Source of the DNA: a virus
IMG/VR virus record: IMGVR_UViG_3300045973_000675
Coordinates: 1-64,000 of that record
Length of the DNA stretch: 64,000 nt
Direction: 5' to 3' (one strand)
Positions 1-64,000 of this stretch are shown piece after piece. Below the pieces are notes generated by a model that saw nothing but the letters and a program-made list of their open reading frames with translations, was not told where the DNA came from and did not search any database. Both the position numbers and the translations under genes were made by a program. Numbering within the stretch: the stretch's first letter is position 1; every line of letters starts with the position of its first letter.

Positions 1-1
1 C

Positions 2-1249
2 GTTCATCGGCGTGTAGGTCAAAGCGCTGGTGACGTTGGCGCTCGTGAGAGCGTGCGTGGCGGTGATGGCCCCGCTCGTGACATCGACGAGAACGTCGCT
101 TCCGGTCACGGTGCTGGTTTGCAGCGCTCCCGCGATGCGCGAGTCATCCCCCGCCGCAACGGTCCCGGCAGTCGTTCCAACGGGCAGCCAGCCAACGTCG
201 ATCTTGTGGTTAGTATCGGCTTGTGGGATTGCACTTGCCATTGGGGTGAGTGTGATGTTGGGTGCGAAGACGTTGGCAGAGGCGTCGAAGCCGGCGAGGC
301 CAGAGGCGCCGACGCGAAGCAGGTAAGAGCCGCACGTGCTGTTGGCTATGTCAATTTCTCCGCTTGGGCACCAAGCGAGCCGCGTGGTGAGTGGGGCTGA
401 TGTCCCACCCGTCCCATACGGTGCGTTGGCAAAAGTTACAATCCCACTTGCCAGGGCAAGGGAGAACACCGACGCATACCCGGCAACTACATATTTATTC
501 GTTGGGTTGTAATTGAATCCGATCCTTCCCGTGCTCATTGACACTGGGGCCGCGAAGGTGCTGGCAATATTCATGGCGTTCAACATCAATGCTCCGGAAG
601 CATCAAACTGTGCCTGACCAGTGGATCCGATAGACAACGGTGCAGGAGCCGCGCTCGCATTCCCCACGCTGACGTTTGTCTCGGTCGTGGTGCTGACGCC
701 GGTTCCGATGCCCGTCACGGTTCCGGTCCACGACGCGGTGCCACTGGCCGTAGCACTCGCGGTCCCGCTCACGGTCTGCGTTCCCGTGACGGTGCCAGTC
801 CCCGCACTCGTGCCTGTGCCTGTCGCGGTCGCCGTGACAGTTCTGGTTCCAGTGTTGGTGCTGGTGGCGTTCGTGGCGGTCGCGGTGAGCGAGCCAGTTC
901 CAGTCAGCGAGCCGGGGAGAAGGTAGATCGGAACAAGCGTACTGCTCAAATTTGGGATGACCGACGTGCTGAGCTTCGTCGCGCTGTCCAGGCACGGGAT
1001 GCCGTTGGCCGTGTTCGAGCAGATGTCGGTCGCGGAGACGGTGACGGTGCCATCCGCCGTCAACGTCTTGGTCGCGTTCGGGAACACAACGGTGGTGTTC
1101 CTCTGCTGCGACTGGAGAATCTTGTGGTCCGTCGAGCATATCTCGGCCGGTCCTTCGGTGTAGTCACAGTCGGCGGACCACGCCCACTTAGGTAGCACTA
1201 GGCCAGCGAGTGCGAAGGCGAGAAGGACCTGTGTGACCATGGCCCTCAT
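2..1249 (-). CDS. Thr/Gly-rich fibre/adhesin-like protein with N-terminal signal peptide (runs off the window edge)
   Basis: Not in the ORF track because there is no stop before position 1. Manual translation from ATG 1249 (SD GGAGGT): MRAMVTQVLLAFALAGLVLPKWAWSA-DCDYTEG..., long T/G/A tract, then GTTAGTVAAGDDSRI, a motif typical of phage tail fibres. Confidence 0.75.
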   Translation of the reverse strand, partial: MRAMVTQVLLAFALAGLVLPKWAWSADCDYTEGPAEICSTDHKILQSQQRNTTVVFPNATKTLTADGTVTVSATDICSNTANGIPCLDSATKLSTSVIPNLSSTLVPIYLLPGSLTGTGSLTATATNATSTNTGTRTVTATATGTGTSAGTGTVTGTQTVSGTASATASGTASWTGTVTGIGTGVSTTTETNVSVGNASAAPAPLSIGSTGQAQFDASGALMLNAMNIASTFAAPVSMSTGRIGFNYNPTNKYVVAGYASVFSLALASGIVTFANAPYGTGGTSAPLTTRLAWCPSGEIDIANSTCGSYLLRVGASGLAGFDASANVFAPNITLTPMASAIPQADTNHKIDVGWLPVGTTAGTVAAGDDSRIAGALQTSTVTGSDVLVDVTSGAITATHALTSANVTSALTYTPMN

Positions 1250-1353
1250 TGCGCACCTCCAAGGATCAATCCCGCCAGCCATGCGCCAGCGCATGCGGTT
1301 GCGACGAAGATGGATCCGCTGAGTAGGCCGTAGGTTTCTTGTTGTTTGGTCAT
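1246..1353 (-). CDS. 35-aa single-TM membrane peptide
   Basis: MTKQQETYGLLSGSIFVATACAGAWLAGLILGGAQ; SD GAGGA; ATGA overlap with the downstream gene. Confidence 0.6.
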   Translation of the reverse strand: MTKQQETYGLLSGSIFVATACAGAWLAGLILGGAQ

Positions 1354-1363
1354 TGATTCTTCC

Positions 1364-2791
1364 TCATGCTGACACCGTGTACGTCTGGTACGCCTTCAGG
1401 CACCATCGATTCTCGCTGAGATTGAGCCAGAACCACAGCGCCGTCGGTCCGCCGAATTGCTTCGACTTGCCCGTCCCCGCAACAGCATCGAGGGCGAGCG
1501 GAAGAAAGTCACTTCCACCAGGCGGCGTCGCCCCGTTCACGACGACGATCTTGTTGCTCGGGGTGGCGTTCTTGAGATAGACCATGAACTCGAAGTGATC
1601 GGGAATAGCTCGGCCGTCGTTCCACTTCTTGTTGATGCCCTGGAAGGTGTTGTCGCCCCCTACCGTGAAGTCGCAAGCGTTAGCCCACGTGGTCGCGTGC
1701 TTTGATGGCATCAACCACGCGCCGCTAGTGGTCTGGTCAACGACGGGCGCGCTCACGCCGGGGACTGCCTTCAAGTCGAGCTTGTGCGTGCTCGCGTCAA
1801 CCGACGCAATTACCGAGCCGTCCGCCGACTGCACCACCTCGGACAGGTAGCCCGGCGTCGATCCAAACTCGACGCTGACCTTGTGATCGTTGATCGGCGC
1901 TACAGTGCTTCCCCCAGGCGGCGCGAGCAGTGGGGCATTGATGCTGCTGGGATGGTCGAGCCCTAGGCCAACCTCTACAGTGGCCGTTCCCGCAGAGGTA
2001 ATCATGAGACCAATGCGGATCACGTCGTCGACGCTGTCGACAGTTTCCGCTATAGGAACATCAACCCGAAACAACGTCCATGTCGCACTCGACGCGGTCC
2101 CGACGGCTATGTCGGTATTGAGATTGACTGCTGGTCCCGTCGGATGTTGGCGGAATAGTCCGGCCGTCAGGGTAGCGGTTCCTGCGGTGGCGCGTGCCCA
2201 AATCCGTAGGCGCCAAACCCGCGCCGGCCAGATTGCCAAATGGGGATCTCCAGCGGTACTGGCGTATGAACCCAAAAACTCGGAGCCACCGCCCGTTACA
2301 GTTGCGGATAACACCTCAGATGGTCGCCCGCTATCCGGGTTGCGTTGCAGTGATGTCGGGACGTAGGGAGAACTGTAAAAAGGCGGCGAGGCTTTAGTCT
2401 GGTTCGATCCGCCGTCGCCTCCGACATGGATGATCGCGCCGGGGTCGCCTGCACCGTCGTCTCGCTGACCTAAAATCCAAAGGAACAGTCGGTCAGAGGT
2501 CAGGCCGGAAAGCGATTGAACAGGGACAGAGAATGTGTACAGTGCCCACGAGCTCGACAGTGTCTGCGGCGTCAGCCCAACTGGAGGAGCAGAGTCCGTT
2601 CCGGTGTCGTACGGGGTCCAACTCCCGTGGGCATACTGCCCACGCATCAAGCGAGGAACTATCGTGTAGGTGTGGCCGCTTGTTGGATTTTCGACCTTCG
2701 CATAGATGGTCACCGGCACGGTCCCCGGCGGCCAGATGGCAAGGTTCGGGCTTGTATCTGGCTCAAAAGTCCATATTGACCAGCCTGCCAT
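1364..2791 (-). CDS. putative tail fibre/receptor-binding protein with an internally duplicated domain
   Basis: Start moved to ATG 2791 (TAATG overlap). Repeated PNLAIWP/PHLAIWP modules; beta-rich; lies distal to the spike gene. Confidence 0.6.
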   Translation of the reverse strand: MAGWSIWTFEPDTSPNLAIWPPGTVPVTIYAKVENPTSGHTYTIVPRLMRGQYAHGSWTPYDTGTDSAPPVGLTPQTLSSSWALYTFSVPVQSLSGLTSDRLFLWILGQRDDGAGDPGAIIHVGGDGGSNQTKASPPFYSSPYVPTSLQRNPDSGRPSEVLSATVTGGGSEFLGSYASTAGDPHLAIWPARVWRLRIWARATAGTATLTAGLFRQHPTGPAVNLNTDIAVGTASSATWTLFRVDVPIAETVDSVDDVIRIGLMITSAGTATVEVGLGLDHPSSINAPLLAPPGGSTVAPINDHKVSVEFGSTPGYLSEVVQSADGSVIASVDASTHKLDLKAVPGVSAPVVDQTTSGAWLMPSKHATTWANACDFTVGGDNTFQGINKKWNDGRAIPDHFEFMVYLKNATPSNKIVVVNGATPPGGSDFLPLALDAVAGTGKSKQFGGPTALWFWLNLSENRWCLKAYQTYTVSA

Positions 2792-3447
2792 TACGGTGTA
2801 CCCGGTGCTCCGCGTCCGGAGCCTCCGTCTGTGACGGCTACGCCGATGTCCCAAGATGCAGGCGAAGCGGTCACGAGTTTAGGATTTGCGTACTGGTTGG
2901 GGATAACATCCGAGGCGTAGTAGACGATCGGGACTGCGGCGGTCGAGTCAATCAGGTACAGGTCGCCGCCGGCCGTGTCCTTGGTCGGGTGGACGTGTTC
3001 CTTTGCCGTCGCCTCTCCGCTGCTCGTAGCGCCGGGGTCGGCAATTCCGTCTTCAAGGGGGAGCTCGGTGCTGAGGGTGACGCTGTCTTGACTGTCGATG
3101 CGCTGCCACGCCGTCGCGGCTGCACCGGTCTTCCACCAGAGCGCAACGAAGTTTCCAGAGCCGTCAACCTGCTGAGCCACAGCGGGGATCTGACGGTTGA
3201 ACGATGTTCCTGGCGCCTCCGGATCGTCATGAGTCCCCGACGATGGATCGAAGGTGATCCGCACCCACCCTGGGACGTGCGTGACCGTCGCGTTGCCGGC
3301 GATCTTCGCCATCAGCACGGCGAGGGCTGCCGCCTGAGCGGCATTCGGCAGAGCGCCGTTGAGCGATTGCAGGAATGCCAGCCCCTCCGTCACCTGCGCG
3401 TCGTAGGTGTCCTGGCCGAGCGCGCGCCCTGTTGGGGTATCGTTCAC
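2791..3447 (-). CDS. hypothetical virion/baseplate-associated protein
   Basis: Translationally coupled to both neighbours in the tail operon. Confidence 0.55.
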   Translation of the reverse strand: MNDTPTGRALGQDTYDAQVTEGLAFLQSLNGALPNAAQAAALAVLMAKIAGNATVTHVPGWVRITFDPSSGTHDDPEAPGTSFNRQIPAVAQQVDGSGNFVALWWKTGAAATAWQRIDSQDSVTLSTELPLEDGIADPGATSSGEATAKEHVHPTKDTAGGDLYLIDSTAAVPIVYYASDVIPNQYANPKLVTASPASWDIGVAVTDGGSGRGAPGTP

Positions 3448-4151
3448 TGGTACTCCGAAAACGCGACCTTCGACAGGAAGTCCGTGGTTGCTCCCGCTTG
3501 GGTGAAGACGGTGATGTCCTGCATGAGGGCCTGGAACCCAGGCTGCAAGGCTGACAGCGGCCCCTGGGAAGCGGCCACAAGAGACGCCAGGGCGGCTAGG
3601 TCGTTCTGTAGGCGCGCCTTCTCGGCGGTGCGGTAGCTGGTGCCGAGCATGATGGCCTCGTCGGCGCTCTCGCTGCCGAGCTGGATTGGATGATCGGTAG
3701 ACTTCGCACGCAGGCGGATGACCGTCCCGTCCGGCTTGCGACGGATGAACATCTGCTCTTGTCCTCCGCGGCTATCCAGCACGATGTCGAATGCCTTGGT
3801 TTCGATGATCCTGACCAGGTGGGCGTCCTTAGGTGCGATGGTCTGCGCGTAGGTCGGGGCCTCGCTCTTGCCGCCAGGCTTGCCCCAGTGGCCGCCCTGG
3901 TACTTGGGCCTGTCGGGGTCGCCCATAAGAAACTGCACCGTTACGGTGGCCCCCATCTCGGGAACGTCGAAGTCTCCGGTCTGCGCACTGCCGCTGGCCT
4001 TGCCGACAGGTTCAGCCCACGCCGAATCAGGCTCAATCAGTCCGGGGATCATCACGCGCACGCGCCCCAACAGCAGCGGATCTGCGTTGTCGACCACCGT
4101 CCCGTCGTAGAGACCGAGGTATCGGAGCGCTTCTGGATCGTCGAATTCCAT
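3444..4151 (-). CDS. baseplate spike (gp5/VgrG/GpV OB-fold)
   Basis: GTVVDNADPLLLGRVRVMIP...WAEP...VPEMGATVTVQFLMGDPDRPKYQGG, the gpV/Vgr OB-fold signature. Confidence 0.9.
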   Translation of the reverse strand: MEFDDPEALRYLGLYDGTVVDNADPLLLGRVRVMIPGLIEPDSAWAEPVGKASGSAQTGDFDVPEMGATVTVQFLMGDPDRPKYQGGHWGKPGGKSEAPTYAQTIAPKDAHLVRIIETKAFDIVLDSRGGQEQMFIRRKPDGTVIRLRAKSTDHPIQLGSESADEAIMLGTSYRTAEKARLQNDLAALASLVAASQGPLSALQPGFQALMQDITVFTQAGATTDFLSKVAFSEYQ

Positions 4152-5383
4152 TAGTGCCTCGGGTGGAAGGACGTGCCCTCTGATTCGCTGGTGCGACGGT
4201 TGATCTTTTCGATCTCTTCCAGCTTATCGTCGTCGGCCGATTCCTTCTTGTTCAGCGCGCCCTTGGCCTTCACGTCGCGCTTGGGATCTGCCCAGCCGAA
4301 GTGAGCATCGCGGGTGCATTCGAGCGCGATGACGTACGGACCCGTCCCGACGGGCTTGTGGTTGGCCTTCTCGATGTACCACTTACCCGACAGGCGCTGG
4401 CCAATGCCGGCCACCACCACCAGGTCGCGCGCTCCGACGTTCTTGTCCCCCACGATGGTGCACGACATCTTGAGCAGGCCCTTGCGGCTCTTGTGGTACT
4501 TGGCGTCCGATTCGCGCTTGGCTGCGGCCTCGGTGGGGGCCGAGGTTGAGGACGTGGCCTCGGACGCCGCCTTGGTGGCAAGTCCGAGCGATTGGGCGCT
4601 CTTCTGGTCGAATAGTTCGATGGTCGTTCCCAGCGTGGGATCCGTGTGGTCGGCGTTTCCACGTGAAACGGCAATGGCCTTCTTGGACATCGGGTCGATG
4701 CCCTTATGGGCCATGGCCCCAACCTTCCCTTTCACCTCTTCCGAGATAGTCGGGAAGGTCACGAACACGCAGTTTGGATCTTGGGCATTGGTCTTGCCCG
4801 CCCACACGAGGGTCTTGACTGGCTGCTGGTCGAACTTGGCGCGGTGGAAGTGCAGTTGCCCGCGCGAGATCACAAACTCGAATCCTTCCTGATCGGCGAG
4901 GTGGCGGATGAACTGGGCATCCGTGCACCGGGCCTGCGTGATCTGCGGGTAGATGACCTTCGTGTCCTCGACGTAGGCATCGGTCCCGAACCCATATTCG
5001 GCCGCGACCTTTCGCACAACATCGGACCTGGTCATGCTGGACCAGCGGCGCGACTTGCGCTCGCCGTCCATCCACACGGCCTGCCCGTGGGCCTTGATGG
5101 ACAGCAGCTGCCCGCCCGAGATTTCGACGATCACGCAGCGGCGAACCTCGGTCATGTCACCGTGGTAGCCCCACGAGACATCGATCTCATTCTTCAGGCG
5201 GAACAGCGGATCGTCGAAGAACGCCAGGTCCCAGTTGTCCAGCGAGAGCGTGACCTCGTCGACCAGCTTGGCGTTGTCGTCGTAGGAAAACGAGACGATG
5301 CGCTCGCTCAAGTCGAGCGGGATGGAGTTCTTGTCGCCGATCCGCTTGATCGCCACCGTGACGTGAGGGGCGTCTTGGCTCAC
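4151..5383 (-). CDS. baseplate hub (late control D / Mu gp44-like)
   Basis: ITQARCTDAQFIRHLADQEGFEF and GIGQRLSGKWYIEKANH motifs; position before the spike. Confidence 0.85.
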   Translation of the reverse strand: MSQDAPHVTVAIKRIGDKNSIPLDLSERIVSFSYDDNAKLVDEVTLSLDNWDLAFFDDPLFRLKNEIDVSWGYHGDMTEVRRCVIVEISGGQLLSIKAHGQAVWMDGERKSRRWSSMTRSDVVRKVAAEYGFGTDAYVEDTKVIYPQITQARCTDAQFIRHLADQEGFEFVISRGQLHFHRAKFDQQPVKTLVWAGKTNAQDPNCVFVTFPTISEEVKGKVGAMAHKGIDPMSKKAIAVSRGNADHTDPTLGTTIELFDQKSAQSLGLATKAASEATSSTSAPTEAAAKRESDAKYHKSRKGLLKMSCTIVGDKNVGARDLVVVAGIGQRLSGKWYIEKANHKPVGTGPYVIALECTRDAHFGWADPKRDVKAKGALNKKESADDDKLEEIEKINRRTSESEGTSFHPRH

Positions 5384-5715
5384 CGCTGCCCCCGCGTTGC
5401 ACTGAGGATCTTCTCCAGCACGGTGCGCTCGCTCGGGAACACGAGTTCGCGCCCGGGCGTGAGGGCAATGGTCGGGTCATGGATGGGCTGTGGCTGGAAC
5501 CACGCGACGATGGGCCACAGGTGCTGGCCGTCCTTGATGTTCGGGAAGGCTCGCGCAGACAGTCCCCAAAGAGTGTCGCCATCCACCACCGTGTGGTACT
5601 TGTTGTCGGGCAAGTCCTGGTAGCGAAATGGATCTGGGTCCGTCAGAAACGTCCTGCCCTGGTCGTCCTTGATGGCCAACGAGAGCGAGTAGCGGGAGAG
5701 GCGCGAGGGCGGCAT
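5380..5715 (-). CDS. LysM/tail X (gp53-like) baseplate protein
   Basis: YHTVVDGDTLWGLSARAF...LWPIVAWFQ...LTPGRELVFP. Confidence 0.85.
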   Translation of the reverse strand: MPPSRLSRYSLSLAIKDDQGRTFLTDPDPFRYQDLPDNKYHTVVDGDTLWGLSARAFPNIKDGQHLWPIVAWFQPQPIHDPTIALTPGRELVFPSERTVLEKILSATRGQR

Positions 5716-6440
5716 CAGCCAATCCCCTGTCGAGAGCTGCGCTGATTACCCGAGACCAGAACGTCGGTCCTGGTCATGTGGGCGTCGCGGATTTCCTTGA
5801 GCGAGATGGCCGCGCTGAAACGCAATACCTCTCCAGTCCTTGCCCATCCGGTGTACTCGATTCCAATTTCCTCGACTGTGGCCGTCAGGCTGATGAAGTT
5901 GGGCCAGTAGAACAGCACTCGCGGGGGTGAACCGGTGGTGGTTGATGCGTAGCCAAGACTGCGCAGAAAATTCATCGCGCTATCTACGTAGTCAACCCCA
6001 GCCGTGATGCCGGGATTCTCAAACTGATCGACGTTCGCGTTCTGCATGTATTCGAGGGCGTCGAATTGCAGCGTGAACTTGAACGGAACGCTCTTGGTAT
6101 GTGAGTAGTGCCGGCGTTCGTGACTGAGCCCTGGCACCACAATGTCAGACCACACGGCACTAATGGTCTCGCTCAACTTGTCCGGGTTGAACTGGGCGTC
6201 CATCCACGTGGTGAACCGACCCTCTTCCTTGTTCTGCAGATCGGCATCGTCATACAGATGCAGCTCCATCTTGGCCGCCGGAATAGAGAGCGACGACATC
6301 TGGCCCGCGGGAGCGGCGGGGCGGATGGGCGGGTTCTGGTCGCGCGCCACGGCCTTGCTGGGCTTGGCGGTCGGCTGTGCAGCCGCGATGCTGGCCGCGA
6401 CGTTCACGCCGAAGAACTTGGTGAGGACGGGAATGGCCAC
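5715..6440 (-). CDS. tail tube initiator (CIS-tube/Afp7-like)
   Basis: QFNPDKLSE...FTLQFD...PPRVLFYW...ISLKE pattern; follows the tape measure. Confidence 0.75.
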   Translation of the reverse strand: MAIPVLTKFFGVNVAASIAAAQPTAKPSKAVARDQNPPIRPAAPAGQMSSLSIPAAKMELHLYDDADLQNKEEGRFTTWMDAQFNPDKLSETISAVWSDIVVPGLSHERRHYSHTKSVPFKFTLQFDALEYMQNANVDQFENPGITAGVDYVDSAMNFLRSLGYASTTTGSPPRVLFYWPNFISLTATVEEIGIEYTGWARTGEVLRFSAAISLKEIRDAHMTRTDVLVSGNQRSSRQGIG

Positions 6441-6443
6441 GGC

Positions 6444-8723
6444 TTAGCCCCCTACCGGGATGGGGTGGAAGGCGCGCGCCCGCTTGCGCAGGTCGGCCTT
6501 GCGCACGGATTCCGCGACCTGCTCGCCGTCCAGGTGCAGGTGGGTGTGGATTTCGGCGACGGCTGGACCCACGGATTGGACGTCGGATACCGAAGACTGG
6601 TTGGCGGCATGCTGTGACGACGTCGGTCCGCGGGCGATGACGCTGGCCATGGCCGCAACGGGGATCGTCGACGCGCCGGCCGCGGACGACATTTGGCCAA
6701 CGTCCATGGACGCGATCGGGCTCTGCTCTGGCGCGGCCACCACCACCGTCCTGCCTGTGAGGTCGTCGCGGAACTTGTTGATCGACGTTTCGACCTGATC
6801 GAGTTCGCGACCCACGCTGTTGGACAGGCCGAGATCTGCACCGAACAACGAACCAACGAAATCCGCCGTCTTGGCCAGGATGCGAAGAAGCGACGAGGCC
6901 ATGCCGATCACGAAACCAATGGCGTCGAGCGCGATGGCCGCGAACCCTTGCAGTGCCCCCTTCATGTCGCCGTCCAAGATCGCCACAACCAAATTCAGGC
7001 CGTCGCGCAAGAAGTAGAGCACCGGCTTGATGACCGGACCGAGCACCTCCCATGCCTCACGAAATATCCCGATCAAGGTAGTGGCCACGCGGAATTCAAA
7101 CGCTACTTTCTCAGCCAGAATGCCAGCAACCCATGCCAGAAGAGTTCCGACGTAGGCTGCGACATCTCCGAACGTATCCCAGGTGGCAGCATTCCCCTCT
7201 GCGGAGTCGTCCGCCAGCCCCAGGGCAATACCGATTCCCTTCCATGCGAGCAGCAGTCTGTCGAAGGTCGGCTGCAACTTTTCCATTGTGTTGTCCCAGC
7301 CATTCATGAACCCTTCCCAGGCGTTCTGGATGACCCCGACCCAGTGCCAGACCTGAACGGCAAACTTCTTGATCCCGGAGTTCTCCGCCTTGTCCATCTC
7401 TTCACGGACCTTGCCGGAGAAGCCGCCTTGGTCGAAAAGCTGCACGAGACCCTGGAAGACGAGACCGACCGTATTGGCCGCAGCGGCGAAGCGGCCCCAA
7501 AAACCGTTGCCCTCGACGATCTCCCGGTTGAGATCTTTGATGGCCAGGTTGAGAAGCATTAGGGCCGGCGCGAATACCTTGGTCAGCGGCCCGCCGATGA
7601 AATCGACCATGTTGGCAAAGTTCGCCCTGAGTCGGTTTTCCTGAGTCCCCATCTCTTCCGCGACGGACTCGGTCATGGCCTGCGCGGCCCCGCCGGCGCC
7701 ATTCATCTGCTTGCCGATCTCCGCGGCTGCCTTTGCACCGTAGACCATCTCGCCCGAAGCGCTCCGCACGCCGCGCGAAAGTTCGCCCATGATGGCAACC
7801 ATGGTGCCGGCGCCGCGAGGCCCGAAGACCTTCCCGATCTTCTCTGCCTTGTCGCCTTCGGATAGCGATCCCATGCGAGCGTCGAGTTCGGCCAGGATGG
7901 TCAGGAGGGGCTTCATCCCTCCCGTGGCGGCGTCTTTGGCGCTTACCCCTAGTCCGGCCAGCTTCGCGCGCGCAGCCCCTCCCGCGAGCCCCGACAGCGC
8001 CATGTTGACGCCCATGATGGCCTGGCCGGCATCGGGCAAGACCTTCTTGGCCAAGCCGACGGCCGCCAAGGCGTCGTTGAAGTTGGCCCCCGCGAGTTCC
8101 GCGCCGCGGGCCACGCCGGTCACCATCGGGACGATATCGGCAGCTGATACCCCGAACATCCGCATGGCCACGGCCATCTTGTCGACCGTGGGGGTGGCGT
8201 CGGCGGCCGTGAGGTGAAATTCCTTCAGGATGCTGGCCACCGCCTGCGCGGCCTGTGGCCCCGCCAGCTCCCCGAAACTCGCCTTGGCCAGAAGGACGCT
8301 GGCATTCAGAGCCTCGATGGCACCCTCTGCCCCCATGCCGTTGGTGATGAGCATCTTGAGGTCTTGGGCAGCCTCGTCGGCCGTGACGCCAATGCCCCGC
8401 AGCCCAACGTCGTCCGCAGCCTTGCGCAGTTCTTCCAGTTGCTCGGCAGTGGCACCAGCGCGGGCCCCGGCCTGGGCCAAGGTCAATGAACCCTCGGCCG
8501 CCTCGTGGGCGAACCCGTAGGCGATGGCGGTACCGGCGGCAACGGCCGCTCCCGCAACGGCGGCAAGGCCAAGCGCCCACTTCCCGAGATGCAGCGCGGA
8601 CCCGGTCGCCAAATCCTCGGCCGCCTTTTCGGTGGCGTGGAACTGATGCTTGGCCTTCTCCATCACGGTGGAGAATTCGTCCTTGGCCTCCAGGAGAATG
8701 CCCAGCCCGAGATTGTTCAGCAT
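6444..8723 (-). CDS. tail tape measure protein (TP901-type core)
   Basis: 759 aa, Ala/Gly-rich helical; KLAGLGVSAKDAATGGMKPLLTILAEL...KVFG motif; follows the chaperone. Confidence 0.9.
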   Translation of the reverse strand: MLNNLGLGILLEAKDEFSTVMEKAKHQFHATEKAAEDLATGSALHLGKWALGLAAVAGAAVAAGTAIAYGFAHEAAEGSLTLAQAGARAGATAEQLEELRKAADDVGLRGIGVTADEAAQDLKMLITNGMGAEGAIEALNASVLLAKASFGELAGPQAAQAVASILKEFHLTAADATPTVDKMAVAMRMFGVSAADIVPMVTGVARGAELAGANFNDALAAVGLAKKVLPDAGQAIMGVNMALSGLAGGAARAKLAGLGVSAKDAATGGMKPLLTILAELDARMGSLSEGDKAEKIGKVFGPRGAGTMVAIMGELSRGVRSASGEMVYGAKAAAEIGKQMNGAGGAAQAMTESVAEEMGTQENRLRANFANMVDFIGGPLTKVFAPALMLLNLAIKDLNREIVEGNGFWGRFAAAANTVGLVFQGLVQLFDQGGFSGKVREEMDKAENSGIKKFAVQVWHWVGVIQNAWEGFMNGWDNTMEKLQPTFDRLLLAWKGIGIALGLADDSAEGNAATWDTFGDVAAYVGTLLAWVAGILAEKVAFEFRVATTLIGIFREAWEVLGPVIKPVLYFLRDGLNLVVAILDGDMKGALQGFAAIALDAIGFVIGMASSLLRILAKTADFVGSLFGADLGLSNSVGRELDQVETSINKFRDDLTGRTVVVAAPEQSPIASMDVGQMSSAAGASTIPVAAMASVIARGPTSSQHAANQSSVSDVQSVGPAVAEIHTHLHLDGEQVAESVRKADLRKRARAFHPIPVGG

Positions 8724-8725
8724 GG

Positions 8726-9007
8726 CTAGCCGCCACTCTGCCTCTTGATCGCGTTGGCACTGTCCTTGCGCGCCTTCATGAGGCGATTGAAGAACCAGTT
8801 GATGCGATCGAGCGACATGTCCATCACGTCCGATAGAGAAAACCCGTAGCCGTACCCACCTTCAAGGTACTGGAGCCAATGGACCTTCTCCCAAAACGTC
8901 TCCTCGTCGAGAGCGGGGAAGATGCAGTGAGGACCGGGGATTAGGTCGTCGGATCCTTCTTCTGTGCCGCCCGATTCGGGACGAAGAATCCACCCTCCCC
9001 GAAAGGG
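8726..9007 (-). CDS. C-terminal frameshifted extension of the tail assembly chaperone (gpGT-like)
   Basis: Protein-like -1 frame (FWEKVHWLQY...FSLSDVMDMSLDRINWF) with no convincing own start; begins at slippery site C CCT TTC. Confidence 0.7.
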   Translation of the reverse strand, partial: PFRGGWILRPESGGTEEGSDDLIPGPHCIFPALDEETFWEKVHWLQYLEGGYGYGFSLSDVMDMSLDRINWFFNRLMKARKDSANAIKRQSGG

Positions 9008-9699
9008 ATCTGCACCTCGCGCGACCACCCGCATTCCGGGCATTCGATGAAGGTCGCGGTGTCGACCCCGCAATCGTGCTCGTCCATGGCCCGCAAGGCC
9101 TCGAACTGCTTCTCCGCTCCCTCGGTCTCAAAGAACTTGCGCAGCCCACCTTCGGGCACGCCATCGATGTCGTGAATTCGTGCCACCAGCGAAGGGATGA
9201 ACGCCTTGGCCTGTGTGCCGAACTTGGCAATCTTCACCTCGTCGACGCCGATCGCCAGCTTGAAGTGGAATTGCCTTCCATCGGGGAAGTTGGACTCGAA
9301 GCGATTGCCGTTCTTGAAGGACTCCAGATCCTCGGGAGATAGGGTCTTGACCGTCAGGTCGTTGACCAAGTCCGTGTGCCAGTAGGGGAAGGGCTTGCGG
9401 CACTTCGGCTCCCCGCACTGGGCCGGAAAGGAGAACGTCTCCCCGTACATCAGGATGCGGACCTGAATGGACGCGTAGACACGGTCGCCGGACAGGACGT
9501 TCTTCCAATCGAGATTGCCGCCTTCGTCCGTGGTGTACGGGCCGGGATCTGCGGTCGACTGCCAGCAGGCCTGCATGAGGCGGTCGACGAACAGGCCGGA
9601 CCGCTGCAATTGCCGATCGCCAAGCAGCTCGAAGTTCTTCCCCGTCAGCTTGTCGATATAGCCCGAGAGCCCCGACGGGCAGGTGATGATCTTGCTCAT
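8941..9699 (-). CDS. tail assembly chaperone with CxxC motifs
   Basis: Between tube and tape measure; QCGEPKC and ECPECG motifs as in gp26-like/eCIS-type chaperones. Confidence 0.75.
   Translation of the reverse strand: MSKIITCPSGLSGYIDKLTGKNFELLGDRQLQRSGLFVDRLMQACWQSTADPGPYTTDEGGNLDWKNVLSGDRVYASIQVRILMYGETFSFPAQCGEPKCRKPFPYWHTDLVNDLTVKTLSPEDLESFKNGNRFESNFPDGRQFHFKLAIGVDEVKIAKFGTQAKAFIPSLVARIHDIDGVPEGGLRKFFETEGAEKQFEALRAMDEHDCGVDTATFIECPECGWSREVQIPFGEGGFFVPNRAAQKKDPTT
9001..9007 (-). promoter_or_regulatory. -1 programmed ribosomal frameshift heptamer CCCTTTC
   Basis: In-frame ATC CCT TTC fits X XXY YYZ; a -1 slip enters the 8726 ORF. Confidence 0.7.
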
Positions 9700-9753
9700 G
9701 TTGTTCTAACCCCCGGCGGCTCGTAGCTGGCCGCCAACAGCGTGAACTTGCGG

Positions 9754-10233
9754 CTAGCCGGTAAGGTCCCAGCCCAGATCCGTCAGGACCAATTCCTCGA
9801 TGAGGAATTCCTTCGAGTCGCCCTTCCACGATCCAGGCTTGAACTTTTTCGGGAAGCAGCGAGCGGTGTACGACTTCTTGATCGAGCCATCGGCGTCGAG
9901 TTGGCAGATCTCGATGTTGCGGACCATGTTCGGAAACGTGAGCCCGACCGCATCGGCGCCCGCCTGGGCGGCGGTCAGCTGCACGACCGAGCTGAACCAC
10001 AGATAGGCGTCGTAGTCCTGGCACGACGCCCGGCGAAGCGTGATGTCCGGGAACACCACCTTGCCAGTGGGCTGCTTATGCTTGGTGGCCTCGCCGCCCG
10101 AACTGTACTCGGCAACTTCGAGTTCGGCCTCGAGGCCATCGCACTCGGCGAAATCCGTGTCCTTGAATCCGTCGATGCGGACCCGGAAGTGGCCCGCGAC
10201 ATCGAGGTTCTTTGCTTGCCCTGCGGTTCCCAT
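9754..10233 (-). CDS. tail tube protein (T4 gp19-like)
   Basis: FRVRIDG...FAECDGLEAELEVAEYSSGG...FPDITLRR...FPKKFKPG...IEELVL. Confidence 0.9.
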   Translation of the reverse strand: MGTAGQAKNLDVAGHFRVRIDGFKDTDFAECDGLEAELEVAEYSSGGEATKHKQPTGKVVFPDITLRRASCQDYDAYLWFSSVVQLTAAQAGADAVGLTFPNMVRNIEICQLDADGSIKKSYTARCFPKKFKPGSWKGDSKEFLIEELVLTDLGWDLTG

Positions 10234-10242
10234 GATGTCTCC

Positions 10243-11829
10243 TTACTGAGCGTTCGCGTAGGCCGTCTTGTCTTCCGAGAAGAGCAAGTTGATGAATTCG
10301 TTTGGTTCCGCAGTCGCAACGCCGATCCGGGCCTTCGTGGTGTTGGGCGTGGCGGCCGGATTGAGAGCCTTCCCGAAGTCGGAATAGAACGCCTGCTTGG
10401 GGTTCTTGGTGATGAATGCCCCGAGGCCGCACTGGATTTCCATGAACTGATCCACGGTGCGCTTCTCCTCGGCCAGCAAGTCGTCAGTTCGGTTCTTGTG
10501 GCGAAACACCTGCATGGACCGCTTGATCGACTGTTGAATGTGGCTGACGCCGCGGCGCTGGCCAGTGCTGGGCCAGTTGCCATTGCCCTTGAGGTTACGA
10601 GCTCCGTCCAGGAACACGCCGGTCCCGCTGATCTTGGTCACGGGGTTGATGCGCTCCGGGAACACTAGGGCGCGCTTTCCGAGATCGAGAACTTCCTTGG
10701 TTTCCGGTTCGAGCAGACCGAGGAGCGCCCCAGTCTCGGTTCCGGCCGGCTGGTCATACACGCCACCCGAACGAGCGCCGTCCGTGCGAGCGAACATGCC
10801 GGCGATGTGGCCAGAGATTGGAACCGTGATTTTCTTTGCTGGTCCGAACACGGTCGGATTCGGATTCGAGATCTTCCACCTCGGCCAGTGGATGTGACCA
10901 CATTCGGTAAGCCCCTGAAGGGCCGCCGTGGTCTTGACGTAGATGATGATCTGGGTCGCCGACTGGCTGGCCGGAGGGTCAAGAAGAGCGTACGGCTGAC
11001 CGCCGCGCGCGACCGTACAGTAGGTCAGCATGGCGTTCTGGACAGCGCTGGTCGCGATGCCAGGAACAACCAGCAGGGTCATATCCTCTACGTAGTCTCC
11101 GGCGTAGATGCCGTTCTTCGCACCGGGAGATCCGATGTAGTCGGAATCGACAATGCCGGTCAGGCCATCGTTCCCGGTAGCCAAGACGGCGCCTAGGCCA
11201 AGGGCCGGGAGGTTGTTCGGAGATGCCGTGGCATTCTCCAGATCCGTAACCGCAACGTACTTGGACCCCGTCTCCGGATCGTTGATGACGGTCTCCACGT
11301 ATCGAGGATCCGATGCGTTGGCCGCCCCAATCTTCAGGTTGGGGAATGTTTCGAGCCTCACGCCCGACAGATTCACTGTCGAGTAGTTGAACTCGTTCGC
11401 GTTGCCACTCGTGGGCGCCTCAATGAGAGGCTTGAGCGAATGCGCATACGTTCCGTCGGTCTTCCCGTCGATCTTCAGGGTAGCGATGGGAGTCACGGCC
11501 GCGCGATCGACCAACGATAGCGTCGCAGCCGTGCTGGTCTTGGTTGAGGCGATCAGTGGATCCGTGTAGTGAACAACGCGCGCAATCCAGGCGTTGGTCC
11601 CGCCATTGGCGAAGAATGCAGCAACGGCAATCGCCACCCAGCCATTGGGCGTGTATCCGCCAAATACATCGACGTACTCACCGAACGAGGAGACCTGCGT
11701 CGCCTCTCCCACCGGCCCGCGTTCCGTTACGCCAACGAAAAGACAAACAGACGTCGGAAGAACCGGCACCGAGCGCTGCTTCGGGGCCTCTTCGCCAATT
11801 GTGACATCGGAAGCAAGATTCTCAGCCAT
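10243..11829 (-). CDS. contractile tail sheath protein
   Basis: FVGVTERGPVGEATQVSSFGEYVDVFGG, FFANGG, VPISGHIAGMFARTD, GVATAEPNEFI; start ATG 11829 with SD AGGAG. Confidence 0.95.
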   Translation of the reverse strand: MAENLASDVTIGEEAPKQRSVPVLPTSVCLFVGVTERGPVGEATQVSSFGEYVDVFGGYTPNGWVAIAVAAFFANGGTNAWIARVVHYTDPLIASTKTSTAATLSLVDRAAVTPIATLKIDGKTDGTYAHSLKPLIEAPTSGNANEFNYSTVNLSGVRLETFPNLKIGAANASDPRYVETVINDPETGSKYVAVTDLENATASPNNLPALGLGAVLATGNDGLTGIVDSDYIGSPGAKNGIYAGDYVEDMTLLVVPGIATSAVQNAMLTYCTVARGGQPYALLDPPASQSATQIIIYVKTTAALQGLTECGHIHWPRWKISNPNPTVFGPAKKITVPISGHIAGMFARTDGARSGGVYDQPAGTETGALLGLLEPETKEVLDLGKRALVFPERINPVTKISGTGVFLDGARNLKGNGNWPSTGQRRGVSHIQQSIKRSMQVFRHKNRTDDLLAEEKRTVDQFMEIQCGLGAFITKNPKQAFYSDFGKALNPAATPNTTKARIGVATAEPNEFINLLFSEDKTAYANAQ

Positions 11830-11837
11830 GTGCGCTC

Positions 11838-12125
11838 CTACTCGGCGTTGACGACGATCAATTCGCGGCGATCGATGGCACCCTTGACGTCGGGGCAATC
11901 GAGGATGGTTTCGGAAAGGTCGGTCTTCTTTTCGCCGGCCAGGAAAGTGATGGACGTGGCCAATTTCGCCTCGCGCTCAGCGATCCCGGTCATTCCCGAG
12001 ACGTTGTCGTGCTCGGCCGAGTGCTGCTTGACATCGACACAGCGGCACTCGCCGTCCTCGCAGTAGAATTTATGGGGAAGGTTGAACGTCAGGAGCGTTC
12101 GAGATCGGCTCTTCAGCGTCGCCAT
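11838..12125 (-). CDS. small conserved-type pre-sheath protein
   Basis: First gene behind a late-promoter motif; HxxxC..CxC. Confidence 0.6.
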   Translation of the reverse strand: MATLKSRSRTLLTFNLPHKFYCEDGECRCVDVKQHSAEHDNVSGMTGIAEREAKLATSITFLAGEKKTDLSETILDCPDVKGAIDRRELIVVNAE

Positions 12126-12131
12126 GCCATC

Positions 12132-12163
12132 AGGATTGACGGCGCGGGCGAGCTACTCAAAAA
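12132..12163 (-). promoter_or_regulatory. late promoter motif (tail operon)
   Basis: TTTTGAGTAG-N15-AATCCT-N6-ATG. Confidence 0.7.
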
Positions 12164-12171
12164 CTGGGCGG

Positions 12172-13149
12172 CTACGTTTTGGCCACCACGTCGAGATCGA
12201 ACTCTTCTTGGGTGCCAACGCCGACGCGATCGAGGGACTGGCCCGGGAATCCGGCTAAGTCCTCGAGCCCCACGCCATGGATGACCACCGTCAGTCCGTC
12301 GAACGAATGGTTGCCGTCCTGATTGGGCGTGGACGTGTCGCGCGCCTCCGAGTCGGCTGGGACGATGACCTGGTAGCGGATCGTTCCCTTGCTGGCGTCG
12401 TTGGCGTCTCGTTGCACTTCCAGGTAGGTGAACAGATCGAGCACCTTCCGGGTGAGGAGCATCAGGCTGGTGTTCTGCGCGCCGCTGTTGGTGTAGCCAG
12501 CGATGCTGTATTCGAGCGCGACCGCCATGGGTGGCGCCTTGATGTCGACCAACCCACCGCCAAGCTGGCTCGGCACCGCGATCGGCGTGTGGGTGTTGAA
12601 GTGCGGCCGATCTTCCCTGCACCGCGGTCCCGTGACGACCAGGCCCGGAGGATTGGCCAGTCTCGTGACTGCAAATGGAGCGTCGCCGAAGTCCGGGCTG
12701 ATGGCCAGCTTGACCACGTTGTCGACGATCCGCCGCTTGAGCATCCGCAGGAACGCGCGCTCGACCCGGCCGCCATCGTTTTCGATCGCGAGATCTGGAC
12801 GCGCGTAGGTGACGGCCGCCGGCGACGTTCGCGATTCCCCGGCAATCGGCGCGCCAGCATCATCGAGATTGGTCACCGTCAGGGCCGCCGGCACCACCGT
12901 TCCGTCGTCCAGTCGGGACGGGTCATGTTCGGGAAGGTGGCAGGACAGCACGGTGCTGGACAGCACCTCGACCTGTGTCGCCGCTCGAGCTTCGACGGTT
13001 ACGGCCACGGTCGGGATTGGGTCAGGCAACGGACCGTTGGTCGGCGACGGCGGCGACGGCAAACGGAAGTTCGTGCCGCGCACGATGACCAGTTGCCCGC
13101 CGGTCCAGACGGTCGACGGTGTGATGGAAGTGATGGTTGGGGCGGCCAT
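12172..13149 (-). CDS. IPT/TIG-domain tail terminator (Pvc16-like)
   Basis: PTITSITPS...GGQLVIVRGTNF is an IPT/TIG start; C-terminal PMAVALEYSI; position before the sheath. Confidence 0.65.
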   Translation of the reverse strand: MAAPTITSITPSTVWTGGQLVIVRGTNFRLPSPPSPTNGPLPDPIPTVAVTVEARAATQVEVLSSTVLSCHLPEHDPSRLDDGTVVPAALTVTNLDDAGAPIAGESRTSPAAVTYARPDLAIENDGGRVERAFLRMLKRRIVDNVVKLAISPDFGDAPFAVTRLANPPGLVVTGPRCREDRPHFNTHTPIAVPSQLGGGLVDIKAPPMAVALEYSIAGYTNSGAQNTSLMLLTRKVLDLFTYLEVQRDANDASKGTIRYQVIVPADSEARDTSTPNQDGNHSFDGLTVVIHGVGLEDLAGFPGQSLDRVGVGTQEEFDLDVVAKT

Positions 13150-13158
13150 GTTTCGATC

Positions 13159-13797
13159 CTATTTCGAGAGGGTGCCCTTCAACATTTTCGCCATCCGTTC
13201 TTCGAGGCGCTTCTTCACGTCGTCGGGTTTGGCGAACACCTCGAAGATCGGGCGGATGAATGGGCGGGCCGGAATCTTGATGAGGAGAAACTTCTTCGCA
13301 TTCGCCTTGGCCTTGATGAGCCAGAACGGCTTGGGGATCGCGCCTTCGCCGTTGAGTTCCTTGAACACCAGGGCGAGGTACCGCATCACCTTCTTGGTCA
13401 ACTCGATCCTGAATGGCCCGGCGCCAAATTCCTGCGTCTCGGCGACGTTGACCAGCGTCTTTCCGTCGGCAGTCTTGGCCGTGCGCAAAATCCCGATGAA
13501 TGCCCCCTTGCCCTTGCCAAGGCTCTCCACGCGGATCCCGTTGCGCAGATCACCATGCACCATCAAGGCCTTGGTGCCGCGGAACCCTGCCAGCCTACGC
13601 GCTGCCAGCGTGAACGGGGACAACGGCTTGAATGCCTTCCCGCCGGGCTCCTGCGATTGTAGGCCCTTGACGATCTCACCCCGCAGGTAGTGGGCCTCTT
13701 GCAGGATGGACTGCTGCGAGGCTGCGGCCATCTCGACGGCCATTTTGTCGAAGGTCTCGCGCGCCTTGGCCCAGTCGCCTGTCTTGCGACTCGCCAC
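13159..13797 (-). CDS. virion morphogenesis/tail completion protein
   Basis: FKPLSPFTLAARR...KALMVHGDLRNGI...QEFG...IPARPFIRP. Confidence 0.8.
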   Translation of the reverse strand: MASRKTGDWAKARETFDKMAVEMAAASQQSILQEAHYLRGEIVKGLQSQEPGGKAFKPLSPFTLAARRLAGFRGTKALMVHGDLRNGIRVESLGKGKGAFIGILRTAKTADGKTLVNVAETQEFGAGPFRIELTKKVMRYLALVFKELNGEGAIPKPFWLIKAKANAKKFLLIKIPARPFIRPIFEVFAKPDDVKKRLEERMAKMLKGTLSK

Positions 13798-13799
13798 CG

Positions 13800-14303
13800 C
13801 TACGACCTCGACTGCATGCGGACCAGCAGCAAGTTGCGCCGGCCACCCAATCCAAACTGCGGCGTCGCCTCGTTGACGTACATGCCCGGCGGATCGGGAA
13901 ACTGCTGCACCAGCGTTCCGTCCATCTGATAGATGGCGCCCATCCGGTCGGCGGGGCGGATGAGCGCCACCCCAGTGGCCATATCCACGAGGCCCATCTG
14001 CTCGAGATCGACGAAGTGAAACGTCACCGCGAACACACCAGCCTTCTGGTCTCCGAGTTCCTTCATGGTCTGGCGATTGAACGAATCGGGTTCGATCTGC
14101 GCCGGAATCATGATCGAGGGAAGCTCCTCGCGCTTGGGCAGGCCGCGGCCATCGTCGGTTGCGACGAGAACAGGCTCTTTGTAGTCCGGGTCCAAGGCAG
14201 CATCAGATCCGTCTACCGTCGTCCCCTCGCCCATACCCTCCAGATCGAGCTGGAACATCTCGACTAGGAACTTTTGGAGAAGCCTGCCCCGGTATGCCAT
14301 CAC
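13800..14303 (-). CDS. head closure/stopper protein
   Basis: Position between adaptor and tail completion genes; LDPDYKEP motif. Confidence 0.6.
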   Translation of the reverse strand: MMAYRGRLLQKFLVEMFQLDLEGMGEGTTVDGSDAALDPDYKEPVLVATDDGRGLPKREELPSIMIPAQIEPDSFNRQTMKELGDQKAGVFAVTFHFVDLEQMGLVDMATGVALIRPADRMGAIYQMDGTLVQQFPDPPGMYVNEATPQFGLGGRRNLLLVRMQSRS

Positions 14304-15343
14304 GCCGCCGCGAAGGTTGGCGGACGGCGGAATGACTCCAGCATCATGTCGATGTCCGAGTCTCCGGTCCAGATGCCGTTGAGTCCCGTGTCGCTGTACT
14401 GGACCTCCTGGTCACGCGTCTTTTCCATCGTGACCGGCCCGGAAGCTGGCGACCGATTGGCAATTTTCTCCATCGCGCGCGTAATCGCAATCGCGATGGC
14501 GATCTCGCGAACCTGGTCAGGTGTCTGGCCGGTTGGGCTGCCGTCGTAGTTCGTGTAGCCGAACACGCCCTTGACCTGAATGTTCTTCGTCCCGCGGGGC
14601 CACACCCCCATGTCGACACCGATTCTGGCCAACGTCATGGCGTCCCGCAGATTGATCTTCGGATAGGCCCGATCATCCTCGGTCAGCATCCCGTCGGTCA
14701 GGTGGCGAGCGTAGACGCGGAATCCCGCTGCGTCCATCGACATTGCCCCGGCAAACACCCCGTCGAACGTCACCACCACGCTTTCGATCGCGATGATGGG
14801 GGCGGGAATTTCCAGAACGCGGTTACCCGTGCCGTCCAGGGAGAACGTGCGATACCGCGGCTCGAACCAGCGCTCGGTCACGCGCTCGATGTAGCGAGAC
14901 GCGGACGAAATGGATTGCAACACGCGGGCGTCGTTGGCAGTCCCGGACAGGACGCCCTCGGCGCGCACGTCGGACAGCGAACAATACCCGGTCTGAGCCA
15001 ACGAGGGGACGTTCAGGACTTCGATGGGGACGACCGACTGCCCCTGGAATCCCGACGCCATCGTGTAGAACCATTGGATCTGACCGGGGCCAACCTGGGC
15101 ACCGCTCGGCATGGTGAACGTCGCGAAGAAGTGGCCTATGCCGATTCGGTTCGTAGACAGATTCACCGCCTGGACCTGTCCGGGCGTGGTCGGAAATAGC
15201 TGAACCAGAGAACCGCTCGACGTGCTGTAGACGGCGAACGCCAAGGACACCGGATCCTGCATAAGAGCATCACCAAGCGATGGGTCGGTCAAGAAGACCT
15301 CGACGGCCTTCCCCGATGCCTGTCCCTTGGCGATTGCGATCAT
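14300..15343 (-). CDS. head-tail adaptor with N-terminal Ig/BppU-like domain
   Basis: YCSLSDVR...ASRYIERVTERWF...WPRGTKNIQVKGVFGY...TPDQVRE. Confidence 0.8.
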   Translation of the reverse strand: MIAIAKGQASGKAVEVFLTDPSLGDALMQDPVSLAFAVYSTSSGSLVQLFPTTPGQVQAVNLSTNRIGIGHFFATFTMPSGAQVGPGQIQWFYTMASGFQGQSVVPIEVLNVPSLAQTGYCSLSDVRAEGVLSGTANDARVLQSISSASRYIERVTERWFEPRYRTFSLDGTGNRVLEIPAPIIAIESVVVTFDGVFAGAMSMDAAGFRVYARHLTDGMLTEDDRAYPKINLRDAMTLARIGVDMGVWPRGTKNIQVKGVFGYTNYDGSPTGQTPDQVREIAIAIAITRAMEKIANRSPASGPVTMEKTRDQEVQYSDTGLNGIWTGDSDIDMMLESFRRPPTFAAA

Positions 15344-15384
15344 GTGGCGCTCTTTCTCACCCGTCCCAAAGGAGGGCGGGCGCT

Positions 15385-15951
15385 CTACTTGGAATCTGCC
15401 TTGGCCTGTTGGCGGGCCGAGCGGGCAGCCCTGCGAGACGATGCCGGGGTGGCATCTGTCGCGTCACCAGCGGTATCTTCGGTTTCCTTCTCAGCCTTCT
15501 CGGCCGCAGCGGCCTCCGCGGCTTCCTTCTCTTCCTGGCTGATGATCTCTTCTCCGTCGACATGCTCCTGCGAGGGATTGAGATACTTTCGACCACGTAA
15601 GGGTTCCTCCAGCGAGGGAGCTGCTACCGTCCCAGCCGGCGTGGTCGCTCGGTCGACCAGGGACAACGATCCAGGGGTGGGACGCGCAGCCAATGCTTCG
15701 CGCTCCGCCCGTGCCCGTTCCGCAGCTTCGATGCCCTTCGCTCCGGCTAGGTCTGTGACCTCGAACAGCGCCTGGGTATCGTCGTCGCTCCGCAGAGATC
15801 GTAGGTACTCCGCCAGTTCGAACGTATCGTTCCCGACCTTGATTGCCTCGGGAATTTTCGCCCACACCCCGACGTTGAAATGGATCCCGTGAACCGAATA
15901 GGTCACGGGACCATTGCGGAAATTGCGCAGCCTTATGAATAGCTCGTTCAT
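15385..15951 (-). CDS. hypothetical protein with low-complexity acidic C-terminus
   Basis: Start moved to ATG 15951 (MNELFIRLRNF), after the stop of the upstream gene. Confidence 0.6.
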   Translation of the reverse strand: MNELFIRLRNFRNGPVTYSVHGIHFNVGVWAKIPEAIKVGNDTFELAEYLRSLRSDDDTQALFEVTDLAGAKGIEAAERARAEREALAARPTPGSLSLVDRATTPAGTVAAPSLEEPLRGRKYLNPSQEHVDGEEIISQEEKEAAEAAAAEKAEKETEDTAGDATDATPASSRRAARSARQQAKADSK

Positions 15952-15991
15952 GTCTTCTAACCCCCGTTGAAAACCCGTGAAGAAACGTCGA

Positions 15992-16330
15992 CTACTTGGA
16001 GTAAACGACGAGCTTGAACGTGACGCCCGACAAGCTGGTCGCGTTCGCCAACTCGGCCGGGGCCGTGCCGGCAGAACCGCCGGCCGTGTAGACCATGAGC
16101 TTGCTGTTGGCGAAGTCCCACACGAGCAGGTACCCACCGTTGGCGCTGACGCTACGGACGTCGAGAATCGCCCTCTGGTCGCCAGTCAAAGCATCCAGGG
16201 CAGCCTGGACACCCGTCATGCCACCCGTGGGGTAGGAGCTATCTCCGACCAGGGTGATCTGATCAACGTAAAGGACCTTCTGGGGTCCATCGATGGACTT
16301 CTCGACTAGGGTCATTGTTCCGATTGCCAT
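15992..16330 (-). CDS. putative capsid decoration protein
   Basis: GDSSYPTGG...GYLLVWD..NSKLMVY..ELANATSLS; directly after the MCP; SD AGGAG. Confidence 0.7.
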   Translation of the reverse strand: MAIGTMTLVEKSIDGPQKVLYVDQITLVGDSSYPTGGMTGVQAALDALTGDQRAILDVRSVSANGGYLLVWDFANSKLMVYTAGGSAGTAPAELANATSLSGVTFKLVVYSK

Positions 16331-16360
16331 TGCTGTTCTCCTGAATCAGGTTGAAAGGTT

Positions 16361-16380
16361 AGGGGCGAATTTCTCCGCCC
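16361..16380 (-). terminator. stem-loop after the major capsid gene
   Basis: GGGGCGGA-GAAA-TTCGCCCC followed by TAACCTTTC; weak terminator or mRNA stabiliser. Confidence 0.55.
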
Positions 16381-16400
16381 CACAAATTTGGTTCGGTCGA

Positions 16401-17348
16401 CTACGCGGACTTGACCTTCACGGCCTTCGCTACCGCGGGCTCGTGGAGGTACTTGACCGCGACGCGCGCCCGGCAGACCACCATCAGGACACCAGCCTGG
16501 ATGTCTTCCTGGGTCTTGAACGTGACGTCCTTCCAGACGCCGACGCAGATGTTCTTGGGATCGCAGAAGATGATGTTCGATTCGTTCGTTCCACCACCGA
16601 GGTTGGTCGGGAACATCGGAACCGGGATGACCTGCACCCCGTAGGCCGGGATGGGGGCTGCCGACGTCAGGGCGCTATCGCCGAGGCCGGTGAAGCGCGG
16701 GGCAACGAGGTCGCGCCACTTGGTCTCGATGGTGGGCGCCGTGTAGAAGCGCATCTTCGACTTGTCCTTCTGGAACTGGCTGGGCAACAGGTTCGCCAGG
16801 TGGAGGAAGTGCGCTTGCGCGAGGACGATCGAACCGTCGTCGACCACGTAGGTGCTCGACTGCTTGAGGATGCCGTCGAGCAGCTTGAGCAGAGGATCCG
16901 TCGACGTGGTGTCGCCGTTGATGGCGAGGTCTTCCATGTCGAGGCCGAAGCGCTCGCCCATGAGCTTCTTGACGTGCGTCGCGAGGGCATCGCCTTCGAT
17001 GTTGTCCTCGATGTCGACGTCGGTCAGGTTGACCTGGCACTTCATCTGGACCGTGGTCAACGTGACCTTGCCCGTGGTGGGGGCCGCACGATCGGTGTAG
17101 CTGAGGGACTGACCCTCGACACCGCCGCGGGTGATGCGCGACAGGAAGCCAAGCTTGTCGACCTCCTGGACGGGCGCCGACAGTGGCTTGAAGAAGACGT
17201 CCTTCAACAGACGCTGGTCCTGGATCGAAATCTCCAAGAACTCTTTGGACTGGGCCGGAAGGAGCACGCCGCCATTGGTGGTCATGTCCGAGACCTTCAT
17301 GTCCGCCTTCTGGATGTTGGTACGGGCGATTTGTCGGTTCGATTCCAT
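16401..17348 (-). CDS. major capsid protein (HK97 fold)
   Basis: GGVLLPAQSKEF, IEDNIEG, DMEDLAINGDT..DPLLKLLDGILKQ, FCDPKNICVG. Confidence 0.95.
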   Translation of the reverse strand: MESNRQIARTNIQKADMKVSDMTTNGGVLLPAQSKEFLEISIQDQRLLKDVFFKPLSAPVQEVDKLGFLSRITRGGVEGQSLSYTDRAAPTTGKVTLTTVQMKCQVNLTDVDIEDNIEGDALATHVKKLMGERFGLDMEDLAINGDTTSTDPLLKLLDGILKQSSTYVVDDGSIVLAQAHFLHLANLLPSQFQKDKSKMRFYTAPTIETKWRDLVAPRFTGLGDSALTSAAPIPAYGVQVIPVPMFPTNLGGGTNESNIIFCDPKNICVGVWKDVTFKTQEDIQAGVLMVVCRARVAVKYLHEPAVAKAVKVKSA

Positions 17349-17383
17349 CTGATTGCTCCTTGGGGTCGTTGTCGTTGCGAAAA

Positions 17384-18070
17384 CTACGTGCGCTGCGCGT
17401 TCATGTCGTTCGGCCAGGAGAATGGTTTCGCCGTCGACTTGGCGACCTCTTCTGGCTCGTTTGAATTCGGCGCGGGTGTCTGCTTGGCCGCCTTGATGAT
17501 CTCTGCCTGCTTGGCGATCGACACGCTCTGATCGGCGATCTGCTTGGCCTGCGCATCGAGCTTTACTTGAAGATCGGATACCGACTTGGTCAGCTCATCG
17601 ACCTTGGGCGCAAGCGGATTGGGTTCATCTGCCTTGGCGACCTTCGACTTGTCGGTCGATTCTCCCTCGGCGTCCACCTCGTCCTGCAGCTCCTTGACGA
17701 TCTTGGTCAGCTCTGAAACCGAAGTGGCCAGGCGGTCAAGGCGCTCCTTGGCCATCTTGGCTCCACGCTTTGCCACGGGCTCCGGCGCGGGCGTTGCGGC
17801 CAACGCGGCAGCCGCGGCGACGTCGGTGGCCTGCTGTTCGAGCGTGACGGGCGCGGTGACGGTTTCCGTGGCGGGGGTAGATGGCGCTCCGGTTTCAGCA
17901 GATGCAATAGGTTCGGCAGGGAGCACGGTTCCCTCGGCCGACTTCACAACCACGAACGGGCGCTTGTTCGCCGGGGCGTCGACGTTGGCCACTTCAAGGA
18001 CTTCGACGTCCGTGAGTTCCGCGGTGGCCGCGGCCGCCTTGGCGATGCTTGTTCGAGTTGCTGTTCGCAT
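17384..18070 (-). CDS. scaffold protein with an N-terminal protease-type strand
   Basis: ELTDVEVLEVANVDAPANKRPF at the N-terminus, then coiled coil; ends PFSWPNDMN. Confidence 0.75.
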   Translation of the reverse strand: MRTATRTSIAKAAAATAELTDVEVLEVANVDAPANKRPFVVVKSAEGTVLPAEPIASAETGAPSTPATETVTAPVTLEQQATDVAAAAALAATPAPEPVAKRGAKMAKERLDRLATSVSELTKIVKELQDEVDAEGESTDKSKVAKADEPNPLAPKVDELTKSVSDLQVKLDAQAKQIADQSVSIAKQAEIIKAAKQTPAPNSNEPEEVAKSTAKPFSWPNDMNAQRT

Positions 18071-18080
18071 GGTCTATTTC

Positions 18081-18111
18081 AGGGTTGCAAGCGGAATCGA
18101 CGTAATCAAAA
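18081..18111 (-). promoter_or_regulatory. late promoter motif (scaffold/capsid operon)
   Basis: TTTTGATTAC-N15-AACCCT-N10-ATG. Confidence 0.6.
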
Positions 18112-18112
18112 A

Positions 18113-18805
18113 TCAGTCGAGTGGGTTGACGACGGCGGTCCCGCCAATCGAGAATCCGGTGATTTCGCCCTTCTTGATGGCGGACCACATGTCATCGTCC
18201 AGCACCCTCTCGGCCATCATCCAAGACCCGGCCTTGAGGAATTGCCCCTCGTAGGTCTCGTCTGACTTTTGGATGTAGCACTCCAGCACGGCGAACTTGT
18301 CGTTGGAATCGAGCACCTTGCCGTCCTTGGTACGCGCGTGCTGGACGGTGAAGTGCCCCGCCTCCCCATCGGTTCGGTACGCCTCCATCCAAGCCTGCTG
18401 TGCCTTGCGAATGGTCGCCGACGTCTCGGTGTGGCCCTGGGTGTCGACCTCGTCTGGTTCCATGACGACGCCCAGGACGTAGCGCTCTTCCTCGGCAGTC
18501 TCGGCCTTGGAAACGATCACGCGGGCGAACTTGAGCGTCGGAGATGGCTCGACGGGCGTGACGGTCGGCGGCGGTTCAGATGGCGCGGTGGCCTTCTGGA
18601 TTGCCACCACAATCGCCTTCGCAAGCGTTGGGTACATTCCTCCATCGCCCATCGATGCCATCGCCTTGCGGGTCTCACCGCGCACGCGCAGCTTGACCAC
18701 GACGTCCTGGTAGTCGTCGGTAGCGGTAGTGGCAGCGGCGATCACAGGGGAGGTCACGGATGCCGTCTTCGCGATAGGCTCTCTGAATCGCCGGCTGCGC
18801 TTCAT
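18113..18805 (-). CDS. XkdF-like prohead serine protease
   Basis: EERYVLGVVMEPDEVDTQG, QH, GSWMM, WSAIKKGEITGFSIGG. Confidence 0.9.
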   Translation of the reverse strand: MKRSRRFREPIAKTASVTSPVIAAATTATDDYQDVVVKLRVRGETRKAMASMGDGGMYPTLAKAIVVAIQKATAPSEPPPTVTPVEPSPTLKFARVIVSKAETAEEERYVLGVVMEPDEVDTQGHTETSATIRKAQQAWMEAYRTDGEAGHFTVQHARTKDGKVLDSNDKFAVLECYIQKSDETYEGQFLKAGSWMMAERVLDDDMWSAIKKGEITGFSIGGTAVVNPLD

Positions 18806-18808
18806 GGC

Positions 18809-19492
18809 CTACCGACGGTTCATATCGTTCGGCCACGCGAACGGGGCGGGCGCGACGGGGGCAGGATCTGCAGCCTTCGCGATGGAGTCGATCTTGGTGA
18901 TCTTCTCGTCGGGCATGGCCGCTGCCTTCTTGGCTTCCTCGGCCGCCTTGTCCTTCTCGGCCGCAACTGCTTCGTCCTTGGCCTTCATCTTCTTGTCACC
19001 GCACGCCTTGGCTAGCTTCGCCAGCGTGGCGCACCGGAACACGCGAACCTTGGCGCCCTCGACATCGGTCTCGCCGGTGGCGGACCAGGTGGCCAGGGCA
19101 ACCTTCACGGTCGCGACCATGGGACCGGCATCCATGCCCTTGGCGACCGCGGCCTTTTCGAGGGTCGTCGCGCACATCTCGACCATCTCGTCGGCGCCCA
19201 TATCCTCGCCAGCGTCATCGGTGGCCAGGGTGGCGACGTCCTCGGCGGGGACCATCGGGAACCCGTAGTAGACGCTGTCGAGCACCTTTCCGCACTCGTA
19301 GAGTTCGTCCCACATGTCGATCGAAATGTTGGGATCGATCTCGCCGGCGGTGGCGATCTGGTCCCGCAAAGCGGACAAGCGGGTCACTACCAGCGTGAGG
19401 GCCGTAACCACTCCACCAGCAAAGTCGCTCTGCTTGAGGACTCGGGTGCAGGCGTCGTTGAGCTTCTTGATGATTTCGGTCTTGGTGGCCAT
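18809..19492 (-). CDS. putative internal head/second scaffold-like protein
   Basis: Ala/Lys-rich; ends PFAWPNDMNRR, like the scaffold. Confidence 0.6.
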   Translation of the reverse strand: MATKTEIIKKLNDACTRVLKQSDFAGGVVTALTLVVTRLSALRDQIATAGEIDPNISIDMWDELYECGKVLDSVYYGFPMVPAEDVATLATDDAGEDMGADEMVEMCATTLEKAAVAKGMDAGPMVATVKVALATWSATGETDVEGAKVRVFRCATLAKLAKACGDKKMKAKDEAVAAEKDKAAEEAKKAAAMPDEKITKIDSIAKAADPAPVAPAPFAWPNDMNRR

Positions 19493-19504
19493 GGGTCGGG
19501 CTCC

Positions 19505-19837
19505 TTATTGGGTGTCGTCGCTGCCGGCCCAACTCGCGCGCTTACTGGGTTCCCAGTTCGTGCCGTCGAGATGCGCCTTCAGGGCTGCGGGAAGTTCGTC
19601 GATGATTCGTTCGCTGCTCCACTTCATCACGTGGTGAAGCTCCGCCGCCTTGGCGATGCAGAAGTCGATGCGCTCCTTGATCTTCGCGTCGGTCAGGTGG
19701 CGGACGGGGTGGCTGTCGAAGCTGCTGCGAACGACGCGCCCGACGCCGGCCTGGATTCTCGCCATGTAGACGCCGAAAAGCGAGCCGACGGACGCTCCAC
19801 GGACGTGGCCGTAGGGCGATACGATGAGGCTGGACAT
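19505..19837 (-). CDS. hypothetical protein
   Basis: First gene behind a late-promoter motif. Confidence 0.6.
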   Translation of the reverse strand: MSSLIVSPYGHVRGASVGSLFGVYMARIQAGVGRVVRSSFDSHPVRHLTDAKIKERIDFCIAKAAELHHVMKWSSERIIDELPAALKAHLDGTNWEPSKRASWAGSDDTQ

Positions 19838-19843
19838 GACCCA

Positions 19844-19874
19844 ATGGTCGGGGTGGGGTGCTGGCTACTCAAAA
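19844..19874 (-). promoter_or_regulatory. late promoter motif (protease operon)
   Basis: TTTTGAGTAG-N15-GACCAT-N6-ATG. Confidence 0.7.
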
Positions 19875-19884
19875 TCGGGGGCGG

Positions 19885-20946
19885 TCAGAAGACCGGGATG
19901 ATGGTTGTCCGGCACGACCCGTGGTAGGGCGGCATGCCGATCCCAGCCTTCATCATGGTCTCGCTGGCCATGGCCTCGGAGTAGGTGCCGATCTTGTCCT
20001 TCACGCCCTCGCCGGGCTCATCGATGACAGCCACCGTGTGGGAGCGGGTGCCCCGCTTGTAGTAGAGGATGTCCTGTCCATCGTCGTTCTTGCCCTTCTG
20101 GATCCAAGGCATCTGGTCGACGATGCTTTCGGGATCGTCGCTCTCCTGAACCTGCTTGATTCGCTTGACCGACTTGTCGACCGGGAATTGCTGACCGTTG
20201 AGGAATCTACATGTTTCCGATGTAACCTCGTCGAGGATCGCGCTTGGCGAGTAGGCGCGGATCCCAGCATCGTCGAGCGCGTGGACCTGGGTGAAGTTTC
20301 GCGCCCGGTTCGAGAAGGTTGTGGCGGTGAAGTTCCAGTAGGCATCCGACCGCTTGGCCGCCTTCATGGTGATGGCCAACTCTTCCGAGATGTCGTCCCG
20401 CCCAAGGCCCTTTTCGAGCCCAGCGGCCACGATGTCCCGCGCCTTGGTGGACAGGCGTTTTCCGATCTCCCCGTAGTTGTTGCGCACGAATAGCGCGCTG
20501 GTCTCGCGCAAACTTTCGGCGGTATCGAGGTCTCGCTTGGTCAGATCCGTCTCGATCGCCAGGTCGTACCGTTTCACTAGTTGCTTGCGGGTCGGCGGGA
20601 TGATCTGGTCGGCGCTGATCTCAAACGTGGCCCGCAGTCCCGGCAGCTCCTTCTCGCCGGACGCCGCCAACAGCTCTTCGATCTCGTGCATCTTCGCCGT
20701 GCGCTTGGCCGCGGACATCTCGGGCCAGTTGGCATCGACGATCTGGGCGGCCTCATCGGCGGTGGCGTTCTCGATCGGAGCAACCTTGGCCCGCAGTGCC
20801 CTGGCCACCCGGCGGACCATGGTGACGAACTGCACCGGATGAAGCGGGTTCAGCGCCTTCTCGATGGGGACGCGTAACACATCATCAAGGAGCCAGTCGG
20901 CTGCCTCGACCCCGGCTTGCAGCGTTTCACCGCAGCGGTCGCACAC
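19885..20946 (-). CDS. head morphogenesis/minor head protein (SPP1 gp7 / Mu F)
   Basis: AILDEVTSETCRFLNG...PPYHGSCRTTIIP. Confidence 0.9.
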   Translation of the reverse strand: MCDRCGETLQAGVEAADWLLDDVLRVPIEKALNPLHPVQFVTMVRRVARALRAKVAPIENATADEAAQIVDANWPEMSAAKRTAKMHEIEELLAASGEKELPGLRATFEISADQIIPPTRKQLVKRYDLAIETDLTKRDLDTAESLRETSALFVRNNYGEIGKRLSTKARDIVAAGLEKGLGRDDISEELAITMKAAKRSDAYWNFTATTFSNRARNFTQVHALDDAGIRAYSPSAILDEVTSETCRFLNGQQFPVDKSVKRIKQVQESDDPESIVDQMPWIQKGKNDDGQDILYYKRGTRSHTVAVIDEPGEGVKDKIGTYSEAMASETMMKAGIGMPPYHGSCRTTIIPVF

Positions 20947-20949
20947 GGG

Positions 20950-22830
20950 CTACGTCTCCGTGATGAAAGGGGCCAGCTCGGAAGCGGGCACGCGGATGAC
21001 CTGCTCGTCGTCATCGCTCGATTGCTTGTGGACTGCGAATTCCTTGGCCGCACTATCCTGCTCGGCAGCCAGCACGCTCTTTCGAATGGCGACGAGGTGC
21101 TTGGCCATGGCCACGATGTTGCCCTCCTGACGTGCCTTCTCAGCTCCGGCAAGGTTATCGGAGATGCCAAGCCCACCGCCGCCGGCGGCGCCCGCCAGCG
21201 TGAGGGCGAACGGTTCATCCCCGCCATCGACAGGCTTGTAGTCGCGGCCGAACACGTCCTCGGCCACGGCGCGAATCTCGTTTCGGCTGAGGGCGTTCTC
21301 GAACTGCTTCGCCGCCAGGGCCAGTGCTTCGGGATTCTTGAGGTCCGCTCCCAGCGACTCGAATTTGTAGTAGCGGATCCCGAGGTCGGTCAGGATGGTG
21401 CGATCCATCAAATAGTCGAAGGCGTTGCGCTCGCCCGAGAAGACCTGCTGTTCGGCGAATGCCAGGGCAGCGTCGGCTGTAGCCCTATTTACATCGCTGG
21501 AATCGCCGCGAAGAATCTTGGGAAGCCGAAACGACTCGCCGATCTTGTTTCGGTTCCGCTCGTCGTACTCCATGAACAGGCCATCCTTCAGGATGGCGTC
21601 GGTCAGGGGTTGGATCTTGATCCGCACCTTCCCGTCGGCGGTCGTGCCGGTGGAGTTCTCGGCCGGCATCGCCTCGAGGATGATGGCCTTGTGGAAGTTG
21701 CGCGCTCCCCTGATCTTGTTCTCGATGAAATCCTTGAACGCCTTTACCGATTGGCTCGATAGCCTGCCGCCTTCAATCAGCACTGCCATCGGCGGGATCG
21801 ACTTGTTGTCGAAGAACAGATAGTTGATGTACTCGGCCTTTCGACTTCCCTGGACGGACAGGTAGTTGCCAATCCAGCGCGGCAACCCGTAGGGGCCGGT
21901 CGGATTGTAGAGGGCATCGCACCACAGCTCGGTCGCCTCCATGGTGGTGGGCTCGGCTGCCATCATGGCATCGACGCAGGCTTGGCGATCTTTTCCCGCC
22001 TCGTAAAGCGTCCCTGTCTTTACGCTCATCACGCGCGTGTCGCCGAACTCCTTGAAGTACGCCGGGATGCCCTCGCAGAGTTGGATGTAGCGGCGAAAGC
22101 GGCGCCACTTCAAGATCGTTCTGGTCGTGATCGGTGAGATGCGAACTGGCACCGAAACCTTGATCCATGGCCCACGCTTGAGCATGCGAATCGTGTACGA
22201 CGGGACGTGCCTTAGCTCGGCGATCTTCCTCAGTCCGTTGCGGATGACCTCCCAGTAGCCGCTGCCGTTCGTCTCCTTGTCGTGCCGCGATCTCCGCCGC
22301 AGCTCCACAAACGAATATTGGTCGGTGCAGTAGTCGAAGAACGAGGTGATGCGCGCCAGCTCCTTGCGCATCTCGGACGCGACGATAGCTTTGCGCTGGG
22401 CCACTTCAGCCGACGTGGGCTCGGGCGGGTCGGGCTGGGTATCGGCGCCGGACGCTTCTTCCATGGCATCCAATCGTTCCAGATAGATGACGTCGGCGAT
22501 TTTCTTGTCCGCGTCCTCTTTGGTCAGGTCGATGATGGGGACGAAGCGATGACCGAAACCGTCGCAGTTGGTGACGTATGAGTGCACGCACTGGGGGAGG
22601 ATGTTGGACTCCTCGACCATGCGGCCGAGCAGCTCGGGTGGATAGGGGGGCACGAGCGCCCCTGCGTCGCCGAACATCCCGGCGATACGCTTGTCCTCTT
22701 CCTCGCGGACATTGCTCGGCGGCGCATCGTCGTAGCTGATGACGTGCATCTTGGTGATGGCGGTGCGGTCGTTGTCCGCCACCTCTTCGTCGTCGTCGAC
22801 CTTGGCGATCGCTTTCCCTTCGTCAGCCAT
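20950..22830 (-). CDS. portal protein (PBSX type)
   Basis: DKETNGSGYWEVIRN, YGLPRWIG, FFDNKSIP, IGESFRLPKILRG...NRATA. Confidence 0.93.
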   Translation of the reverse strand: MADEGKAIAKVDDDEEVADNDRTAITKMHVISYDDAPPSNVREEEDKRIAGMFGDAGALVPPYPPELLGRMVEESNILPQCVHSYVTNCDGFGHRFVPIIDLTKEDADKKIADVIYLERLDAMEEASGADTQPDPPEPTSAEVAQRKAIVASEMRKELARITSFFDYCTDQYSFVELRRRSRHDKETNGSGYWEVIRNGLRKIAELRHVPSYTIRMLKRGPWIKVSVPVRISPITTRTILKWRRFRRYIQLCEGIPAYFKEFGDTRVMSVKTGTLYEAGKDRQACVDAMMAAEPTTMEATELWCDALYNPTGPYGLPRWIGNYLSVQGSRKAEYINYLFFDNKSIPPMAVLIEGGRLSSQSVKAFKDFIENKIRGARNFHKAIILEAMPAENSTGTTADGKVRIKIQPLTDAILKDGLFMEYDERNRNKIGESFRLPKILRGDSSDVNRATADAALAFAEQQVFSGERNAFDYLMDRTILTDLGIRYYKFESLGADLKNPEALALAAKQFENALSRNEIRAVAEDVFGRDYKPVDGGDEPFALTLAGAAGGGGLGISDNLAGAEKARQEGNIVAMAKHLVAIRKSVLAAEQDSAAKEFAVHKQSSDDDEQVIRVPASELAPFITET

Positions 22831-22833
22831 GGG

Positions 22834-23121
22834 CTAGCCTTCGGAGGACAGCACGGCCTGCGGGGTTCCGCTCGTGTAGGCGGTCACGTTAGCCCGCACC
22901 TTCTTGACCCGCAATGGAATCTGAACCTGCCCGGGTGCCGTGATGGCCGCGCCGATGTTCACCGGATCTGCATCGGTCGCCACCGTGTACTGGAGCTGCA
23001 CCGTGGCCGAGAACGTTCCGAAGACCGTGATCCAGCCGTCCTTGATCGAATCGCAGGTCAACCACGCCCCGGCGGCGACGGACGTTGGAACGGCTAACGC
23101 ATTGAAAGATGAGGAGGCCAT
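22834..23121 (-). CDS. small beta-sandwich virion protein
   Basis: GTFSATVQLQ...VRANVTAYTSGT; starts 6 nt after a promoter -10. Confidence 0.65.
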   Translation of the reverse strand: MASSSFNALAVPTSVAAGAWLTCDSIKDGWITVFGTFSATVQLQYTVATDADPVNIGAAITAPGQVQIPLRVKKVRANVTAYTSGTPQAVLSSEG

Positions 23122-23127
23122 GCCCCC

Positions 23128-23158
23128 ATGGTCGGCGCACTCGTTGCGCAACCCAAAA
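23128..23158 (-). promoter_or_regulatory. late promoter motif (portal operon)
   Basis: TTTTGGGTTG-N15-GACCAT-N6-ATG. Confidence 0.65.
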
Positions 23159-23166
23159 TCGGGGCG

Positions 23167-24564
23167 CTACTCGAAGGTCGTCTCGGCGGCGTACCCGTCC
23201 AGGAACGTCGTCCAGAAGTCCATCGGGATGAACGTCGTCTCTCCTGTTTGGCTATCCAGGAAAAACGTGTCGTAGTCGGTCTGCTCGAAGGTCGTGTCAG
23301 CAGCGTAGCCGTCCAGGAACGTCGTCTCGGATTCAACGGTCGTACCGTACTGCGGGGTTGAGGCGTGTGCATCCGCTGACTCGGCGCTGGCTTCCGCCTC
23401 CGACGTGGAAGCGGAAAAACTTGCTCCCGCGTTCGCTTGCTCAAGCTCTGCCTCGGATTCTCCGATCCCGACCGCTCGAACCGCGGTGGCGGAGACTTGC
23501 TCGGATGACGTTTCCGATTCAGACATGGACGCCGTGACCAGGCGCCCAGCCACGATCTGTTCAGATTCCGATTCGGACTCGGCCGCTGCAACGGTCGCGG
23601 CCTGCACCTGTGACGTCTGTTCCGATTCAGCTATGGAATCTGACGCGGATACCACAGCGACGCGTGCTACAGCGGCTGTCTCGGTTTCAGCTTCCGATTC
23701 GGCCACGTTGGCGGATAGGGCCAGTCCCCCCGATATCTGCTCGGATTCGGTCTGTGCTTCACCCACCGCGACCGTTGCTGCCGTTGCCGCGGATGCCTGT
23801 TCGACCTCGGATGCAGATTCGGCGAGCCCGACTACCCGCGCGGCAGACGCGCCAACGCCTTCCGCTTCTCCCTCCGATTCGCTCACGTTGGCCGTGAAGG
23901 ACAGTCCCGCCGCGACTTGCTCCGCTTCTGCTGTAGCCTCCGCCACCCCTGCCGTTGACGTCGCGGCAGTCGCGACCTGCTCGGCTTGGGCCTCGGCTTC
24001 CGAGACGCCGGCCGCGGCCACCGTTGCCGCCCCGGCGATTTCCGTTAGGCCTTCCGACTCCGCGACGGGCGCCGTGAACACGAGTCCCGTGGCCACCTGC
24101 TCTGCTTCAGCTTCGGATTCGCCGACAGTCGCAGTCGTGACCCGCGTGGCGGACGCCGATTCAGCTACGGCTTCTGCATCGGCTACGCCCTGGGTAAACG
24201 ACGCGCCTGCCCCGATAGCCTCAGTCTCCGATTCCGATTCAGCGACGGAGGGGCGCAGCGTTGTAGTCGTCGCGGTCGCCTCAGCTTCGGCCTCCGACTC
24301 TGCAACGGACGCGGACAACACGAGCCCGGTTGTGACCTGCTCGGCCTCGGCTTCGGATTCGCTGACCGCCCCTGTGGTGGCGCGCGAAACGGCCGCCGAC
24401 TCTGTCTCTGCCGCTGACTCTGCAACTCCAGCACTCGCCGACGTCTGGGCCGCAGTTCCCTCCCCTACCGCCTCGCCCTCTGCAACGTTGGCCGTGTAGA
24501 GCGTAGAAGAACCAGCATCGAACGCGTCGGCCTGGAATGCGTCCGTCTGGAACGCTTGCGCCAT
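23167..24564 (-). CDS. acidic 20-aa tandem-repeat fibre-like protein
   Basis: About 19 repeats of V[AS]ESE[AST]E[AT]E-x; N-terminal AFQxDAFQ; C-terminal TTFLDGYAA repeats. Confidence 0.8.
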   Translation of the reverse strand: MAQAFQTDAFQADAFDAGSSTLYTANVAEGEAVGEGTAAQTSASAGVAESAAETESAAVSRATTGAVSESEAEAEQVTTGLVLSASVAESEAEAEATATTTTLRPSVAESESETEAIGAGASFTQGVADAEAVAESASATRVTTATVGESEAEAEQVATGLVFTAPVAESEGLTEIAGAATVAAAGVSEAEAQAEQVATAATSTAGVAEATAEAEQVAAGLSFTANVSESEGEAEGVGASAARVVGLAESASEVEQASAATAATVAVGEAQTESEQISGGLALSANVAESEAETETAAVARVAVVSASDSIAESEQTSQVQAATVAAAESESESEQIVAGRLVTASMSESETSSEQVSATAVRAVGIGESEAELEQANAGASFSASTSEAEASAESADAHASTPQYGTTVESETTFLDGYAADTTFEQTDYDTFFLDSQTGETTFIPMDFWTTFLDGYAAETTFE

Positions 24565-24567
24565 GGC

Positions 24568-27072
24568 CTACCCAGGTACTGCCGAGAGCATTGCTAGGTA
24601 GGGGGCGCTCGCGACCATGACCGCTCCAGTGGGCCATTTCGGCCCGAAGGCGGCGTTGGCCTGCCCCGTGAGCTTCCATCCTACCGGACCCAACACACCC
24701 GAGAAAGGCAATCCCGTCGTGGCAAGTGTTGGCATGTCGGGAACGGGGCCGTCGATCTGTCGAAGAATCGGAACCGTGGTGGGAGCGACGTTGATCTTCA
24801 TGACCAACCAGTACAGGCCCGGGTCGAGTTCCAGGTCATTTAGTCCGGTGGCCGACTTAAACGCCGCAGTTGTTCCAACGGCAACGCCGGCGCTCTTCTC
24901 GCTCATCAGCGTACCGGGCTGACCAGGCGAGCAAGCATCGTCGGCAAAGATGGCCAGACGCACGGTGGTCCCAGTGGTGGGCGCATTCGTGCACTCGAAG
25001 CCAATCGCTGTGAATCGAGTGCTCCCCTGCGTGATCCGAAAGGGCACAGCAAAAGTGTCACCAGCCACACATGTGTACGTGGCTGCTGAGATTCTCGCAC
25101 CGGGGGTATGGTAGTAGTTGCCGGGTCTAACCGTGTACTGAACGGCGCCACTTGCAGCAGGGGATCCCGCCATGCAGGCCGCGTTTCCGTAGCTGGAAGC
25201 CGGTGGCGCGAGGCGATTGAACGCGTCCACCAACGCCTGTGCCGCCTTGACCGCCCCGATCTCATTGTAGTGTAGGCCCGCAGGTGCGTTGGGCGAGTAG
25301 CAAAGATCGACTGCCCCAATGGCGCCATCGCAGTCCGCCTCTTGGACCATCGAATCGAATTCGCCGATCAGGCTGCGAAGGGCGATGTTCCAATTCAAAA
25401 CGTCCGTGTCTCGATTTGCTCCGGTGTTCGACGTTGCCTTCCACGGAGCGTAGAACGATGCCGCGTCGATGGCGGCGTGACCGATGGCGCTCAAGCGCGA
25501 TAGGCTGCAGACGATGACCGGCGAGGGCGAAAGCGATTCAAGCCACCACGAATCGAAGGACACGTTGCCGCTGGCATCCACAGAGGACACGGTTCCGATG
25601 ATCGTTTGCGTGGCGCCTGTGACCGGGGCTGTGTAGCGCACGATCACCGGGCAGGTGACGGCGTCAGCTGCGGCCTTGATGTTCGAGCACGAAAGCGTGC
25701 CAGTGAGCCCGGCGGTTCCGGACCATGTGACCACCCCGCCCACGACGCCTGGGCGCCCGATCAGGCAAATCGCGATCTTCTCGCCCTTGTAGTCGGCGGG
25801 AATCGTAATCGTGAACGTCGCCGACGTGGTCGTGGTGGAGTTGCGAAGCGTGCCGGTCGTGCTGCGGCCTTCCTGCGCCGTCAGGGCGGTCATGCCAGCG
25901 CCGTAGGCAACAGATGCGTCCGCGTTGTCCCGCACCGTCGAGGCTCGGCAGCGGCTGATCGCAAATCTCATTGCGTGGATGAATGCCGTCTGCGACTGCG
26001 CGGAATTTCCGTAGTTTCCGAGGTCGTTCAAACCAAAGCAGAGCAGGTGTCCGCCGCCGCTGGCGGTGTAAGGCGTCGTCTTCGCGGTGGTCTTGGTACC
26101 CCTGTACTGCGTGCCAAACGCGACTGCGTGCCATCCGCCGAGTCCATTCTGAATGAGGCCGTCGGCCGTAATGCGTGAACCGTTGACCGCTCGGTTGGTC
26201 CAGTCTAGAGTCGAAAATCCCAGCATCGAGCGTGCGAGGGCGTCGAAGCGTCCCGTCTGATCGTAGGTCGCAACGCCATTCATGAAGTACGAATGTCCCC
26301 ACGCCGTCCACTGACGAACCGCGAGCTGAGCAAGCTGCGCCGGCTTGTTCATGATGTCCGGCTCCCACGCCCCTGGCGCAGTCGCAATCGACGTGGCGTT
26401 GACGTAGAGGTTCTCGCCAGGGCGAACAAAAGCAATGAACCCGCCGCCATTGGCGTTGACCGTGACGACTCCAGACCCGGTCGTGAGGTTGTCGATCTCG
26501 TAGGCCCAATCCGCGAACGGAAGTGTGTTGGCCGCGGGCAGGATAACCGTTTGCGCTGTTATTCCCGATCCAGTCAGGATGAGCTGGCGCGGACTTGCGT
26601 TCGTGAGGGTTGTGGTTCCGCCCGACATCGCGACGGTCTGTGTGCCCTGCGGCTGCACCAAGAGCGCAAGCTGCGTCTCCGCCACATTCGATGCGACCAC
26701 GTGGGGACTCTGCAATCCCCACACGCCGGCCGCCTCGTCGATGAGCACGCACCAGTCCGAAACCCCGCTGAGGACAAACGAGGTCGCGCCTCCGATGGTG
26801 TCCGCGCCCGAGCGATTCAGTGTCACGATGCCCGCGCCGAGCATGCAGACGAAGATCGGCTTACCCGATCCGGTCGCAGCCGGGACCGTGACGGCGTAGG
26901 TCCCCGCGGCCAGCGTCACCGCGTCGTCAGCAAGCGCGATGGTGTCTGCGCCCGAGATGGCGTGCTTGGCGTAGTCCAGCGAGTGGGTTGCGTTCCAATT
27001 ACTCGGACGTACAAGGGTCGCGTCGGCCCCATCGGCCTTCCCCGATACAAATGGATGTGTTACCGATGGCAT
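24568..27072 (-). CDS. fibre/spike protein with SGNH-esterase-like domain
   Basis: N-terminal LVRPSNWNATH; GHSY, GLND and GLHYNxxG blocks resemble SGNH motifs; beta-rich C-terminus. Confidence 0.7.
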   Translation of the reverse strand: MPSVTHPFVSGKADGADATLVRPSNWNATHSLDYAKHAISGADTIALADDAVTLAAGTYAVTVPAATGSGKPIFVCMLGAGIVTLNRSGADTIGGATSFVLSGVSDWCVLIDEAAGVWGLQSPHVVASNVAETQLALLVQPQGTQTVAMSGGTTTLTNASPRQLILTGSGITAQTVILPAANTLPFADWAYEIDNLTTGSGVVTVNANGGGFIAFVRPGENLYVNATSIATAPGAWEPDIMNKPAQLAQLAVRQWTAWGHSYFMNGVATYDQTGRFDALARSMLGFSTLDWTNRAVNGSRITADGLIQNGLGGWHAVAFGTQYRGTKTTAKTTPYTASGGGHLLCFGLNDLGNYGNSAQSQTAFIHAMRFAISRCRASTVRDNADASVAYGAGMTALTAQEGRSTTGTLRNSTTTTSATFTITIPADYKGEKIAICLIGRPGVVGGVVTWSGTAGLTGTLSCSNIKAAADAVTCPVIVRYTAPVTGATQTIIGTVSSVDASGNVSFDSWWLESLSPSPVIVCSLSRLSAIGHAAIDAASFYAPWKATSNTGANRDTDVLNWNIALRSLIGEFDSMVQEADCDGAIGAVDLCYSPNAPAGLHYNEIGAVKAAQALVDAFNRLAPPASSYGNAACMAGSPAASGAVQYTVRPGNYYHTPGARISAATYTCVAGDTFAVPFRITQGSTRFTAIGFECTNAPTTGTTVRLAIFADDACSPGQPGTLMSEKSAGVAVGTTAAFKSATGLNDLELDPGLYWLVMKINVAPTTVPILRQIDGPVPDMPTLATTGLPFSGVLGPVGWKLTGQANAAFGPKWPTGAVMVASAPYLAMLSAVPG

Positions 27073-27099
27073 GGCTGCTCCGGGACGAGCGATGCCTGA

Positions 27100-27738
27100 T
27101 TACGTCAGCGTGATCGTGAACGTGACCGCGAGCTGGTCGCCGACCTGTAGTGACCGCTGTGTGAAGGCCAGCACGTGGTGCATGGTCCCGGCACTGGAAG
27201 CCGAGAAGAGCGCGGCCTTCTGCGCCGACTGTGCCCCGGTCGAGCACGTGAATGTCTTCGAGATCGTTGCGGTACTGGCACCCGCTGAGTGGGCATAGGC
27301 TCCGATTGCCCTCGTCAGTCCGTTGGCCGCAATCTCGGTCGATAGCGTGGTGCTGGCCGTGGTCTCGGTCAGGGTGTCATTGGAGAGCGCGATGTAGTTG
27401 AGCCCGTTCGCCTGTGCGCTGGTCCCGTAGGTCTGGGCGAATGTGAAGTCGATCCCCGCAGTGGTCTTGACGTTGTAGACGGTGTCGGATCCGATCACCT
27501 TGCACCCGGTGTGCTTCACCGGGTTCGCGCAGCGGATGTGCTGGATGACGCCCTTGGCTCGGTGGACCTGCACGGCGTCGGAGGTCTGGGTGTTGGCCGT
27601 AAATCCCGTGGTTGCCCGCTCTCCCGCGCTGACCACGTCACGGGTTGCGCTGAGTCCGAGCAGGGGGTTGAGTGCGGCGCCCAGTACCAGGGCGCAGAGG
27701 ATGGCTGCGAAATTGACGATTCTGCTTTGCTGTCTCAT
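27100..27738 (-). CDS. fibre-base-type structural protein with N-terminal signal peptide/TM
   Basis: Start ATG 27738 (SD GGAG): MRQQSRIVNFAAILCALVLGAALNPLLGLSA; C-terminal YIALS..TTLSTEI..KAALF..GDQLAVTFTITL domain common in phage structural modules. Confidence 0.75.
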   Translation of the reverse strand: MRQQSRIVNFAAILCALVLGAALNPLLGLSATRDVVSAGERATTGFTANTQTSDAVQVHRAKGVIQHIRCANPVKHTGCKVIGSDTVYNVKTTAGIDFTFAQTYGTSAQANGLNYIALSNDTLTETTASTTLSTEIAANGLTRAIGAYAHSAGASTATISKTFTCSTGAQSAQKAALFSASSAGTMHHVLAFTQRSLQVGDQLAVTFTITLT

Positions 27739-27740
27739 GG

Positions 27741-28061
27741 TCACTCCAAAATGAAAAGGTTCAACGGAACCCCGCGGGCGACTCCCCCGCCGGGCAAATC
27801 CAGGTGTGGATACAGACGGTAACGGCCGGGCTGCGCGGTCTCCAATCCCAGGGCGTCGAACGTGTGGACCATGGTCGCGACGTCCATGGCAGCCGCCGCG
27901 ATGATGGCGGGCCACACGACCTCGTCGCCGTTCTCGGCCCGCACGATAAAGTGGCATGCGGTCCCGGTCGTGGCGTCGAAGGTGCTGCCCGCCTTGCGGT
28001 GAACGCGCACGGTCAGCGACTCGGGAGCGAGCGCCCCGGCGTAGATTGAGATCGATGCCAC
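27741..28061 (-). CDS. BppU-N-like small structural protein
   Basis: VVWPA...HTF...QPGRYRLYPHL pattern; GTG start 6 nt after a promoter -10. Confidence 0.6.
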   Translation of the reverse strand: MASISIYAGALAPESLTVRVHRKAGSTFDATTGTACHFIVRAENGDEVVWPAIIAAAAMDVATMVHTFDALGLETAQPGRYRLYPHLDLPGGGVARGVPLNLFILE

Positions 28062-28067
28062 CCACCG

Positions 28068-28098
28068 AGTGTCGGGCGTGGTGGCGCGCTACTCAAAA
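28068..28098 (-). promoter_or_regulatory. late promoter motif (fibre cassette)
   Basis: TTTTGAGTAG-N15-GACACT-N6-GTG. Confidence 0.7.
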
Positions 28099-28106
28099 GC
28101 GGGCGG

Positions 28107-28457
28107 TTAGGCGCGGGCCTTCTCCGCCCAGTGCCGCTCGGCCTCGTCCACCACCGCCACCAGCTCGGCGAAGAACAGGTCGCCCAGCTTCTTGGACAGC
28201 GCTGTCTTGCCGGCGTCGGCGACGGTTGCGGGCACGTGGATCGCCGAATGCCCGGCCGCCAGCCACCGCTCGTCCAGGGCCTCAAAGATGGTCTCCCACT
28301 CGGCCTCGGTCAGCTCGGGCTTCTCGCGCCGGCAGATCTCAGCGTAGCGCTCGACACACGCCCGGATGACCTCGGAGCGCGTGCCTGGCCCGACCTCGCG
28401 CGCGGCAAGGATCGCCTGGGTGTCGGGGTCGAGGTAGATGCTGGTCTTCTTTGGCAT
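28107..28457 (-). CDS. ribbon-helix-helix DNA-binding protein
   Basis: KKTSIYLD...TRSEVIRACVERY. Confidence 0.65.
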   Translation of the reverse strand: MPKKTSIYLDPDTQAILAAREVGPGTRSEVIRACVERYAEICRREKPELTEAEWETIFEALDERWLAAGHSAIHVPATVADAGKTALSKKLGDLFFAELVAVVDEAERHWAEKARA

Positions 28458-28470
28458 GCTCTTCTTCCTT

Positions 28471-29832
28471 TCAACCAATGACCGTGATCCCGACCTCGCC
28501 GCGCACCTTCACCTTCTCAAGCATCAATTCGGTGAGGGCGATCGTGTTGGCATCGATTCGATCTGGGCTGTCTCCCTGGGTTGGATCCCACTGCGTCTGC
28601 TGGTCCTCGAGCCGCGACAGCACCCCCACGTGGTGGCACTTCCCCTGCTCGTACAGGTTTGAGATCGGCTCGTGGCGCATCTGCTTGCCGCGGCTGGCGT
28701 GCACGCCCTTGTAGGAAATGTTCTCGCCGCCCTCGGTGGCGCGGACGTTCCGCTCGACCATGTCGCCTCCCTGGTTCACCTCGGCCACCACCAGGTCGGC
28801 CATGTATTCGTCGTATGTGTCGACGACTATGCGGCCCCACTTCTCGGGCTTGTAGATGCCGCTGCGGTCCTCGAACACGAACCCGTGGATCTCGCGCGCG
28901 CCACGGCACTTGCACCAGGCGGTGCCGGCACCGATGATGCCCGTCTCGTCGCTCTTCTTCTTGGCCGTGATGGCCGGGTCGACCGCCACCACGACCCGAA
29001 TGAAGTCCTGCGGCATTGCCGAAACCCGCAGGTCGTCGATCTTCTTTTGCAGCCACAGGGCGTTGGGGTTGTCGGTGAGGATCTCGGCGAAGATCTCCTG
29101 TCGTCCGAGCCTGGTGCCGTCGTATCGCCGCTTGAGCTTGGCCAGGTACTTGGTCGGCAGATTGCCGGCGTTTTCGTAGGTGCTGCCCCAGTGGGTGATG
29201 CTTTCGGGGTCGGACTCCAGGTCGCGGAGAAACTTCAACGGCCGCGGCGAGCTGGTCACCAGACAGCGCGCATCGCGCATGCGCAAGCCGAACTGTAGGT
29301 TGTCCCAAGAGTCGTCGAGGTAGCGCCAGTGCGCGAGCTCATCGCACCAGGCGGTGTCGTATTGGGGACCGCGGAGTGAGCGGGGCTCGTCGGCGGAGAA
29401 GGTCGTGGCAGTGGCGCCGTTGGGCCAGGTGATGCGCCTCTTCGAGGGCTCGTACGTCGGCCGGAACCACGGCGGCGAGATGGCGAGGATCCCGCTCGGG
29501 CCCTCGACCATGACGTCGCGCACGTCGGCGGCCGTGGGCGCCACCAGGGCGATGTTGCGAGCGCCCTGCTCTTCCACCCGCATGCGGACCCACTCCGCTC
29601 CGGTGAGGGTCTTGCCCCAGCCGCGGCCGCACCGGCAAATCCAGGTCGACCAGTCGCCGTCGGGCGGCAGTTGTTTGGTGCGCGCCCTGAATTTCCAGTC
29701 GTAGGCGGCGCGGAGCTTGTAGTCTTCGTCCTCGACTTCGTCCCACCACGCGTAGAACTTCTCGGGCCCGCCCATCGACATGATGGCCAGGTCGAGGTTG
29801 GAATAGTCGATACCGGATACCAGTTCCGGCAC
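28471..29832 (-). CDS. terL: terminase large subunit
   Basis: GRGWGKT Walker A, LRGPQYDTAWCDE Walker B, VVAVDPA, SPDRIDA nuclease motifs; start taken as GTG 29832 just after the terS stop. Confidence 0.95.
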   Translation of the reverse strand: MPELVSGIDYSNLDLAIMSMGGPEKFYAWWDEVEDEDYKLRAAYDWKFRARTKQLPPDGDWSTWICRCGRGWGKTLTGAEWVRMRVEEQGARNIALVAPTAADVRDVMVEGPSGILAISPPWFRPTYEPSKRRITWPNGATATTFSADEPRSLRGPQYDTAWCDELAHWRYLDDSWDNLQFGLRMRDARCLVTSSPRPLKFLRDLESDPESITHWGSTYENAGNLPTKYLAKLKRRYDGTRLGRQEIFAEILTDNPNALWLQKKIDDLRVSAMPQDFIRVVVAVDPAITAKKKSDETGIIGAGTAWCKCRGAREIHGFVFEDRSGIYKPEKWGRIVVDTYDEYMADLVVAEVNQGGDMVERNVRATEGGENISYKGVHASRGKQMRHEPISNLYEQGKCHHVGVLSRLEDQQTQWDPTQGDSPDRIDANTIALTELMLEKVKVRGEVGITVIG

Positions 29833-29834
29833 GG

Positions 29835-30275
29835 CTACTTTCGGTGAGGCGTGGCCTCGTCCTCTTCTTCCTCTTCCTCTGCGGCCTTGGCGTTGGCTCG
29901 CTTGACGTCCTCGCGCGCCTTCGTGGCGAGGTCCGACAGGAACGAGGTCAGGGGATTTTCGCCGGTGTCGACCTTGCCGCTGACGTGCACCTTGTCCGGA
30001 ACCTTGCCGTAAACCCGGTAGTACCAGACCTCGATCGCCTTCATGCAGTCCTTGCGCCGGCGGTCGATTGCAATCATGTAGTGCGTGCGCATCACAGTAT
30101 CGTTGCGACACGGCAGCGCGGCGCCGTTCTTGTCGACGCCCGGACTCTCCAGCGCGAACTCCTGCCAGTCCTTGCGGGTGGGCTCGTCGGGCTTCTTCTT
30201 CGGGCGGCCGTTGATGTTGCCGCTCTGGCCCTTCTTGAAGGACTTGAGATTTGCGAGACTGCGGGCGGATGCCAT
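29835..30275 (-). CDS. terS: terminase small subunit (DUF5681-like N-terminus)
   Basis: NLKSFKKGQSGNINGRPK, RVYGK; directly upstream of terL. Confidence 0.8.
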   Translation of the reverse strand: MASARSLANLKSFKKGQSGNINGRPKKKPDEPTRKDWQEFALESPGVDKNGAALPCRNDTVMRTHYMIAIDRRRKDCMKAIEVWYYRVYGKVPDKVHVSGKVDTGENPLTSFLSDLATKAREDVKRANAKAAEEEEEEDEATPHRK

Positions 30276-30297
30276 GCCTCTAGCTTCGATCCGCTAC

Positions 30298-30329
30298 ACG
30301 CCGGGCACGAAATCCGTCCCGGCGTTTTG
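30298..30329 (+). terminator. GC stem-loop between the ParB-like gene and terS
   Basis: ACGCCGGG...CCCGGCGT followed by TTTG on the + strand. Confidence 0.45.
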
Positions 30330-30342
30330 TACCAGCGATGTG

Positions 30343-30804
30343 CTACCCGCCTTGGTCAAAGCCAGGCCCGCTCATGATCTCGAACATGCTGACCTCGTGA
30401 AGCTGGGCCACGGCATCTTCCGTGAACTCGCCTTGGATCTCGGGATTGTTGGCGACCAGGTTGCCGAGCCGCTGCTTGGTGGCATCCCAGTCGACGAACC
30501 GCACAGGGAAGCGATCGCCGGTCTTCGGGTGCACGATGTAGCCAGTCTCGCCCTCGCGCACGACCTCGGTGGCGCCCGCCTCCTTGAGTTGTTTGATGCG
30601 CTGGTGGCCCGACACCAGTTCGCTGGTGCGAATATTGAATGTGATGTCGAGAGGGCCGAAAGTCTCCATGCTGACGCCGAGGCCGACCGCCGCCGTGCCC
30701 TTCATCTTCCGCGGGTTCCTCGGGTCTGGCGCCAGTGCCGCGATGGGTAGAACGTCCCTCACTGGTTCGTCACTGTTTTTGATTCCGGCCTTGGTCTTGC
30801 TCAT
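30343..30804 (-). CDS. stand-alone ParB/Srx N-terminal domain protein
   Basis: LAPDPRNPRKM...SMETFG...LVSGHQRI...NLVANN..IQGEF. Confidence 0.85.
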   Translation of the reverse strand: MSKTKAGIKNSDEPVRDVLPIAALAPDPRNPRKMKGTAAVGLGVSMETFGPLDITFNIRTSELVSGHQRIKQLKEAGATEVVREGETGYIVHPKTGDRFPVRFVDWDATKQRLGNLVANNPEIQGEFTEDAVAQLHEVSMFEIMSGPGFDQGG

Positions 30805-31595
30805 GGATTCGATTCCGCTCTCCGGTTCCGGATGTTCACCTCTTGCAGCGCCTGCGCTTCAAGCTGCCGCGCCCGCTCCAGTGTCAACCCCAGCTTCGCC
30901 CCCACAACTTCGAGCGGCAGCACCTTCGGGTCTCGCCCTACCCGCCCAGCCTCGCGTTCGGCCACATCCTGCGCGCACGTGTCGGCGAGCTCCGCCATGT
31001 TCTCGGGCCGCACCTTCGGGTGATTGAGCTTGATCGAGCCGCAGTCCTTGACCTCCAGGTACAGGTGTCGACGGCACCTGGCCCACACGCACGGCCGGCA
31101 GCGGTTCCTCGCCCGCATGGGGATCTCGTCGGCGTTGTAGATAGCGGTCCGGTTGCCCGTCCCCAGGTCCAGCCGGCACCACGACCACTCCCCGCCCTTG
31201 CCTTGCCTGTACCCGACGATGCCTCGGCACTCTGGGCAGGAAATGCGCGACGTCTCGCCCTCGCTCCCCTGAACGGTCGTCACCTGCATGGCCACCTTGG
31301 AGCGGCACCACGGGCATTCGCGGTCGCCCGCACAGTCGCCGCGCATCTTGGGGTAGCCGGCGTCCCACCCACGGGGTAGCGCCACCCACGATGAGCGCTC
31401 GGCCCGCGTGGCCTTGCCCGGGTGCAGAGAGCGGCGAACCTTGCCGGCGCCGGGCGACGCCGCGTCTTCCTGTTCCTCTTGGTCGAGGTCGATATCGATC
31501 CACCAGTACAGGGTGGGGCGCTCCGCTGACCCGAGCGGCTTGAGCTTTCGGCGACGGTGGTTGTGGCGCTCGGGCGGCGAGGAGTGCCGACACAT
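30801..31595 (-). CDS. Cys-rich sigma70-region-4-only transcription factor (candidate late activator)
   Basis: RPCVWARCRRHLYLEV..GSIKLNHP...TCAQDVA...LEVVGAKLGLTLERARQLEAQAL, with an inserted CxxC..CxxC; SD GAGGAGG. Confidence 0.75.
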   Translation of the reverse strand: MCRHSSPPERHNHRRRKLKPLGSAERPTLYWWIDIDLDQEEQEDAASPGAGKVRRSLHPGKATRAERSSWVALPRGWDAGYPKMRGDCAGDRECPWCRSKVAMQVTTVQGSEGETSRISCPECRGIVGYRQGKGGEWSWCRLDLGTGNRTAIYNADEIPMRARNRCRPCVWARCRRHLYLEVKDCGSIKLNHPKVRPENMAELADTCAQDVAEREAGRVGRDPKVLPLEVVGAKLGLTLERARQLEAQALQEVNIRNRRAESNP

Positions 31596-31663
31596 GACCG
31601 CCTCCTCCTCCACCCCATTCGTGAATTGGGATAAGCAGCGCTGCTGGTAGCTGATCTCGGAGA

Positions 31664-31924
31664 TCACGCCACCCCTTCGGCGGCCGAGGCCTCGCGCTTG
31701 GCCAGCTCTTCCCTGATGAGCGCAAGGCTTCCCCTCCCCACCGGCATGCCGGCCAGGGCCGCGCACAGGGTATTGCCCGAGACACCGAATGCACCGAGTG
31801 CCCGTCGGCTCGTCTGGCCCGCTAGGGCTGTCCTGATGCGCGCCTGTAGCTCCGCTGGCGCAGGGATGGCCGCTCTCGTGTTGCCTTCCGGTCGTCTGCA
31901 TGTTTGTTCAACTTTCAGATGCAC
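31664..31924 (-). CDS. small HTH-like protein
   Basis: RRALGAFGVSGNTLCAALAG; starts 7 nt after a promoter -10. Confidence 0.5.
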   Translation of the reverse strand: MHLKVEQTCRRPEGNTRAAIPAPAELQARIRTALAGQTSRRALGAFGVSGNTLCAALAGMPVGRGSLALIREELAKREASAAEGVA

Positions 31925-31931
31925 GCACTTC

Positions 31932-31960
31932 AGGGTTGAACGGACTGGCTAGGTTCTCAA
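31932..31960 (-). promoter_or_regulatory. related promoter upstream of HTH/sigma4/ParB/terminase genes
   Basis: TTGAGA-N17-AACCCT-N7-GTG. Confidence 0.5.
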
Positions 31961-32148
31961 CTTCGGGCGCGGCGCTACCGGCTCCTCGCTTTCGAGAACG
32001 CTTGCGATTAGCTGCCGTTGCGGCGGTACGACTTCCAGAACCGCCTACGCTGGTCCACCGACCACCTCCCCATTCGTGATCGTCACGGGATCGAAAAGCC
32101 AACGGTTCATCAGGTCCCGCATGGACCGGGCAGAGAGGCGCTTGAGGT

Positions 32149-32346
32149 TCAGGGTTTTGCGCATACCTCCCTGGCCTCGCCTTCGTCCCCGCTCTCCGAT
32201 CCGTTGTACATCGGGCTGTCTTCGCACTGCTCGTTTGTGCACCCTTCGTTCCCAAGAATTGGATCTCCGCACGTTGAACACGTGGTGCCCTCCGCCACGT
32301 ATCCGCGTTGCTTGGCGAGAATCCGTATCCGGTTCTTGTCGATCAC
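32149..32346 (-). CDS. small Cys-rich hypothetical protein
   Basis: GTGA overlap with the upstream gene; CSTC..C..C. Confidence 0.5.
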   Translation of the reverse strand: MIDKNRIRILAKQRGYVAEGTTCSTCGDPILGNEGCTNEQCEDSPMYNGSESGDEGEAREVCAKP

Positions 32347-33353
32347 TGATTCACTGCTCCTCTCGGGAATTCCTGCACTCGCAGATCGGCGGGCCATTCC
32401 GATGGGTCAGCGCCAGCGCGGTCGCGGATGGGTATCAGCATGCCGTTCGAATCGACGAAGTTGGCGCCCATCTGTTTCACGAAGCACGCCACGCCAGCCG
32501 CCTTGCACTGGTCACGAATGGAGCGGGCCCACTCGACCTGGAAGGGCCTCGCACGCGGTCCCGATTCACCTCCCACAATCACCCACTGGATTCCCCGGTC
32601 GCGCGCCATCCAATACTTCCAGTCGTCCCATTCCTTGGGGTTGGCCGTTGGGTGGGTGGGCGCCGTCTCCGGCCAAGCCGAGACTTCCGGGTGGGTCAGC
32701 GTGATCGCTTCCAGCATTGGCTCGACGCTCAAGAACCTGCACGCGGCCGGCGTCTGCAATAGCTCTGGGATATCCCGCTCAGCCTCCTTCTGCGTGCAGA
32801 CGGTTGAGCCCTCGCGCACGTTGGGGAGGGGCCAGACGCAGTGACAGTCGTTCCAGTGGCTACGCCCGTTGCGCCCAATCCTCACGATCTCGTCTCGCGT
32901 TGCCTCCTCAGCGTGTATCCGCAACTTTCCGAACGGATGACCACCGCGATTCACCCACTCGAACCACTCCCGTCGCCGCTTCGCCCGCTTGGTGAGCACG
33001 TGGAAGGTGTGCTGCGGGCACGCCGCCATCACGCCGTACATGGCCGCGATCTGTTCATTGGTGACCGACTCGTGGTACAGGTCGGCCATGTCGCAGACAA
33101 AGATGCCGGCCGGCTTACGGTGGCGCAGGGACTCGGCCAGCTTCTCGGGGAAGAACCGCACGACGTTGTTCCACTTCCCATCGTGGGCGAGGCCGGCGTA
33201 CTGGGGAAGGTGGGCCAGGCGCGTACCGGCCAGTCGGGCGGCGTAGCAGTGCAGGCACCCTGGCGAGACGGCCTTGCAGCCGACCAGGGGGTTCCACGTG
33301 AAGCCCTGGCTGCCGTCTGGGTTGCGGACCCAGGCGATGCTGGTGCGGTTCAT
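32343..33353 (-). CDS. Gp37Gp68 / DUF5131 family protein
   Basis: TWNPLVGCKAVSPGCLHCYA, IFVCDMADL, LTKR, FLSVEPML, WVIVGGESG, FVKQMG. Confidence 0.92.
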   Translation of the reverse strand: MNRTSIAWVRNPDGSQGFTWNPLVGCKAVSPGCLHCYAARLAGTRLAHLPQYAGLAHDGKWNNVVRFFPEKLAESLRHRKPAGIFVCDMADLYHESVTNEQIAAMYGVMAACPQHTFHVLTKRAKRRREWFEWVNRGGHPFGKLRIHAEEATRDEIVRIGRNGRSHWNDCHCVWPLPNVREGSTVCTQKEAERDIPELLQTPAACRFLSVEPMLEAITLTHPEVSAWPETAPTHPTANPKEWDDWKYWMARDRGIQWVIVGGESGPRARPFQVEWARSIRDQCKAAGVACFVKQMGANFVDSNGMLIPIRDRAGADPSEWPADLRVQEFPRGAVNQ

Positions 33354-33459
33354 GATTCATCCTTTTGCAGCGGAGGAAGCAGGTGGCTACCGTCGCTGGC
33401 ATTTTTGATTGCCTGGTAGATGGTGAGCCCAGCCGGGTTCACGATGTGGGCAAGGAAAG

Positions 33460-33468
33460 TGGTATACT
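33460..33468 (+). promoter_or_regulatory. extended -10 promoter TGnTATACT for the LAGLIDADG gene
   Basis: TGG-TATACT-7 nt-ATG(33476). Confidence 0.55.
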
Positions 33469-33475
33469 TCTTGTT

Positions 33476-34009
33476 ATGCCGTACAAAGACCCGATCATGC
33501 GTAAGCGCTGCGCCCAGAGGTGCATGCGCACGTACCGAGCTACGCTCACGGCCGCCAAGGTTGAGAAGATCGAGAACGGAATCAAGAAGCGAAAGCGCTG
33601 GCCCGTGCGCGATCTTGCGTGGGCTGCGGGAATGTTTGAGGGTGAGGGGACGGCGGCGATTTGTGGCAGCCGCTACTCCCGTAGCGTCGTTAGCCTGTGC
33701 AACACGGACTTCGAAATCGTTGCCTTCTTTCAGAAACGATGGCCTGGACTGGTGAGAGAGGTTGTACCAAAGAATTCCCGCCACAAGCCCCACCGAACAT
33801 GGCGGCTCCAGGGAAACCAGGTGTTCGGCTTTCTTCTCGATGTCATGCCGTTCTTGCGAACCACCGCAGAAAAGGAGAAGGCAAGGTTGCTCATGGCCAG
33901 CCAGCGAGCGCGTTGGGCCGGATATCGACTTCCCGGGCACCTTGCGAAGATGGCCGCTTTCAAGGTCAAGATGCATCGGCTGAACCTCCGGGGACGGCAG
34001 TCAGCATAA
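33476..34009 (+). CDS. free-standing LAGLIDADG homing endonuclease
   Basis: DLAWAAGMFEGEG, VSLCNTD, FLLDVMPFLR..EKEKA; antisense to its neighbours. Confidence 0.85.
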   Translation: MPYKDPIMRKRCAQRCMRTYRATLTAAKVEKIENGIKKRKRWPVRDLAWAAGMFEGEGTAAICGSRYSRSVVSLCNTDFEIVAFFQKRWPGLVREVVPKNSRHKPHRTWRLQGNQVFGFLLDVMPFLRTTAEKEKARLLMASQRARWAGYRLPGHLAKMAAFKVKMHRLNLRGRQSA

Positions 34010-34463
34010 GCATCCCGGCGCCAGTTTCGTAGGCGCGAGCAATGGCTGGGATGATCAGTTCTCCAACCGTCTTGCCGTCCGGCAAGACAATGTTCGCTGC
34101 AAACTCTTCCTCGAACGAGGCGATCCCGCTCTCCACCACTTCGAGCTTCGCTTTGACGGCCAGGACTAGACAGCGCCAGCGGCGCATCGACTCGCGCTCT
34201 ACCCAGGCCTGGCGTCGGCCGACGTCCTTGATCTCGTAGTAGTCGCGCTTCCCCATGGCGCCCTTCTTGGCCTCGTCGAGCGTCGGTAATGGCAGCGTGA
34301 AGCGCACGCGCCGGCCGTGGGCTGCAAATACGATGTCGGCCGATCCCTCCCGCTGCATGTACGCCAACTCGGCGCCCTGGCCGGCGTACTTCAGAATGAT
34401 TTTCTCGACCTCGATCCGCGAGTTGATGACGCTCACCGTCGTTCCATCGGCGTACTTGGACAT
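33966..34463 (-). CDS. conserved phage hypothetical protein
   Basis: YADGTTVSV..SR.E...RRWRCLVLAVKAKLEVVESGIASFEEEFAANIVLPDGKTV. Confidence 0.8.
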   Translation of the reverse strand: MSKYADGTTVSVINSRIEVEKIILKYAGQGAELAYMQREGSADIVFAAHGRRVRFTLPLPTLDEAKKGAMGKRDYYEIKDVGRRQAWVERESMRRWRCLVLAVKAKLEVVESGIASFEEEFAANIVLPDGKTVGELIIPAIARAYETGAGMLMLTAVPGGSADAS

Positions 34464-35125
34464 CAGCGCTCCATCGCAATTCGCGGCGCAACGGCCGCAA
34501 GAATCAGTTCAACCAACCGCCGCACCCGCCCGCACTTCGTCCTCAGCCGCACGCCGCCCAGTGCCGCCTCGACCACGCGCACCTTGCGGCTGTAGCCGTT
34601 GGGCTTGCTCGCGCCGTTGTAGCGCCAGGCCCAGTCCTTGCCGAACCGAGCGCGCTTGTCGGCCATGATCTGCGCTGCCACGTGAATGTTGGTAACCGGG
34701 TCGGCGAGGGTTACCAAAGTGTGCCCGCGAGCCGGCCCGTTCTGGCACCGACCCGCGAGCATTCCGTCCGTTTGGGTTTGTGTAGAGGTAAGGATTTCCG
34801 CTGACCGAGATCCGGTATCTCGCGCGGTGAATCCTGGACGGACTACACACCTGACACCAAGCAGGCCGACGTCGAACACGCCTGGCTTCGCCTCGACCGC
34901 CACGCCGACCCGCAGGTCACTTTCTAGCACCGCCATGGCGAGCGTCGTCCGCGGCCGCGCGGTCTGTTCAATGGCCCGGGCTACGTCCCGACAGGTCGAG
35001 GCCTCCCAGGCCGGCGCGCGGTGCCGGATGGCGCGCTGGACGTTGCACACCAGGTCGGGCGACACGGCAACGCCAGCGTGGTGCCCGGGGGCGAACAGGG
35101 TGACGAGGAGGAGGGCGGGAGTCAT
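34463..35125 (-). CDS. lytic transglycosylase (SLT)-like protein with hydrophobic N-terminus
   Basis: AMAVLES, DVGLLGV, DPVTNIHVAA, RYNG motifs. Confidence 0.7.
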   Translation of the reverse strand: MTPALLLVTLFAPGHHAGVAVSPDLVCNVQRAIRHRAPAWEASTCRDVARAIEQTARPRTTLAMAVLESDLRVGVAVEAKPGVFDVGLLGVRCVVRPGFTARDTGSRSAEILTSTQTQTDGMLAGRCQNGPARGHTLVTLADPVTNIHVAAQIMADKRARFGKDWAWRYNGASKPNGYSRKVRVVEAALGGVRLRTKCGRVRRLVELILAAVAPRIAMER

Positions 35126-35523
35126 GCTGCACCCACAGGGCGGTCCGCCGTCGCGAGATGGTCCAGTAGCCGCATCACGCTTCCAACTCGCACCACGCTG
35201 GGCAGTCGGTGGAAGATGTGCTCGACCGGACCGCAGATGATGATCCCTTTGCCAAGCGCGGCAGCGGCGCCGAATTCCACGTGTCTCCCGCCACGCTCCG
35301 CACCTGGCGTCCCGGGATGATCGGTGAAGGCCACGAACACGTCAGACTCGCCGATCTCACGTAGATCTAGTCCTGCCAGGTGGGGGGAATCCGGCGACTC
35401 GATCGCGTCCTCTTCCTGTTCGAGCCAACTCGACATCACGGTGTAGCCCATCCGGCGGAGCGTGCGGGCAATCTCTCGGAGTTCGTCACGTCGGCCAAAG
35501 CGCGCGGCGAGGTAGATCTTCAC
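35122..35523 (-). CDS. nucleoside 2-deoxyribosyltransferase-like protein
   Basis: KIYLAA, DLREIGESD, GGRHVEFGAA. Confidence 0.8.
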   Translation of the reverse strand: MKIYLAARFGRRDELREIARTLRRMGYTVMSSWLEQEEDAIESPDSPHLAGLDLREIGESDVFVAFTDHPGTPGAERGGRHVEFGAAAALGKGIIICGPVEHIFHRLPSVVRVGSVMRLLDHLATADRPVGAA

Positions 35524-36080
35524 TCCCGCACCTCGCCCGTCCCTTCGAGCGTCGCGCTCTTGCCCTCGAACTCCATCGTCATGCTCGTGCCCTTGGGGAT
35601 CGCTCCAGCCATCTTCTTGACCGCAGCCACGAGCGGCGCCAGGTTGAGTTCTTGCTGGGTACGCTTCACGTCACAGTCGATGTATTCCTTGAGCGAAAGT
35701 CCGAAGAACACCAGTAGGCTCGCCTCGCAGGGTGCCTCGAACTCGAACGTGATCTCCTCGTGCTCCTGGTCTTCATTCCCCACGACAGCGGCCTTGACCA
35801 CGAGCCCGTCGATCTCGGCAGTTGCGCTTCCGCGGGATCCCGAGAATTCCGCCTTCGCGTGGTAGGCGTTGATCGGGATCTCACCCTTGTTGAGCACGCG
35901 ACCTTGCAGGTTTTCGAGAAGCTCGATCCCGACCTGGCCGAGGAATTCCGCTTCCTCGTGGCCGAAGGTTTTTGAGAGCGAGAACTGCACCCGACGAATG
36001 ACGGTGTCGGGGTGGTCGGGGTTCTTGCGCGCGGTCAGCTTGGCCGACTTGAGGGTTGCTGAGAAAACAATGTCGTTCAC
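35520..36080 (-). CDS. hypothetical protein
   Basis: GTG start with SD AAGGA; coupled overlaps. Confidence 0.6.
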   Translation of the reverse strand: MNDIVFSATLKSAKLTARKNPDHPDTVIRRVQFSLSKTFGHEEAEFLGQVGIELLENLQGRVLNKGEIPINAYHAKAEFSGSRGSATAEIDGLVVKAAVVGNEDQEHEEITFEFEAPCEASLLVFFGLSLKEYIDCDVKRTQQELNLAPLVAAVKKMAGAIPKGTSMTMEFEGKSATLEGTGEVRE

Positions 36081-36313
36081 GGGGTGGTCCTTTCGCCGCA
36101 CTTTGCGGCATTCGAGAATTGCGTCCGGGTCGCGTCGATGCGGTCGAGCTTGTCCGAGGTCCAGGTCCGGTTTCTCTCGAACCACGGAAACATCCGCATG
36201 TGGTTCTTGAGCTTGAATCCGGCGGGGCCGGCGTGTTCGATCTCGGTCTTCTCGTCCGGCGCATCCACGAGCCGGACGCTGTCGTCGAACTTCTTGAGGG
36301 GTGTGTCGGCCAT
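36077..36313 (-). CDS. hypothetical protein
   Basis: Fills the operon gap with coupled ends. Confidence 0.5.
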   Translation of the reverse strand: MADTPLKKFDDSVRLVDAPDEKTEIEHAGPAGFKLKNHMRMFPWFERNRTWTSDKLDRIDATRTQFSNAAKCGERTTP

Positions 36314-36315
36314 GG

Positions 36316-36981
36316 CTACTTCTTGGCGACGAGGCCGTGGCGGTGCTTGTCGGTCTCGCTGATTTCGAAGCGGTAGACGTGGTGGCCGTGGCCGGTGGAA
36401 TCGGGTGTCGTAGTCCCGTTGCCAATGCGGTCGACGCGGAACATGTGGCTGTGCTTCTTGGTCACCGTGCAGCCGAGGATCACGACCTTGCCGCGGATTC
36501 CGCCCTGCTGGCGCGTGACCTCGGCCATGAGCGCATCCTTCGAGTCGCCCTTCTCGCCGGCATCCTGGGTCTCGGCCGGGACTTCGGGTCCATCTGTCTC
36601 GGCGTCGGACTCTTCAGCATCGTCGTCGCGGGGCGAAGTCATCTCGCTTGGCTTACCCTTGTCGACGATCTTGCCCTGCCGGCGGAGCACACTCAGATCG
36701 TTGTCGATGAGCGCACGTCTAGTGCCCAATTCATCCGCGATTTCATTGATCGACTTCCCGGATCCGAGAAGCTCGACGATCCTATCTCGGCGAGTCCCAA
36801 CTGAAGCGCAGCCAGGCCGTCCTCCACGCGGAGTGGTCATCACGATGCCGAGTTCGTCGGCTATGTTCTTCGCGAATGCGTCGCGGTCAGCCGTGGCCTC
36901 CGCCAGGGCGGCCTCGCAGGTGCGGACGCGAGCGTGTTTCGTTTCGAGTGCTGCTTTCAAATCTGCAATCAGGTCGGGCAT
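36316..36981 (-). CDS. HTH protein with His-rich (HxH) C-terminal domain
   Basis: GKSINEIADELGTRRALIDNDLSVL; HSH..GHGH..HRH; SD AGGAGG. Confidence 0.7.
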   Translation of the reverse strand: MPDLIADLKAALETKHARVRTCEAALAEATADRDAFAKNIADELGIVMTTPRGGRPGCASVGTRRDRIVELLGSGKSINEIADELGTRRALIDNDLSVLRRQGKIVDKGKPSEMTSPRDDDAEESDAETDGPEVPAETQDAGEKGDSKDALMAEVTRQQGGIRGKVVILGCTVTKKHSHMFRVDRIGNGTTTPDSTGHGHHVYRFEISETDKHRHGLVAKK

Positions 36982-36989
36982 GGGTCCTC

Positions 36990-37382
36990 CTATCGGTCTG
37001 CGAAGATTCCGGCCGAGGCCGGCATGCTTTCTTGGGCGTGCGCAAGAGCCATGATTTCGATTTGGCGGATGCGCTCGCGGGTGAGGTTCAAAACGTCGGC
37101 GACGTACTCCAGGACCGAACCACCACGGTCGGCAATGTCGAGAGCGCACGTCTCGGCGATCTCGTCGACCTCGAGGGTGGGGTAGGTCAGGTGGATCGAT
37201 CCGCTGGTGGGATTGACGTGCAAGTACAGATGCCACTTGCAGGAAACGAATGGGCACGGCCGCTCGCCGTTCTCACACTCTCCGCGGGTCTTGGGGCGCT
37301 CAATGTCGTCCGGGTACTCGACAGCGTTGCGACGCTCCTCGCGCGTGAGATGGTCGCCGGCAATGGTGCAGCGTGGTTTCAT
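36990..37382 (-). CDS. Cys-rich sigma70-region-4-only DNA-binding protein
   Basis: RPKTRGEC..RPCPFVSCKWHLYL..GSI..ETCALDIADRGG..LEYVADVLNLTRERIRQIE. Confidence 0.85.
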   Translation of the reverse strand: MKPRCTIAGDHLTREERRNAVEYPDDIERPKTRGECENGERPCPFVSCKWHLYLHVNPTSGSIHLTYPTLEVDEIAETCALDIADRGGSVLEYVADVLNLTRERIRQIEIMALAHAQESMPASAGIFADR

Positions 37383-37918
37383 GCTGCCGGCTTCCTGCGC
37401 ATGTCTCGGCCACCGCAAACTACGAACGCGCCATCCTCGTGGATGCGGCTGACGATGCGCTCTCCATACCGCTTGGCGAACAGTGCCGGGTCGGTGATGT
37501 TGGTGGTCACGAGTGTCTTCCGCATCTTCGAGAAGCGCTTGCTGATGATCTCCTCGAACAGTTCCAAGAAGCGCCCCTTGTCGTCGAGGTGTTCGAGCCC
37601 CAGGTCGTCGATTACCAGCGCATAGGCGCCTACCAGGCCCTCGAATGCCTCCCGGTCGTAGGCGTAGCCGCGGGCCAGATCTCCAGACTGAATCCACCGC
37701 ATGCACTCGGGCTTCCCGTTGCAGAGGCGCCATAGCCACAAGCAGGCCGCGACGCTCTTTCCGACACCTGGCTCACCACCCAAGATGGTCAGGTCCTCGG
37801 TGCGCTCCGAGGCCTGCACTTGAGCTTCCGTGGTGATGGTTGCAATTGAGGCGCGGGCTGTCCGCTCGGGGACTCCCCTACGCATGAGGGCCGGGATGTT
37901 CTCTGCTGCGATGCTCAT
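37379..37918 (-). CDS. DnaC/IstB-like helicase loader ATPase
   Basis: GEPGVGKS, LVIDDLG, TLVTTN, YGERIVSRI. Confidence 0.88.
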   Translation of the reverse strand: MSIAAENIPALMRRGVPERTARASIATITTEAQVQASERTEDLTILGGEPGVGKSVAACLWLWRLCNGKPECMRWIQSGDLARGYAYDREAFEGLVGAYALVIDDLGLEHLDDKGRFLELFEEIISKRFSKMRKTLVTTNITDPALFAKRYGERIVSRIHEDGAFVVCGGRDMRRKPAA

Positions 37919-38940
37919 GGTAGCTCCAACACACCTGTTTTCTTCACTGCCCCGACGGTTGCGCGGAAGGATCCGCGAGTGGGGTCAATGGATTTGGCCT
38001 GCGCTGGCTTCGGGGCTATCCCGTGAATCGACTCGCGCAATCCCGCGAACCCGCTCTTCCAGGATCCAAACGCGAAGCTTGGATCCACGTTGCGCTGGTC
38101 GTTCCACCCGACGACGCCGTCGCGAATCCGCTCAAGCGCCAGCCGCATGGTGGGCTTGACGTCGACAATCTCGGCATCCGTTAGGCTCGCCGCGAATGTG
38201 CTGGCCTTCCCGTTGGTGTCCTTGGGGACTTCGCTTCCGGGAGGGTTTTGCACGTTCAGGACATCGCGGCGGAGCCTCCCGAACCAGGTCAGCAGGTCCA
38301 GTCCGCACGGTCTGTCCGCCGGTGCCGAACGCGCCTCTTGCTCGATCGTCCCGCACAGAGACGGGGTCAGGCACTTCTCGGGCGTCGCTCCGCACGTGCA
38401 CTTCTGCGGCAATCGCTCAACGTGCGCGCGCTCCGGATCCGGATCGGAGGCTGATAGCGCGGAAGATCCAGAGGGAGAAGACAGCACAGCAGAGCACAGA
38501 GTGACATCTTGTGACGGCTCGTGACCGCGCGTGACCGATTCGGTTTTTGCGTGACGAATCGTCACGTTTTGTGACGGCGGCGTCACGTTTTGTGACATTT
38601 CATCGTCTCTCGCCCTTACTCGACGCTCCTTCTGTCGCAGCTTGTCCGACTTGGTGCACTCCTGTGCGGCCATGAAGTTTTTGCAGAACAGAGTGGTGCC
38701 GTTCATGGAAAGTACGCCGTCTTCAAGCAGGACATCCATCGCCCGGTTGACCACGTCGAGCGGGATAGAGATCAGCCCGGATAGACCACGCCTGCCAGAC
38801 TTTCCAAGCTCAAGAATTCCAGCCCTGTCCATCTTGCGGAACACTTCCCACATCACCGCGCGCGCCTCCCATCCCATGGCCGCAAGGTCGGGGGTGTCAC
38901 GGGTGAATACCCGCACGTAGCTTTCGTCTTCCCACCGCAC
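37915..38940 (-). CDS. replication initiator protein
   Basis: wHTH-like N-terminus, RLRQKERR followed by an internal iteron region, upstream of the DnaC-like gene (lambda O/P-type layout). Confidence 0.8.
   Translation of the reverse strand: MRWEDESYVRVFTRDTPDLAAMGWEARAVMWEVFRKMDRAGILELGKSGRRGLSGLISIPLDVVNRAMDVLLEDGVLSMNGTTLFCKNFMAAQECTKSDKLRQKERRVRARDDEMSQNVTPPSQNVTIRHAKTESVTRGHEPSQDVTLCSAVLSSPSGSSALSASDPDPERAHVERLPQKCTCGATPEKCLTPSLCGTIEQEARSAPADRPCGLDLLTWFGRLRRDVLNVQNPPGSEVPKDTNGKASTFAASLTDAEIVDVKPTMRLALERIRDGVVGWNDQRNVDPSFAFGSWKSGFAGLRESIHGIAPKPAQAKSIDPTRGSFRATVGAVKKTGVLELP
38481..38597. repeat. iteron array / probable replication origin
   Basis: GT(G/C)AC at 38501, 38511, 38521, 38531, 38551, 38561, 38571, 38582 and 38592; two GTCACGTTTTGTGAC palindromes; 5-bp A[CG]AGC repeats alongside. 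Confidence 0.8.
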
Positions 38941-38942
38941 AG

Positions 38943-39707
38943 CTACATCGCCTCTCTTGCAATCGTCGGGAGTACTCCAACGACGTCGTGACCTGGTTCG
39001 AACGACGTGCCGGCGCCGGACGACTCCCGGTACCCGGACGACACGTCGCCTAGAGATCGGGACGACAACTCTCCCCACGCCCTCAGCACGCCACCGGTTC
39101 CAGGGAACAGGTCGACGAGGTCATCACCGGGCGACATCCCGAGCGCCTCGAATAGAAACGCGCAGAACTTGAGCGGCTTCCTACCAATCAGGGTCTCGCC
39201 TCCAAGCCGCGCCGGCGCCGCGCACAGCACGTTCTGGAATCCATCGCGCCATGGGCGGCCGGGGACGACGATCAGGGGCTCCCAGAAGTCGTGGCGCTGA
39301 CCGTTTCCGGGCCCGACGAGTTTGTGCCACGAGCAGATCTTCACCGCGTCTTTCGCCGCCGCCGGCACCAGCGACAGAACGTCGCCCAAGGCCTTCGACG
39401 ACGTCGAAAGTGCCCATCCTGCGATCTCGCCGCTAGTCCGTCGCCGCTCGAGGACGGACAGCAACTCGGAGTGGTTCACCTCGCCCGCAAAGTCCGGATG
39501 GTCGCCGTAGTATTTCCTGGCCAGACCAGGGTACGGCGGATCGGCATAGGCCATCACCAGGCGACGGTCGGAAATCTGCGCGGACGGCGCCGAACGACGC
39601 AGCCGGAACGCGGCCTGGCGGCACTTGCGCGAGCAGAACCTGGCGCGCGCGCTGACCTGGGTGCGGCGACACCAGGCGCAGAGCATGGGAGCAGCGGACT
39701 GATCCAC
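38943..39707 (-). CDS. amino (N6/N4) DNA methyltransferase with N-terminal Zn finger
   Basis: YADPPY precedes DLFPGTG (beta-class order); CAWC..FCSRKCR. Confidence 0.8.
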   Translation of the reverse strand: MDQSAAPMLCAWCRRTQVSARARFCSRKCRQAAFRLRRSAPSAQISDRRLVMAYADPPYPGLARKYYGDHPDFAGEVNHSELLSVLERRRTSGEIAGWALSTSSKALGDVLSLVPAAAKDAVKICSWHKLVGPGNGQRHDFWEPLIVVPGRPWRDGFQNVLCAAPARLGGETLIGRKPLKFCAFLFEALGMSPGDDLVDLFPGTGGVLRAWGELSSRSLGDVSSGYRESSGAGTSFEPGHDVVGVLPTIAREAM

Positions 39708-40304
39708 CTACGCCACCCTCGTCTTCTCATCCCGGCTCCACGCCGCCCGCAGCGTCCCGCCCAGCTTCAGGGCCTTCGCATACTGGACCGGCCACCGCCT
39801 CCGCATAATCCCTTCCCAGTCGATGCTCCCCCCGCGCTTGAGCTGCAAGATCAGCTTCGCCCGCGTGGGCCCCAGTCTTCCTTTCCGGCAATGGTGGTGC
39901 ATCGTCTCAGGGATGTAGGTCAGGGCTACGAGTGCGAACCAGCGGGCACAGGTGTTCTCTGAATTCTCGAACTCGCTTTCCACTATTTGAAACGTGCGGA
40001 GCGCGGTCTTGACCACCACGTCCCGCAGTTCCGCGGCATTCTCTGGCACGTCCACCCGCAACGTCACGTCGCCTGGAAGTCGCTCTTTCTTATTCGCAAT
40101 CTCAACCGCAGACTGGTTGCGCATGGCTGCCTTCGCCTCTTCGAGAGACTTAGCTCGATCGGCATATGCAGCTCGCTCCTCGTGGGTGCGTGCGCCACAC
40201 GTGAGGTATTCGCGGCGCCAGATCTCGTCGGACGTCGCTGGCGGATCGCCACTGGAGACGATTCGGCGCTGATACGGATCGAGTGATGATTCTTCGGCGA
40301 TCAT
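39708..40304 (-). CDS. hypothetical protein
   Basis: Coupled ORF within the operon. Confidence 0.55.
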   Translation of the reverse strand: MIAEESSLDPYQRRIVSSGDPPATSDEIWRREYLTCGARTHEERAAYADRAKSLEEAKAAMRNQSAVEIANKKERLPGDVTLRVDVPENAAELRDVVVKTALRTFQIVESEFENSENTCARWFALVALTYIPETMHHHCRKGRLGPTRAKLILQLKRGGSIDWEGIMRRRWPVQYAKALKLGGTLRAAWSRDEKTRVA

Positions 40305-41305
40305 GTTTCCCCGCTAGGGTTGGTGTCGCAAAGTCCCCAGCGCATGCACCCAGCGTCCCCTGGGGCTGCGGCGAACATTTCGACCTGGTCTTCGTTCTGG
40401 TCATTGCGCGACCACTCGACTACGGCATCGATCGGGATGCAGGGGCGCTTGCCGTCCTTATTCCGCGTCGATTGCTGAAACCAGGTCGGAGGAACGAATG
40501 GCCCAATCAGACGGTCGCGCTTCTTCTCCCAGCGCTTGTGCTTGGTGGCGTCTTCGATGGGTGGCTCCAGGTCAGGGTTGGCCAGCCACGCGGCGCGGTC
40601 CCGCTCGTATCGAGCGTGTGCGACTGGGAGCACACGCTCCTCAAGCGCGCGAATCCTGTCAATGCGAACCGGGTCGATGTCCGCCATCAATCGAATCTCG
40701 CCCTTGCGCGCGAAGATGCATGGCCAGCACCCAACCCGATTCGCACCGGCCAGGTAGAGCGGATTCGGCCGCAGCCCGTACTTGGTGTGCATGTCGATGA
40801 CCGCTTGTTCGGACCACGTGATCAATGGGCGCCACACCTCACAGTCGAAACCGTCGGACCACTCCCACTCTTTCATCCCAGAGCGCGCCTTGCTCTCGGC
40901 TGCCCGAATTCCGACGGCATTCACGCAGTCCTCGCCGGCATCGACAAGACCGTTTAGGTATTCCTGCATCGGGAACACCTTCAACTCCTCGGTGCAGAAG
41001 CGGATCTCGCGCGACGGGAACATGCCCTTGCTGGCGATCAACTCCTCCATTTGCAACGGGGCGCTAATCTCGGTGATTGGCCCCAGCATCGCAGTCAGGG
41101 GACCGCGTAGGTATTCGTAGGTCCAGGGGTGCTCCCACCCGGTGTCCATGAATACCATCTCGAATTCGATTCCAAGCTCCTTGAGCAGGAGGCACATGGC
41201 CGCCGAGTCTTTGCCGCCACTCACGGAGACGACGACACGCCGGCCGGCCAGGCGCTTAATCAGCTCTCGAACTTGTTCGGTATCCATATTTGGAAAGGCG
41301 CTCAA
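40301..41305 (-). CDS. PAPS-reductase family (PP-loop) protein
   Basis: SVSGGKDS, DTGWEH, RFCTEELK, GIRAAESKAR, NPLY..G..RVGCWPC; TTG start after SD AGGAG. Confidence 0.9.
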   Translation of the reverse strand: MSAFPNMDTEQVRELIKRLAGRRVVVSVSGGKDSAAMCLLLKELGIEFEMVFMDTGWEHPWTYEYLRGPLTAMLGPITEISAPLQMEELIASKGMFPSREIRFCTEELKVFPMQEYLNGLVDAGEDCVNAVGIRAAESKARSGMKEWEWSDGFDCEVWRPLITWSEQAVIDMHTKYGLRPNPLYLAGANRVGCWPCIFARKGEIRLMADIDPVRIDRIRALEERVLPVAHARYERDRAAWLANPDLEPPIEDATKHKRWEKKRDRLIGPFVPPTWFQQSTRNKDGKRPCIPIDAVVEWSRNDQNEDQVEMFAAAPGDAGCMRWGLCDTNPSGET

Positions 41306-41321
41306 CTTCGTACTCCTATCG

Positions 41322-41489
41322 TCACTGCGTGCAATTGCGGCCACACCGAGGGCATTTCAACCCACAAGCCCAGCCGGTGCCTTTGCAGGTTTCCAGGCAG
41401 TCGTCGGGCAGGGCGTGGCCGAACCAGGCGCAATGGGCAAGTCGGCATTCCTGGACCACAAGGGCCAGCCAAAGGCGAATCCTCTTCAC
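41322..41489 (-). CDS. small Cys-rich protein
   Basis: Manual translation MKRIRLWLALVVQECRLAHCAWFGH...CPRCGRNCTQ; GTGA overlap. Confidence 0.45.
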   Translation of the reverse strand: MKRIRLWLALVVQECRLAHCAWFGHALPDDCLETCKGTGWACGLKCPRCGRNCTQ

Positions 41490-42046
41490 GACGACTTCTT
41501 GCCCCGCGATTTCTTGGTCTTCTTCGCTGGCGCTTTTGGCTTCATGAATTCTCGTCGCGTTTCCCGATCTTTAAGCGCATCCGGAAGAGGAAACTCGTAG
41601 CCGTCCAGGTACAGTTTGCCCGTCGTCGTGAGACCAGCGGGCAGAGCGTGGGCGTAGCCGCGCAGGTCCAGGTTGCCATGGATCGTTTTCATGTCTTCCG
41701 GGATCCAAGCCTCCCCATTGCGGTACCACATGACCAATCCGCCTTCACCACGCGTCTCGAAGATCGTCGCCAGCATTGCGGTTCGATTTACAAAACGCTC
41801 GATCAGCATGGCCTTGATCGTTTTTGCCATCGCAGGATCCGCGTAGCGCACAGTGAGCGAATCGTGATTCTCGCCCGTCCACTCGACTTCTGCACCGCCC
41901 TTGATACCCCACCCAGCGCGCGCGTTGCCGTTACTATTAATTCCGGGTGCCGCGTACAGGTGCAGCGGCCCATCCGTTGTTGCCAATGCAGATGCGAATT
42001 CACTCATTGACGACTCCAGTGCAATTAACGATGCCTTTACGCACAT
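41486..42046 (-). CDS. hypothetical protein
   Basis: SD AAGGA; C-terminal GNLDLRG..LPAGL...GKLYL repeat. Confidence 0.55.
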   Translation of the reverse strand: MCVKASLIALESSMSEFASALATTDGPLHLYAAPGINSNGNARAGWGIKGGAEVEWTGENHDSLTVRYADPAMAKTIKAMLIERFVNRTAMLATIFETRGEGGLVMWYRNGEAWIPEDMKTIHGNLDLRGYAHALPAGLTTTGKLYLDGYEFPLPDALKDRETRREFMKPKAPAKKTKKSRGKKSS

Positions 42047-42507
42047 GTTTTCCTTTCCACTTTCGGCCAAATCACCGGCGCGCCCTTCACCGCGGGCAAC
42101 CTTTCCGCGATCATTCCCGCCACCTGGGCCACCTCTGCCTGCAAGTCCTCGTGACGATCAACGCTATGGCAGGCACGAATTGCGTCCGTGTTGTTCTTGC
42201 GTCCGAGCGCCTTTGCCGTTTCGCCGTAGCTGTAGCCATTCGCCCGCAATAGCCACGCGGCGGCCCGTCGCGCCCGTGACACCGTCGAGGTGCGGCCGTC
42301 GCCAAGCAGGTCGTCGAGCGCGACGTCGAAGTGCTCGCACGTGCATTCCAGGATCAGTTGTCTGGGTCGACGCTCAATTTGCCCGCGCACCGAAAGCGCG
42401 AACGCCCGCATGGCCACGGCCATCCCGGCCTCTTCGCTGCCCAATTCGGCGCTGGCGAAGCGAAAGGTGGCGAGAACGGCCGCTATGTCGACGCGGGGCA
42501 CGGGCAT
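42037..42507 (-). CDS. DnaA domain IV (C-terminal HTH)-only protein #1
   Basis: CEHFDVALDDLLGDGRTSTVSRARRAAAWLLR..SYGETAKALGRKNNTDAI. Confidence 0.75.
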   Translation of the reverse strand: MPVPRVDIAAVLATFRFASAELGSEEAGMAVAMRAFALSVRGQIERRPRQLILECTCEHFDVALDDLLGDGRTSTVSRARRAAAWLLRANGYSYGETAKALGRKNNTDAIRACHSVDRHEDLQAEVAQVAGMIAERLPAVKGAPVIWPKVERKTCA

Positions 42508-42511
42508 GCTC

Positions 42512-42940
42512 CTAGGAGTTGTGCGGATGCGCGCCCGATGCGTAGCCGGTGTGGCGCGGGCTTTTCGGTTGACGGTTGCGCTTCGCCGCCAAGTCGATGG
42601 CCAGCGGTAATGTCGGTTTCGGATCCATGCGCGTCCCGCCACCCGTTCGCCTTCCACCCGGCATCACTGCGAACTGATCAACCACACCCAAGAAGCGAGG
42701 CATGCCGAACTTGCGCCCGATGCGCTCGGCCTTACTTCTCCAATTGGGACAACCGCCCTTGGCCACGTGCGGATTCTTCCCTGCCGAAGCGAAGCGACGT
42801 GTGTGCCGATTACCGTGCGGATGCGTCTCATTCATGATTGGCTGGAACATGGCGCGAGCGTCGTTCTTTGGAAGCTCTCCGCGAGTGATCATCCTGGCGA
42901 AATGGCGAGCGTTCGCCTTGCGTTGCTGTCGTGTTTTCAT
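42512..42940 (-). CDS. basic hypothetical protein
   Basis: SD AGGAG; Arg/Lys-rich. Confidence 0.5.
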   Translation of the reverse strand: MKTRQQRKANARHFARMITRGELPKNDARAMFQPIMNETHPHGNRHTRRFASAGKNPHVAKGGCPNWRSKAERIGRKFGMPRFLGVVDQFAVMPGGRRTGGGTRMDPKPTLPLAIDLAAKRNRQPKSPRHTGYASGAHPHNS

Positions 42941-42970
42941 GGTTCTCCTGATTGGTGTGACGTTTTGTGC

Positions 42971-43207
42971 TTACGCACTTCCGAGCCTCGCCCCATCGGG
43001 CGCGCGACGCTGTGGTGACGACTGCGACAGCCCGGCCGCGGCCCCGCTGCCGATGCCACGTTGGAGCGTAAATAGGGCGAAGCGCATGCCGTCGAGGAAG
43101 GCGTTCTTGCGTGGCTGCCTTGCCAGGTACTCGTCGAGGTTGCGACCTTGCGCTTTGATCAGCGTCTCGATGTCGGCGGCGGTGGTGCGAGAGGGCGGTT
43201 TCTTCAT
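42971..43207 (-). CDS. hypothetical protein
   Basis: SD GGAG. Confidence 0.5.
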   Translation of the reverse strand: MKKPPSRTTAADIETLIKAQGRNLDEYLARQPRKNAFLDGMRFALFTLQRGIGSGAAAGLSQSSPQRRAPDGARLGSA

Positions 43208-43367
43208 TGCTGGTCTCCAATTGAAAAGTTAGGCACCACTCCGCGTGTTGAGATTGGGGCAGTCCCGGAATGGGGTGCCTCCGGAGCGGTGCCTGGGATA
43301 TCGGAATCGTCGAGAAATTGCGGCCAGTCGTCCCAACAGGTGAGGCCGCTGATGTCACAGTCGAACA

Positions 43368-45038
43368 TCACGCCACCGCCGCCATTCCAAATACCTCGCG
43401 GCGCTCCAGCACCACGGCCTTGATTAGCGCCTTGACCGTGCCCACCGGGCAAGCGTTGCCGATCATCTTGACGGCATCGCGCTTCGTGAGGGGCGAGCCG
43501 TCGGCTTTCTCCCAGCGGTACCAGGAAGGGAAGCCCATCGCGAGGGCGAGCTCGCGCGGTTCGAGCATGCGCAGGCCAATGTCCGTGATGACGTAGCTCG
43601 CGCCATCGATGTCGACCGTGACCAGGCCGTGCCTAGCGATGGTCGTCACCGTATGCAAGGGAATTTCGGGCGACTGGTGCTGGCCGCGCGTGCCGTAGTA
43701 GTGGGTGAGAAATGCGGCGACCAACTTTGCGCGCGGCCCGCCTGCCTGGTCCAGGTCAACCTTGGCGACTGCGTGGTGGTCGACGGCGGTCACCGATCCC
43801 AAAGGACTATTGGGGCTCAGTCCAGGTGGAATCTCTCCATTGGGACCGCCGCCGTAGTGCTTCGCCAGAAACGCGGCCACGAGCGCGTGGTTGTTACCGC
43901 CGGCGTGGATCGTGCGCAGCGGTTCGGTCGCAGGTGCTACGCGCGGTTCATGGCGTCCGACATGCTCTCCGTGGGCCAATCCTGCGATGAATGGAGTGAC
44001 GATTCCAGCGTGGTTCCCGCCCGCCGATACGGTGCGCAGCGGTTCGTCGAGGCCGCCGGCCGCGCTGGCGATATGGCTGTCTTCACCACCGCGGAAGTTC
44101 ACGACGAACGGCTCGACGGTCGGCACTACCGCGCCAAGTCCGCTGCCTGACGTGATGGTGCGCATCGGATCCTTTGGATCGTAAACGTACTGCCCGCGGC
44201 CGGTCGTTCCCGCGTAGGCCGTGTTCACGATGAACGGCTTACCGTTGAGCACGAATCTAACAACTCCGGTGGCGATCCTGCGCAGCGTTGCCTCGGCCAG
44301 CAGCTTCTTGCGGTCGAAGATGCTTCGGCACGGTAGCGACCAGTCGATACACTCGGCAGCCGTGCGCCAGGGCAACAGTCCTTCGCCGCCGGCCTTGCGT
44401 GGATCGTGGTGGCTGGGCTCCGGCCACACGACCGGATGCCCATCGCGCGCCGCCTGCAGAAAGAACCGCCGGCGGGTCGTGGGGTCGCCGTAGTCGGCGG
44501 CGCACAGGACGCGCCACTCGACCTGGTAACCGAGCTTGCGCAGGTCATCCACGAAGGCGCGGAAGTCTTCACCCTTGCGTGCCTTGATGGGCTGGCCGTG
44601 CTCGTCGAGTGGTCCCCAGTCCATGAACTCGGCCACGTTCTCGACCAGCAGCACGTCGACCTTAGCCACGCGCAGCCAGCGGTCAACTACCTCCCAGGCG
44701 TGCGAGCGCTGCTGTTCCTCTCGCGGCTTGCCGCCCCGGGCCCGACTATGGTGCACACACGAGGGCGAGGCCCAGAGCAGGTCGATGTGCCTCAGGCCGT
44801 ACGTGGCGGCCGTCACCTGTGTGATGTCCTCTTGATGGACGGAGATCCAGGGCAGGTTGCGGCCATGCGTGCCCACGGCCAGATCCCAGTGGTTGATCGC
44901 GTGCGACGGAATGTCACGCGACGGGATGCCAAGCTCCTCGAGGGCGAGGTGCTTGCCAACGGATTCACCACCGCCACCGCAGAAAAGGGAAACCGTCGAG
45001 GCCGTCGCGATGCGCTGCCGCTGGGCGCGGGCGCTCAT
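43368..45038 (-). CDS. DNA cytosine-C5 methyltransferase
   Basis: LFCGGGG, ASPSC, ENV, RRRFF, RMLEPREL, IGNA; five PLxT[IV] repeats in the variable region. Confidence 0.95.
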   Translation of the reverse strand: MSARAQRQRIATASTVSLFCGGGGESVGKHLALEELGIPSRDIPSHAINHWDLAVGTHGRNLPWISVHQEDITQVTAATYGLRHIDLLWASPSCVHHSRARGGKPREEQQRSHAWEVVDRWLRVAKVDVLLVENVAEFMDWGPLDEHGQPIKARKGEDFRAFVDDLRKLGYQVEWRVLCAADYGDPTTRRRFFLQAARDGHPVVWPEPSHHDPRKAGGEGLLPWRTAAECIDWSLPCRSIFDRKKLLAEATLRRIATGVVRFVLNGKPFIVNTAYAGTTGRGQYVYDPKDPMRTITSGSGLGAVVPTVEPFVVNFRGGEDSHIASAAGGLDEPLRTVSAGGNHAGIVTPFIAGLAHGEHVGRHEPRVAPATEPLRTIHAGGNNHALVAAFLAKHYGGGPNGEIPPGLSPNSPLGSVTAVDHHAVAKVDLDQAGGPRAKLVAAFLTHYYGTRGQHQSPEIPLHTVTTIARHGLVTVDIDGASYVITDIGLRMLEPRELALAMGFPSWYRWEKADGSPLTKRDAVKMIGNACPVGTVKALIKAVVLERREVFGMAAVA

Positions 45039-45260
45039 CGTGGCGACCTCGCGGCGAACATGGCGAAGAGAGCGCGCACCCGCTTGCGCAGGGAACGCTT
45101 GGGCTTGACGTGGGCTGGGGTTGCGGCCTTGAGCAGGTACGGTCGACCCGACGGCTTGAGTAGAACACGCGGCCCCCTGACCCTTCCCAGGTCACTTACC
45201 TCGTAGCGTGGAAACCCGGCCACCGGGCGCCACTCTTCCGCTTCTACGTCGTTCGTTTGG
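45035..45260 (-). pseudogene. NUMOD4 fragment (truncated HNH endonuclease)
   Basis: EEWRPVAGFPRYEVSDLGRVR with no HNH domain following; the frame stays open across attP. Confidence 0.55.
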
Positions 45261-45315
45261 CGCGCCAAAGCACCCGCGACCGCCACAACATTGCGGGACG
45301 GTTCGGTTAGCTCAG

Positions 45316-45357
45316 CGCGCCCGACATGACTCGAACATGTAACCCCCGGCTTCGTAG
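45316..45357 (-). other. attP: attP: 3' half of tRNA-Arg(ACG)
   Basis: CTACGAA (anticodon loop) GCCGG GGGTT ACATG-TTCGAGT-CATGT CGGGCGC G; no 5' half; about 235 bp downstream of the integrase. Confidence 0.88.
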
Positions 45358-45592
45358 TTCCGAACACCAGGCAGTCGTGGATCTCTCGCGCGCCCGAGGG
45401 GCCACTTGCTCCAACCGATTCGACTCCCAGCGGATCAGGTTGTGGACAAGATGCTACTGGGGGAGGAACACTCGAAGAAGCGAGTGGCCTCTCTGGCACG
45501 CGAAAATCTAAAGCAGCAACCTTATCCACGTATCCAAGGTGGACCCGTTGCGATTCGCTGTCAAGATACTTTCTGGTATCCCGGAACTTTTT

Positions 45593-46597
45593 CTACAGTT
45601 CTGCTCTCGCCGGCCTTCCCTTGATCGCGTTGACCATCATCTCGTTCGTCGGCCTGATGTAGTGGCGCGTGTCTACCGTTGGCCGGCGCGCCCCGATGAA
45701 AGTGCCGTCGATGGCAAACTCCGGGCTGCCAGCGTGGCCCTGCGCGATCCTGATGTAGCTTTCCGTGTAGCCCCTGGCGGCGAGCATCGAAGCGAAAGAC
45801 CGGCGCAGATCGCGGCTTGGGCACACGCGCGGCATCTCGCAGCGGTCGCTCGCGGAGTTGAACGCTTTGGACAACCCCCACACCCTCCCCAGGATGAGCG
45901 ATTCAGTCGATCCCGGTTCGGCAAGAATTTCGGTGGCCGCCTTCTGTAGCTCTTCCTCCATTGGAATCCAGCACGGCTTGCAGCTCGGGTATTTGTGGTT
46001 GCGCCGCCAGAAGCGACCGCGGGCGATCACGTTGCCATCGTCGTCCTTCCACTCGTAGAGAGGATCGAGCATCCACCGGGCAAACGTCCAGATGTCCGTC
46101 GAGTGGTGGCCGGTCCACATCGCCAGATCCGCGTAGGTGCGGAAGCGACCGCACATCGCCAGTCGCAGCCGATTGAATTCGGCAACACCAAGTGCCCGCT
46201 GGCCAGGCCTGCCATCGTTCTTGATGAACGGAAGATCGGGAACCTCGTCGCGCTTGATGATCTTCCTTCCCGCCGCGTACTTGATGGCCGCGCGCAAGTG
46301 CCAGAAGCGTTTTTTGATGGTCACACCCATCATTCCACGCCCCATCGGCCCCTCTTTCGCCAACGCCGATTCGAGCTCTTCGAGGCCAATGGAGTCGATG
46401 GGGCACGACTCTCCGAAGACACCAAGAAGCCAGTTTTCCTTCTCGCCATAGTCGCGCAATGTCTCCTCTGCCAGATGCGGCGCTTTCATCCGCTTGTACG
46501 CCGACAGAGCCTCCTTGAGCGTCCCGCGCGGCCAGAATTGCAACTCCATCTGGTAGGGGCTCGAATTCCGGGCAAAGCTACGCTGTACCGTCTGCAT
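45593..46597 (-). CDS. int: tyrosine integrase
   Basis: LAMWTGHH, RDLRRSFAS, QGH, TRHY; SD AGGAG; next to a tRNA-half attP. Confidence 0.85.
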   Translation of the reverse strand: MQTVQRSFARNSSPYQMELQFWPRGTLKEALSAYKRMKAPHLAEETLRDYGEKENWLLGVFGESCPIDSIGLEELESALAKEGPMGRGMMGVTIKKRFWHLRAAIKYAAGRKIIKRDEVPDLPFIKNDGRPGQRALGVAEFNRLRLAMCGRFRTYADLAMWTGHHSTDIWTFARWMLDPLYEWKDDDGNVIARGRFWRRNHKYPSCKPCWIPMEEELQKAATEILAEPGSTESLILGRVWGLSKAFNSASDRCEMPRVCPSRDLRRSFASMLAARGYTESYIRIAQGHAGSPEFAIDGTFIGARRPTVDTRHYIRPTNEMMVNAIKGRPARAEL

Positions 46598-46697
46598 GCT
46601 AGGTCTCCTGGTTTTCGGGGAAATGCGCGCTCTACTCCTGCACGACATCCCTGGTAACGAGGCCCGGCGCACTGGCGCAATGACTACGCCGCTGGGC

Positions 46698-46725
46698 ACC
46701 ATATGCCTCACTCACTGCGTGTCAA
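46698..46725 (-). promoter_or_regulatory. sigma70-type promoter for int
   Basis: TTGACA-N16-TATGGT. Confidence 0.5.
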
Positions 46726-46770
46726 CTATCACGGCGGAAAATCAACTGGTGTGCCGCGATACAGATCACA

Positions 46771-46799
46771 CCCTAGACTAGGGATATTATCCCTGTCAA
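46771..46799. promoter_or_regulatory. overlapping palindromic operators
   Basis: CCCTAGACTAGGG and AGGGATATTATCCCT, abutting a minus-strand TTGACA. Confidence 0.55.
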
Positions 46800-46809
46800 G
46801 CAGAAATCG

Positions 46810-46977
46810 TTACGGCTTTGACGGCCGCGCTTTCGGCATCATGCCCTTGCCTGTCCAACCGGACCGTCGCTGAATCCACTCCGACCGGGTGACTCCGGCC
46901 TTCGCCGCGAGCGCGTCCACCCTCGCCAGCGCGTCGACCGAAAACTTGACTGAGGTCGGAGGGACCTTGCGACCCAT
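46810..46977 (-). CDS. CopG-family RHH regulator
   Basis: TSVKFSVDALARVDALAAKAGVTRSEWI. Confidence 0.75.
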   Translation of the reverse strand: MGRKVPPTSVKFSVDALARVDALAAKAGVTRSEWIQRRSGWTGKGMMPKARPSKP

Positions 46978-47239
46978 CCCTGCTGAAATGTAGCGATTGC
47001 CCATGCGGGTAGGGATACTACCGAAGCGCCCGATCGTCCACGACGTGGCTACCCCTCCCCCGGATTCATCCGCCTGTCCGCAATCACGACGTCCGGGTCG
47101 GGCGACCCCACCGCGCACCCGACGTGACACACGTGGCGACGCGCATCCGAGAGCCTGGCCTCATTGTCCACGCGCAGCCAGCCTTCGAGGCGCCAGTTGA
47201 GCGGCGGGAGCATTCCAGGTGGTTGGCAAAGCGAGTCCG

Positions 47240-47638
47240 TCACGAGGCGATGCCCTCGCAGTGGTTCACCAGGCGAGCACTCCACAGTGCCTGGAACCTC
47301 GCCACCTGCTCGGACTGCCACGCGCGTCGACCTTCTCTGTCCATCCCTCGAAAAACGCCGGCCGCTGCGTGGAAATCACGGTGGGACTGTCTGCACATAG
47401 GCATCCCGCGTTCGTGGCCGGCCTTGGTCCCGAGCCCTCGATTCTGGGTGTCGTGGTGGACCTCGACGGGTGCTCGGCAGTGCTCGTGGCCGGGGGCACA
47501 GCAGGGGAGCGAGTGCAGCCAGTCGAGACGCTCGCGATCCTCGGGCGATGGCTGGCGGGGCTTGCGCGCTCGCTGGCGCATGGGCTTCGATCGGCGCATG
47601 GGCTTGCGCGCGCGAAGCTTGGCGTAACGACGGAGCAT
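47240..47638 (-). CDS. DUF968/HNH-like putative nuclease
   Basis: WLHSLPCC...EVHH...PMCRQSHRDFH. Confidence 0.7.
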   Translation of the reverse strand: MLRRYAKLRARKPMRRSKPMRQRARKPRQPSPEDRERLDWLHSLPCCAPGHEHCRAPVEVHHDTQNRGLGTKAGHERGMPMCRQSHRDFHAAAGVFRGMDREGRRAWQSEQVARFQALWSARLVNHCEGIAS

Positions 47639-47940
47639 CAGCGCGACCTATTGGGCAGCCGAAAGAATCGGCGCAGCCATCGCAGCAGCCCTCCGCGTGA
47701 CTGGCCTCTGCGCCACCAGCACCGCATGTACTTGCGACGCATGTCGAATTGCTGGACAAAGCGCAGCCACCAACAATCGGGGCACAGCTCAGATTTCCAC
47801 TGTGGCGGGCGCATCTTGCAGCCTGGACACAGGAGGCCGTCGCTGGGGATGGCCAGGCTGGCGAGTTCGGCCTTGCGCTTCTCGCGTGCTGGCTTGCGCT
47901 TCAGGCGCTTTGCGATGGAGCGCTGGCGCTCGGTGGTCAT
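47638..47940 (-). CDS. basic Zn-finger hypothetical protein
   Basis: CPGC..CPDC; coupled overlaps. Confidence 0.5.
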   Translation of the reverse strand: MTTERQRSIAKRLKRKPAREKRKAELASLAIPSDGLLCPGCKMRPPQWKSELCPDCWWLRFVQQFDMRRKYMRCWWRRGQSRGGLLRWLRRFFRLPNRSR

Positions 47941-48239
47941 GTTCCAGCGTCCCGTTCTGCCGCTTCCAATTGCACGATCCGCGCCGCCGCCCTGGCATCA
48001 CCGCGAGCAATGACATCGGCGGCGTGTCTCGCGGACGTGATGACCTCACCACCGACAGTGCGTGAGGTTTTGAGCAGAGTCACGACTTCGGCGATTGCTT
48101 GGGCGTAGCCTTGCTCGCGCATGGCTTCGTTCTGCGCACGTAGGCGATCAATCTCCGTTGACAGTTCAGCCGCGATGCAGGGGAAGCAGTCGCCGAGCAC
48201 TAGGTCGGGATCTAGCCGTCCGCACTTCACACACTTCAT
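47937..48239 (-). CDS. hypothetical protein
   Basis: MKCVKCG...CFPC then coiled coil. Confidence 0.5.
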   Translation of the reverse strand: MKCVKCGRLDPDLVLGDCFPCIAAELSTEIDRLRAQNEAMREQGYAQAIAEVVTLLKTSRTVGGEVITSARHAADVIARGDARAAARIVQLEAAERDAGT

Positions 48240-48330
48240 CGTTGCACCTTGGCCGGGGCCGCGTTCCCGCATCCCGGTGTTGAGCAATGTCCGGTGGCAG
48301 GGTCTTGCGGGGCTTTGCAGTAGGGGCACC

Positions 48331-48780
48331 TCATGGTCGAAACTCGAATTGAGGTTCCGCGATCTCTGGCCCCGAACTTTCGGCCTCGGCCGTTGGCTCC
48401 GGCGCCATGATCTGGCACACCAGAAGCGCGCCCTGGGCGAGTAGCTGCGGGGCCTTGTTGACCCGGCGGATATTGTGGATCACGGTGGCGTGATGGAATC
48501 CGCCGAGGTGCTGGCCAATCTCGGGCAAGCTGGCGTCGCTGCACTTCCGCATGACCCACATAGTGACGGCGCGGATGTTGGCCAGCAGCCGGTGGCGTTC
48601 GCCGCTGGCCAGGTCCCTCCGCTTGATCTGGTAGTGGGCACAGCACTTCTCGATCACGTCGTCGAGAATTGGCAACGGCTGCACAACCCTCCCAATGGCA
48701 ATAGAATCGACCGCAGCGTCCAGGCCGTAGGCGTTGAAGACGGCGCAGAAAAGCGCCAGGTTTTCGTTGTGCGTGCTCAT
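48331..48780 (-). CDS. DnaA domain IV-only protein #2
   Basis: CAHYQIKRRDLASGERHRLLANIRAVTMWVMRK..ASLPEIGQHLGGFHHATVIH. Confidence 0.85.
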   Translation of the reverse strand: MSTHNENLALFCAVFNAYGLDAAVDSIAIGRVVQPLPILDDVIEKCCAHYQIKRRDLASGERHRLLANIRAVTMWVMRKCSDASLPEIGQHLGGFHHATVIHNIRRVNKAPQLLAQGALLVCQIMAPEPTAEAESSGPEIAEPQFEFRP

Positions 48781-49106
48781 GCATTCCCCTTTCGCAGCCA
48801 GCGCTGCACCCAATTACCGTTGCCCACGCGCTTCCGGAGGCTGGCCACCTCTGCACTCAGCCGCGCGTTCTGGGCCATCAATCCGCCGTAGAGCGTACCC
48901 AGCGCATCCTCAGCGCGTGCGAATTGCTTCTGGTCAAGCTCAGCGTGGTCACAGTCAATCTTCTCGCAACGCCCATCCGCGCACGGATCGCAGCACATGA
49001 ACTCGACGGGGCCGCCTGCCAGCACGGGGCCGCCAGTGTCTCCTGGGCGCGGGTCTGGTCCGCTGTCGTCGGGTTCGCCCCAGGGGTGGCCGGAGAAGCT
49101 AGCCAT
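48777..49106 (-). CDS. hypothetical protein
   Basis: Coupled ORF. Confidence 0.45.
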   Translation of the reverse strand: MASFSGHPWGEPDDSGPDPRPGDTGGPVLAGGPVEFMCCDPCADGRCEKIDCDHAELDQKQFARAEDALGTLYGGLMAQNARLSAEVASLRKRVGNGNWVQRWLRKGNA

Positions 49107-49563
49107 GCGGCGCGTCCATTTCCGCGATGTCGAAGAACTTGGCCGCGTCCATCCCTCGCGCGTGGTTCTTGGCCATGGGGATGAGGTAGCGAAGATTCGG
49201 CAGCACCGCCCAGTGGCCAAGGTCTTCCACCTGGACGACTTGCGTGACGCCCTCGCCAACGTCGATAGCGCTCAGATCGGGCGGGAATTCCAACATCACC
49301 TTGGCATGGAACAAATGGACCTCCCAGCCGTCTCCGTTGGTGCCGTGGAGTCGTCCGAAGGGCTGGAACTGCGGCTCCATATCGTAGCCCGCCGTCTCCT
49401 CGCGGAACTCGCGCGCCATTGCTTGGGTCGGTGTCTCTCCCTCCTCGATCTTGCCGCCGAGTCCGTTCAGCTTCCCGAATTGCCAATCGGGCTTGGCCTT
49501 GAGAATCAGCAGCACGTTGTGGTAGCCGAAGTCGAATGCGAAGCCGAGCACATAGCGTTTCAT
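49099..49563 (-). CDS. NUDIX hydrolase
   Basis: GGKIEEGETPTQAMAREFREETAG Nudix box. Confidence 0.92.
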   Translation of the reverse strand: MKRYVLGFAFDFGYHNVLLILKAKPDWQFGKLNGLGGKIEEGETPTQAMAREFREETAGYDMEPQFQPFGRLHGTNGDGWEVHLFHAKVMLEFPPDLSAIDVGEGVTQVVQVEDLGHWAVLPNLRYLIPMAKNHARGMDAAKFFDIAEMDAPHG

Positions 49564-49817
49564 GGGGCATCTCCCGTCTCATGCCCAGGGCATCCGGACT
49601 TGTGGTCGAATCCCGGGCACTCCTTGGACTCACACCCCGGCACGACCTCGCGACCAAGGAAGGCCTGGTCCATCCAAAAGGTGCGGATGTCGTAGGTGGT
49701 ACGAAGGGCGCGGCCGGAGTCGTCGGTGATTTCGCCGGCCCAGTCCTCAACCAATTGCCGGTCGGACTTACGCAGGTTGCCCCGCACTGAGACGCTGAGA
49801 TGTCGACGTGTCCCCAT
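49560..49817 (-). CDS. hypothetical protein
   Basis: C-terminal CPGFDHKSGCPGH; SD GGAGG. Confidence 0.6.
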   Translation of the reverse strand: MGTRRHLSVSVRGNLRKSDRQLVEDWAGEITDDSGRALRTTYDIRTFWMDQAFLGREVVPGCESKECPGFDHKSGCPGHETGDAP

Positions 49818-49819
49818 GG

Positions 49820-50380
49820 CTACGACCGCCCCTCCGCCCGCAATTCCTTCATTCGCGCGCAGAGCTTCGGCGCCGTCCCGCTCGGCAGTTCCTCCTCGTA
49901 CAGCGCCGTCAGGGTGTCCCACTCGCGCACCAGCGGGCCCCACGCCGGGTAGCCATCCGCCACCGCGGGAAGCTTCGCGCGCATCCACGGGAACAATTTC
50001 AGCAGGCGATGGCACCGACCGAAGTCGCTGGGATCCATCGGGGTCGAGGGATGCTCGGGTGTATCTCCGATGGCTACCCGGCAGATCGTTTTTGACGAAT
50101 ACCCAGTGTCCGGCCCTTGCAACCATTCACGCGGCGTCTTGACTTTCAGCCGCTCGCACACTTCTGGCTTGTGGCCGAATTCCAAGCAATAGGTGCAAGC
50201 CTCTCCCTTCGGTCCGAGCTTGCAGCGCCGGTGCTCGTCAGCGAATGAATTCAGGATCGCCGCGTAGACACCCGCGGGCGCGGGCAAGCTCGGCAGGTAA
50301 GTTCCCCCACAGTGCAAGCACTGCAACAGGCCTTTGTGGGCGGGATTGGCGATCACGTGTTCGGCGGTCTTCTTGGGCAT
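49820..50380 (-). CDS. conserved phage hypothetical protein
   Basis: WL.GPDTGYSSKTI...PMDPSDFGRCHRLL..W..LVREW. Confidence 0.7.
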   Translation of the reverse strand: MPKKTAEHVIANPAHKGLLQCLHCGGTYLPSLPAPAGVYAAILNSFADEHRRCKLGPKGEACTYCLEFGHKPEVCERLKVKTPREWLQGPDTGYSSKTICRVAIGDTPEHPSTPMDPSDFGRCHRLLKLFPWMRAKLPAVADGYPAWGPLVREWDTLTALYEEELPSGTAPKLCARMKELRAEGRS

Positions 50381-50383
50381 CGG

Positions 50384-50896
50384 TCATTCTCCTGGCATGG
50401 TCCACGGAATCAACGAAGCGTCGGCGCGTAGGTAAAGGGGATGGCGAGGCCACCCTGCCTGCGTGACGCCCAAGCAGTGCAGCGGCTTGCCGTCCGCCAG
50501 CTCGACCAGGCGCCGGGCCCGGGCGGCGGCCAGCGGGAACGCGCCCCACCCCACAACGATGACGGCCGCGGCAGCCATCCGCTCGGCGATGACCTGGTCG
50601 TTGTCGGGCCCGACAGGGTCGGCGAGGTGATGTAGGCCCTTGGGGTCGGTCGAGCGGAATCCATACATGTTCACCATCTCAAAGCGCGCATACCCAAGGC
50701 GCCGGGTGAACCCGATGAATCTCACCATCGTCGGGTCGAGGATTAGGTGAGTGGCCGTCGATGGGTTCAAGCCACAGCCGAGGACCGCGCCCTCGCGCGC
50801 TCCAATCTCCTCCCATTGCCTCCACAGCAAGTAGCGATAGGTCTCACAGTCGGAGAAGACAGCGCCGGCGAACTTGGATGGGGAGCGGGTGATCAT
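50384..50896 (-). CDS. DUF1643 family protein
   Basis: AVFSDCETYRYLLWRQW, LNPSTA, DPT, PRHPLY. Confidence 0.9.
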   Translation of the reverse strand: MITRSPSKFAGAVFSDCETYRYLLWRQWEEIGAREGAVLGCGLNPSTATHLILDPTMVRFIGFTRRLGYARFEMVNMYGFRSTDPKGLHHLADPVGPDNDQVIAERMAAAAVIVVGWGAFPLAAARARRLVELADGKPLHCLGVTQAGWPRHPLYLRADASLIPWTMPGE

Positions 50897-51525
50897 GGTG
50901 TCTCTCCAAATAGTTCCTGTTGCGGTCGTTTCGCGCGTGCCCGCCTGGCGGCCAACTTCTTCGTCGCGTCCTTGTGGCAGCGCAGGCAAACGGTGCGCAG
51001 ATTTTCTAGCCCGCATTCCCCGCCGCCCTCGATGACCGGCACAATGTGGTCGGCCTCCCAGAGGTGGCGGATCGAAATGTTACCCCGCCAGTGGCTGGTC
51101 GCGACCCAGTGGCCAGCCCACAGGCTCAGCAGAGTCACCATGATCTCAAGCTGCTGGTGACGACGCTCGTGCGACCGAAATGGCATCATGTGGACTTCCT
51201 CGTCGTCACGCGTCCACGCGGACCTGAATTGCCCATCCTTCCAGGTCCTGCCAAATGCCAGCGTGTGGAGACGATCGGCGATCCGTTGCAGACGGTCGGT
51301 GTCGATGTGGCAAACCGAGCACACCCCGTGGTCGCGCTTGTGGACCTGGCGGCGGGCATAAGCAGGATCCGTCCGGATGTTCCACTCGTGGACGCAGTCC
51401 TCGCCACAGAAGGTCCGTCGCCCCTTCGGAACAGGCTTCTCGCACCACCGGCAGAGCGCACGTCCGGTCTCGTCGCGCTTGAGCTTCGTGTAGATGGCGC
51501 TGGGCATTGCGCGGCGAGTACTCAC
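50893..51525 (-). CDS. HNH endonuclease
   Basis: CRWC..RRTFC, RDHGVCSVC, WEADHIVPVIEGGG..NLRTVC..CH. Confidence 0.88.
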   Translation of the reverse strand: MSTRRAMPSAIYTKLKRDETGRALCRWCEKPVPKGRRTFCGEDCVHEWNIRTDPAYARRQVHKRDHGVCSVCHIDTDRLQRIADRLHTLAFGRTWKDGQFRSAWTRDDEEVHMMPFRSHERRHQQLEIMVTLLSLWAGHWVATSHWRGNISIRHLWEADHIVPVIEGGGECGLENLRTVCLRCHKDATKKLAARRARAKRPQQELFGETP

Positions 51526-51782
51526 AGCTTCAGTTCCTCTTGCTTCGGTGCCAGCTTCGCGTGCGGCGGGCAGAAATCACGATCCGGCCCGGCGTGCACG
51601 GCGTGCTGCCCGCACAGCTCGGCGTCACAGGTCCCGGCCACGCCCGCGCGGGTGACAGGGTAGTCGCACAGCCGGCAGTGAGGGCGCGTGCATCCCGGAC
51701 TCGAGCACGGGGCGGGACGATGGCCGCGGGTGCAGATGATGCCCGTGGTGCCGTTTCCCAGGTTGAAGGGTATGCAGGGCAT
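51522..51782 (-). CDS. small Cys-rich protein
   Basis: LCDYPV...TCDAELC..HA...DFCPPH. Confidence 0.65.
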   Translation of the reverse strand: MPCIPFNLGNGTTGIICTRGHRPAPCSSPGCTRPHCRLCDYPVTRAGVAGTCDAELCGQHAVHAGPDRDFCPPHAKLAPKQEELKL

Positions 51783-51784
51783 GA

Positions 51785-52081
51785 CTAGGGAACCTCGCAG
51801 TCGACGCAATCGCAGTCCCCGGGGTGTTGCTCGTCCCCAAGGTCGTCCTCGTCGCAGTTGTCGTCGTCGAATTCGCCCCACAGCCTTGCAGCGGGCTTCG
51901 GCATGTCGTCAGGGTACTGGTCCAGGACCTCGCGCAGAAACTCGCGCAGCGGGAAGTCAACCCCGAGAACGACGGTGACGCCGGCATTCGACGTGACCTC
52001 CAGTTGCCACTCGGTGCGCGGGTTGGGGGTCAGTACCTTGCAGATGCGGATGGAGCCGTCGAGGAGTTGGGTGGTGGCCAT
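51785..52081 (-). CDS. hypothetical protein
   Basis: Coupled ORF with an acidic C-terminus. Confidence 0.5.
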   Translation of the reverse strand: MATTQLLDGSIRICKVLTPNPRTEWQLEVTSNAGVTVVLGVDFPLREFLREVLDQYPDDMPKPAARLWGEFDDDNCDEDDLGDEQHPGDCDCVDCEVP

Positions 52082-52758
52082 CAGATGCCATCCCCGCCGG
52101 TGCCGGCCGGCGCCTTGGCGGCGTCGTACATCGCAATCCCCCACGCGATGGCGTAGCAGCACCACACGTAGTGGCCGGCGAATGCGTTCAGATTGTGTTC
52201 CCAGAAGTCATCGAAGCTGTAGGTCCGCCCTCCCGCGCCGTGGCCAAAATCGCAGGCAGCCGAAATGGCCTCCTGTTCGCTGTCGTGGGCTCGGTCCAGT
52301 ACCTCGTCCTCGATGGCCTCCCACAGCTCGCGCCGCTCGTCCTTGTCGAGCAGTTGTTCGCGCGCGGCCTCTTTGATCCATTCGAGCCGTTGCTCGCGGA
52401 TGACCTCCTCGAATCGCTCGCTGTCGAAGCAGTGAACGCTGTGCCTCTTGTCGACCGATTGGACCTTCTCGGCCCAGTAGCCCAGATTGATCCCAAGCGT
52501 CGTCCCTGGGTTCAGATGGCCGCTGTCGGTCCGGAAGAACTGGAACATGTCACGCAGGCGACTGAACGTGTAGTCGCCCATGTCGCCCGAATAGCTGAGA
52601 TAGCCGGGCCACGTGACGAGGTCGAATTGCCGGTTGCGCGTACCAGGCTGCGCGAATCGAATGTGGCGATAGATGCCGTCGTCCGCGAGGATCGTCATCT
52701 GGTGATCCTTCACGTTGGCGAGGAAGTCAGCCTCGCTGCATTTCCAGTTGGTGCTCAT
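52081..52758 (-). CDS. conserved phage hypothetical protein
   Basis: HQMTILADDGIYRHIRF...FDLVTWPGYL..SGDMG..F.R..DMF.FFR...INLGYWAEK. Confidence 0.8.
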   Translation of the reverse strand: MSTNWKCSEADFLANVKDHQMTILADDGIYRHIRFAQPGTRNRQFDLVTWPGYLSYSGDMGDYTFSRLRDMFQFFRTDSGHLNPGTTLGINLGYWAEKVQSVDKRHSVHCFDSERFEEVIREQRLEWIKEAAREQLLDKDERRELWEAIEDEVLDRAHDSEQEAISAACDFGHGAGGRTYSFDDFWEHNLNAFAGHYVWCCYAIAWGIAMYDAAKAPAGTGGDGI

Positions 52759-53315
52759 CCGACTGCCTCCTGTGCTGGCACTTCATTCCCGAGCGCGTCC
52801 CATCGCGGCCGCCGGCGACGCGCGAACATCTCTACGTAGGGGCCGGGTGCCAGCGATTCGACGATCTGAAAGAACGCATCTGGCTTTTGGGAGTGCTCTC
52901 CGGTCGCAGCCTCGAAGATGCTCCGCACACTGTGCGACAGAACTTCGGGCGTGCCTCTGGTGGCCACAATGCAGATCTCGTGGCTCGCTCGGACGTAGCG
53001 CCCCATCCCGAAATGCTCCTTGCCGGTCGAGGTCATCTTCCGCCAAACGATCTCGCTCTTTGGCGTGAAGCCCCACGCCCGCACCACTTTGTAAGCCTCC
53101 TCGACCATCGCGGCCACGCGCCACAGGAACAGCCAGGCGTTGTCAGCGATGATGGGGAATTCCTCTGAGCCACGAAACGGAAAGCGGAGCAACTCATCGA
53201 CGGAAAGGCAGGCATAGTTATTGGCGGCTCCACGTGACTTACCGGGGAGAGCGTCGCCGAACTTCCACGGGGGATCGGCCACCACGCAGGCGTATTCTTG
53301 TCCGAATAGATTCAC
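52755..53315 (-). CDS. MT-A70 family adenine methyltransferase
   Basis: ADPPW, LFLW, AWGF, GMGRYVR, HSQKP, EMFAR. Confidence 0.92.
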   Translation of the reverse strand: MNLFGQEYACVVADPPWKFGDALPGKSRGAANNYACLSVDELLRFPFRGSEEFPIIADNAWLFLWRVAAMVEEAYKVVRAWGFTPKSEIVWRKMTSTGKEHFGMGRYVRASHEICIVATRGTPEVLSHSVRSIFEAATGEHSQKPDAFFQIVESLAPGPYVEMFARRRRPRWDALGNEVPAQEAVG

Positions 53316-53554
53316 ACGGCCCTCCGTAGTGCCACGGGTCGAGCCTTCGCCGATTGTTCTGCCATTACCGCCTCGTCGAGCGCATCAGATGCCCGCGCCT
53401 GTTCTTCCAGCGCGTGAGCCAGCCGCTGCTCGGCCTTGTGCACATCGACGCCGCACCGGTCGAGACGAAACTGCGCGCTCTGACGGTCGTGCTGGAGGCG
53501 CGATAGTTCAGCGGCCGAGACCGGCCCGGTGGGCTTTCCGATGTCAGGGCTCAC
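53312..53554 (-). CDS. small coiled-coil protein
   Basis: Coupled ORF. Confidence 0.5.
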   Translation of the reverse strand: MSPDIGKPTGPVSAAELSRLQHDRQSAQFRLDRCGVDVHKAEQRLAHALEEQARASDALDEAVMAEQSAKARPVALRRAV

Positions 53555-55149
53555 GCTGCACCGTCCGGCATGATGCCCTTGACCCGCTTCTTGCCCCGCG
53601 CCTCGGCCGCCGCTTCCTTGATGGGGACGATGATCGGCTCGGTGACTTCCTTCTCGGGGTCACACCACGGCCGGATGGCGATGAGCGACCACCCGCCCTC
53701 GATGACCTTTTCGTAGAAGCGGGCTCGCGTCTGGTCGTCCATGCTGCCCACTTCGTCCACCTTGATGAGCTTGCCCAATGGATTGGCCCGCTTCGCCAGG
53801 TCGACCGCGAAGTCGATCTTCTCGTGGCCACCGCAACGGTCGAAGCTGACCCCATCGAGGAAGATGTTTCCGTCGACGATGGCCAGGCCTGGAATGGCCT
53901 TGGAACGCTCAACCATCTCGGCGGGTGCATCGGTGGTCAAGCGGTCAACGATGGCCTGCAGGGCCTTGGCCTTGGTGGTGGCGTCGGCCTCGACTTGACC
54001 GAGGCGGATCTCCTCGTAGAGGGCGTCGTGGGCCTCACGTGCCGCGCGGATGAGCTCGACCTTGGACATGGCCGCTGTCACGGCGTCGCCGGCGGCCGCC
54101 ATCTCCGCTTCGGTTGGGGGCACGATGGTGGCGGAGGCCAGGGTGGCTTCGAGGTCGTCGGCCTGCGTATGGCAGGACTCGGCCTGGTCGAGCAACCTCT
54201 TCGCCTCGACATCGGCGATCTCTAGTTTGTCGAGTTCATTCCGTTTCGTTTCCACGCGCAGGCGGGCCCGCTCAAAGTCCTCCTGTGCCTCTTCCAATTC
54301 AGCGTGGACGCATGCGATGGTTTGGGCGTCGCGAACAGCATCTGGTCGGGCCAGAATGTCGTCTCGTTCGGCGCGCAACTCGGCGATCCTGGACCGCGTC
54401 CCCTGGGTCCGCACGGCCATGGCCTCGGCGTCGGCCTTACGCTGGACGAGCGCATCCCTTGCCTTCTCGGCCTCGCGCAGGGGCAGATCCTCCTCGCCCT
54501 CGAGCGGGACCTCGACGCCCTTGTGCTCGGGACGGTCCAACGACTTGGCCTTGGTAACGGCCGCGGCGTGGTCGGTCTTGGCCTTGGCCGCGACCTTGTT
54601 GGCCTCGGTGCGCCTGGTCTCAAAGCCGGCCCGCACGTCGTCGATGACCTCCAGGCCGAACTTGCCCGCGGGCACCTCGCAGACCTCGCCAGTCCAGCGC
54701 TCGAGGTCTTCCGCGGTGACCGGCATTTCGATCACCTCGGACAGCATCTCGATGCGCCGGGACTTGGTCGCCTTCAGGAACTCGACCGGGTCGAACAGCT
54801 TCCCGAACTTCTCCAGCATCTTCTCGCGTGGGCTTTGCCATGGGCGGGTGTCGCCTTCGTTGTTGCGGATTGTGAGCTTGGGAGAGCCTTCGCGCGGAAT
54901 CACCTGGCGGGCCGTGAAGCTGGGATTCGGCGGGTCGTCGAAGTGGGCCATCAGCTCGGCACGGTCAGCGCCCTTGCGGATGGCGTCCTTGCTGATGCCA
55001 AGCCCGGTGAGGGTCATCTCGATGGCGTCGCCGATGGTGGACTTGCCGGTTCCACACGGGCCCTTGATCTCGTTGCCGTCGGGGCCGATCTCAATCACGC
55101 GATATGAGATGCAGCCGAGGTCGCGGATGCTGATTGCGGTGAGTTTCAT
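53551..55149 (-). CDS. SMC/Rad50-like ABC ATPase
   Basis: GPCGTGKST, long coiled coil, CGGHEK signature, IKVDE Walker B. Confidence 0.82.
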   Translation of the reverse strand: MKLTAISIRDLGCISYRVIEIGPDGNEIKGPCGTGKSTIGDAIEMTLTGLGISKDAIRKGADRAELMAHFDDPPNPSFTARQVIPREGSPKLTIRNNEGDTRPWQSPREKMLEKFGKLFDPVEFLKATKSRRIEMLSEVIEMPVTAEDLERWTGEVCEVPAGKFGLEVIDDVRAGFETRRTEANKVAAKAKTDHAAAVTKAKSLDRPEHKGVEVPLEGEEDLPLREAEKARDALVQRKADAEAMAVRTQGTRSRIAELRAERDDILARPDAVRDAQTIACVHAELEEAQEDFERARLRVETKRNELDKLEIADVEAKRLLDQAESCHTQADDLEATLASATIVPPTEAEMAAAGDAVTAAMSKVELIRAAREAHDALYEEIRLGQVEADATTKAKALQAIVDRLTTDAPAEMVERSKAIPGLAIVDGNIFLDGVSFDRCGGHEKIDFAVDLAKRANPLGKLIKVDEVGSMDDQTRARFYEKVIEGGWSLIAIRPWCDPEKEVTEPIIVPIKEAAAEARGKKRVKGIMPDGAA

Positions 55150-55313
55150 CGTGTGTTTCCCTTCTCATTGAGGAATTGCTGGGCGGCCTTCTCGGCTGCA
55201 TTCAATTTATTCGACCACCGTTCGTTCCTATCGAGTGCCTTCAATACGGCTCGCAGGTGGTCGACTGCGGTGGTGGGCGCTGGCGTCTGTTCCTGTTGCT
55301 TCTTCGACTTCAT
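55146..55313 (-). CDS. hypothetical protein
   Basis: ATG 1 nt after the CCA of the tRNA-like element; no SD. Confidence 0.45.
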   Translation of the reverse strand: MKSKKQQEQTPAPTTAVDHLRAVLKALDRNERWSNKLNAAEKAAQQFLNEKGNTR

Positions 55314-55314
55314 T

Positions 55315-55383
55315 TGGTGGAGAGTCCGGTTTCGAGCCCGGCCGTGCGCGATGATCAATCGCGACGTGACACCTTCACTCCCC
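55315..55383 (-). ncRNA. tRNA-Ala/tmRNA-TLD-like small RNA (D-armless)
   Basis: GGGGAGT...ACTCTCC-A-CCA acceptor stem with G3:U70; CGCGA-TTGATCA-TCGCG hairpin; CCGG-GCTCGAAA-CCGG T-like arm. Confidence 0.6.
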
Positions 55384-55441
55384 TTGCGCCCCGTTCGGCC
55401 GGGGCCACGCCTTCCACTCCTTTCCGCTGCTATTGGGTTGC

Positions 55442-55906
55442 CTAGAACGGAACGTCGTCGTCCACTGGCGGACGCGAGGCGTGTTCCTCGCGGTGCTGTG
55501 CGCCCGAATTCTTCTCCTCGCCCCAGCCGCGCTTGCCGCTCGACTGCTGATTGCCGCCCTGCTTGGTATCGCCGTCGCCTCCGCCCAGGAACACCACGCG
55601 ATCAGCGACGATCTCGGTGGTGTAGCGGTCCTTGCCTTCCTTGTCCTGCCACTTGCGGGTTTGCAGCTTGCCCTCGAGGTAGACCATCCGGCCCTTGGCC
55701 AGGAACTTGTGGCAGTTCTCCGCCTGGTCGCCCCACACGTTCACGCGGTGCCACTCCACCCGCTCTTGCTTCTCGCCGGCCTTGTCCTTCCAGACCTCGT
55801 TGGTGGCGATGCTCAGATTGCACACCGGGCGGTTGCTCGTGGTGTACTTCAGCTCGGGGTCGGCCCCGAGGTTGCCGACCAAGATCACTTTGTTGACGCT
55901 GCCCAT
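55442..55906 (-). CDS. ssb: single-stranded DNA-binding protein
   Basis: [31 protein letters not shown]-terminal DDDVPF. Confidence 0.97.
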
Positions 55907-55909
55907 CGC

Positions 55910-56833
55910 CTACGCCGCGCCCTTCTGGTCCACGGCCTGGGCTGGCTGCGCCCGCTCGCTCGCCACGTCCTCAAGTAGCTTCTTGATGTTCGGCAAGGAC
56001 AGGTCGCCAGACGAGCGGATCTCGAATCCCTTCGGGGGATTGAGCTTTTCGTTGATCCAGGTGATAGCATCGGCCTTCTCTTTGCCGATCTCCTTCATGG
56101 CCGTGAAGAGTTCCTGGAGCTTGACTGCCTTCTCGTCCTTGTCCTCGCCATCGTTGAGCCAGTCGCGAAATGTGCTCCCGATGTTGTCGACGTGCTCCTT
56201 GTCGAATGTCTTTCCGTCGAGCACGTAGCACCGTGTCTTGTCGACCTGCACCTCGTGATCCTGGTCGACGTTCAGGACCAAATCGAACTCGTAGTCGACG
56301 TCCTGACGTTGCACCGGGGCGGTCCCGATCTTCTTGGGCACCGTCACCTCTTTCCCGTCCCGATTCTTCTCTTTCTCCAGAACCCACTCGGTCTTCGTGC
56401 GCATGGTGCAGATGATGTGGAGTTTTGCCGACAGCAGAGCCTCGATGAATTTGTTCTGCTGCGGGGTCAGATCCTTCCACACGTCGAATCTCTTCCCCTT
56501 CTTGTCGGCCTGTTCGAGGATGCCACCAGCGCCAGCCCATGCGTGGGACATGGAATCTAAGATCAAGCAATCGTATCCTCCCGCCTCCGCCTCGCGAATC
56601 GACTTGATGTAATCCTCTGGGCTGTGCGAACTAGGAGAGTCCGCGTCGAACACGAACATATCGCTGTATAGCGACGCGCTCTCGTGTTCCGAATCCCGCA
56701 GGGCAATCCTTCCCGTTGGACCGACCAACTGCACCGCGATCTTCAGTGCGTCTATCGTCTTTCCGCTGCCAGTCGGGCCAATGATTGCAATGCGCGCTCT
56801 CTTCTTCTTCTTCGTTGCTCTCGTGAATGCCAT
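55910..56833 (-). CDS. Sak4-like (AAA_24) recombination ATPase
   Basis: FTRATK, GPTGSGKT, ILDSMSHAW.G.GG, HIICTMR.K, YEFD. Confidence 0.85.
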   Translation of the reverse strand: MAFTRATKKKKRARIAIIGPTGSGKTIDALKIAVQLVGPTGRIALRDSEHESASLYSDMFVFDADSPSSHSPEDYIKSIREAEAGGYDCLILDSMSHAWAGAGGILEQADKKGKRFDVWKDLTPQQNKFIEALLSAKLHIICTMRTKTEWVLEKEKNRDGKEVTVPKKIGTAPVQRQDVDYEFDLVLNVDQDHEVQVDKTRCYVLDGKTFDKEHVDNIGSTFRDWLNDGEDKDEKAVKLQELFTAMKEIGKEKADAITWINEKLNPPKGFEIRSSGDLSLPNIKKLLEDVASERAQPAQAVDQKGAA

Positions 56834-56875
56834 TGTGAGTTTTCCTCTCGTTGTTTTGTGTCGTCGTCGTCAACG

Positions 56876-57601
56876 TCAAATCTGTGGATCTGGGCGCGGG
56901 TTGCGCAAAAGCGTCTCGGCTGTGAAAGTGGTGTCCGGGTCGAAGCCTCCGGTTCGAAGCATCCATGCCAGGTAGTCGCGCGGCACCTCTGTCCATCGCT
57001 TGCCCGCATGCTTGCCGAAGTTGCACATGGTCAGCAGCAATGGGCCGTCAATGAACAGCTCGAATTCCTTGGTGCCCATGCGCTCAAAGTCCGCACGCGC
57101 TGGGCCTGCCAATAGCCAGCGAAGCAAGGCCGCTGTCACGATGCAGTCGCCGAGCGCGCGGTGGGGCACGATGTCGCGAGGAACATCTAGCTTGAGGGCG
57201 TACCGAAGGAAGCTGTTGGTGTGGTGTGGAAGCTCGGGCAGGTAGCGCTTGGCCATCCGCAGGGTATCGAGCCAAGGTTTGTCCGTGAGGGTGGGCAGGA
57301 ACGACTTGTCGAAGGGGGCGTTGTGGGCGGCGTAGGCGATGGCGTCGTCGCAGCCGGCGGTCTCGCACGCGAGAGACGCCAGCGCGCAAGGCAACGGCCC
57401 GGCATCTTCGAGGTCGGAATCGATCAGGTGATGGCACGCGCTGGCACCTGGCGAGATGGGGACCGTTGGCTTGACCAGGTAGGAGTCACGGAAGCGCGTG
57501 CACTCCAGGTCGGTCCCGACGTAGCCAAGCTCAACAACCTGGTCGATGGCGGGATCCATGCCCGTTGTCTCGACATCGAGGACCACGAACAGAAGGGTCA
57601 T
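56876..57601 (-). CDS. DEDDh 3'-5' exonuclease (ExoX-like)
   Basis: DVETTG, HNAPFD, HRALGD, FGKHAG..VPRDYLAW. Confidence 0.92.
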   Translation of the reverse strand: MTLLFVVLDVETTGMDPAIDQVVELGYVGTDLECTRFRDSYLVKPTVPISPGASACHHLIDSDLEDAGPLPCALASLACETAGCDDAIAYAAHNAPFDKSFLPTLTDKPWLDTLRMAKRYLPELPHHTNSFLRYALKLDVPRDIVPHRALGDCIVTAALLRWLLAGPARADFERMGTKEFELFIDGPLLLTMCNFGKHAGKRWTEVPRDYLAWMLRTGGFDPDTTFTAETLLRNPRPDPQI

Positions 57602-58656
57602 CGCTTTCCGCCCTTCACCGCTGACGCTACTTTCTTCCAACTCGACGTCTCGTATGGATTGCCTACCTTGACGAGCGCCTCCAGCTCCGACTTGAGGCAC
57701 ACCACGTGCCCGTCCTGCCCTTTCAAGCTGGACACCACGTCGGCCAGCGCATCCGCTGGTATCGTCCGCATTGCGGAGAAGCTCAGCAAATCGTCGGCGC
57801 TGACCGTCTTGCGCCCATCGCACGATCCCAGGTGCAACTGCTTGCCGTTTTTCACGCATCGGCCTCCGTTGCGGACGAACCGCTTGAGGATGTCCTTGGC
57901 CAACTTGGCTGCCTTCTCGGCGTATTCGATGCGCTCGGAGAATGCACCGGCATTCTCATTGGTCAGGTCCACCTGCGGGGTCGCGTCGGCCTCGACCGAT
58001 GGGATCTGCTCACCCATCACCGCCAGCGCTGTCTTGGCCCTGGCCAGCCACGCCGGGCAGTAGACCGCCTGGCGGCATCCGCCGCACCATTCCCCAGGAC
58101 AAGCTACTCGCGGGCGCCCCACCGCGGCCTTGATGCGCGCAAGCAGCGCCGGGTGGCCAGCGGGCATGAACTCTGGCTTGCCCTCGGGTGAACGACGCGG
58201 GAACGTCTCGCGCCCGCGGATTGCGAGGGTCGCCACGCGGAACGGCTGGCCGCCCGCTGCCATCGACGCCGCAAGTCCCATGGCCACAAGTCCCAGGTCA
58301 TCCTCGGGCTCCGAATCGTCGAACGCATCGGCGTTGCGCCAGGACACGACCATGCACGGGTCGACCAGCACGGCGCCCGGACGCCCGCTCACCAGCACCT
58401 CGCCGGTGGCCTGGTCGACCAGGTCGAGAGATTCGCCGACGGACACGATCTTGCCGGGCTCGCCAACGAGCCAGTGCAGGGCCGCGTCCGCCTCGGTGAT
58501 TGTCGGCTGGTCGTTCGCGTGGAAGGATCGCGCGATTTCGATCTTGGCGAGGCGGAAGCCGCTCGCGTCGGCGCTCGCTTCGGCGTGCTGTTCCGCCAAT
58601 TGCGCAGAAAGCCCGCACTTTTCCAATTGCCCCAATAAGAAACTGCCTACCTTCAT
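57598..58656 (-). CDS. Cas4/RecB-like protein with degenerate PD-(D/E)XK site
   Basis: N-terminal Cys plus PGEWCGGCRQAVYCP; GRPG and VVSWR occupy the usual GxxD and vvDwK positions. Confidence 0.6.
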   Translation of the reverse strand: MKVGSFLLGQLEKCGLSAQLAEQHAEASADASGFRLAKIEIARSFHANDQPTITEADAALHWLVGEPGKIVSVGESLDLVDQATGEVLVSGRPGAVLVDPCMVVSWRNADAFDDSEPEDDLGLVAMGLAASMAAGGQPFRVATLAIRGRETFPRRSPEGKPEFMPAGHPALLARIKAAVGRPRVACPGEWCGGCRQAVYCPAWLARAKTALAVMGEQIPSVEADATPQVDLTNENAGAFSERIEYAEKAAKLAKDILKRFVRNGGRCVKNGKQLHLGSCDGRKTVSADDLLSFSAMRTIPADALADVVSSLKGQDGHVVCLKSELEALVKVGNPYETSSWKKVASAVKGGKR

Positions 58657-58667
58657 GGTCTTCTCCT

Positions 58668-58868
58668 CTACTGAATCCCAGCCCGCTCCAACAGCGACGC
58701 CTTGTTGACAAACCAATTGCCACCCACCACCGTCCCGCGCACCAATTCATTTCTGCACCAATAGCGAACCGTCACCTCTGGGATGGTGGCCAGCACGGCA
58801 GCTTCCTTGATGGTGATGAATCCGCGGGTGCGAAGCCTCTCAATCAGTTGTTGGTTTTGTCTTCCCAT
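58668..58868 (-). CDS. excisionase-like HTH protein
   Basis: FITIKEAA....EVTVRYWCR..LV.G..VGGNWFV. Confidence 0.75.
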   Translation of the reverse strand: MGRQNQQLIERLRTRGFITIKEAAVLATIPEVTVRYWCRNELVRGTVVGGNWFVNKASLLERAGIQ

Positions 58869-58950
58869 TGGTGAATCCACATTGAGCGAATCAAATCAAT
58901 TGAGCTAGCTAAAGCGTGTCTGCACTACCCAGTGTCATGGTTGTGCAGGG

Positions 58951-59178
58951 TCAGTTCTGCACCCGCGCGACTTCGAGCCCCGTCTCGACGCCCCTCACCC
59001 GCAATGACGTGTACTCCGCTTGCCGACGATTCCAAGCGATGCGGCGCAAGCGCGGGTCGAACGTGGGCAGCGCTTCGTAGGTGGCCAGCGACAAGGCGGA
59101 GATTCGCCCAGCGTCGTCGATGCTGTAGACGAGTCCGGTCTCGTTGACGTGGATCATCGCCGCGGTGAATTTGGTCAC
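58951..59178 (-). CDS. hypothetical protein
   Basis: GTGA overlap. Confidence 0.45.
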   Translation of the reverse strand: MTKFTAAMIHVNETGLVYSIDDAGRISALSLATYEALPTFDPRLRRIAWNRRQAEYTSLRVRGVETGLEVARVQN

Positions 59179-59468
59179 GTCGCTCGCCCCCCTTCGTCCG
59201 CCGCCCCAACGCACGCGGGGTGCATCTTGTCCGCACCCTTCCTGATGATGAGCCCGTGCTCGATGATCTCGTCGCAAACGGCGCAGCGAACGATCTCGCC
59301 AGTGCCGCCGCAGGCCTTGCACTCGCGTCTCCCGATACAGCCCTGGCCGCGGCACGGCGGGCACTTACCCTCGGCGATCCACTCGGCGTCGGTCATCTCG
59401 ACCGCCCAGCGATTGCCGTCGCTCTCGGCCGCGTCCTGGCGTCGCATCAGTTCGTCGCCCCAGCCCAT
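59175..59468 (-). CDS. DnaJ-type Zn-finger small protein
   Basis: CPPCRGQG...CKACGGTG. Confidence 0.55.
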   Translation of the reverse strand: MGWGDELMRRQDAAESDGNRWAVEMTDAEWIAEGKCPPCRGQGCIGRRECKACGGTGEIVRCAVCDEIIEHGLIIRKGADKMHPACVGAADEGGRAT

Positions 59469-59722
59469 CAGGACACCTGCCCCAACTCGGCGCCGGCCCG
59501 CAGCAGCTCGTGCTTGGCCGCGTGTAGCAGGTGGCGCTCACACTCGGCAAACGATCCAGCAATCACGCAGACGCGGCCCTCGAATGTTCCGACGAACACG
59601 GTCACGCCGATGGTGGCCGCTCCTCCGCTGGTGATCGTCAGTTCGAATCCGCCGAGTCTCGCCACTTCGCGTGTGTAGCCGGCGCGCGCGTCGGTCTCCC
59701 AGGTGAGCTTGGTGGCGCTCAC
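59468..59722 (-). CDS. hypothetical protein
   Basis: Coupled ORF. Confidence 0.5.
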   Translation of the reverse strand: MSATKLTWETDARAGYTREVARLGGFELTITSGGAATIGVTVFVGTFEGRVCVIAGSFAECERHLLHAAKHELLRAGAELGQVS

Positions 59723-60354
59723 TTCCGCACCGCCTTGCTGTTGAGCGTTGCTCTCGCGGATGCGGCTGCCAGTGCAGCGCTATCGACATCCCTGAATGTT
59801 CCAAAATACATTCTCTTTCCGTACCGGCATATCACCACTACCCATCTGTCCCTTTTTCTATGAACTCCAGCGAATCCACTAGAATTTTGTGATGTCTTTC
59901 CTCTCCTGTTATTTGCCTGCTGCAATTGCGTAGCCCAGCGACAATTGTTAGGTTCGTAGTTGCCGTCGTTGTCCCTGCGGTCAAGCGTCATCCCTGGCGG
60001 GCGAGGCCCCATGTCAGCTAAAAAGTTTTCAAAATTGTTCCACCTTGGACAAACCGTTATTCCTCTGGCCCCGTAACAGCTGAACAAGTATCCCGACTTT
60101 CCCCTCACTCTTGCGCGCATGCCTAGCCATGCCTGATACTCAGGAGACTTTAGCCTGGAATGCCCATGGGTGATCGTTCCCTTCCTGCATCCGCAGGATC
60201 GTGTGAGCCCAGCGCGCAACGCTGATCCGTGAACAATCGATCTTCCGCCACAGTCACACTTGCACAAATAGCGACGGTGGTATCCTGACTTTGATCGAGA
60301 CTCCTCTGACACTACAACTAATAGGCCAAAACGTTTCCCATTCATGTTTACCAT
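59719..60354 (-). CDS. HNH-AP2 homing endonuclease
   Basis: GKRFGLLVV, CKCDCG, SCGC, YGARGITVC.RW, LDRRDNDGNYEPNNCRWAT, AP2 domain; visibly more AT-rich than its flanks. Confidence 0.9.
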   Translation of the reverse strand: MVNMNGKRFGLLVVVSEESRSKSGYHRRYLCKCDCGGRSIVHGSALRAGLTRSCGCRKGTITHGHSRLKSPEYQAWLGMRARVRGKSGYLFSCYGARGITVCPRWNNFENFLADMGPRPPGMTLDRRDNDGNYEPNNCRWATQLQQANNRRGKTSQNSSGFAGVHRKRDRWVVVICRYGKRMYFGTFRDVDSAALAAASARATLNSKAVRK

Positions 60355-60554
60355 GTCAAAATCTCAGCTTTCAACGCTTGTCGCGGCTCGCGCGCCCACT
60401 TCTCGGCCTCGGCCTGTTCGTCGAATTCGAGCGGCTGCCCGTCCACCACCACGAGGCGCGCGGTTCGGCGGTCCGTGGCGGTCCACACCGGGGAGCCCTT
60501 GCCGTCGGTGGCGAGCTTGATGGCGTAGTTGCCGATCAAGATGCGGCTACTCAT
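60348..60554 (-). CDS. hypothetical protein
   Basis: SD GGAGG; coupled. Confidence 0.5.
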   Translation of the reverse strand: MSSRILIGNYAIKLATDGKGSPVWTATDRRTARLVVVDGQPLEFDEQAEAEKWAREPRQALKAEILTW

Positions 60555-60819
60555 GACCAGCCTCCAGCCAAGCCTGGAACTTTTCAGGCGATCCCCATGC
60601 CGCACTCGGGACCTCATTGTAGAGGTAGGCCACGATGGCTTGCAGGCTGTCCGTGTTTTCGTCGTCAGCGCACGCGAGCGATTCGCGAAGGTCGTTGCAC
60701 AGGACGGCCGAGAGAAAGCTACCCGGCTTGATGTGCTGGTCGAGGTAGCGGGCGAGGCCAGCTGCCGTGAGTTCGGGAATGGTCCGACCTCTGAAGTGGT
60801 AGCCGGAGGGTGACATCAT
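60547..60819 (-). CDS. conserved phage hypothetical protein
   Basis: RY....PGSFLSAVLCNDL..ADDEN...YLYNEVPSAAWGS. Confidence 0.7.
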   Translation of the reverse strand: MMSPSGYHFRGRTIPELTAAGLARYLDQHIKPGSFLSAVLCNDLRESLACADDENTDSLQAIVAYLYNEVPSAAWGSPEKFQAWLEAGHE

Positions 60820-61073
60820 CGCACGCGCTCCCCGTTGAATAGATCGGCCGTGAGGATGCGCGCCAGCTCGCGGGCCTCGGGAAGATTTGCCGATGCCAGA
60901 CGGGCGTCGAGCTGGCGGGCAATCTGCGCCGGGGTCAGCTCGTGGGGAATGGGCTCGGGGTCGAGCTGCGCCTGCATGCCGTGGTTGCGGACCGTCACAT
61001 TCACCGGGCGGGTCTTCCTGTCGTATGCCTCGCTGGGTGGGGCGATGATCCGGTAGCTGCGTGGGTCGGTCAC
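60816..61073 (-). CDS. hypothetical protein
   Basis: Coupled ORF. Confidence 0.5.
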   Translation of the reverse strand: MTDPRSYRIIAPPSEAYDRKTRPVNVTVRNHGMQAQLDPEPIPHELTPAQIARQLDARLASANLPEARELARILTADLFNGERVR

Positions 61074-61462
61074 GAGCGCACCGCCCTCTGCTCAAGCGCC
61101 ACCGCTGCCAGCGTCGCCGCATTGAGCGCGTCCGAGTAGTCGAGGAAAACCTGTCGCACGTCGACCTCGTGGTGGACCTCGAAATCGACGATGTTGGCGC
61201 GCTCTTCATCGCTAAATTCCAGGCCGCACATATCAACGGCGGCCACCTCGCACCGGTAGGCGTCGCCAGCCTGGACGCAGTCGGGACGCGGGCAGTAGAG
61301 GCGGTCGCCGATTTGGTCGCAGTCGTCGGATGGACGGCCGCAAGCGTGGCAGGTGTCGCGGGTGTAGGCGCCCGGGTCATCGGTCGAGTGGGGCGAGGCG
61401 ACGGGGCGGCGTACCGCTGGTGCCAGGATGGAACAGGCAACATCAAACCACGGGATGGCCAT
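61070..61462 (-). CDS. hypothetical Zn-finger protein
   Basis: CHAC...YCPRPDC. Confidence 0.55.
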   Translation of the reverse strand: MAIPWFDVACSILAPAVRRPVASPHSTDDPGAYTRDTCHACGRPSDDCDQIGDRLYCPRPDCVQAGDAYRCEVAAVDMCGLEFSDEERANIVDFEVHHEVDVRQVFLDYSDALNAATLAAVALEQRAVRS

Positions 61463-61464
61463 GG

Positions 61465-61659
61465 CTAACGTCCACCCTTCCCGTCGCGTTCCAAAAGCGC
61501 GCTGGCGATCCTGCTCCTCGTGGCCTCGCGGGTCGGTTCCCCAGCGAGAACGCGGGCCACCGTGCGCGGGTCGGTCTGCGCGGCCACTGCAACCTCGCGG
61601 ACTACTCGCGCGGGGAGTCTGGTGGCAACCTGCTGCTTCTTGGCTTTTGATGTACTCAT
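61465..61659 (-). CDS. Cro-like HTH regulator
   Basis: REVAVAAQTDPRTVARVLAG...TRSRI; first gene of the early operon. Confidence 0.7.
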   Translation of the reverse strand: MSTSKAKKQQVATRLPARVVREVAVAAQTDPRTVARVLAGEPTREATRSRIASALLERDGKGGR

Positions 61660-61669
61660 CTTGCTATCC

Positions 61670-61741
61670 ATATTAGCTGTACGCATGTTGTTGTCAACAT
61701 TAAAACCGCACTTGACACGAAAAAGACTTTGCCGCGATCCT
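61670..61741. promoter_or_regulatory. divergent promoters with operator palindrome
   Basis: Minus strand TTGACA-N16-TAATAT (61697-61670); plus strand TTGACA-N18-GATCCT (61712-61741); palindrome ATGTTG-N4-CAACAT (61685-61700). Confidence 0.7.
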
Positions 61742-61747
61742 TGCGTG

Positions 61748-61957
61748 GTGGGACGACCGCCAGCCGACAATCCTCTAGGAGAGCGAATCTTCTTCAGACT
61801 CGACGATTCGGACTACGCTCGCGCCGTCGCGCTGGCTCGGGAGGAATCGGAGAGACTTGGGATCGCACTGTCTGTCAACGCGTGGGCTCGGTGGCTCGTC
61901 AGGCAGGCGGTGGGCGGACGGGTCGATGTCAAGACGCCGTCACCGCGAAGGCGATGA
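61748..61957 (+). CDS. RHH/Arc-like repressor candidate
   Basis: MGRPP...RIFFRLDD...LSVNAWARWLV; GTG 6 nt after the -10. Confidence 0.65.
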   Translation: MGRPPADNPLGERIFFRLDDSDYARAVALAREESERLGIALSVNAWARWLVRQAVGGRVDVKTPSPRRR

Positions 61958-62019
61958 GTGGCCCCACGCCCGCACGCTATCCCGAGCGGCGCCTGCGTGG
62001 CAAATCGTAACGCGCATGC

Positions 62020-63846
62020 TCACCCCTGCACCGTCAGCAGCACCGTCCGGACGTTGGTGCCCTGGTCGCGGAAAGTACCGTCGGGAAGCTCTTCCCACGT
62101 GGTGGCGAGTGGGCGAAGCTCGGCTTGCTGGCGGGGGCCATCGGCACAAATCGCGACCAGGCGACCGCCGGGCTTGAGAAATTTCAGCGCGTGGCGAATG
62201 TGCTGGCAGTCCTGACCCTTTCCGAAGGGCGGGTTCATCAACACGCGGCGGAACTTCGTCGACGCATCTTCGGGTTCCTCAAGCTGCAAAAAATCACAGG
62301 CAATGACATCAGCGTTCCCTTGCAGTCGGAGCGCATCCGCGAGACGAACGTCAATCTCAATGGCGAGCGGCATCTCTGCCACCAGGCCACGCAGTGCTCG
62401 CAAGATATTCCCCGTCCCCGCGCTCGGCTCAAGCACGTGGTCCCCTGGCTCGATGCCGGCGAGTTCAACCATGCGGGCCGCCAGTGCCGGCGGGGTCGAG
62501 AAAAGCTGCGGTGCCGCCACGACCTGCACCCCGGCCTTGAGCGCCTGCTTGACCGCCTCGAATGGCGCGGCCTCTTGTGCCGCCTTCTCGCGCTCGGGTG
62601 CGTACGCTTTGCTAGCTTCCACCCGCGCGCGTGCCTCCTCGGTCTTGCGGGTGAGCAGCACCTGGCGGGCGGCTTCAATCTCGGCGGCCTTCGCCTTCAC
62701 CACTTCGGCGCCGGGCCGCGGATGCTGCTTGGAGTCCGTCAGGTAGACCACGGACAGCCCGTAGCGCGCTCCCGGCCGGTGGAGCATCGCCGTCCTCAGT
62801 CGGTGCGTGCCGTCGGCGGAAACACAGGTGCCCTTGTAGTCGGCGTGGATTTTCGCCCACTCGGCCTTGGTGATGCCGACCAGCTCCACCTCGACGTCGT
62901 CCTCGGCGTTGCGCCGGTGATCGCGCGTCTTGACCCGGCCGCCGTAATTCAGGATTGGCAGCGCGGCCTTGGTCGGCTTCTTGGGTGGTGGCGTGTAGCC
63001 ACTGCCGGCGAGGAGCGCGCGCTCGTAGGTCAAACGGTGATCGATGTGGGCGATCCATCGGTTGGACTCGTCGATGATCCGCGCGTGGTTCTCCGAGTAG
63101 CGGGCTTGTGCGTCGGCGGCGATCATCCTGCCGCTTTCGATCTCGGACCACAATCCGCGCATGGAGCGATCGAGGTTCGCGATGTGGGCGGCGCGTTCCT
63201 GGAACGTGCTGGCCTCGCCGCTCGTCTTGGAGATGCTTCCATCCTGGTCTAGGCGCTGCCACAGGGCCAGGAACGACGCGCTGGCCTTCAGATCGCGCTC
63301 GTGGCTGCGCCGGTCCGCTTCGAGCTTCTTGATCCGGCGGGCCCGCACGTCCGGCCGCTCGTTGCGTTCGGCGTGCGCGAGGGTGCCAGCGGCGCGCGCG
63401 GCCCAGTAGGTCGACGTCTCCCAGAGCTTGACCGTGCGGCGCATGCCGTTTTCGATCTTCGCGGCGTCGCGCTCGGCCCGGCGCTGAGAATGGTGACCTA
63501 TCAAGATCGGCTGGCCAAATGGGATACCGTCCGCACGTGCCGATACCGCGGCGCGGGCTTGGTGCGCTTCGGCGGCGCGCTTGCCCCGGTAGTCGGAGAA
63601 TCGCGAGGCGCGGGCGGCGGCGCGCTCTTCCAGGCTCGTGCTCTCCTCGTCGATGTCGCCGGCCAGCTCGACCAGCAGATCCTCGCGGGCGGGCGACCAC
63701 ACCGCGAAGAAAAGATCCTGCTTGGGCGCCCAGCCGAAGCCCGCTGCCTTCACGCGGGCGTAGGTTTCGGAGTCGAGGCGGGCACTGGCGCGCAGGCGGA
63801 GCTTGTCGTCGGAGCAATCAAACGTGGCATCAAAATCGGTGGTCAT
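62020..63846 (-). CDS. DUF3560 domain fused to an amino-methyltransferase
   Basis: DDKLRLRA..GF.WAPKQ, IPFGQPILIGHHS; LEPSAGTG and MNPPF; SD GGAG. Confidence 0.9.
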   Translation of the reverse strand: MTTDFDATFDCSDDKLRLRASARLDSETYARVKAAGFGWAPKQDLFFAVWSPAREDLLVELAGDIDEESTSLEERAAARASRFSDYRGKRAAEAHQARAAVSARADGIPFGQPILIGHHSQRRAERDAAKIENGMRRTVKLWETSTYWAARAAGTLAHAERNERPDVRARRIKKLEADRRSHERDLKASASFLALWQRLDQDGSISKTSGEASTFQERAAHIANLDRSMRGLWSEIESGRMIAADAQARYSENHARIIDESNRWIAHIDHRLTYERALLAGSGYTPPPKKPTKAALPILNYGGRVKTRDHRRNAEDDVEVELVGITKAEWAKIHADYKGTCVSADGTHRLRTAMLHRPGARYGLSVVYLTDSKQHPRPGAEVVKAKAAEIEAARQVLLTRKTEEARARVEASKAYAPEREKAAQEAAPFEAVKQALKAGVQVVAAPQLFSTPPALAARMVELAGIEPGDHVLEPSAGTGNILRALRGLVAEMPLAIEIDVRLADALRLQGNADVIACDFLQLEEPEDASTKFRRVLMNPPFGKGQDCQHIRHALKFLKPGGRLVAICADGPRQQAELRPLATTWEELPDGTFRDQGTNVRTVLLTVQG

Positions 63847-64000
63847 GGTCTGGATTCTCCGGTGGTGGATTGCGGGGAGGTGGCCAGCCTCCGTTTGCAG
63901 CCCTCCCACTGAGCCTGCGTGCAGTGGGGCTCGCGGAAGTCCTGGCAGGCCTCAAGCTCGGGCGGGCAGTCCTGGACAATATGGGAGAGCACGAAGCGCA

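Follow-up and report, generated by a model that had tools for sequence, protein, structure and literature searches.

Late transcription in described phages

In the Thermus phages YS40 (phiYS40) and Lalka27a, most transcripts are leaderless and late promoters have a consensus of their own; the late promoters of Lalka27a carry a TAGGGT −10 element and a conserved C at −25 (bioRxiv 10.64898/2026.04.20.719267). Transcription starts in these phages have been mapped, whereas the leaderless starts considered here are predicted from nucleotide sequence. The C/Mor-dependent late promoters of Mu and the Ogr-dependent late promoters of P2 work through activators whose dyad-symmetric binding sites overlap a poor −35 element or lie upstream of it. 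Two further kinds of short phage element are the stoperators of cluster A mycobacteriophages, which match the early-promoter operator and number 20–30, and the start-associated sequences (SAS) of cluster K mycobacteriophages, which contain the ribosome-binding site and lie directly against the start codon.

The DNA analyzed here (the window) comprises positions 1 to 64,000 of IMG/VR record IMGVR_UViG_3300045973_000675, a 79-kb pond-metagenome contig of an uncultured phage; a search for sequencing runs that contain it returned one DNA run from a pond metagenome, possibly its source, and no RNA run. The phage is temperate: it encodes an integrase and has both a divergent switch region and an attP-like half of a tRNA-Arg gene; because of the tRNA-Arg attP match, its host is probably a member of the Myxococcota.

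A bipartite motif at virion module boundaries

Read on the minus (coding) strand, five virion-region gaps of 42–47 nt have in common a TTTTGAGTAGC-like box, N14, and the hexamer (A/G)A(T/C)C(A/C)T (Table 1). The same layout can be rewritten as TTGAGT-N17-nAnnnT, which is the geometry of a sigma-70 promoter. The exact 11-mer TTTTGAGTAGC is common to three copies (P28098, P19874, and P12162), and an independent repeat finder also recovers the family, as D16/D20. The initial annotation had described five 10-mers in structural-region gaps, each followed 15 nt later by RAYnnT and, in four cases, by a start codon exactly 6 nt further on. All five 10-mers were located at the coordinates given there, on the minus strand; the hexamer is present at 5/5, and the 6-nt distance holds at 4/5 (ATG at 12125, 19837, and 23121; GTG at 28061), with 10 nt at 18070.

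Table 1. Coordinates of the five sites, the genes behind them, and further features discussed in the text
Feature	Position	Strand	Description
Site P28098	28068..28098	−	Box TTTTGAGTAGC at 28098–28088; TTGAGT at 28096–28091; 17-nt spacer
−10-like GACACT of P28098	28073–28068	−	Followed by 6 nt to GTG 28061
First gene behind P28098	27741..28061	−	106 aa; GTG start; no SD; function unassigned
Site P23158	23128..23158	−	Box TTTTGGGTTGC; 17-nt spacer from TTGGGT
−10-like GACCAT of P23158	23133–23128	−	Followed by 6 nt to ATG 23121
First gene behind P23158	22834..23121	−	95 aa; no SD
Site P19874	19844..19874	−	Box TTTTGAGTAGC; −10-like GACCAT at 19849–19844; 6 nt to ATG 19837
First gene behind P19874	19505..19837	−	110 aa; no SD
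Site P18111	18081..18111	−	Box TTTTGATTACG, right behind protease stop codon
−10-like AACCCT of P18111	18086–18081	−	10 nt to ATG 18070; predicted leader ~4 nt
Scaffold gene, first behind P18111	17384..18070	−	No SD
Site P12162	12132..12162	−	Box TTTTGAGTAGC; −10-like AATCCT at 12137–12132; 6 nt to ATG 12125
First gene behind P12162	11838..12125	−	95 aa; no SD; MATLK N-terminus as in L091
"Sixth copy"	31932..31960	−	TTGAGA-N17-AACCCT; doubtful member
Candidate trans-factor	36990..37382	−	130 aa; CCCH + sigma-70 region-4.2 HTH; recognition helix LTRERIRQIE
Paralogue of candidate trans-factor	30801–31595		Paralogue of the 130-aa CCCH-HTH protein

TTTTGRKTWS matches the window six times against 0.58 expected, a count reached in 0/100 shuffles, and TTGRKT-N17-RAYNNT matches seven times (0.64 expected). 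In a leave-one-out PWM test over ~158,000 positions, each held-out site ranked just after its four training sites, and the best position outside the family scored at the level of shuffled sequence; across the 79-kb contig, no copy rose above noise outside the five late gaps. Each of the five lies between genes, in coding-strand orientation, in a genome that is 9.9% intergenic (chance ~3e-7). The family is far more frequent than chance predicts and is restricted to coding-strand gaps of the virion region.

The −35-like hexamer is TTGAGT in three sites, TTGATT in one, and TTGGGT in one, matching TTGACA at 4/6, 4/6, and 3/6 positions, respectively, with TTG invariant; the spacer to the −10-like hexamer is exactly 17 bp at 5/5 window sites. 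The −10-like hexamers retain A(−11) and T(−7) in 5/5, and T(−12) is absent in 5/5, with A or G in its place. Because T(−12) is missing and the hexamers are C-rich, they are, taken alone, poor −10 elements; a generic sigma-70 scan does not call the five sites. Conserved blocks lie 31–41 and 7–12 nt upstream of the start codon, and the adjoining 6 nt are not conserved. Spacer sequences differ between sites, with both boxes and all distances kept. The box is asymmetric and orientation-specific; its distance to the start codon is fixed, and the variable part of each gap is on the other side, toward the preceding stop codon.

Behind P28098, the GTG gene is followed by separate, SD-led genes at 27100–27738, 24568–27072, and 23167–24564, which form a cassette flanked by terL and the portal gene. 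At P23158, the first gene is followed after 3 nt by the portal gene (20950–22830) and then by the minor head protein gene (19885–20946), and that behind P19874 by a 227-aa gene and the prohead protease gene. The scaffold gene precedes an SD-led MCP gene (16401–17348) and connector genes; the first gene behind P12162 precedes the tail sheath (10243–11829), tube (9754–10233), tape-measure, and baseplate genes. The five sites sit at module boundaries: the cassette; portal and minor head; the 110-aa gene to protease; scaffold, MCP, and connectors; and sheath, tube, and tail. The ORFs behind all five have positive coding scores.

Translation signals, terminators, and early promoters

The initial annotation's statement that start codons behind the sites lack a Shine–Dalgarno (SD) sequence was confirmed: none occurs in the five gaps, as against clear AAGGAG- or AGGAG-type SDs at the MCP gene, a 112-aa gene, the tube gene, and other late genes. 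Early genes of this phage have leaders, SDs, and promoters of the canonical form TTGACA-N16/17-TAnnnT, and the late set is therefore a distinct class. Like housekeeping sigma-70 promoters and these early promoters, the five sites combine a −35 element starting with TTG, a 17-bp spacer, A(−11), T(−7), and a predicted +1 about 7 nt further on. Unlike housekeeping promoters, they have RAYCMT in place of TAnnnT as the −10 element and are not called by the generic scan, and further conserved bases flank the −35 hexamer, 2 upstream (the T-run) and 3 downstream (AGC).

An intrinsic-terminator reading of the sites was ruled out, as no GC-rich hairpin stands ahead of the T-run: folding energies ahead of the T-runs of the five sites equal those of shuffles, and a terminator scan finds none at the sites. 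No terminators were found between the virion modules; because none separates them, read-through transcripts may coexist with internal ones. Rfam searches at gathering thresholds returned no family match.

Conservation in relatives

One close relative, L091 (MCP 65% identical, ~66% nucleotide identity), was compared at the DNA level. A second sequence, L215, found by a motif-plus-gene DNA pattern, was rejected as an independent relative because it is 100% identical to L091 and represents the same phage. Better-matching relatives were seen as proteins, outside the DNA comparison (P0004, at 61% and on a 72.7-kb contig; P0014; and P0001), and single-protein scans for these gave no match; the INPHARED phage collection likewise returned no match. 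The two top PWM matches in L091 are the two orthologous gaps, both of those that can be compared, and in these the box is kept where the remainder of the gap has diverged. L091:6372, orthologous to P12162, has identical N14/hexamer/N6/ATG geometry and a 17-bp spacer; the spacer at L091:436 is 18 bp, and P18111 also has an orthologous box in L091. Box and geometry are retained in both comparable gaps; conservation of a 9–11 nt box at 66% overall identity in one independent relative is suggestive rather than decisive.

Among orthologues of the 110-aa gene in distant relatives, TAnnnT lies 5–8 nt before an ATG without SD at 7/27 distinct loci (0.65 expected), and the same arrangement is found in 11/65 adaptor-gene orthologues (1.55 expected); MCP, sheath, and tube orthologues in distant relatives are almost all SD-led. 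L095 has its own family (palindrome, TAGGCT, N7–8, ATG) before the portal gene and the 110-aa orthologue. Judging by these arrangements, a putative leaderless-type promoter placement recurs at the same genes in this phage group, and the upstream recognition element varies by lineage.

Proposed leaderless late promoters and rival explanations

We consider it fairly probable that the five sites act as internal late promoters from which the first gene of each module is transcribed as a leaderless mRNA. A sigma-70-family holoenzyme would read these sites of a temperate myovirus, probably in a Myxococcota host, with TTGAGT inside the longer asymmetric box as the −35 element, a 17-bp spacer, and the second hexamer as a degenerate −10 element in which both essential bases, A(−11) and T(−7), are retained. 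Position +1 lies about 7 nt downstream of a −10 element; with 6 nt between the hexamer and the start codon, the first transcribed base would be the A of ATG or the G of GTG, and we infer that RNA starts at the start codons. The SD-less first gene of each virion module would be translated from leaderless mRNA (for the scaffold gene, from a leader of ~4 nt), and downstream genes would use ordinary SDs. The poor −10 element and extended box also lead us to infer dependence on a phage factor appearing at late times; activator dependence is suggested by a single feature, the missing T(−12), unlike the TTGACA/TAnnnT early promoters of the same phage. The original proposal that each module has its own promoter, starting at the start codon, is favored by the geometry, module-boundary placement, lack of SDs, and comparative data, and needs amending for the scaffold gene with its ~4-nt leader.

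Several observations count against this reading. The hexamers lack T(−12), are C-rich, and are missed by a generic scan. One of the five starts is GTG (28061), a codon that is inefficient for leaderless translation in some bacteria, and, over their first 40 nt, the predicted leaderless mRNAs show no less structure than mRNAs of other genes do. In a 400-kb sample of a putative host genome, TAnnnT at 6 nt occurs in 6/194 genes, a weak leaderless signature.

It is unlikely that the boxes are instead bound by a phage DNA-binding protein, the −10-like hexamer being incidental and transcription not starting at the start codon. Candidates would be a repressor acting like the cluster A stoperators, or a nucleoid or packaging factor. 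The phage is temperate, and, as with stoperators and SAS, its boxes are short, asymmetric, orientation-specific repeats (here an 11-mer) in short intergenic gaps of virion genes. However, there are only five, unlike stoperators, and no PWM match in the 79 kb lies at the immunity/early-promoter regions (61–66 kb), the expected place of a primary operator, where the palindrome is a different sequence. Protein binding also leaves unexplained the 17-bp spacing to nAnnnT, the 6 nt to the start, the missing SDs, and TAnnnT-N5–8-ATG at the orthologous gene in relatives without the box. A motif acting in RNA on one long late transcript, as a processing site (an RNase E-type cut in the U-rich box could be an example) or as a translation signal replacing the SD, seems quite unlikely: although a long transcript is plausible without terminators between modules, the distance to the start codon is fixed, and cluster K SAS are a precedent for conserved elements before start codons, the blocks conserved here lie 31–41 and 7–12 nt upstream. 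Unlike SAS, the 6 nt beside the start are not conserved and hold no ribosome-binding site; purine-rich elements, SD-like or otherwise, are absent, and neither a conserved secondary structure nor an Rfam match was found. The bipartite layout with a non-conserved 14-nt spacer fits DNA recognition by sigma, and TAnnnT in relatives is a DNA-level −10 signature.

The sites do flank exchangeable modules, such as the cassette between terL and the portal gene, and two of them share 33 nt at 76% identity (D20), as might be expected if illegitimate or homologous exchange had spread copies of one sequence and left them at mosaic module boundaries as recombination "linker" remnants with no present regulatory role. 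This is nevertheless highly improbable, since the spacers differ while boxes and distances are kept, a pattern of selection and not of recent copying, and since L091 retains the box where the rest of the gap has diverged.

As putative leaderless late promoters, the sites resemble the middle and late promoters of phiYS40 and Lalka27a in their phage-specific late consensus, distinct from host and early promoters, in the predicted transcript 5′ end at the first base (A or G) of the initiator codon, and in the phage factor presumed to alter host RNA polymerase specificity. Leaderless phage late promoters are already known from Thermus phages, with phiYS40 and Lalka27a as precedents, and the five sites would add a further case. 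They differ from Lalka27a in having a −10 element without T(−12) and a strong −35-like box that spans 11 bp, and from the Thermus phages in the probable Myxococcota host and in that only the first gene per module, not most genes, would be leaderless. The hexamers (GACCAT, GACACT, AATCCT, and AACCCT) depart from the Lalka27a type and no spacer position is conserved; the system would work like the Lalka27a late class but is not a member of it. Several late units and a weak core promoter with a conserved upstream or overlapping element are also features of Mu and P2; unlike in those phages, the element here is asymmetric and resembles a good −35, and the transcripts are predicted to be leaderless.

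If this reading is correct, the virion genes of the phage are divided among at least five transcription units, each with a first cistron translatable only from its own promoter-made unleadered mRNA, so that transcriptional timing is coupled directly to translation; a strategy so far mapped in Thermus phages would extend to a probable Myxococcota phage. The 45-nt gaps are concrete fragments with which myxobacterial RNA polymerase and the unexplored family of CCCH plus sigma-4 proteins can be tested. The more general point is the comparative one, that placement recurs at the same genes while the recognition element changes across lineages.

Host and candidate trans-acting factor

A portal protein search found no related prophage in five putative host genomes, and literature searches gave no paper that treats late promoters of myxophages or leaderless transcripts in Myxococcus. 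A host promoter class of the form TTTTGAGT-N18-A-N3-T was rejected, with 0–3 matches per putative host genome versus 0–1 in a reversed control.

The contig encodes no sigma-70 region 2. It does encode a 130-aa CCCH-HTH protein and a paralogue (Table 1), which are 63–65% identical to a protein conserved in Myxococcota chromosomes and carry a −35-contacting helix (TRERIRQ) as in primary sigma. It is conceivable, if rather doubtful, that these "sigma-region-4-only" proteins, and not host primary sigma alone, read the 11-bp box: a detached sigma-4 module would supply or replace −35 recognition where the late −10 is too weak alone, and thereby turn on leaderless late mRNAs. Such a split-sigma or sigma-appropriation mechanism would be new among phages, and the host itself may use it too. 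In 80 viral loci with CCCH-sigma4 homologues, the PWM was not enriched (8.5 versus 9.2 matches per Mb in control loci); gaps of viral CCCH-sigma4 loci have a faint nAnnnT excess at 5–7 nt. An AlphaFold model of the 130-aa protein (15-sequence alignment) was unusable, at pLDDT 50.

Additional motif matches

Two further matches were not counted as members: the 10-mer at 2268–2277, which is without a second, −10-like box, and a match at 45154–45184(+), which has a noise-level score and adjoins the attP-like tRNA half. A related "sixth copy" had also been proposed (Table 1). The sequence exists, in a ~450-nt noncoding stretch (31596–32044) at the early/late boundary; its membership is unconvincing, with a PWM score at noise level. 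For the gene downstream, the most likely start is ATG 31595, preceded by a GGAGGAGGAGG SD, and not 31901; with this SD-led start the sixth copy is therefore not a leaderless member.

Genomic context of the late-gap sites

The source, a viral contig from IMG/VR (79,144 bp, linear, 62% GC, CheckV completeness 78%), has nearly all of its genes on the minus strand; the window covers its first 64 kb. Virion gene identities were assigned with PHROGs; the genes so identified show the phage to be a myovirus, and an integrase together with a divergent switch region elsewhere in the genome marks it as temperate.

Virion genes, genes first behind the late-gap sites, and early promoters
Feature	Position	Basis or sequence
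Large terminase	28471-30111	PHROGs
Portal	20950-22830	PHROGs
SPP1-gp7-like minor head protein	19885-20946	PHROGs
Prohead protease	18113-18805	PHROGs
Scaffold (behind site P18111)	17384-18070	PHROGs
HK97-type major capsid protein (MCP)	16401-17348	PHROGs
Adaptor and neck proteins		PHROGs
Tail sheath	10243-11829	PHROGs
Tail tube	9754-10233	PHROGs
Tape measure and baseplate		PHROGs
Gene behind site P28098	27741-28061	
Gene behind site P23158	22834-23121	
Gene behind site P19874 (110 aa)	19505-19837	
Gene behind site P12162	11838-12125	
Early promoter	61697-61670	TTGACA-N16-TAATAT
Early promoter	46725-46698	TTGACA-N16-TATGGT
Early promoter	before gene ending at 64321	TTGACA-N17-CATACT

Several other features of the late region were observed. 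The 465-aa gene 23167-24564(-), in the terminase-portal cassette, contains degenerate repeats with a period of 60 nt (20 aa) and has no family match. The 212-aa late protein encoded at 27100-27738(-), which is led by a Shine-Dalgarno sequence (SD), has a hydrophobic, signal-peptide-like N-terminus (MRQQSRIVNFAAILCALVLGAAL...). A GGGGCG-N8-CGCCCC hairpin directly 3' of the MCP stop codon, 16331-16400(-), has a similar counterpart in the same place in L091, a related locus, and may stabilise or attenuate the MCP transcript.

Structure and distribution of the late-gap motif

In five late gaps on the minus strand, the upstream stop codon is followed after 1-10 nt by an 11-mer box, 14 non-conserved nt, and a -10-like hexamer (GACACT, GACCAT, GACCAT, AATCCT, and AACCCT across the gaps). 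Three boxes are exact copies of TTTTGAGTAGC; the variants TTTTGGGTTGC and TTTTGATTACG occupy the other two gaps. Because the variable part of each gap is the stretch from upstream stop codon to box, and not that from box to start, the element is anchored to the downstream gene. Inspection agreed with the initial annotation that an ATG or GTG lies 6 nt past the hexamer in four of the five gaps; the distance is 10 nt in the scaffold gap. Re-parsed as TTGAGT-N17-nAnnnT-N6-start, this layout is that of a sigma-70 promoter, with the predicted +1 on the start codon.

The proposed sharing of a box and a hexamer at fixed spacing among the five gaps was borne out, with six matches to the 10-mer pattern (0.58 expected) and seven to the -35/N17/-10 pattern (0.64 expected). 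A position weight matrix (PWM) built from the five sites scores them at 25-30 bits, whereas the next best of 158,000 positions reaches ~14 bits, the same level as the maxima of shuffled genomes; in leave-one-out tests, every omitted site still scored above all non-family positions. Intergenic DNA makes up 9.9% of the genome, and each of the five sites falls within it, on the coding strand. A general repeat finder recovered the family independently.

Coding scores from a codon-usage model trained on long genes are positive for all five ORFs behind the sites, and the GTG-initiated gene behind P28098 is real, the SD-led gene that comes after it (27100-27738) being separate. The absence of SDs also held: none was found upstream of the five site-led genes (0/5), whereas other late genes have clear ones (AAGGAG at MCP; AGGAG or AAGGAG at the 112-aa, tube, and 227-aa genes). 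Early regions of the same phage have canonical promoters with leaders and SDs. The late set thus forms a class of its own, combining a good extended -35 with a -10 lacking T(-12).

The initial annotation also listed a related sixth copy at 31932-31960. The sequence is present (TTGAGA-N17-AACCCT, 31960-31932), but the PWM scores it no higher than noise. Coding potential is poor from 31901 to ~31600, whereas a strong GGAGGAGGAGG SD precedes ATG 31595; translation of the ORF probably does not begin at ATG 31901, and any transcript from the sixth copy would carry a leader of ~330 nt. The ~450 nt at the early/late boundary (31596-32044) lack convincing coding potential. A further match, TTGAGTAG-N..-GACCCT at 45154-45184(+), likewise scores at noise level and is probably due to chance; it is intergenic, on the opposite strand, and upstream of an attP-like tRNA-Arg half.

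Conservation in close and distant relatives

No close phage was found in INPHARED or IMG/VR. The only close relative compared at the DNA level was L091 (MCP 65% identical, coding DNA ~66%), which is the same phage as a further locus, L215. L091 spans two of the five gaps, and these are exactly its two top PWM matches. Before the orthologue of gene 11838-12125, whose product starts with MATLK in both phages, L091 reads TTTTGAGTCCC, N14, GAACCT, N6, ATG. After its protease stop codon stand TTTTTGAGTGG and, at 18-bp spacing, CACGCT, 13 nt from the scaffold ATG, in a gap otherwise unrelated to that of the window.

More distant relatives gave the more informative comparison: orthologues of window proteins were taken from ~170 loci with MCPs 30-45% identical, and the 50 nt before their starts were inspected. 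For the 110-aa gene, 7 of 27 distinct loci combine the lack of an SD with a canonical TAnnnT (TAGGCT, TAGTCT, TACGCT, TAGCGT, or TACGGT) that ends 5-8 nt upstream of the ATG, against 0.65 expected from other offsets; the same arrangement precedes 11/65 adaptor gene orthologues (1.55 expected). SDs lead 123/143 MCP, 31/34 sheath, and 19/20 tube orthologues. Locus L095 (MCP 42% identical) has its own repeat, consisting of the palindrome GCAACGATCGTTGT, 0-2 nt, TAGGCT, N7-8, and ATG with no SD. Its intergenic copies are at L095:529, 3760, and 11913, with a weaker one at 18409; the genes preceded by the repeat include those for the portal and the 110-aa orthologue, as well as one other. Across the group, the putative leaderless-type -10 placement recurs at the same gene, and the predicted upstream recognition element is lineage-specific.

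Interpretation of the sites

The best explanation, which we consider reasonably probable, is that the late-gap sites are promoters giving leaderless mRNAs. Intrinsic terminators were rejected, as the RNA 5' of the T-runs is no more stably folded than shuffled sequence and a terminator scan is empty at the sites; Rfam returned no family match. A PWM scan did not find the box at early or immunity regions, an absence that argues against a stoperator-like repressor system. The cross-lineage pattern is expected if the sites are promoters, and is predicted neither by repressor sites nor by an RNA signal. The putative promoters may in addition depend on an activator, and a long read-through transcript may be absent.

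No sigma region 2 was found encoded in the contig. It does encode two paralogues with 40% mutual identity: the 130-aa product of 36990-37382(-) and the C-terminal part of the protein from 30801-31595(-). Both contain an invariant C-x6-C-x4-C-x2-H (CCCH) motif and a helix-turn-helix of sigma region 4.2; the recognition helix of the latter, LTRERIRQIE, is that of primary sigma factors. These CCCH-sigma4 proteins have >550 homologues, with at least 157 viral contigs encoding one; cellular homologues of ~178 aa exceed the Pfam Sigma70_r4 threshold and are commonest in Myxococcota. The asymmetric 11-bp box with TTGA could be the kind of site that a monomeric CCCH-sigma4 reader binds. No evidence for this link was found: motif enrichment was absent from 80 other viral loci with homologues, and the predicted structure model of the 130-aa protein was of poor quality. 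Such a reader is therefore kept only as an unlikely candidate.

Host and precedent

At ~45316-45370 (minus strand), a 35-nt stretch is identical to the 3' part of tRNA-Arg(ACG) genes from eight MAGs. Seven of these carry the label Myxococcales, Deltaproteobacteria, or delta proteobacterium, and the eighth is labelled Proteobacteria bacterium; no match was found in a genome labelled with another phylum. This tRNA 3' half is attP-like and lies near the integrase gene (45593-46597), and the match makes Myxococcota the probable host phylum. Five of the eight genomes were examined as putative hosts, and each encodes a CCCH-sigma4 homologue (63-65% identity). The late motif is rare in them (0-3 copies) and is therefore phage-specific, not a host promoter class; the leaderless signature in a 400-kb host sample is weak.

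The Thermus phages YS40 and Lalka27a are documented to make leaderless late transcripts from promoters of a phage-specific class (bioRxiv 10.64898/2026.04.20.719267), and the system predicted here is therefore of a known kind. Its extended -35-like box is unusual, and its cross-lineage pattern is informative.

Past the end of the window, the contig has a pair of neighbouring small paralogues (74507-74560 and 74913-75000 on the full contig), each preceded by ~45 nearly identical nt, AGGCGCCGAACTTGTGG(C/T)CACGCGGACC..., ending at the ATG with no SD, which may represent another promoter type.

Follow-up and report, generated by a model that had tools for sequence, protein, structure and literature searches.

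For three decades AsgB has counted among the key regulators of development and phase variation in Myxococcus. It was reportedly proposed in 1994 that the protein binds -35-like DNA, and to our knowledge it has never been settled how such a bare look-alike of sigma region 4.2 acts. Genetic work of 1989 is said to have tied R584 of sigma-70 to base -31. Among phages, the RinA, ArpU and DUF1492-type proteins are late-gene activators of Gram-positive siphoviruses and are encoded just upstream of terS. AsgB of M. xanthus (MXAN_2913), 163 aa long, is described as binding DNA and as having at its C-terminus a helix-turn-helix (HTH) of the sigma-70 region 4 type, and in an asgB mutant many genes are up 40- to over 1000-fold (PMC3986340); according to the same paper, its genetics go back to Mayo & Kaiser 1989 and Plamann et al. 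1994. In sigma-70, the -35 contacts are made by T583, R584, E585, R586, R588 and Q589, and the core-binding residues include F563, I565, G577 and L598 (PMC4943231). In T4, AsiA/MotA and gp55/gp33 act at the -35 element in place of region 4 and redirect host RNA polymerase (PMC6755090).

The window analysed here is the whole stretch of 64,000 nucleotides at the start of the viral record IMGVR_UViG_3300045973_000675, in which a first-pass annotation had pointed out two Cys-rich paralogues with a common sequence pattern. Both open reading frames exist on the minus strand, and the pattern is recovered in their BLASTP alignment (40% identity over 108 columns, E 3e-15). The two genes and their neighbours are as follows.

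37915..39078, minus strand: replication-module protein of 387 aa, upstream of copy 1
37379..37918, minus strand: IstB/DnaC-like ATPase, upstream of copy 1
36990..37382, minus strand: copy 1 (P0001), 130 aa, an AsgB-type protein with the reading head LTRERIRQIE
31664..31924, minus strand: partner gene of 86 aa, coupled translationally to copy 2
30801..31667, minus strand: copy 2 (P0002), 288 aa, a divergent AsgB-type protein with the reading head LTLERARQLE
30343-30804, minus strand: ParB-like gene, downstream of copy 2
29835-30275, minus strand: terS-like DUF5681 gene, downstream of copy 2
28471-30111, minus strand: large terminase open reading frame (terL), downstream of copy 2

The ATG of copy 1 overlaps the stop of the IstB/DnaC-like gene upstream of it, and the gene upstream of copy 2 is that of the 86-aa protein. 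Copy 2 had been delimited at an ATG at 31595; we place its start 72 nt further upstream, at GTG 31667, because an equivalent start (V/M-I-x-E) is found in nine of nine copy 2 homologues and because this GTG overlaps the stop of the 86-aa gene in GTGA. The stop of copy 2 in turn overlaps the start of the ParB-like gene. The operon runs orf86-copy2-ParB-terS-terL, and the position of copy 2 upstream of the packaging genes, as first described, is confirmed at the head of this operon (ParB-like, terS-like and terL genes, 28471..30804, minus strand). The 86-aa gene is kept directly upstream of the copy 2 homologues in loci L121, L122 and L123, and in L121 a ParB-like gene likewise lies downstream.

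Both proteins had been read as a Cys-rich module joined to a sigma-4.2-type HTH with no region 2, and the Pfam, PDB profile and hhalign comparisons agree with this. The C-terminal HTHs score 21.6 and 21.5 bits against Pfam Sigma70_r4, under the cut-off of 24.1, whereas no match to Sigma70_r2 or to a full-length sigma model was detected in either copy; NCBIfam matches are limited to the last ~30-50 residues of sigma models. The family profile matches region 4.2 of RpoD/SigA in the PDB at E 1e-9, and aligns with the C-terminus of a myxobacterial RpoD over 41 columns with an hhalign probability of 96.8%. Judged by sequence, the HTH reproduces sigma-A region 4.2 closely, and the residues in contact with the -35 hexamer are retained in it. 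Copy 1, most phage copies and 27 of 27 chromosomal copies have identical residues at the equivalents of these contacts, and the TRERIRQ head of copy 1 is in the alignment that of the chromosomal family and of sigma-A. Copy 2 also retains these contacts, with two differences: Leu replaces Arg at the R584 position and Ala replaces Ile at the I587 equivalent.

The core of the family is ~100 aa long and comprises three N-terminal cysteines and a histidine; the helix preceding the HTH carries the fourth cysteine. Both copies contain the family-invariant C36, C43, C48 and C79 (P0001 numbering) and the near-invariant His51, and the arrangement C-x6-C-x4-C...TC before the HTH is found in 27/27 chromosomal and 64/71 viral copies. 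The literature searched makes no mention of this four-cysteine site or of phage homologues of AsgB. An AF2 model of copy 1 (pLDDT 86.8) gave no whole-fold match in Foldseek PDB or VIA wide searches; Foldseek returned local matches to sigma domain 4 only, at E>1, and the best VIA wide Z was 2.1. With the whole model as query, the N-terminal Cys module had no PDB fold match. The model of copy 2, built from 11 sequences, is poor (pLDDT 47.5).

Copy 2 has ~85 more N-terminal residues and, between the first and second family cysteines, an insert of ~75 aa bearing a zinc ribbon (CPWC...CPEC). This extra ribbon, already seen in the first pass, is kept in nine homologues, and its Zn_ribbon match is weak. 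By alignment, copy 2 is a member of a rare phage-only branch with an invariant altered head (TLERARQ): the HTH does not vary over 10 sequences whose overall identity is 53-86%. Five relatives were found in a metagenome scan and none in a viral contig scan. In the tree the two copies do not pair as sisters, and a recent duplication within the phage was rejected.

The family had been thought chromosomal in Myxococcota and uncharacterised. The former holds, with a family gene in 94 of the 151 Myxococcota genomes sampled, nearly always in single copy; the latter does not, since the host family is that of AsgB of Myxococcus xanthus, an identification made through the asgB primer and the published description. 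The published asgB disruption primer encodes E-T-G-S-I-K-L, which is the family motif. Allowing <=2 mismatches, it matched 11 of 401 sampled genomes, M. xanthus itself not among them, against one for the reversed control, and it fell inside the family gene in all six matches checked (G080, G075, G125, G130, G110 and G145). The family matches 7052 cluster representatives (4710 with E<=1e-10) and is carried by at least 125 uncultured viral contigs. It was absent from 201 genomes of another phylum, tblastn found no match in 50,697 deposited phage genomes, and neither copy matched PHROGs.

On the chromosome, a MerR-like gene lies directly upstream in 10 of 12 loci, in non-prophage surroundings. 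In seven of ten host operons a forward TTGACA or TTGACT lies close to where the MerR-like gene begins, six of them upstream and that of L113 37 nt within the called open reading frame; we do not take this as a sign of autoregulation because any sigma-A promoter would give the same. By context, copies 1 and 2 are not AsgB orthologues, as they lie in a viral record and have no MerR-like partner. The 86-aa protein had no match in Pfam, NCBIfam or PDB searches, and was rejected as a counterpart of the MerR-like partner (hhalign probability 0.1%). Across 48 viral loci, BLAST clustering found no common neighbour of the family. In the Pfam tallies, replication genes tend to lie upstream, and genes for methylase, integrase, ParB and nucleotide metabolism downstream; as these are no more than tendencies, a role of the whole family as a packaging-module component was rejected. 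Phage copies usually come after replication genes.

The promoter family built on TTTTGAGTAG, proposed in the first pass, proved to be real. It has canonical -35/-10 spacing and accompanies copy-2-type genes in the form TTGAGT, 17 nt, nAnnnT, 5-7 nt, ATG. The elements in the window are listed below.

31922..31960, minus strand: promoter-like element at the operon head, TTGAGA, 17 nt, AACCCT, 7 nt, GTG, the start of the 86-aa gene
28059..28098, minus strand: late promoter-like element directly after terL, TTTTGAGTAG, 15 nt, GACACT, 6 nt, GTG
23149..23158, minus strand: variant motif TTTTGGGTTG, then GACCAT, 6 nt, ATG
19835..19874, minus strand: late promoter-like element, TTTTGAGTAG, 15 nt, GACCAT, 6 nt, ATG
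18102..18111, minus strand: variant motif TTTTGATTAC, then AACCCT, 10 nt, ATG
12123..12162, minus strand: late promoter-like element, TTTTGAGTAG, 15 nt, AATCCT, 6 nt, ATG

The pattern TTGAG-17-nAnnnT-5..7-RTG occurs at four sites in the 79-kb record, each time on the coding strand, and at none in the reversed control. An equivalent layout precedes the gene homologous to that at the operon head in L121/L122 (TTGAGC...TCAATT) and in L123 (TTGAGT...GGAATT). L123, a 57%-identical relative, has three such sites around its copy 2 gene, including cTTTGAGTAGc...GACCAT. Co-occurrence of gene and motif holds for the copy 2 type, in this record and in L123, but not for ordinary copies: in 39 phage records with ordinary AsgB-like genes the 9-mer is at background (7 versus 19 in the control). 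The two lineages in which it holds are related, so shared descent could explain it. Moreover, since the sigma-70 geometry is canonical and TTGA is kept, host sigma-A alone might read these promoters.

The explanation we favour, to which we give about an even chance, is that both AsgB-family proteins are free-standing binders of -35-like hexamers, copy 1 at host-like sites and copy 2 at the late promoters. They would act as regulators and not as sigma factors, and the HTH would be braced by a metal (zinc or an iron-sulfur cluster) bound to the four cysteines. As its head is that of host AsgB and sigma-A, copy 1 would address TTGACA-like sites; its candidate targets are host AsgB sites and/or early-middle promoters of the phage. 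Copy 2 would be expressed from the operon that opens the late region and plausibly drives the late promoters. It would most likely act on the TTGAG(T)-17-nAnnnT promoters, that of its own operon included, and transcription from these would yield leaderless late mRNAs.

It is possible, though we doubt it, that sigma-A reads the TTGAGT promoters by itself and that the phage proteins are competitors occluding -35 elements, repressing and not activating, with host takeover, timing, immunity or the silencing of host AsgB-controlled genes as conceivable ends. Sigma-A, host AsgB and copy 1 have one and the same head, spacing in the promoters is a normal 17 nt with TTGA kept, and the strong rise of genes in the asgB mutant (PMC3986340) is consistent with repression at least as well as with activation. 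Such a role sits poorly, however, with the altered, subfamily-invariant head of copy 2 and with a motif that goes with the copy 2 subfamily and is at background where copies are ordinary; the -10 elements are weak, which suggests that help is needed at -35, and a repressor heading a packaging operon would be unusual. A different role for copy 2 alone, as a packaging accessory that marks pac or cos for the ParB-like, terS and terL proteins and is not a transcription factor, appears very improbable. Copy 2 is indeed coupled translationally to the ParB-like gene, in one operon with terS and terL, and the ParB-like gene is downstream in L121 too. The 96 downstream genes of the 48 viral loci, however, include one terS and one terL, which gives no conserved link, and the motif is repeated at gene starts with promoter geometry instead of marking one packaging site.

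The promoter geometry, which puts TTGAGT exactly at the place of region 4, is also compatible with one or both copies occupying the beta-flap tip instead of sigma-A region 4, whereby -35-dependent host transcription would be blocked or the holoenzyme would gain a new -35 specificity. The equivalents of F563, I565, G577 and L598 are similar in the family consensus, at hydrophobic positions. These positions may be just HTH core, however, homology is detectable for region 4.2 only and the Cys module replaces region 4.1, and we regard such mimicry as improbable. Also unlikely, in our judgement, is a scheme dividing the work between the two proteins, in which copy 2 would oust sigma-A region 4 from the beta flap or stand in for it there, and would read TTGAGT, providing the host holoenzyme with a promoter class that starts at the start codon (leaderless late mRNAs), and copy 1 with its host head would simultaneously act on the host AsgB regulon, hijacking or jamming it.

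With one copy heading the packaging operon and accompanied by a matching set of late promoters, the two genes offer a testable example of a virus that borrows a promoter-reading module from its host. The family has an invariant four-cysteine site, is nearly universal, as a single copy, across much of Myxococcota, and has been taken up many times by phages of these bacteria, all of which bears on how AsgB acts. The copy 2 branch, with its altered head, matching spaced promoter and small partner gene, is a compact test system. If the link between copy 2 and the promoters holds, the phage would retarget -35 recognition via a borrowed host module, giving a handle on promoter control, leaderless late transcripts included, in poorly studied myxophages. 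Should copy 2 instead take the place of region 4 on the beta flap, this would be a mechanism of sigma-domain replacement that would also explain the action of AsgB; we know of no phage for which this has been described.

Compared with sigma-70 region 4.2 (RpoD/SigA; PDB 1ku3, 1tty and 4g6d), the proteins share the signature TLEEVG...TRERIRQ.E, and the HTH matches 4g6d_A in local fold over 32 residues (rmsd 1.7 A, 53% identity). Unlike sigma-70, AsgB-type proteins are without regions 1-3 and 4.1, and alone could not melt DNA or serve as a sigma factor. The likeness to M. xanthus AsgB lies in small size, a C-terminal HTH copying sigma-70 region 4.2, the absence of region 2 and the ETGSIKL core motif. 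In contrast to AsgB, the phage copies lie in a replication module or a late operon without a MerR-like partner, and copy 2 has an altered head, a zinc-ribbon insert and its own small partner gene. WhiB-like (Wbl) iron-sulfur proteins on sigma-A region 4 (PDB 6onu, 8d5v) also place a four-cysteine metal site beside a region-4 HTH, but there region 4 is not on the chain of the cluster protein; the Cys spacing differs from Wbl, and neither copy matches the Pfam Whib domain. Like RinA, ArpU and DUF1492-type activators, copy 2 is small, has a sigma-related HTH and lies directly upstream of packaging genes, with a repeated promoter motif before late operons. No match to these families was found in Pfam at E<=1 or in PHROG, the host phylum is different, and a Cys4 module and a region-4.2 head with most -35 contacts kept set copy 2 apart. 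T4 AsiA/MotA and gp55/gp33 are not region-4.2 homologues, whereas here it is the phage protein itself that carries a region-4.2-type head.

The full virus record runs to 79,144 bases, with an estimated completeness of 78%, and nearly all of its genes lie on the minus strand. Both reading frames named as paralogs in the first-pass annotation are present, and their products (P0001, copy 1; P0002, copy 2) are 40% identical over 108 columns (E 3e-15). The second frame is real, but the extent first assigned to it, 30801-31595 (-), is too short, and its start moves to a GTG at 31667. This GTG corresponds to the V/M-I-x-E beginning common to all nine copy-2 homologues (P0280-P0288; 53-86% identical) and shares a GTGA with the stop of the 86-aa ORF upstream; copy 2 therefore spans 30801-31667 and encodes 288 aa.

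36990-37382 (-): copy 1 (P0001), 130 aa
30801-31667 (-): copy 2, 288 aa, start set by homologue starts and the GTGA overlap with the 86-aa ORF
31922-31960: fourth TTGAG-17-nAnnnT site, where the 86-aa gene heading the copy-2 operon begins

An ATGA overlap joins the start of copy 1 to an IstB/DnaC-like gene, which closes the replication module. Copy 2 sits, as had been proposed, upstream of ParB-terS: its stop overlaps the start of the next gene, which is ParB-like, and after that come a terS-like DUF5681 gene and the gene for the large terminase. The gene immediately downstream of copy 1 (36316-36954, -; 212 aa) gives weak HTH_11 and HTH_20 matches and has a homologue (4809-5357) in L123, a metagenome contig carrying a copy-2 relative; no copy-1-type gene was seen within the 10 kb of L123 examined. 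The sole sizeable plus-strand ORF in this otherwise minus-strand block (33365-34009, 214 aa) has no Pfam matches. It includes AAGMFEGEG, a LAGLIDADG-like stretch, and is possibly a homing endonuclease that has inserted between DUF5131 and the phrog_17260 gene.

P0001 and P0002 both belong to the AsgB family and carry a Cys4 site along with a head of the sigma-4.2 type. Pfam Sigma70_r4 scores fall below the cut-off of 24.1 bits for both (P0001, 21.6; P0002, 21.5), NCBIfam models of RpoD, RpoS or RpoH are matched only over their final ~30-50 residues, and region 2 is undetectable in either, in agreement with the proposed region-4 module lacking region 2. No PHROGs family was found for P0001 or P0002. 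An exhaustive profile-free search returned 7052 cluster representatives at E<=0.001 (4710 at E<=1e-10). In alignments of 30 and 120 members the cysteines C36, C43, C48 and C79 (P0001 numbering) are invariant, His51 is near-invariant and the C-terminal signature is TLEEVG...LTRERIRQ.E; the cysteines would hold a structural or sensory metal. The family profile finds RpoD/SigA region 4.2 in the PDB at E 1e-9 and aligns with a myxobacterial RpoD C-terminus in hhalign (96.8% probability) over 41 columns, comprising region 4.2 and the preceding loop only. The AlphaFold2 model of P0001 is confident (pLDDT 86.8), and its HTH alone superposes on sigma domain 4; no whole-fold match was found in the PDB. 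Fused forms exist, as AsgB-type domains also occur in cluster representatives of 414-722 aa (P0146, P0148, P0149) and, in some Myxococcota genomes with 3-4 domains each (G009, G016, G083), several are C-terminal in 450-580-aa open frames.

The suggestion that the family is chromosomal in Myxococcota was borne out: of 151 genomes drawn from across the phylum to which a Sandaracinaceae MAG belongs, 94 match the profile (E<=1e-20), nearly always with exactly one gene, against 0 of 201 from the phylum of a gammaproteobacterial MAG. The family is not uncharacterised, as had been supposed. Its Myxococcus xanthus member AsgB (MXAN_2913) is a DNA-binding protein of 163 aa with a C-terminus similar to region 4 of sigma-70 (PMC3986340). 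The asgB reverse disruption primer from the supplement of that paper encodes the conserved family motif E-T-G-S-I-K-L; with up to 2 mismatches the primer search matched 11 of 401 Myxococcota genomes (reversed control, 1), and all six matches compared with family gene positions fell inside the gene. The 12 chromosomal loci analysed lie among housekeeping genes rather than prophage, and in 10 a conserved MerR-like protein gene (165-225 aa) is directly upstream on the same strand. These coiled-coil proteins (L104:7474-7992, L105:7193-7864 and 8 others) carry ATFRKYVQLGLLPRS, and 7 of the 10 loci have a forward TTGACA/TTGACT near the start of the MerR-like gene. In six of these it precedes the gene; in L113 it falls 37 nt into the called ORF. 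The asgB-mutant transcriptome has very large up-shifts as well as down-shifts (PMC3986340); among its most derepressed genes (Table 4 therein) are those for an HNH endonuclease and a break-rejoining enzyme, together with Ser/Thr kinase plus XRE pairs. Such content resembles that of mobile elements or defence islands, a hint that AsgB may keep these regions silent.

At least 125 IMG/VR contigs encode AsgB-type proteins; none was found in deposited phage genomes. Across 48 viral loci, replication genes (DUF5906, DUF3854, VapE, PolA, DnaB) are common upstream and a mixture lies downstream (integrase, methylases, ParB_N, DUF5131, nucleotide metabolism; terS and terL once each), so a link to packaging does not hold for the family at large. 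The tree built from 106 core domains was poorly resolved, and in it the chromosomal sequences, which evolve slowly, are scattered among the viral ones. P0001 falls with viral copies (nearest, L015). Sequences of the copy-2 type have a clade of their own, fully supported and on a long branch. The two copies are not sisters. Another uncultured phage (IMGVR_UViG_3300024283_000011, 69.6 kb; L051 and L060) has two AsgB-type genes ~14 kb apart, both with ordinary reading heads.

Copy-2-type genes form a branch of their own, confined to phages. Their products share an altered but invariant head and an inserted zinc ribbon, and they come with a partner gene and a promoter family to match. The -35 contacts of E. 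coli sigma-70 include T583, R584, E585, R586, R588 and Q589 (PMC4943231). The equivalent residues are identical in 27/27 chromosomal copies, most viral copies and P0001, giving the ordinary head (T/S)RER(I/V)RQ. In all seven sequences of the copy-2 type this head is TLERARQ, with leucine replacing the equivalent of R584. This arginine reportedly specifies base -31 (suppressor genetics, 1989), presumably the position at which TTGAGT differs from TTGACA.

The 9-mer TTTTGAGTAG occurs exactly three times, always on the coding strand and in intergenic gaps of the late region. These sites and two variants give the layout TTGAGT, 17 nt, (G/A)AC(C/A)(A/C)T, ~6 nt, ATG, which is canonical sigma-70 spacing and places the predicted transcription start at the start codon. 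The pattern TTGAG-17-nAnnnT-5..7-RTG has four matches in the whole record versus none for the reversed control. The pair of orf86 and the copy-2 gene is conserved in three metagenome contigs, and a similar promoter-like element precedes the small gene in each. The motif co-occurs with genes of the copy-2 type: in L123, whose copy-2 protein is 57% identical, two further TTTGAGT sites lie just downstream (one reading cTTTGAGTAGc...GACCAT). The 9-mer stays at background (7 matches vs 19 for the control) across 39 other viral records, which carry ordinary AsgB-like genes. In the copy-2 relative on contig L121 (L121:3293-3673) the ParB-like gene is longer (321-aa ORF), and after it comes a P-loop (GPSGAGKS) ATPase-like ORF in place of terS.

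By these sequence comparisons, the two AsgB-type phage proteins would bind -35-like hexamers, with either activation or occlusion as a possible effect. Copy 2 would control the TTGAGT promoters; copy 1 would address sites like TTGACA and perhaps disturb the host AsgB regulon.

Follow-up and report, generated by a model that had tools for sequence, protein, structure and literature searches.

The DNA analysed here, referred to below as the window, is a 64,000-nt stretch of a phage record of IMG/VR that is 79,144 bp long. On its minus strand, genes coding for an RNase_T-like exonuclease, an AAA_24 ATPase and an SSB protein are followed by a 69-nt element resembling a tRNA, a short open reading frame (ORF55), a gene for an SbcC-like AAA_23 ATPase and one for an MT-A70 methylase (Table 1). 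ORF55 is probably a real gene. A homologue, P0020, is 81% identical and begins with the same MKSKKQQ, gene callers having chosen the same ATG there; the ORF55 stop codon overlaps the start of the ATPase gene (ATGA), and its GC3, although low at 0.66, is better than in the other two frames. The spacer between ssb and ORF55 contains no predicted sigma-70 promoter, and a role of the element as a terminator was rejected as neither a terminator nor a U-tract is found there on the minus strand. The best matches of the phage SSB come from two MAGs labelled 'delta proteobacterium' (L033 and L034; 84% over residues 1-109), and the SSB of a Myxococcales MAG (L036) is 76% identical to it; these sequence similarities hint at the host group.

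Read from 55383 to 55315 on the minus strand, the element is GGGGAGU GAAGGUGUCACGU CGCGA-UUGAUCA-UCGCG CACGG CCGGG-CUCGAA-ACCGG ACUCUCC A CCA, exactly as described in an earlier sequence-only reading, which had recognised an acceptor stem with G3:U70, the discriminator A73, an encoded CCA and a central hairpin. The two acceptor strands, 51 nt apart, form a perfect 7-bp helix (G-C, G-C, G:U, G-C, A-U, G-C, U-A) containing G1-C72, G2-C71 and G3:U70. In the MFE fold the central hairpin, with one bulge, grows to 9 bp and no D-stem is formed, in agreement with the earlier proposal that a single strand replaces the D-arm as it does in the tRNA-like domain (TLD) of tmRNA. The T-arm had been called imperfect and is so: the last pair of its stem is a G/A mismatch, and it can be drawn either with 4 bp (CCGG/CCGG) and an 8-nt loop, or in the canonical register CCGGG/CUCGAAA/CCGGA with three of five pairs formed. 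It retains the equivalents of U55, C56 and A58, with a C at position 54. According to RNAfold, the MFE structure of the 69-mer is the fold proposed by the sequence-only reading (-27.6 kcal/mol, 46% of the ensemble), and this fold persists when the whole ssb-ORF55 spacer (about 127-128 nt) is folded. Two other candidate roles were rejected, namely sequestration of an SD sequence and an attP fragment, the latter because both acceptor strands are present.

Table 1. Features of the ssb-ATPase region, of its syntenic relatives and of two TLD-only elements. Coordinates refer to the window unless another sequence is named.
Feature	Location	Strand	Remarks
SbcC-like AAA_23 ATPase gene	53551..55149	-	Anchor for syntenic relatives
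ORF55 (55 aa)	55146..55313	-	ATG at 55313-55311, 1 nt after CCA; no SD
Whole 69-nt tRNA/TLD-like element	55315..55383	-	Models R1 and R2 align full length at exactly these coordinates
Acceptor 3' strand ACUCUCC, discriminator, CCA	55315..55325	-	U70 at 55321; A73 at 55318; encoded CCA at 55317..55315
Imperfect T-arm CCGGG-CUCGAA-ACCGG	55326..55341	-
Linker CACGG	55342..55346	-
Central hairpin CGCGA-UUGAUCA-UCGCG	55347..55363	-	Position of the anticodon arm or of tmRNA helix P2
Single strand GAAGGUGUCACGU replacing the D-arm	55364..55376	-	No D-stem
Acceptor 5' strand GGGGAGU	55377..55383	-	G1, G2, G3; pairs 7/7 with 55325..55319
Alternative 5' strand GGGGCGC	55386..55392	-	Five of seven pairs formed with ACUCUCC, giving a 78-nt cloverleaf
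Upstream hairpin GCCCCG-GCCGAA-CGGGGC	55388..55405	-	Ends 4 nt before G1
ssb (PF00436)	55442..55906	-	Stop codon 58 nt upstream of the element
L002 tRNA-like gene	L002: 2301-2379	+	Called by ARAGORN
L004 tRNA-like gene	L004: 1838-1915	+	Called by ARAGORN
DS6A TLD-only copy (L117)	JN698994: 28478-28556		Flanked by gp33 and the DNA polymerase III gene
L029 mini (85 nt)	L029: 59-143	+	SSB-anchored phage locus

The sequence-only reading had proposed ARAGORN, tRNAscan-SE and Infernal with tRNA and tmRNA models as checks; ARAGORN and Rfam do not call the element. With default settings, ARAGORN reported neither a tRNA nor a tmRNA for the window, and none for the full 79-kb record; its -mt mode, which covers D-replacement-loop tRNAs, found nothing at default thresholds, and its -m mode reported no tmRNA at the element even at -ps70. 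Rfam gave no match to the element at the gathering threshold, nor at E<=10. Such silence would suit a GC-rich intergenic spacer of the ordinary kind that folds this way by chance, as would the folding statistics (z = -1.53 for the 69-mer, 11 of 200 shuffles folding equally well; z = 0.26 for the spacer) and the frequency by chance of 7-bp stems followed by NCCA, of which the 79-kb genome contains 63. We nevertheless consider a chance fold quite unlikely. The element is the only one of these stems in the genome that has GGG.../...UCC together with A73, the full alanine set; it is intergenic, on the operon strand and at the very site where two relatives carry syntenic tRNA-like genes; and two covariance models of phage TLD-only RNAs (R1 and R2, see below) find it as their sole match in the window, over its full length and in the register of the sequence-only reading.

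Homologues of the ATPase 71-86% identical to it lie on small metagenome contigs (P0002-P0007). A metagenome scan yielded two loci, L002 and L004, whose ATPases are respectively 77% and 27% identical to that of the window and whose SSBs are 76% and 88% identical; both keep the AAA_24 - SSB - ... - ATPase order. In each, ARAGORN calls a 'tRNA-???' gene between ssb and the ATPase gene, on the same strand. The L004 element scores 48 bits on the Rfam tRNA model, while the best Rfam clan match of the L002 element is the tmRNA model, of which just the two TLD ends are matched (19.7 bits). Acceptor, D- and T-arms look normal in both. Their "anticodon" loops of 8 nt, GACACGGA in L002 and GGGACGCC in L004, imply that neither element can decode; the L004 loop can moreover close to a 7-bp stem with a tetraloop. 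ACG occupies loop positions 4-6 in both (GA-CACG-GA in L002, GG-GACG-CC in L004).

The L002 acceptor, GGGAGCG/CGCUUCC, carries G3:U70, A73 and CCA, whereas that of L004 has G3-C70, G73 and no CCA; consequently, alanine identity is not conserved at the locus. Between L002 and the window, acceptor pairs 4-7 all differ on both strands with pairing kept (A-U/G-C, G-C/A-U, C-G/G-C and G-C/U-A, respectively). The comparison with L002 may thus show covariation downstream of ssb, which the sequence-only reading had suggested looking for; L004 lacks the alanine set, and MAFFT could not align the elements of the window, L002 and L004 consistently. The window, L002 and L004 each have a hairpin whose end lies 3-4 nt ahead of G1, a layout that fits the register in which G1 is 55383. 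The loop motif GCCGAAC is common to the window hairpin at 55388-55405(-) and to a hairpin at L002:2242-2260(+) that lies further upstream of its element; the stems differ. The ORFs adjoining the tRNA-like gene are unrelated from phage to phage: L002:1550-2212(+) codes for a hexapeptide-repeat protein, L004:1938-2504(+) for a 188-aa protein without a Pfam match, and the window equivalent is ORF55. In these comparisons the ssb-ATPase site behaves as a gene-insertion hot spot, and the locus in this phage lineage is predicted to carry a fast-evolving, non-decoding tRNA-like gene.

Further relatives were sought in several ways. Viral contigs gave no match either to an exact search for GGGGAGU-N-ACUCUCCACCA or to a scan with the single ATPase sequence. 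Scans with an ATPase alignment otherwise retrieved just distant loci without tRNA-like genes, and nothing in genome contigs. SSB-anchored scans recovered phage loci with 43-65% identity and host SSBs, with no syntenic element except for L029 and L085, described below. Among 401 genomes from the phylum to which the best SSB match belongs, one (G200) has a prophage-like ATPase homologue, which follows a different upstream module and has no element. This locus (L116, G200:C31:9000-22000) comprises a tRNA-Ala(CGC) gene at 711-785, a ParB-like gene at 2935-4407(-), the ATPase homologue at 4404-5933(-) (E 2.5e-67) and a DUF3799 gene at 5963-6793(-); the host tRNA-Ala gene, a few kb from the ATPase homologue, could be an integration site. 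In four sequencing runs, related contigs cover conserved pieces of ssb and of the ATPase gene, with nothing over 55152-55440. BLAST of the L002, L004, L029 and L139 elements against isolate phages returned generic tRNA fragments or nothing. Lastly, a viral-contig scan with 3' halves of the window and L002 types found no close relative of the element; its matches are ordinary tRNAs, elements without a 5' partner within 124 nt upstream and three variant minis.

With the relatives in hand, the element could be seen as a decaying relic, that is, a former tRNA-like gene of the L002/L004 kind that no longer has a D-stem, a complete T-stem or any function. It is far more diverged than the flanking proteins, the SSBs being 76-88% identical; ARAGORN and Rfam miss it, and with the family model it scores no higher than a generic tRNA. 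There is also the second candidate 5' strand, GGGGCGC. The 78-nt cloverleaf that it forms is reported by ARAGORN at 80% thresholds only, as 'tRNA-Ile(gat)', with two acceptor mismatches and a poor, mismatched D-stem, and it is GGGGCGC, not GGGGAGU, that MAFFT aligns with the 5' strands of L002 and L004. The perfect acceptor would then be a by-product of a G-rich imperfect tandem repeat (GGGGCGCAA / GGGGAGUGAA). Yet the erosion is confined to the D- and T-arms, all seven acceptor pairs, A73 and CCA being intact, and, from the genome's own frequencies, any given NCCA would have a perfect 7-bp partner 40-80 nt upstream with a probability of about 0.02. GGGGCGC overlaps the 3' strand of the upstream hairpin and is sequestered there in the MFE fold of the whole spacer. 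Finally, the succession of hairpin, 3-4 nt and G1 agrees with L002 and L004 just in the register of GGGGAGU. On balance we regard a functionless relic as somewhat unlikely, though a serious rival to the reading preferred below.

The central hairpin raises the matter of decoding, as its 7-nt loop UUGAUCA has U33 and GAU, which is also what gives the alternative fold its name with ARAGORN at -ps80. The element would in that case be a D-armless tRNA-Ile(GAU) charged with alanine, or bait for anticodon nucleases. We hold either to be highly improbable. The loop has a C at position 37 where a purine would be expected, U32-A38 can shrink it to 5 nt, and the 69-nt fold has neither the D-arm of a cloverleaf nor a 5-bp T-stem with a 7-nt T-loop; the -mt mode of ARAGORN is silent at default thresholds. 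The corresponding loops of L002 and L004 are 8 nt long, unrelated and non-decoding, and the loop of the window element also counts as non-decoding. A decoy for anticodon nucleases, one of the ideas put forward in the sequence-only reading, fares badly with loops that are wholly different among the three phages, and so does the idea of a mismatched allo-tRNA: the acceptor is 7 bp long, just a 5-nt linker precedes the T-arm, and neither a long variable arm nor an 8/4 or 9/3 geometry is present.

A closer precedent is provided by mycobacteriophage DS6A, which carries a 'TLD only' ssrA (PMC4131195; PMC11915505). A DS6A-like molecule is described as a strong inhibitor of tmRNA whether chargeable or not, perhaps because it titrates SmpB (PMC4131195 citing Mao et al. 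2009; PMC11915505). In the literature searched, DS6A is the only phage named with a TLD-only RNA. A script seeking an acceptor stem with an adjacent T-arm identified a similar "mini" in L029, with G3:U70, A73, CCA, a GGUAUCGAC D-loop, one helix, GGAC and a canonical T-arm. It scores 54.3 bits with the Rfam tmRNA model, above the gathering score, 303 internal model positions being replaced by 12 nt. We then ran two strict pattern scans of viral contigs in which the bases at acceptor pairs 5-7 and in the T-stem were left free and the T-arm spacing was fixed. They revealed at least 153 distinct mini sequences of 66-95 nt (viral contigs, L119-L324), for example L139:1249-1330(-) and L243:2032-2101(+).

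In all 153 minis listed, acceptor pairs 5-7 and the T-stem, of 5 bp with a 7-nt loop, are perfect, and double compensatory changes are numerous among those listed in each of the three helices (acceptor, P2 and T). Among them, a D-loop GG goes with a T-loop UUC or UCC and a D-loop AG with UGC, GGC or CGC; UAA or UAG stands right after the 5' strand of P2 in 88 of the 153. CCA is encoded in about 40% (68/163) of the raw matches listed from the first scan. T-loop sequences vary among the minis listed (UGCGAUU, GGCAGUA, CGCGAUA). Only 3 of the 206 mini loci listed have an SSB homologue nearby, so there is no general link between minis and ssb. Their UCGAC...GGAC motif is also the Rfam tmRNA consensus. 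With these covarying helices, phage TLD-only minis are a real and large family of at least 153 distinct sequences.

The element shares much with DS6A and this family: a 7-bp acceptor with G3:U70 and A73, a GG-containing single strand without a D-stem, a single hairpin where P2 would be, a GCAC linker ahead of the T-arm, no tag frame, and a position in an early or DNA-metabolism region on the strand of the genes. The strand in the D-arm position (GGUGUC-AC) resembles that of DS6A (GGUGGUCGAC), and AGGUGUC-AC is identical to the L029 mini at 8 of the 10 positions of AGGUAUCGAC, with one gap. The linker and the last G of the hairpin 3' strand make up GCAC, which the models align to the family GGAC; GCAC also stands at that position in several true minis and in DS6A. 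DS6A and the minis measure 66-95 nt, and the short minis (66-73 nt) have the layout and length of the 69-nt element. Unlike the minis, the element has GUCAC...GCAC where the family has UCGAC...GGAC (or GCAC) flanking P2, the 5' G-A of the motif being replaced by Watson-Crick pairs that lengthen the hairpin, and its T-arm is slipped, with 4 bp, an 8-nt loop and C54 instead of a regular 5-bp stem and 7-nt loop. As mini T-loops are variable, the CUCGAAA loop of the window is not disqualifying. The real deviation of the element, as read from the sequences, appears to be its irregular T-stem, a contrast that is partly built in because our search patterns fixed the T-arm spacing.

Membership was assessed with two covariance models, R1 from 33 minis excluding DS6A, L029, L002 and the window, and R2 from 98 more diverse minis with the window left out. 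With R1, DS6A scores 68.9 bits, L029 67.2 bits (a second figure for L029 in models without the window is 63.9 bits), L002 31.7 bits (E 2e-4) and the window element 18.3 bits (E 0.14); with R2 the latter reaches 22.3 bits (E 0.01). Both alignments require a 2-nt insertion and a 1-nt deletion to accommodate the T-arm, R2 aligning the central hairpin to P2. Verified minis score 38-87 bits and minis without UCGAC 42-48, as against 17-30 for ordinary tRNAs and 29 for a host tRNA-Ala, so that the 22 bits of the window fall in the range of ordinary tRNAs; much of that score moreover comes from GGGG/CUCCACCA, features on which the sequence-only reading had selected. In about 0.47 Mb of other loci, R1 matched just two tRNAs called by ARAGORN and one TLD-like element. 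The models support a tRNA/TLD-like shape at this exact place, not membership in the mini family. Minis lacking UCGAC but having a canonical T-arm include L354:569-647(-), L364:233-311(-) and L407:109-185(+), with R2 scores of 42-48 bits. An element at L085:197-285(+), in a bacterial MAG and 2.2 kb upstream of its ssb, reads GGGGUCG..UUCGAC..GCAC..CGGCUCC-A, with G3:U70, an aberrant T-arm and 19 bits on R2; this could be a prophage mini that is eroded as well.

Other known RNAs share parts of this design. With bacterial tmRNA (RF00023) the element has in common the alanine identity set, an encoded ACCA, a D-armless TLD and the absence of an anticodon, but it has no mRNA-like domain, tag frame or pseudoknots. 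Like tRNA-Ala and alanine minihelices, it combines G1-C72, G2-C71, G3:U70, A73 and CCA in a 7-bp helix stacked on a T-like hairpin; it differs from tRNA-Ala in lacking a D-arm, an alanine anticodon and a canonical T-stem and T-loop, and in remaining uncalled by ARAGORN and the Rfam tRNA model. The C4 RNAs of P1 and P7 and the CI RNA of P4 are small structured phage RNAs with tRNA-like termini that are processed by RNase P from longer operon transcripts and act antisense on nearby targets. The window element, if excised from the phage transcript as proposed, would resemble them in its size, structure and termini. An antisense role of the C4 or CI type was rejected, however, as complementarity to the phage genome is close to chance (9- to 12-mers checked; four 11-mers against 2.6 expected, and one 12-mer).

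Excision could be all that matters. The element would then be pure punctuation, a minimal RNase P substrate that splits the ssb message from a near-leaderless ORF55-ATPase mRNA and leaves behind a functionless RNA. It lies on the operon strand, with no sigma-70 promoter or terminator predicted there, at a module boundary where relatives have variable inserted ORFs; what is well kept is the acceptor and CCA only, and the L004 element at the same site does without alanine identity. The near-leaderless message had been proposed in the sequence-only reading from the ATG lying 1 nt after CCA, which is correct, and the proposal is in keeping with the absence of an SD and with the same start being called in P0020; the adjacency is nevertheless not conserved, since in L002 120 nt and an SD precede the ATPase gene and in L004 an SD-led ORF has its ATG 24 nt after the end of the element. 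Furthermore, RNase P needs neither G3:U70 nor A73, yet the window and L002 share both, and processing is compatible with a function for the released RNA. We judge punctuation alone to be unlikely, though it too is a serious rival.

Taken together, the sequences suggest that the element is probably a divergent, partly eroded tRNA/TLD-like RNA element whose related phages have better-formed genes at the same spot, and it is because of these genes that we see in it a probably real but eroded RNA module. Our tentatively preferred reading, a distinct possibility that we would not put as high as probable, is that RNase P and 3' processing release this module from a shared transcript, that AlaRS can charge it and that it may compete for SmpB by analogy with the DS6A-type RNAs. 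The element would be transcribed within an early recombination operon (exonuclease, AAA_24, ssb, element, ORF55, SbcC-like ATPase) with the layout of the tmRNA tRNA-like domain minus the messenger part. RNase P would cleave before G1, an endonuclease and trimming would free the CCA end, and the ORF55 message would be left starting about 1 nt before its AUG. AlaRS charges minihelices with G3:U70. The freed RNA of about 69 nt may accordingly serve as a substrate of AlaRS, which would need just the acceptor helix, and it could then engage SmpB and the trans-translation machinery as a competitor, as the DS6A TLD-only RNA may do. The slipped T-stem and the loss of UCGAC/GGAC mean that this activity may be weak or reduced to a processing role.

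Several observations weigh against this preferred reading of a chargeable module. ARAGORN and Rfam do not call the element and its z-score is just -1.5; 22 bits is far below every verified mini; UCGAC...GGAC is absent and the T-stem irregular; L004 has no alanine identity; and MAFFT pairs GGGGCGC with the 5' strands of the relatives. It could also be that a hot spot received the three elements independently; the differences between their acceptor pairs would then not reflect compensatory evolution. Among the four ideas offered by the sequence-only reading, a decoy for SmpB and AlaRS has the best precedent, given DS6A, at least 153 minis and a model match at the exact coordinates; the tRNA-range score, the missing motif and regular T-arm and the state of L004 tell against it. 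By analogy, an SmpB decoy role is plausible. In its sequence the element appears derived from a cloverleaf-type tRNA-like gene such as those of L002 and L004, not from tmRNA, and we view it as a degenerate variant of phage TLD-only or alanine-type tRNA mimics. The boldest version, to which we give little credence, would make it a working minimal alanine-accepting RNA of a temperate phage, excised from the early operon and competing with host tmRNA for SmpB (and for AlaRS and EF-Tu), the same cut yielding a leaderless downstream message; this would be a convergent, tRNA-derived route to a TLD-only device.

If the element is functional, a phage RNA of about 70 nt consisting of little beyond an alanine-type acceptor helix could block or redirect ribosome rescue, and both ordinary tRNA-like genes and tmRNA could give rise to such RNAs. 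Since ARAGORN and Rfam both miss it, similar eroded or minimal tRNA mimics would be invisible to routine annotation. The TLD-only family may be of greater consequence than the element: with one published phage example, DS6A, it now extends to at least 153 viral contigs and shows clear covariation, which makes phage interference with trans-translation directly testable.
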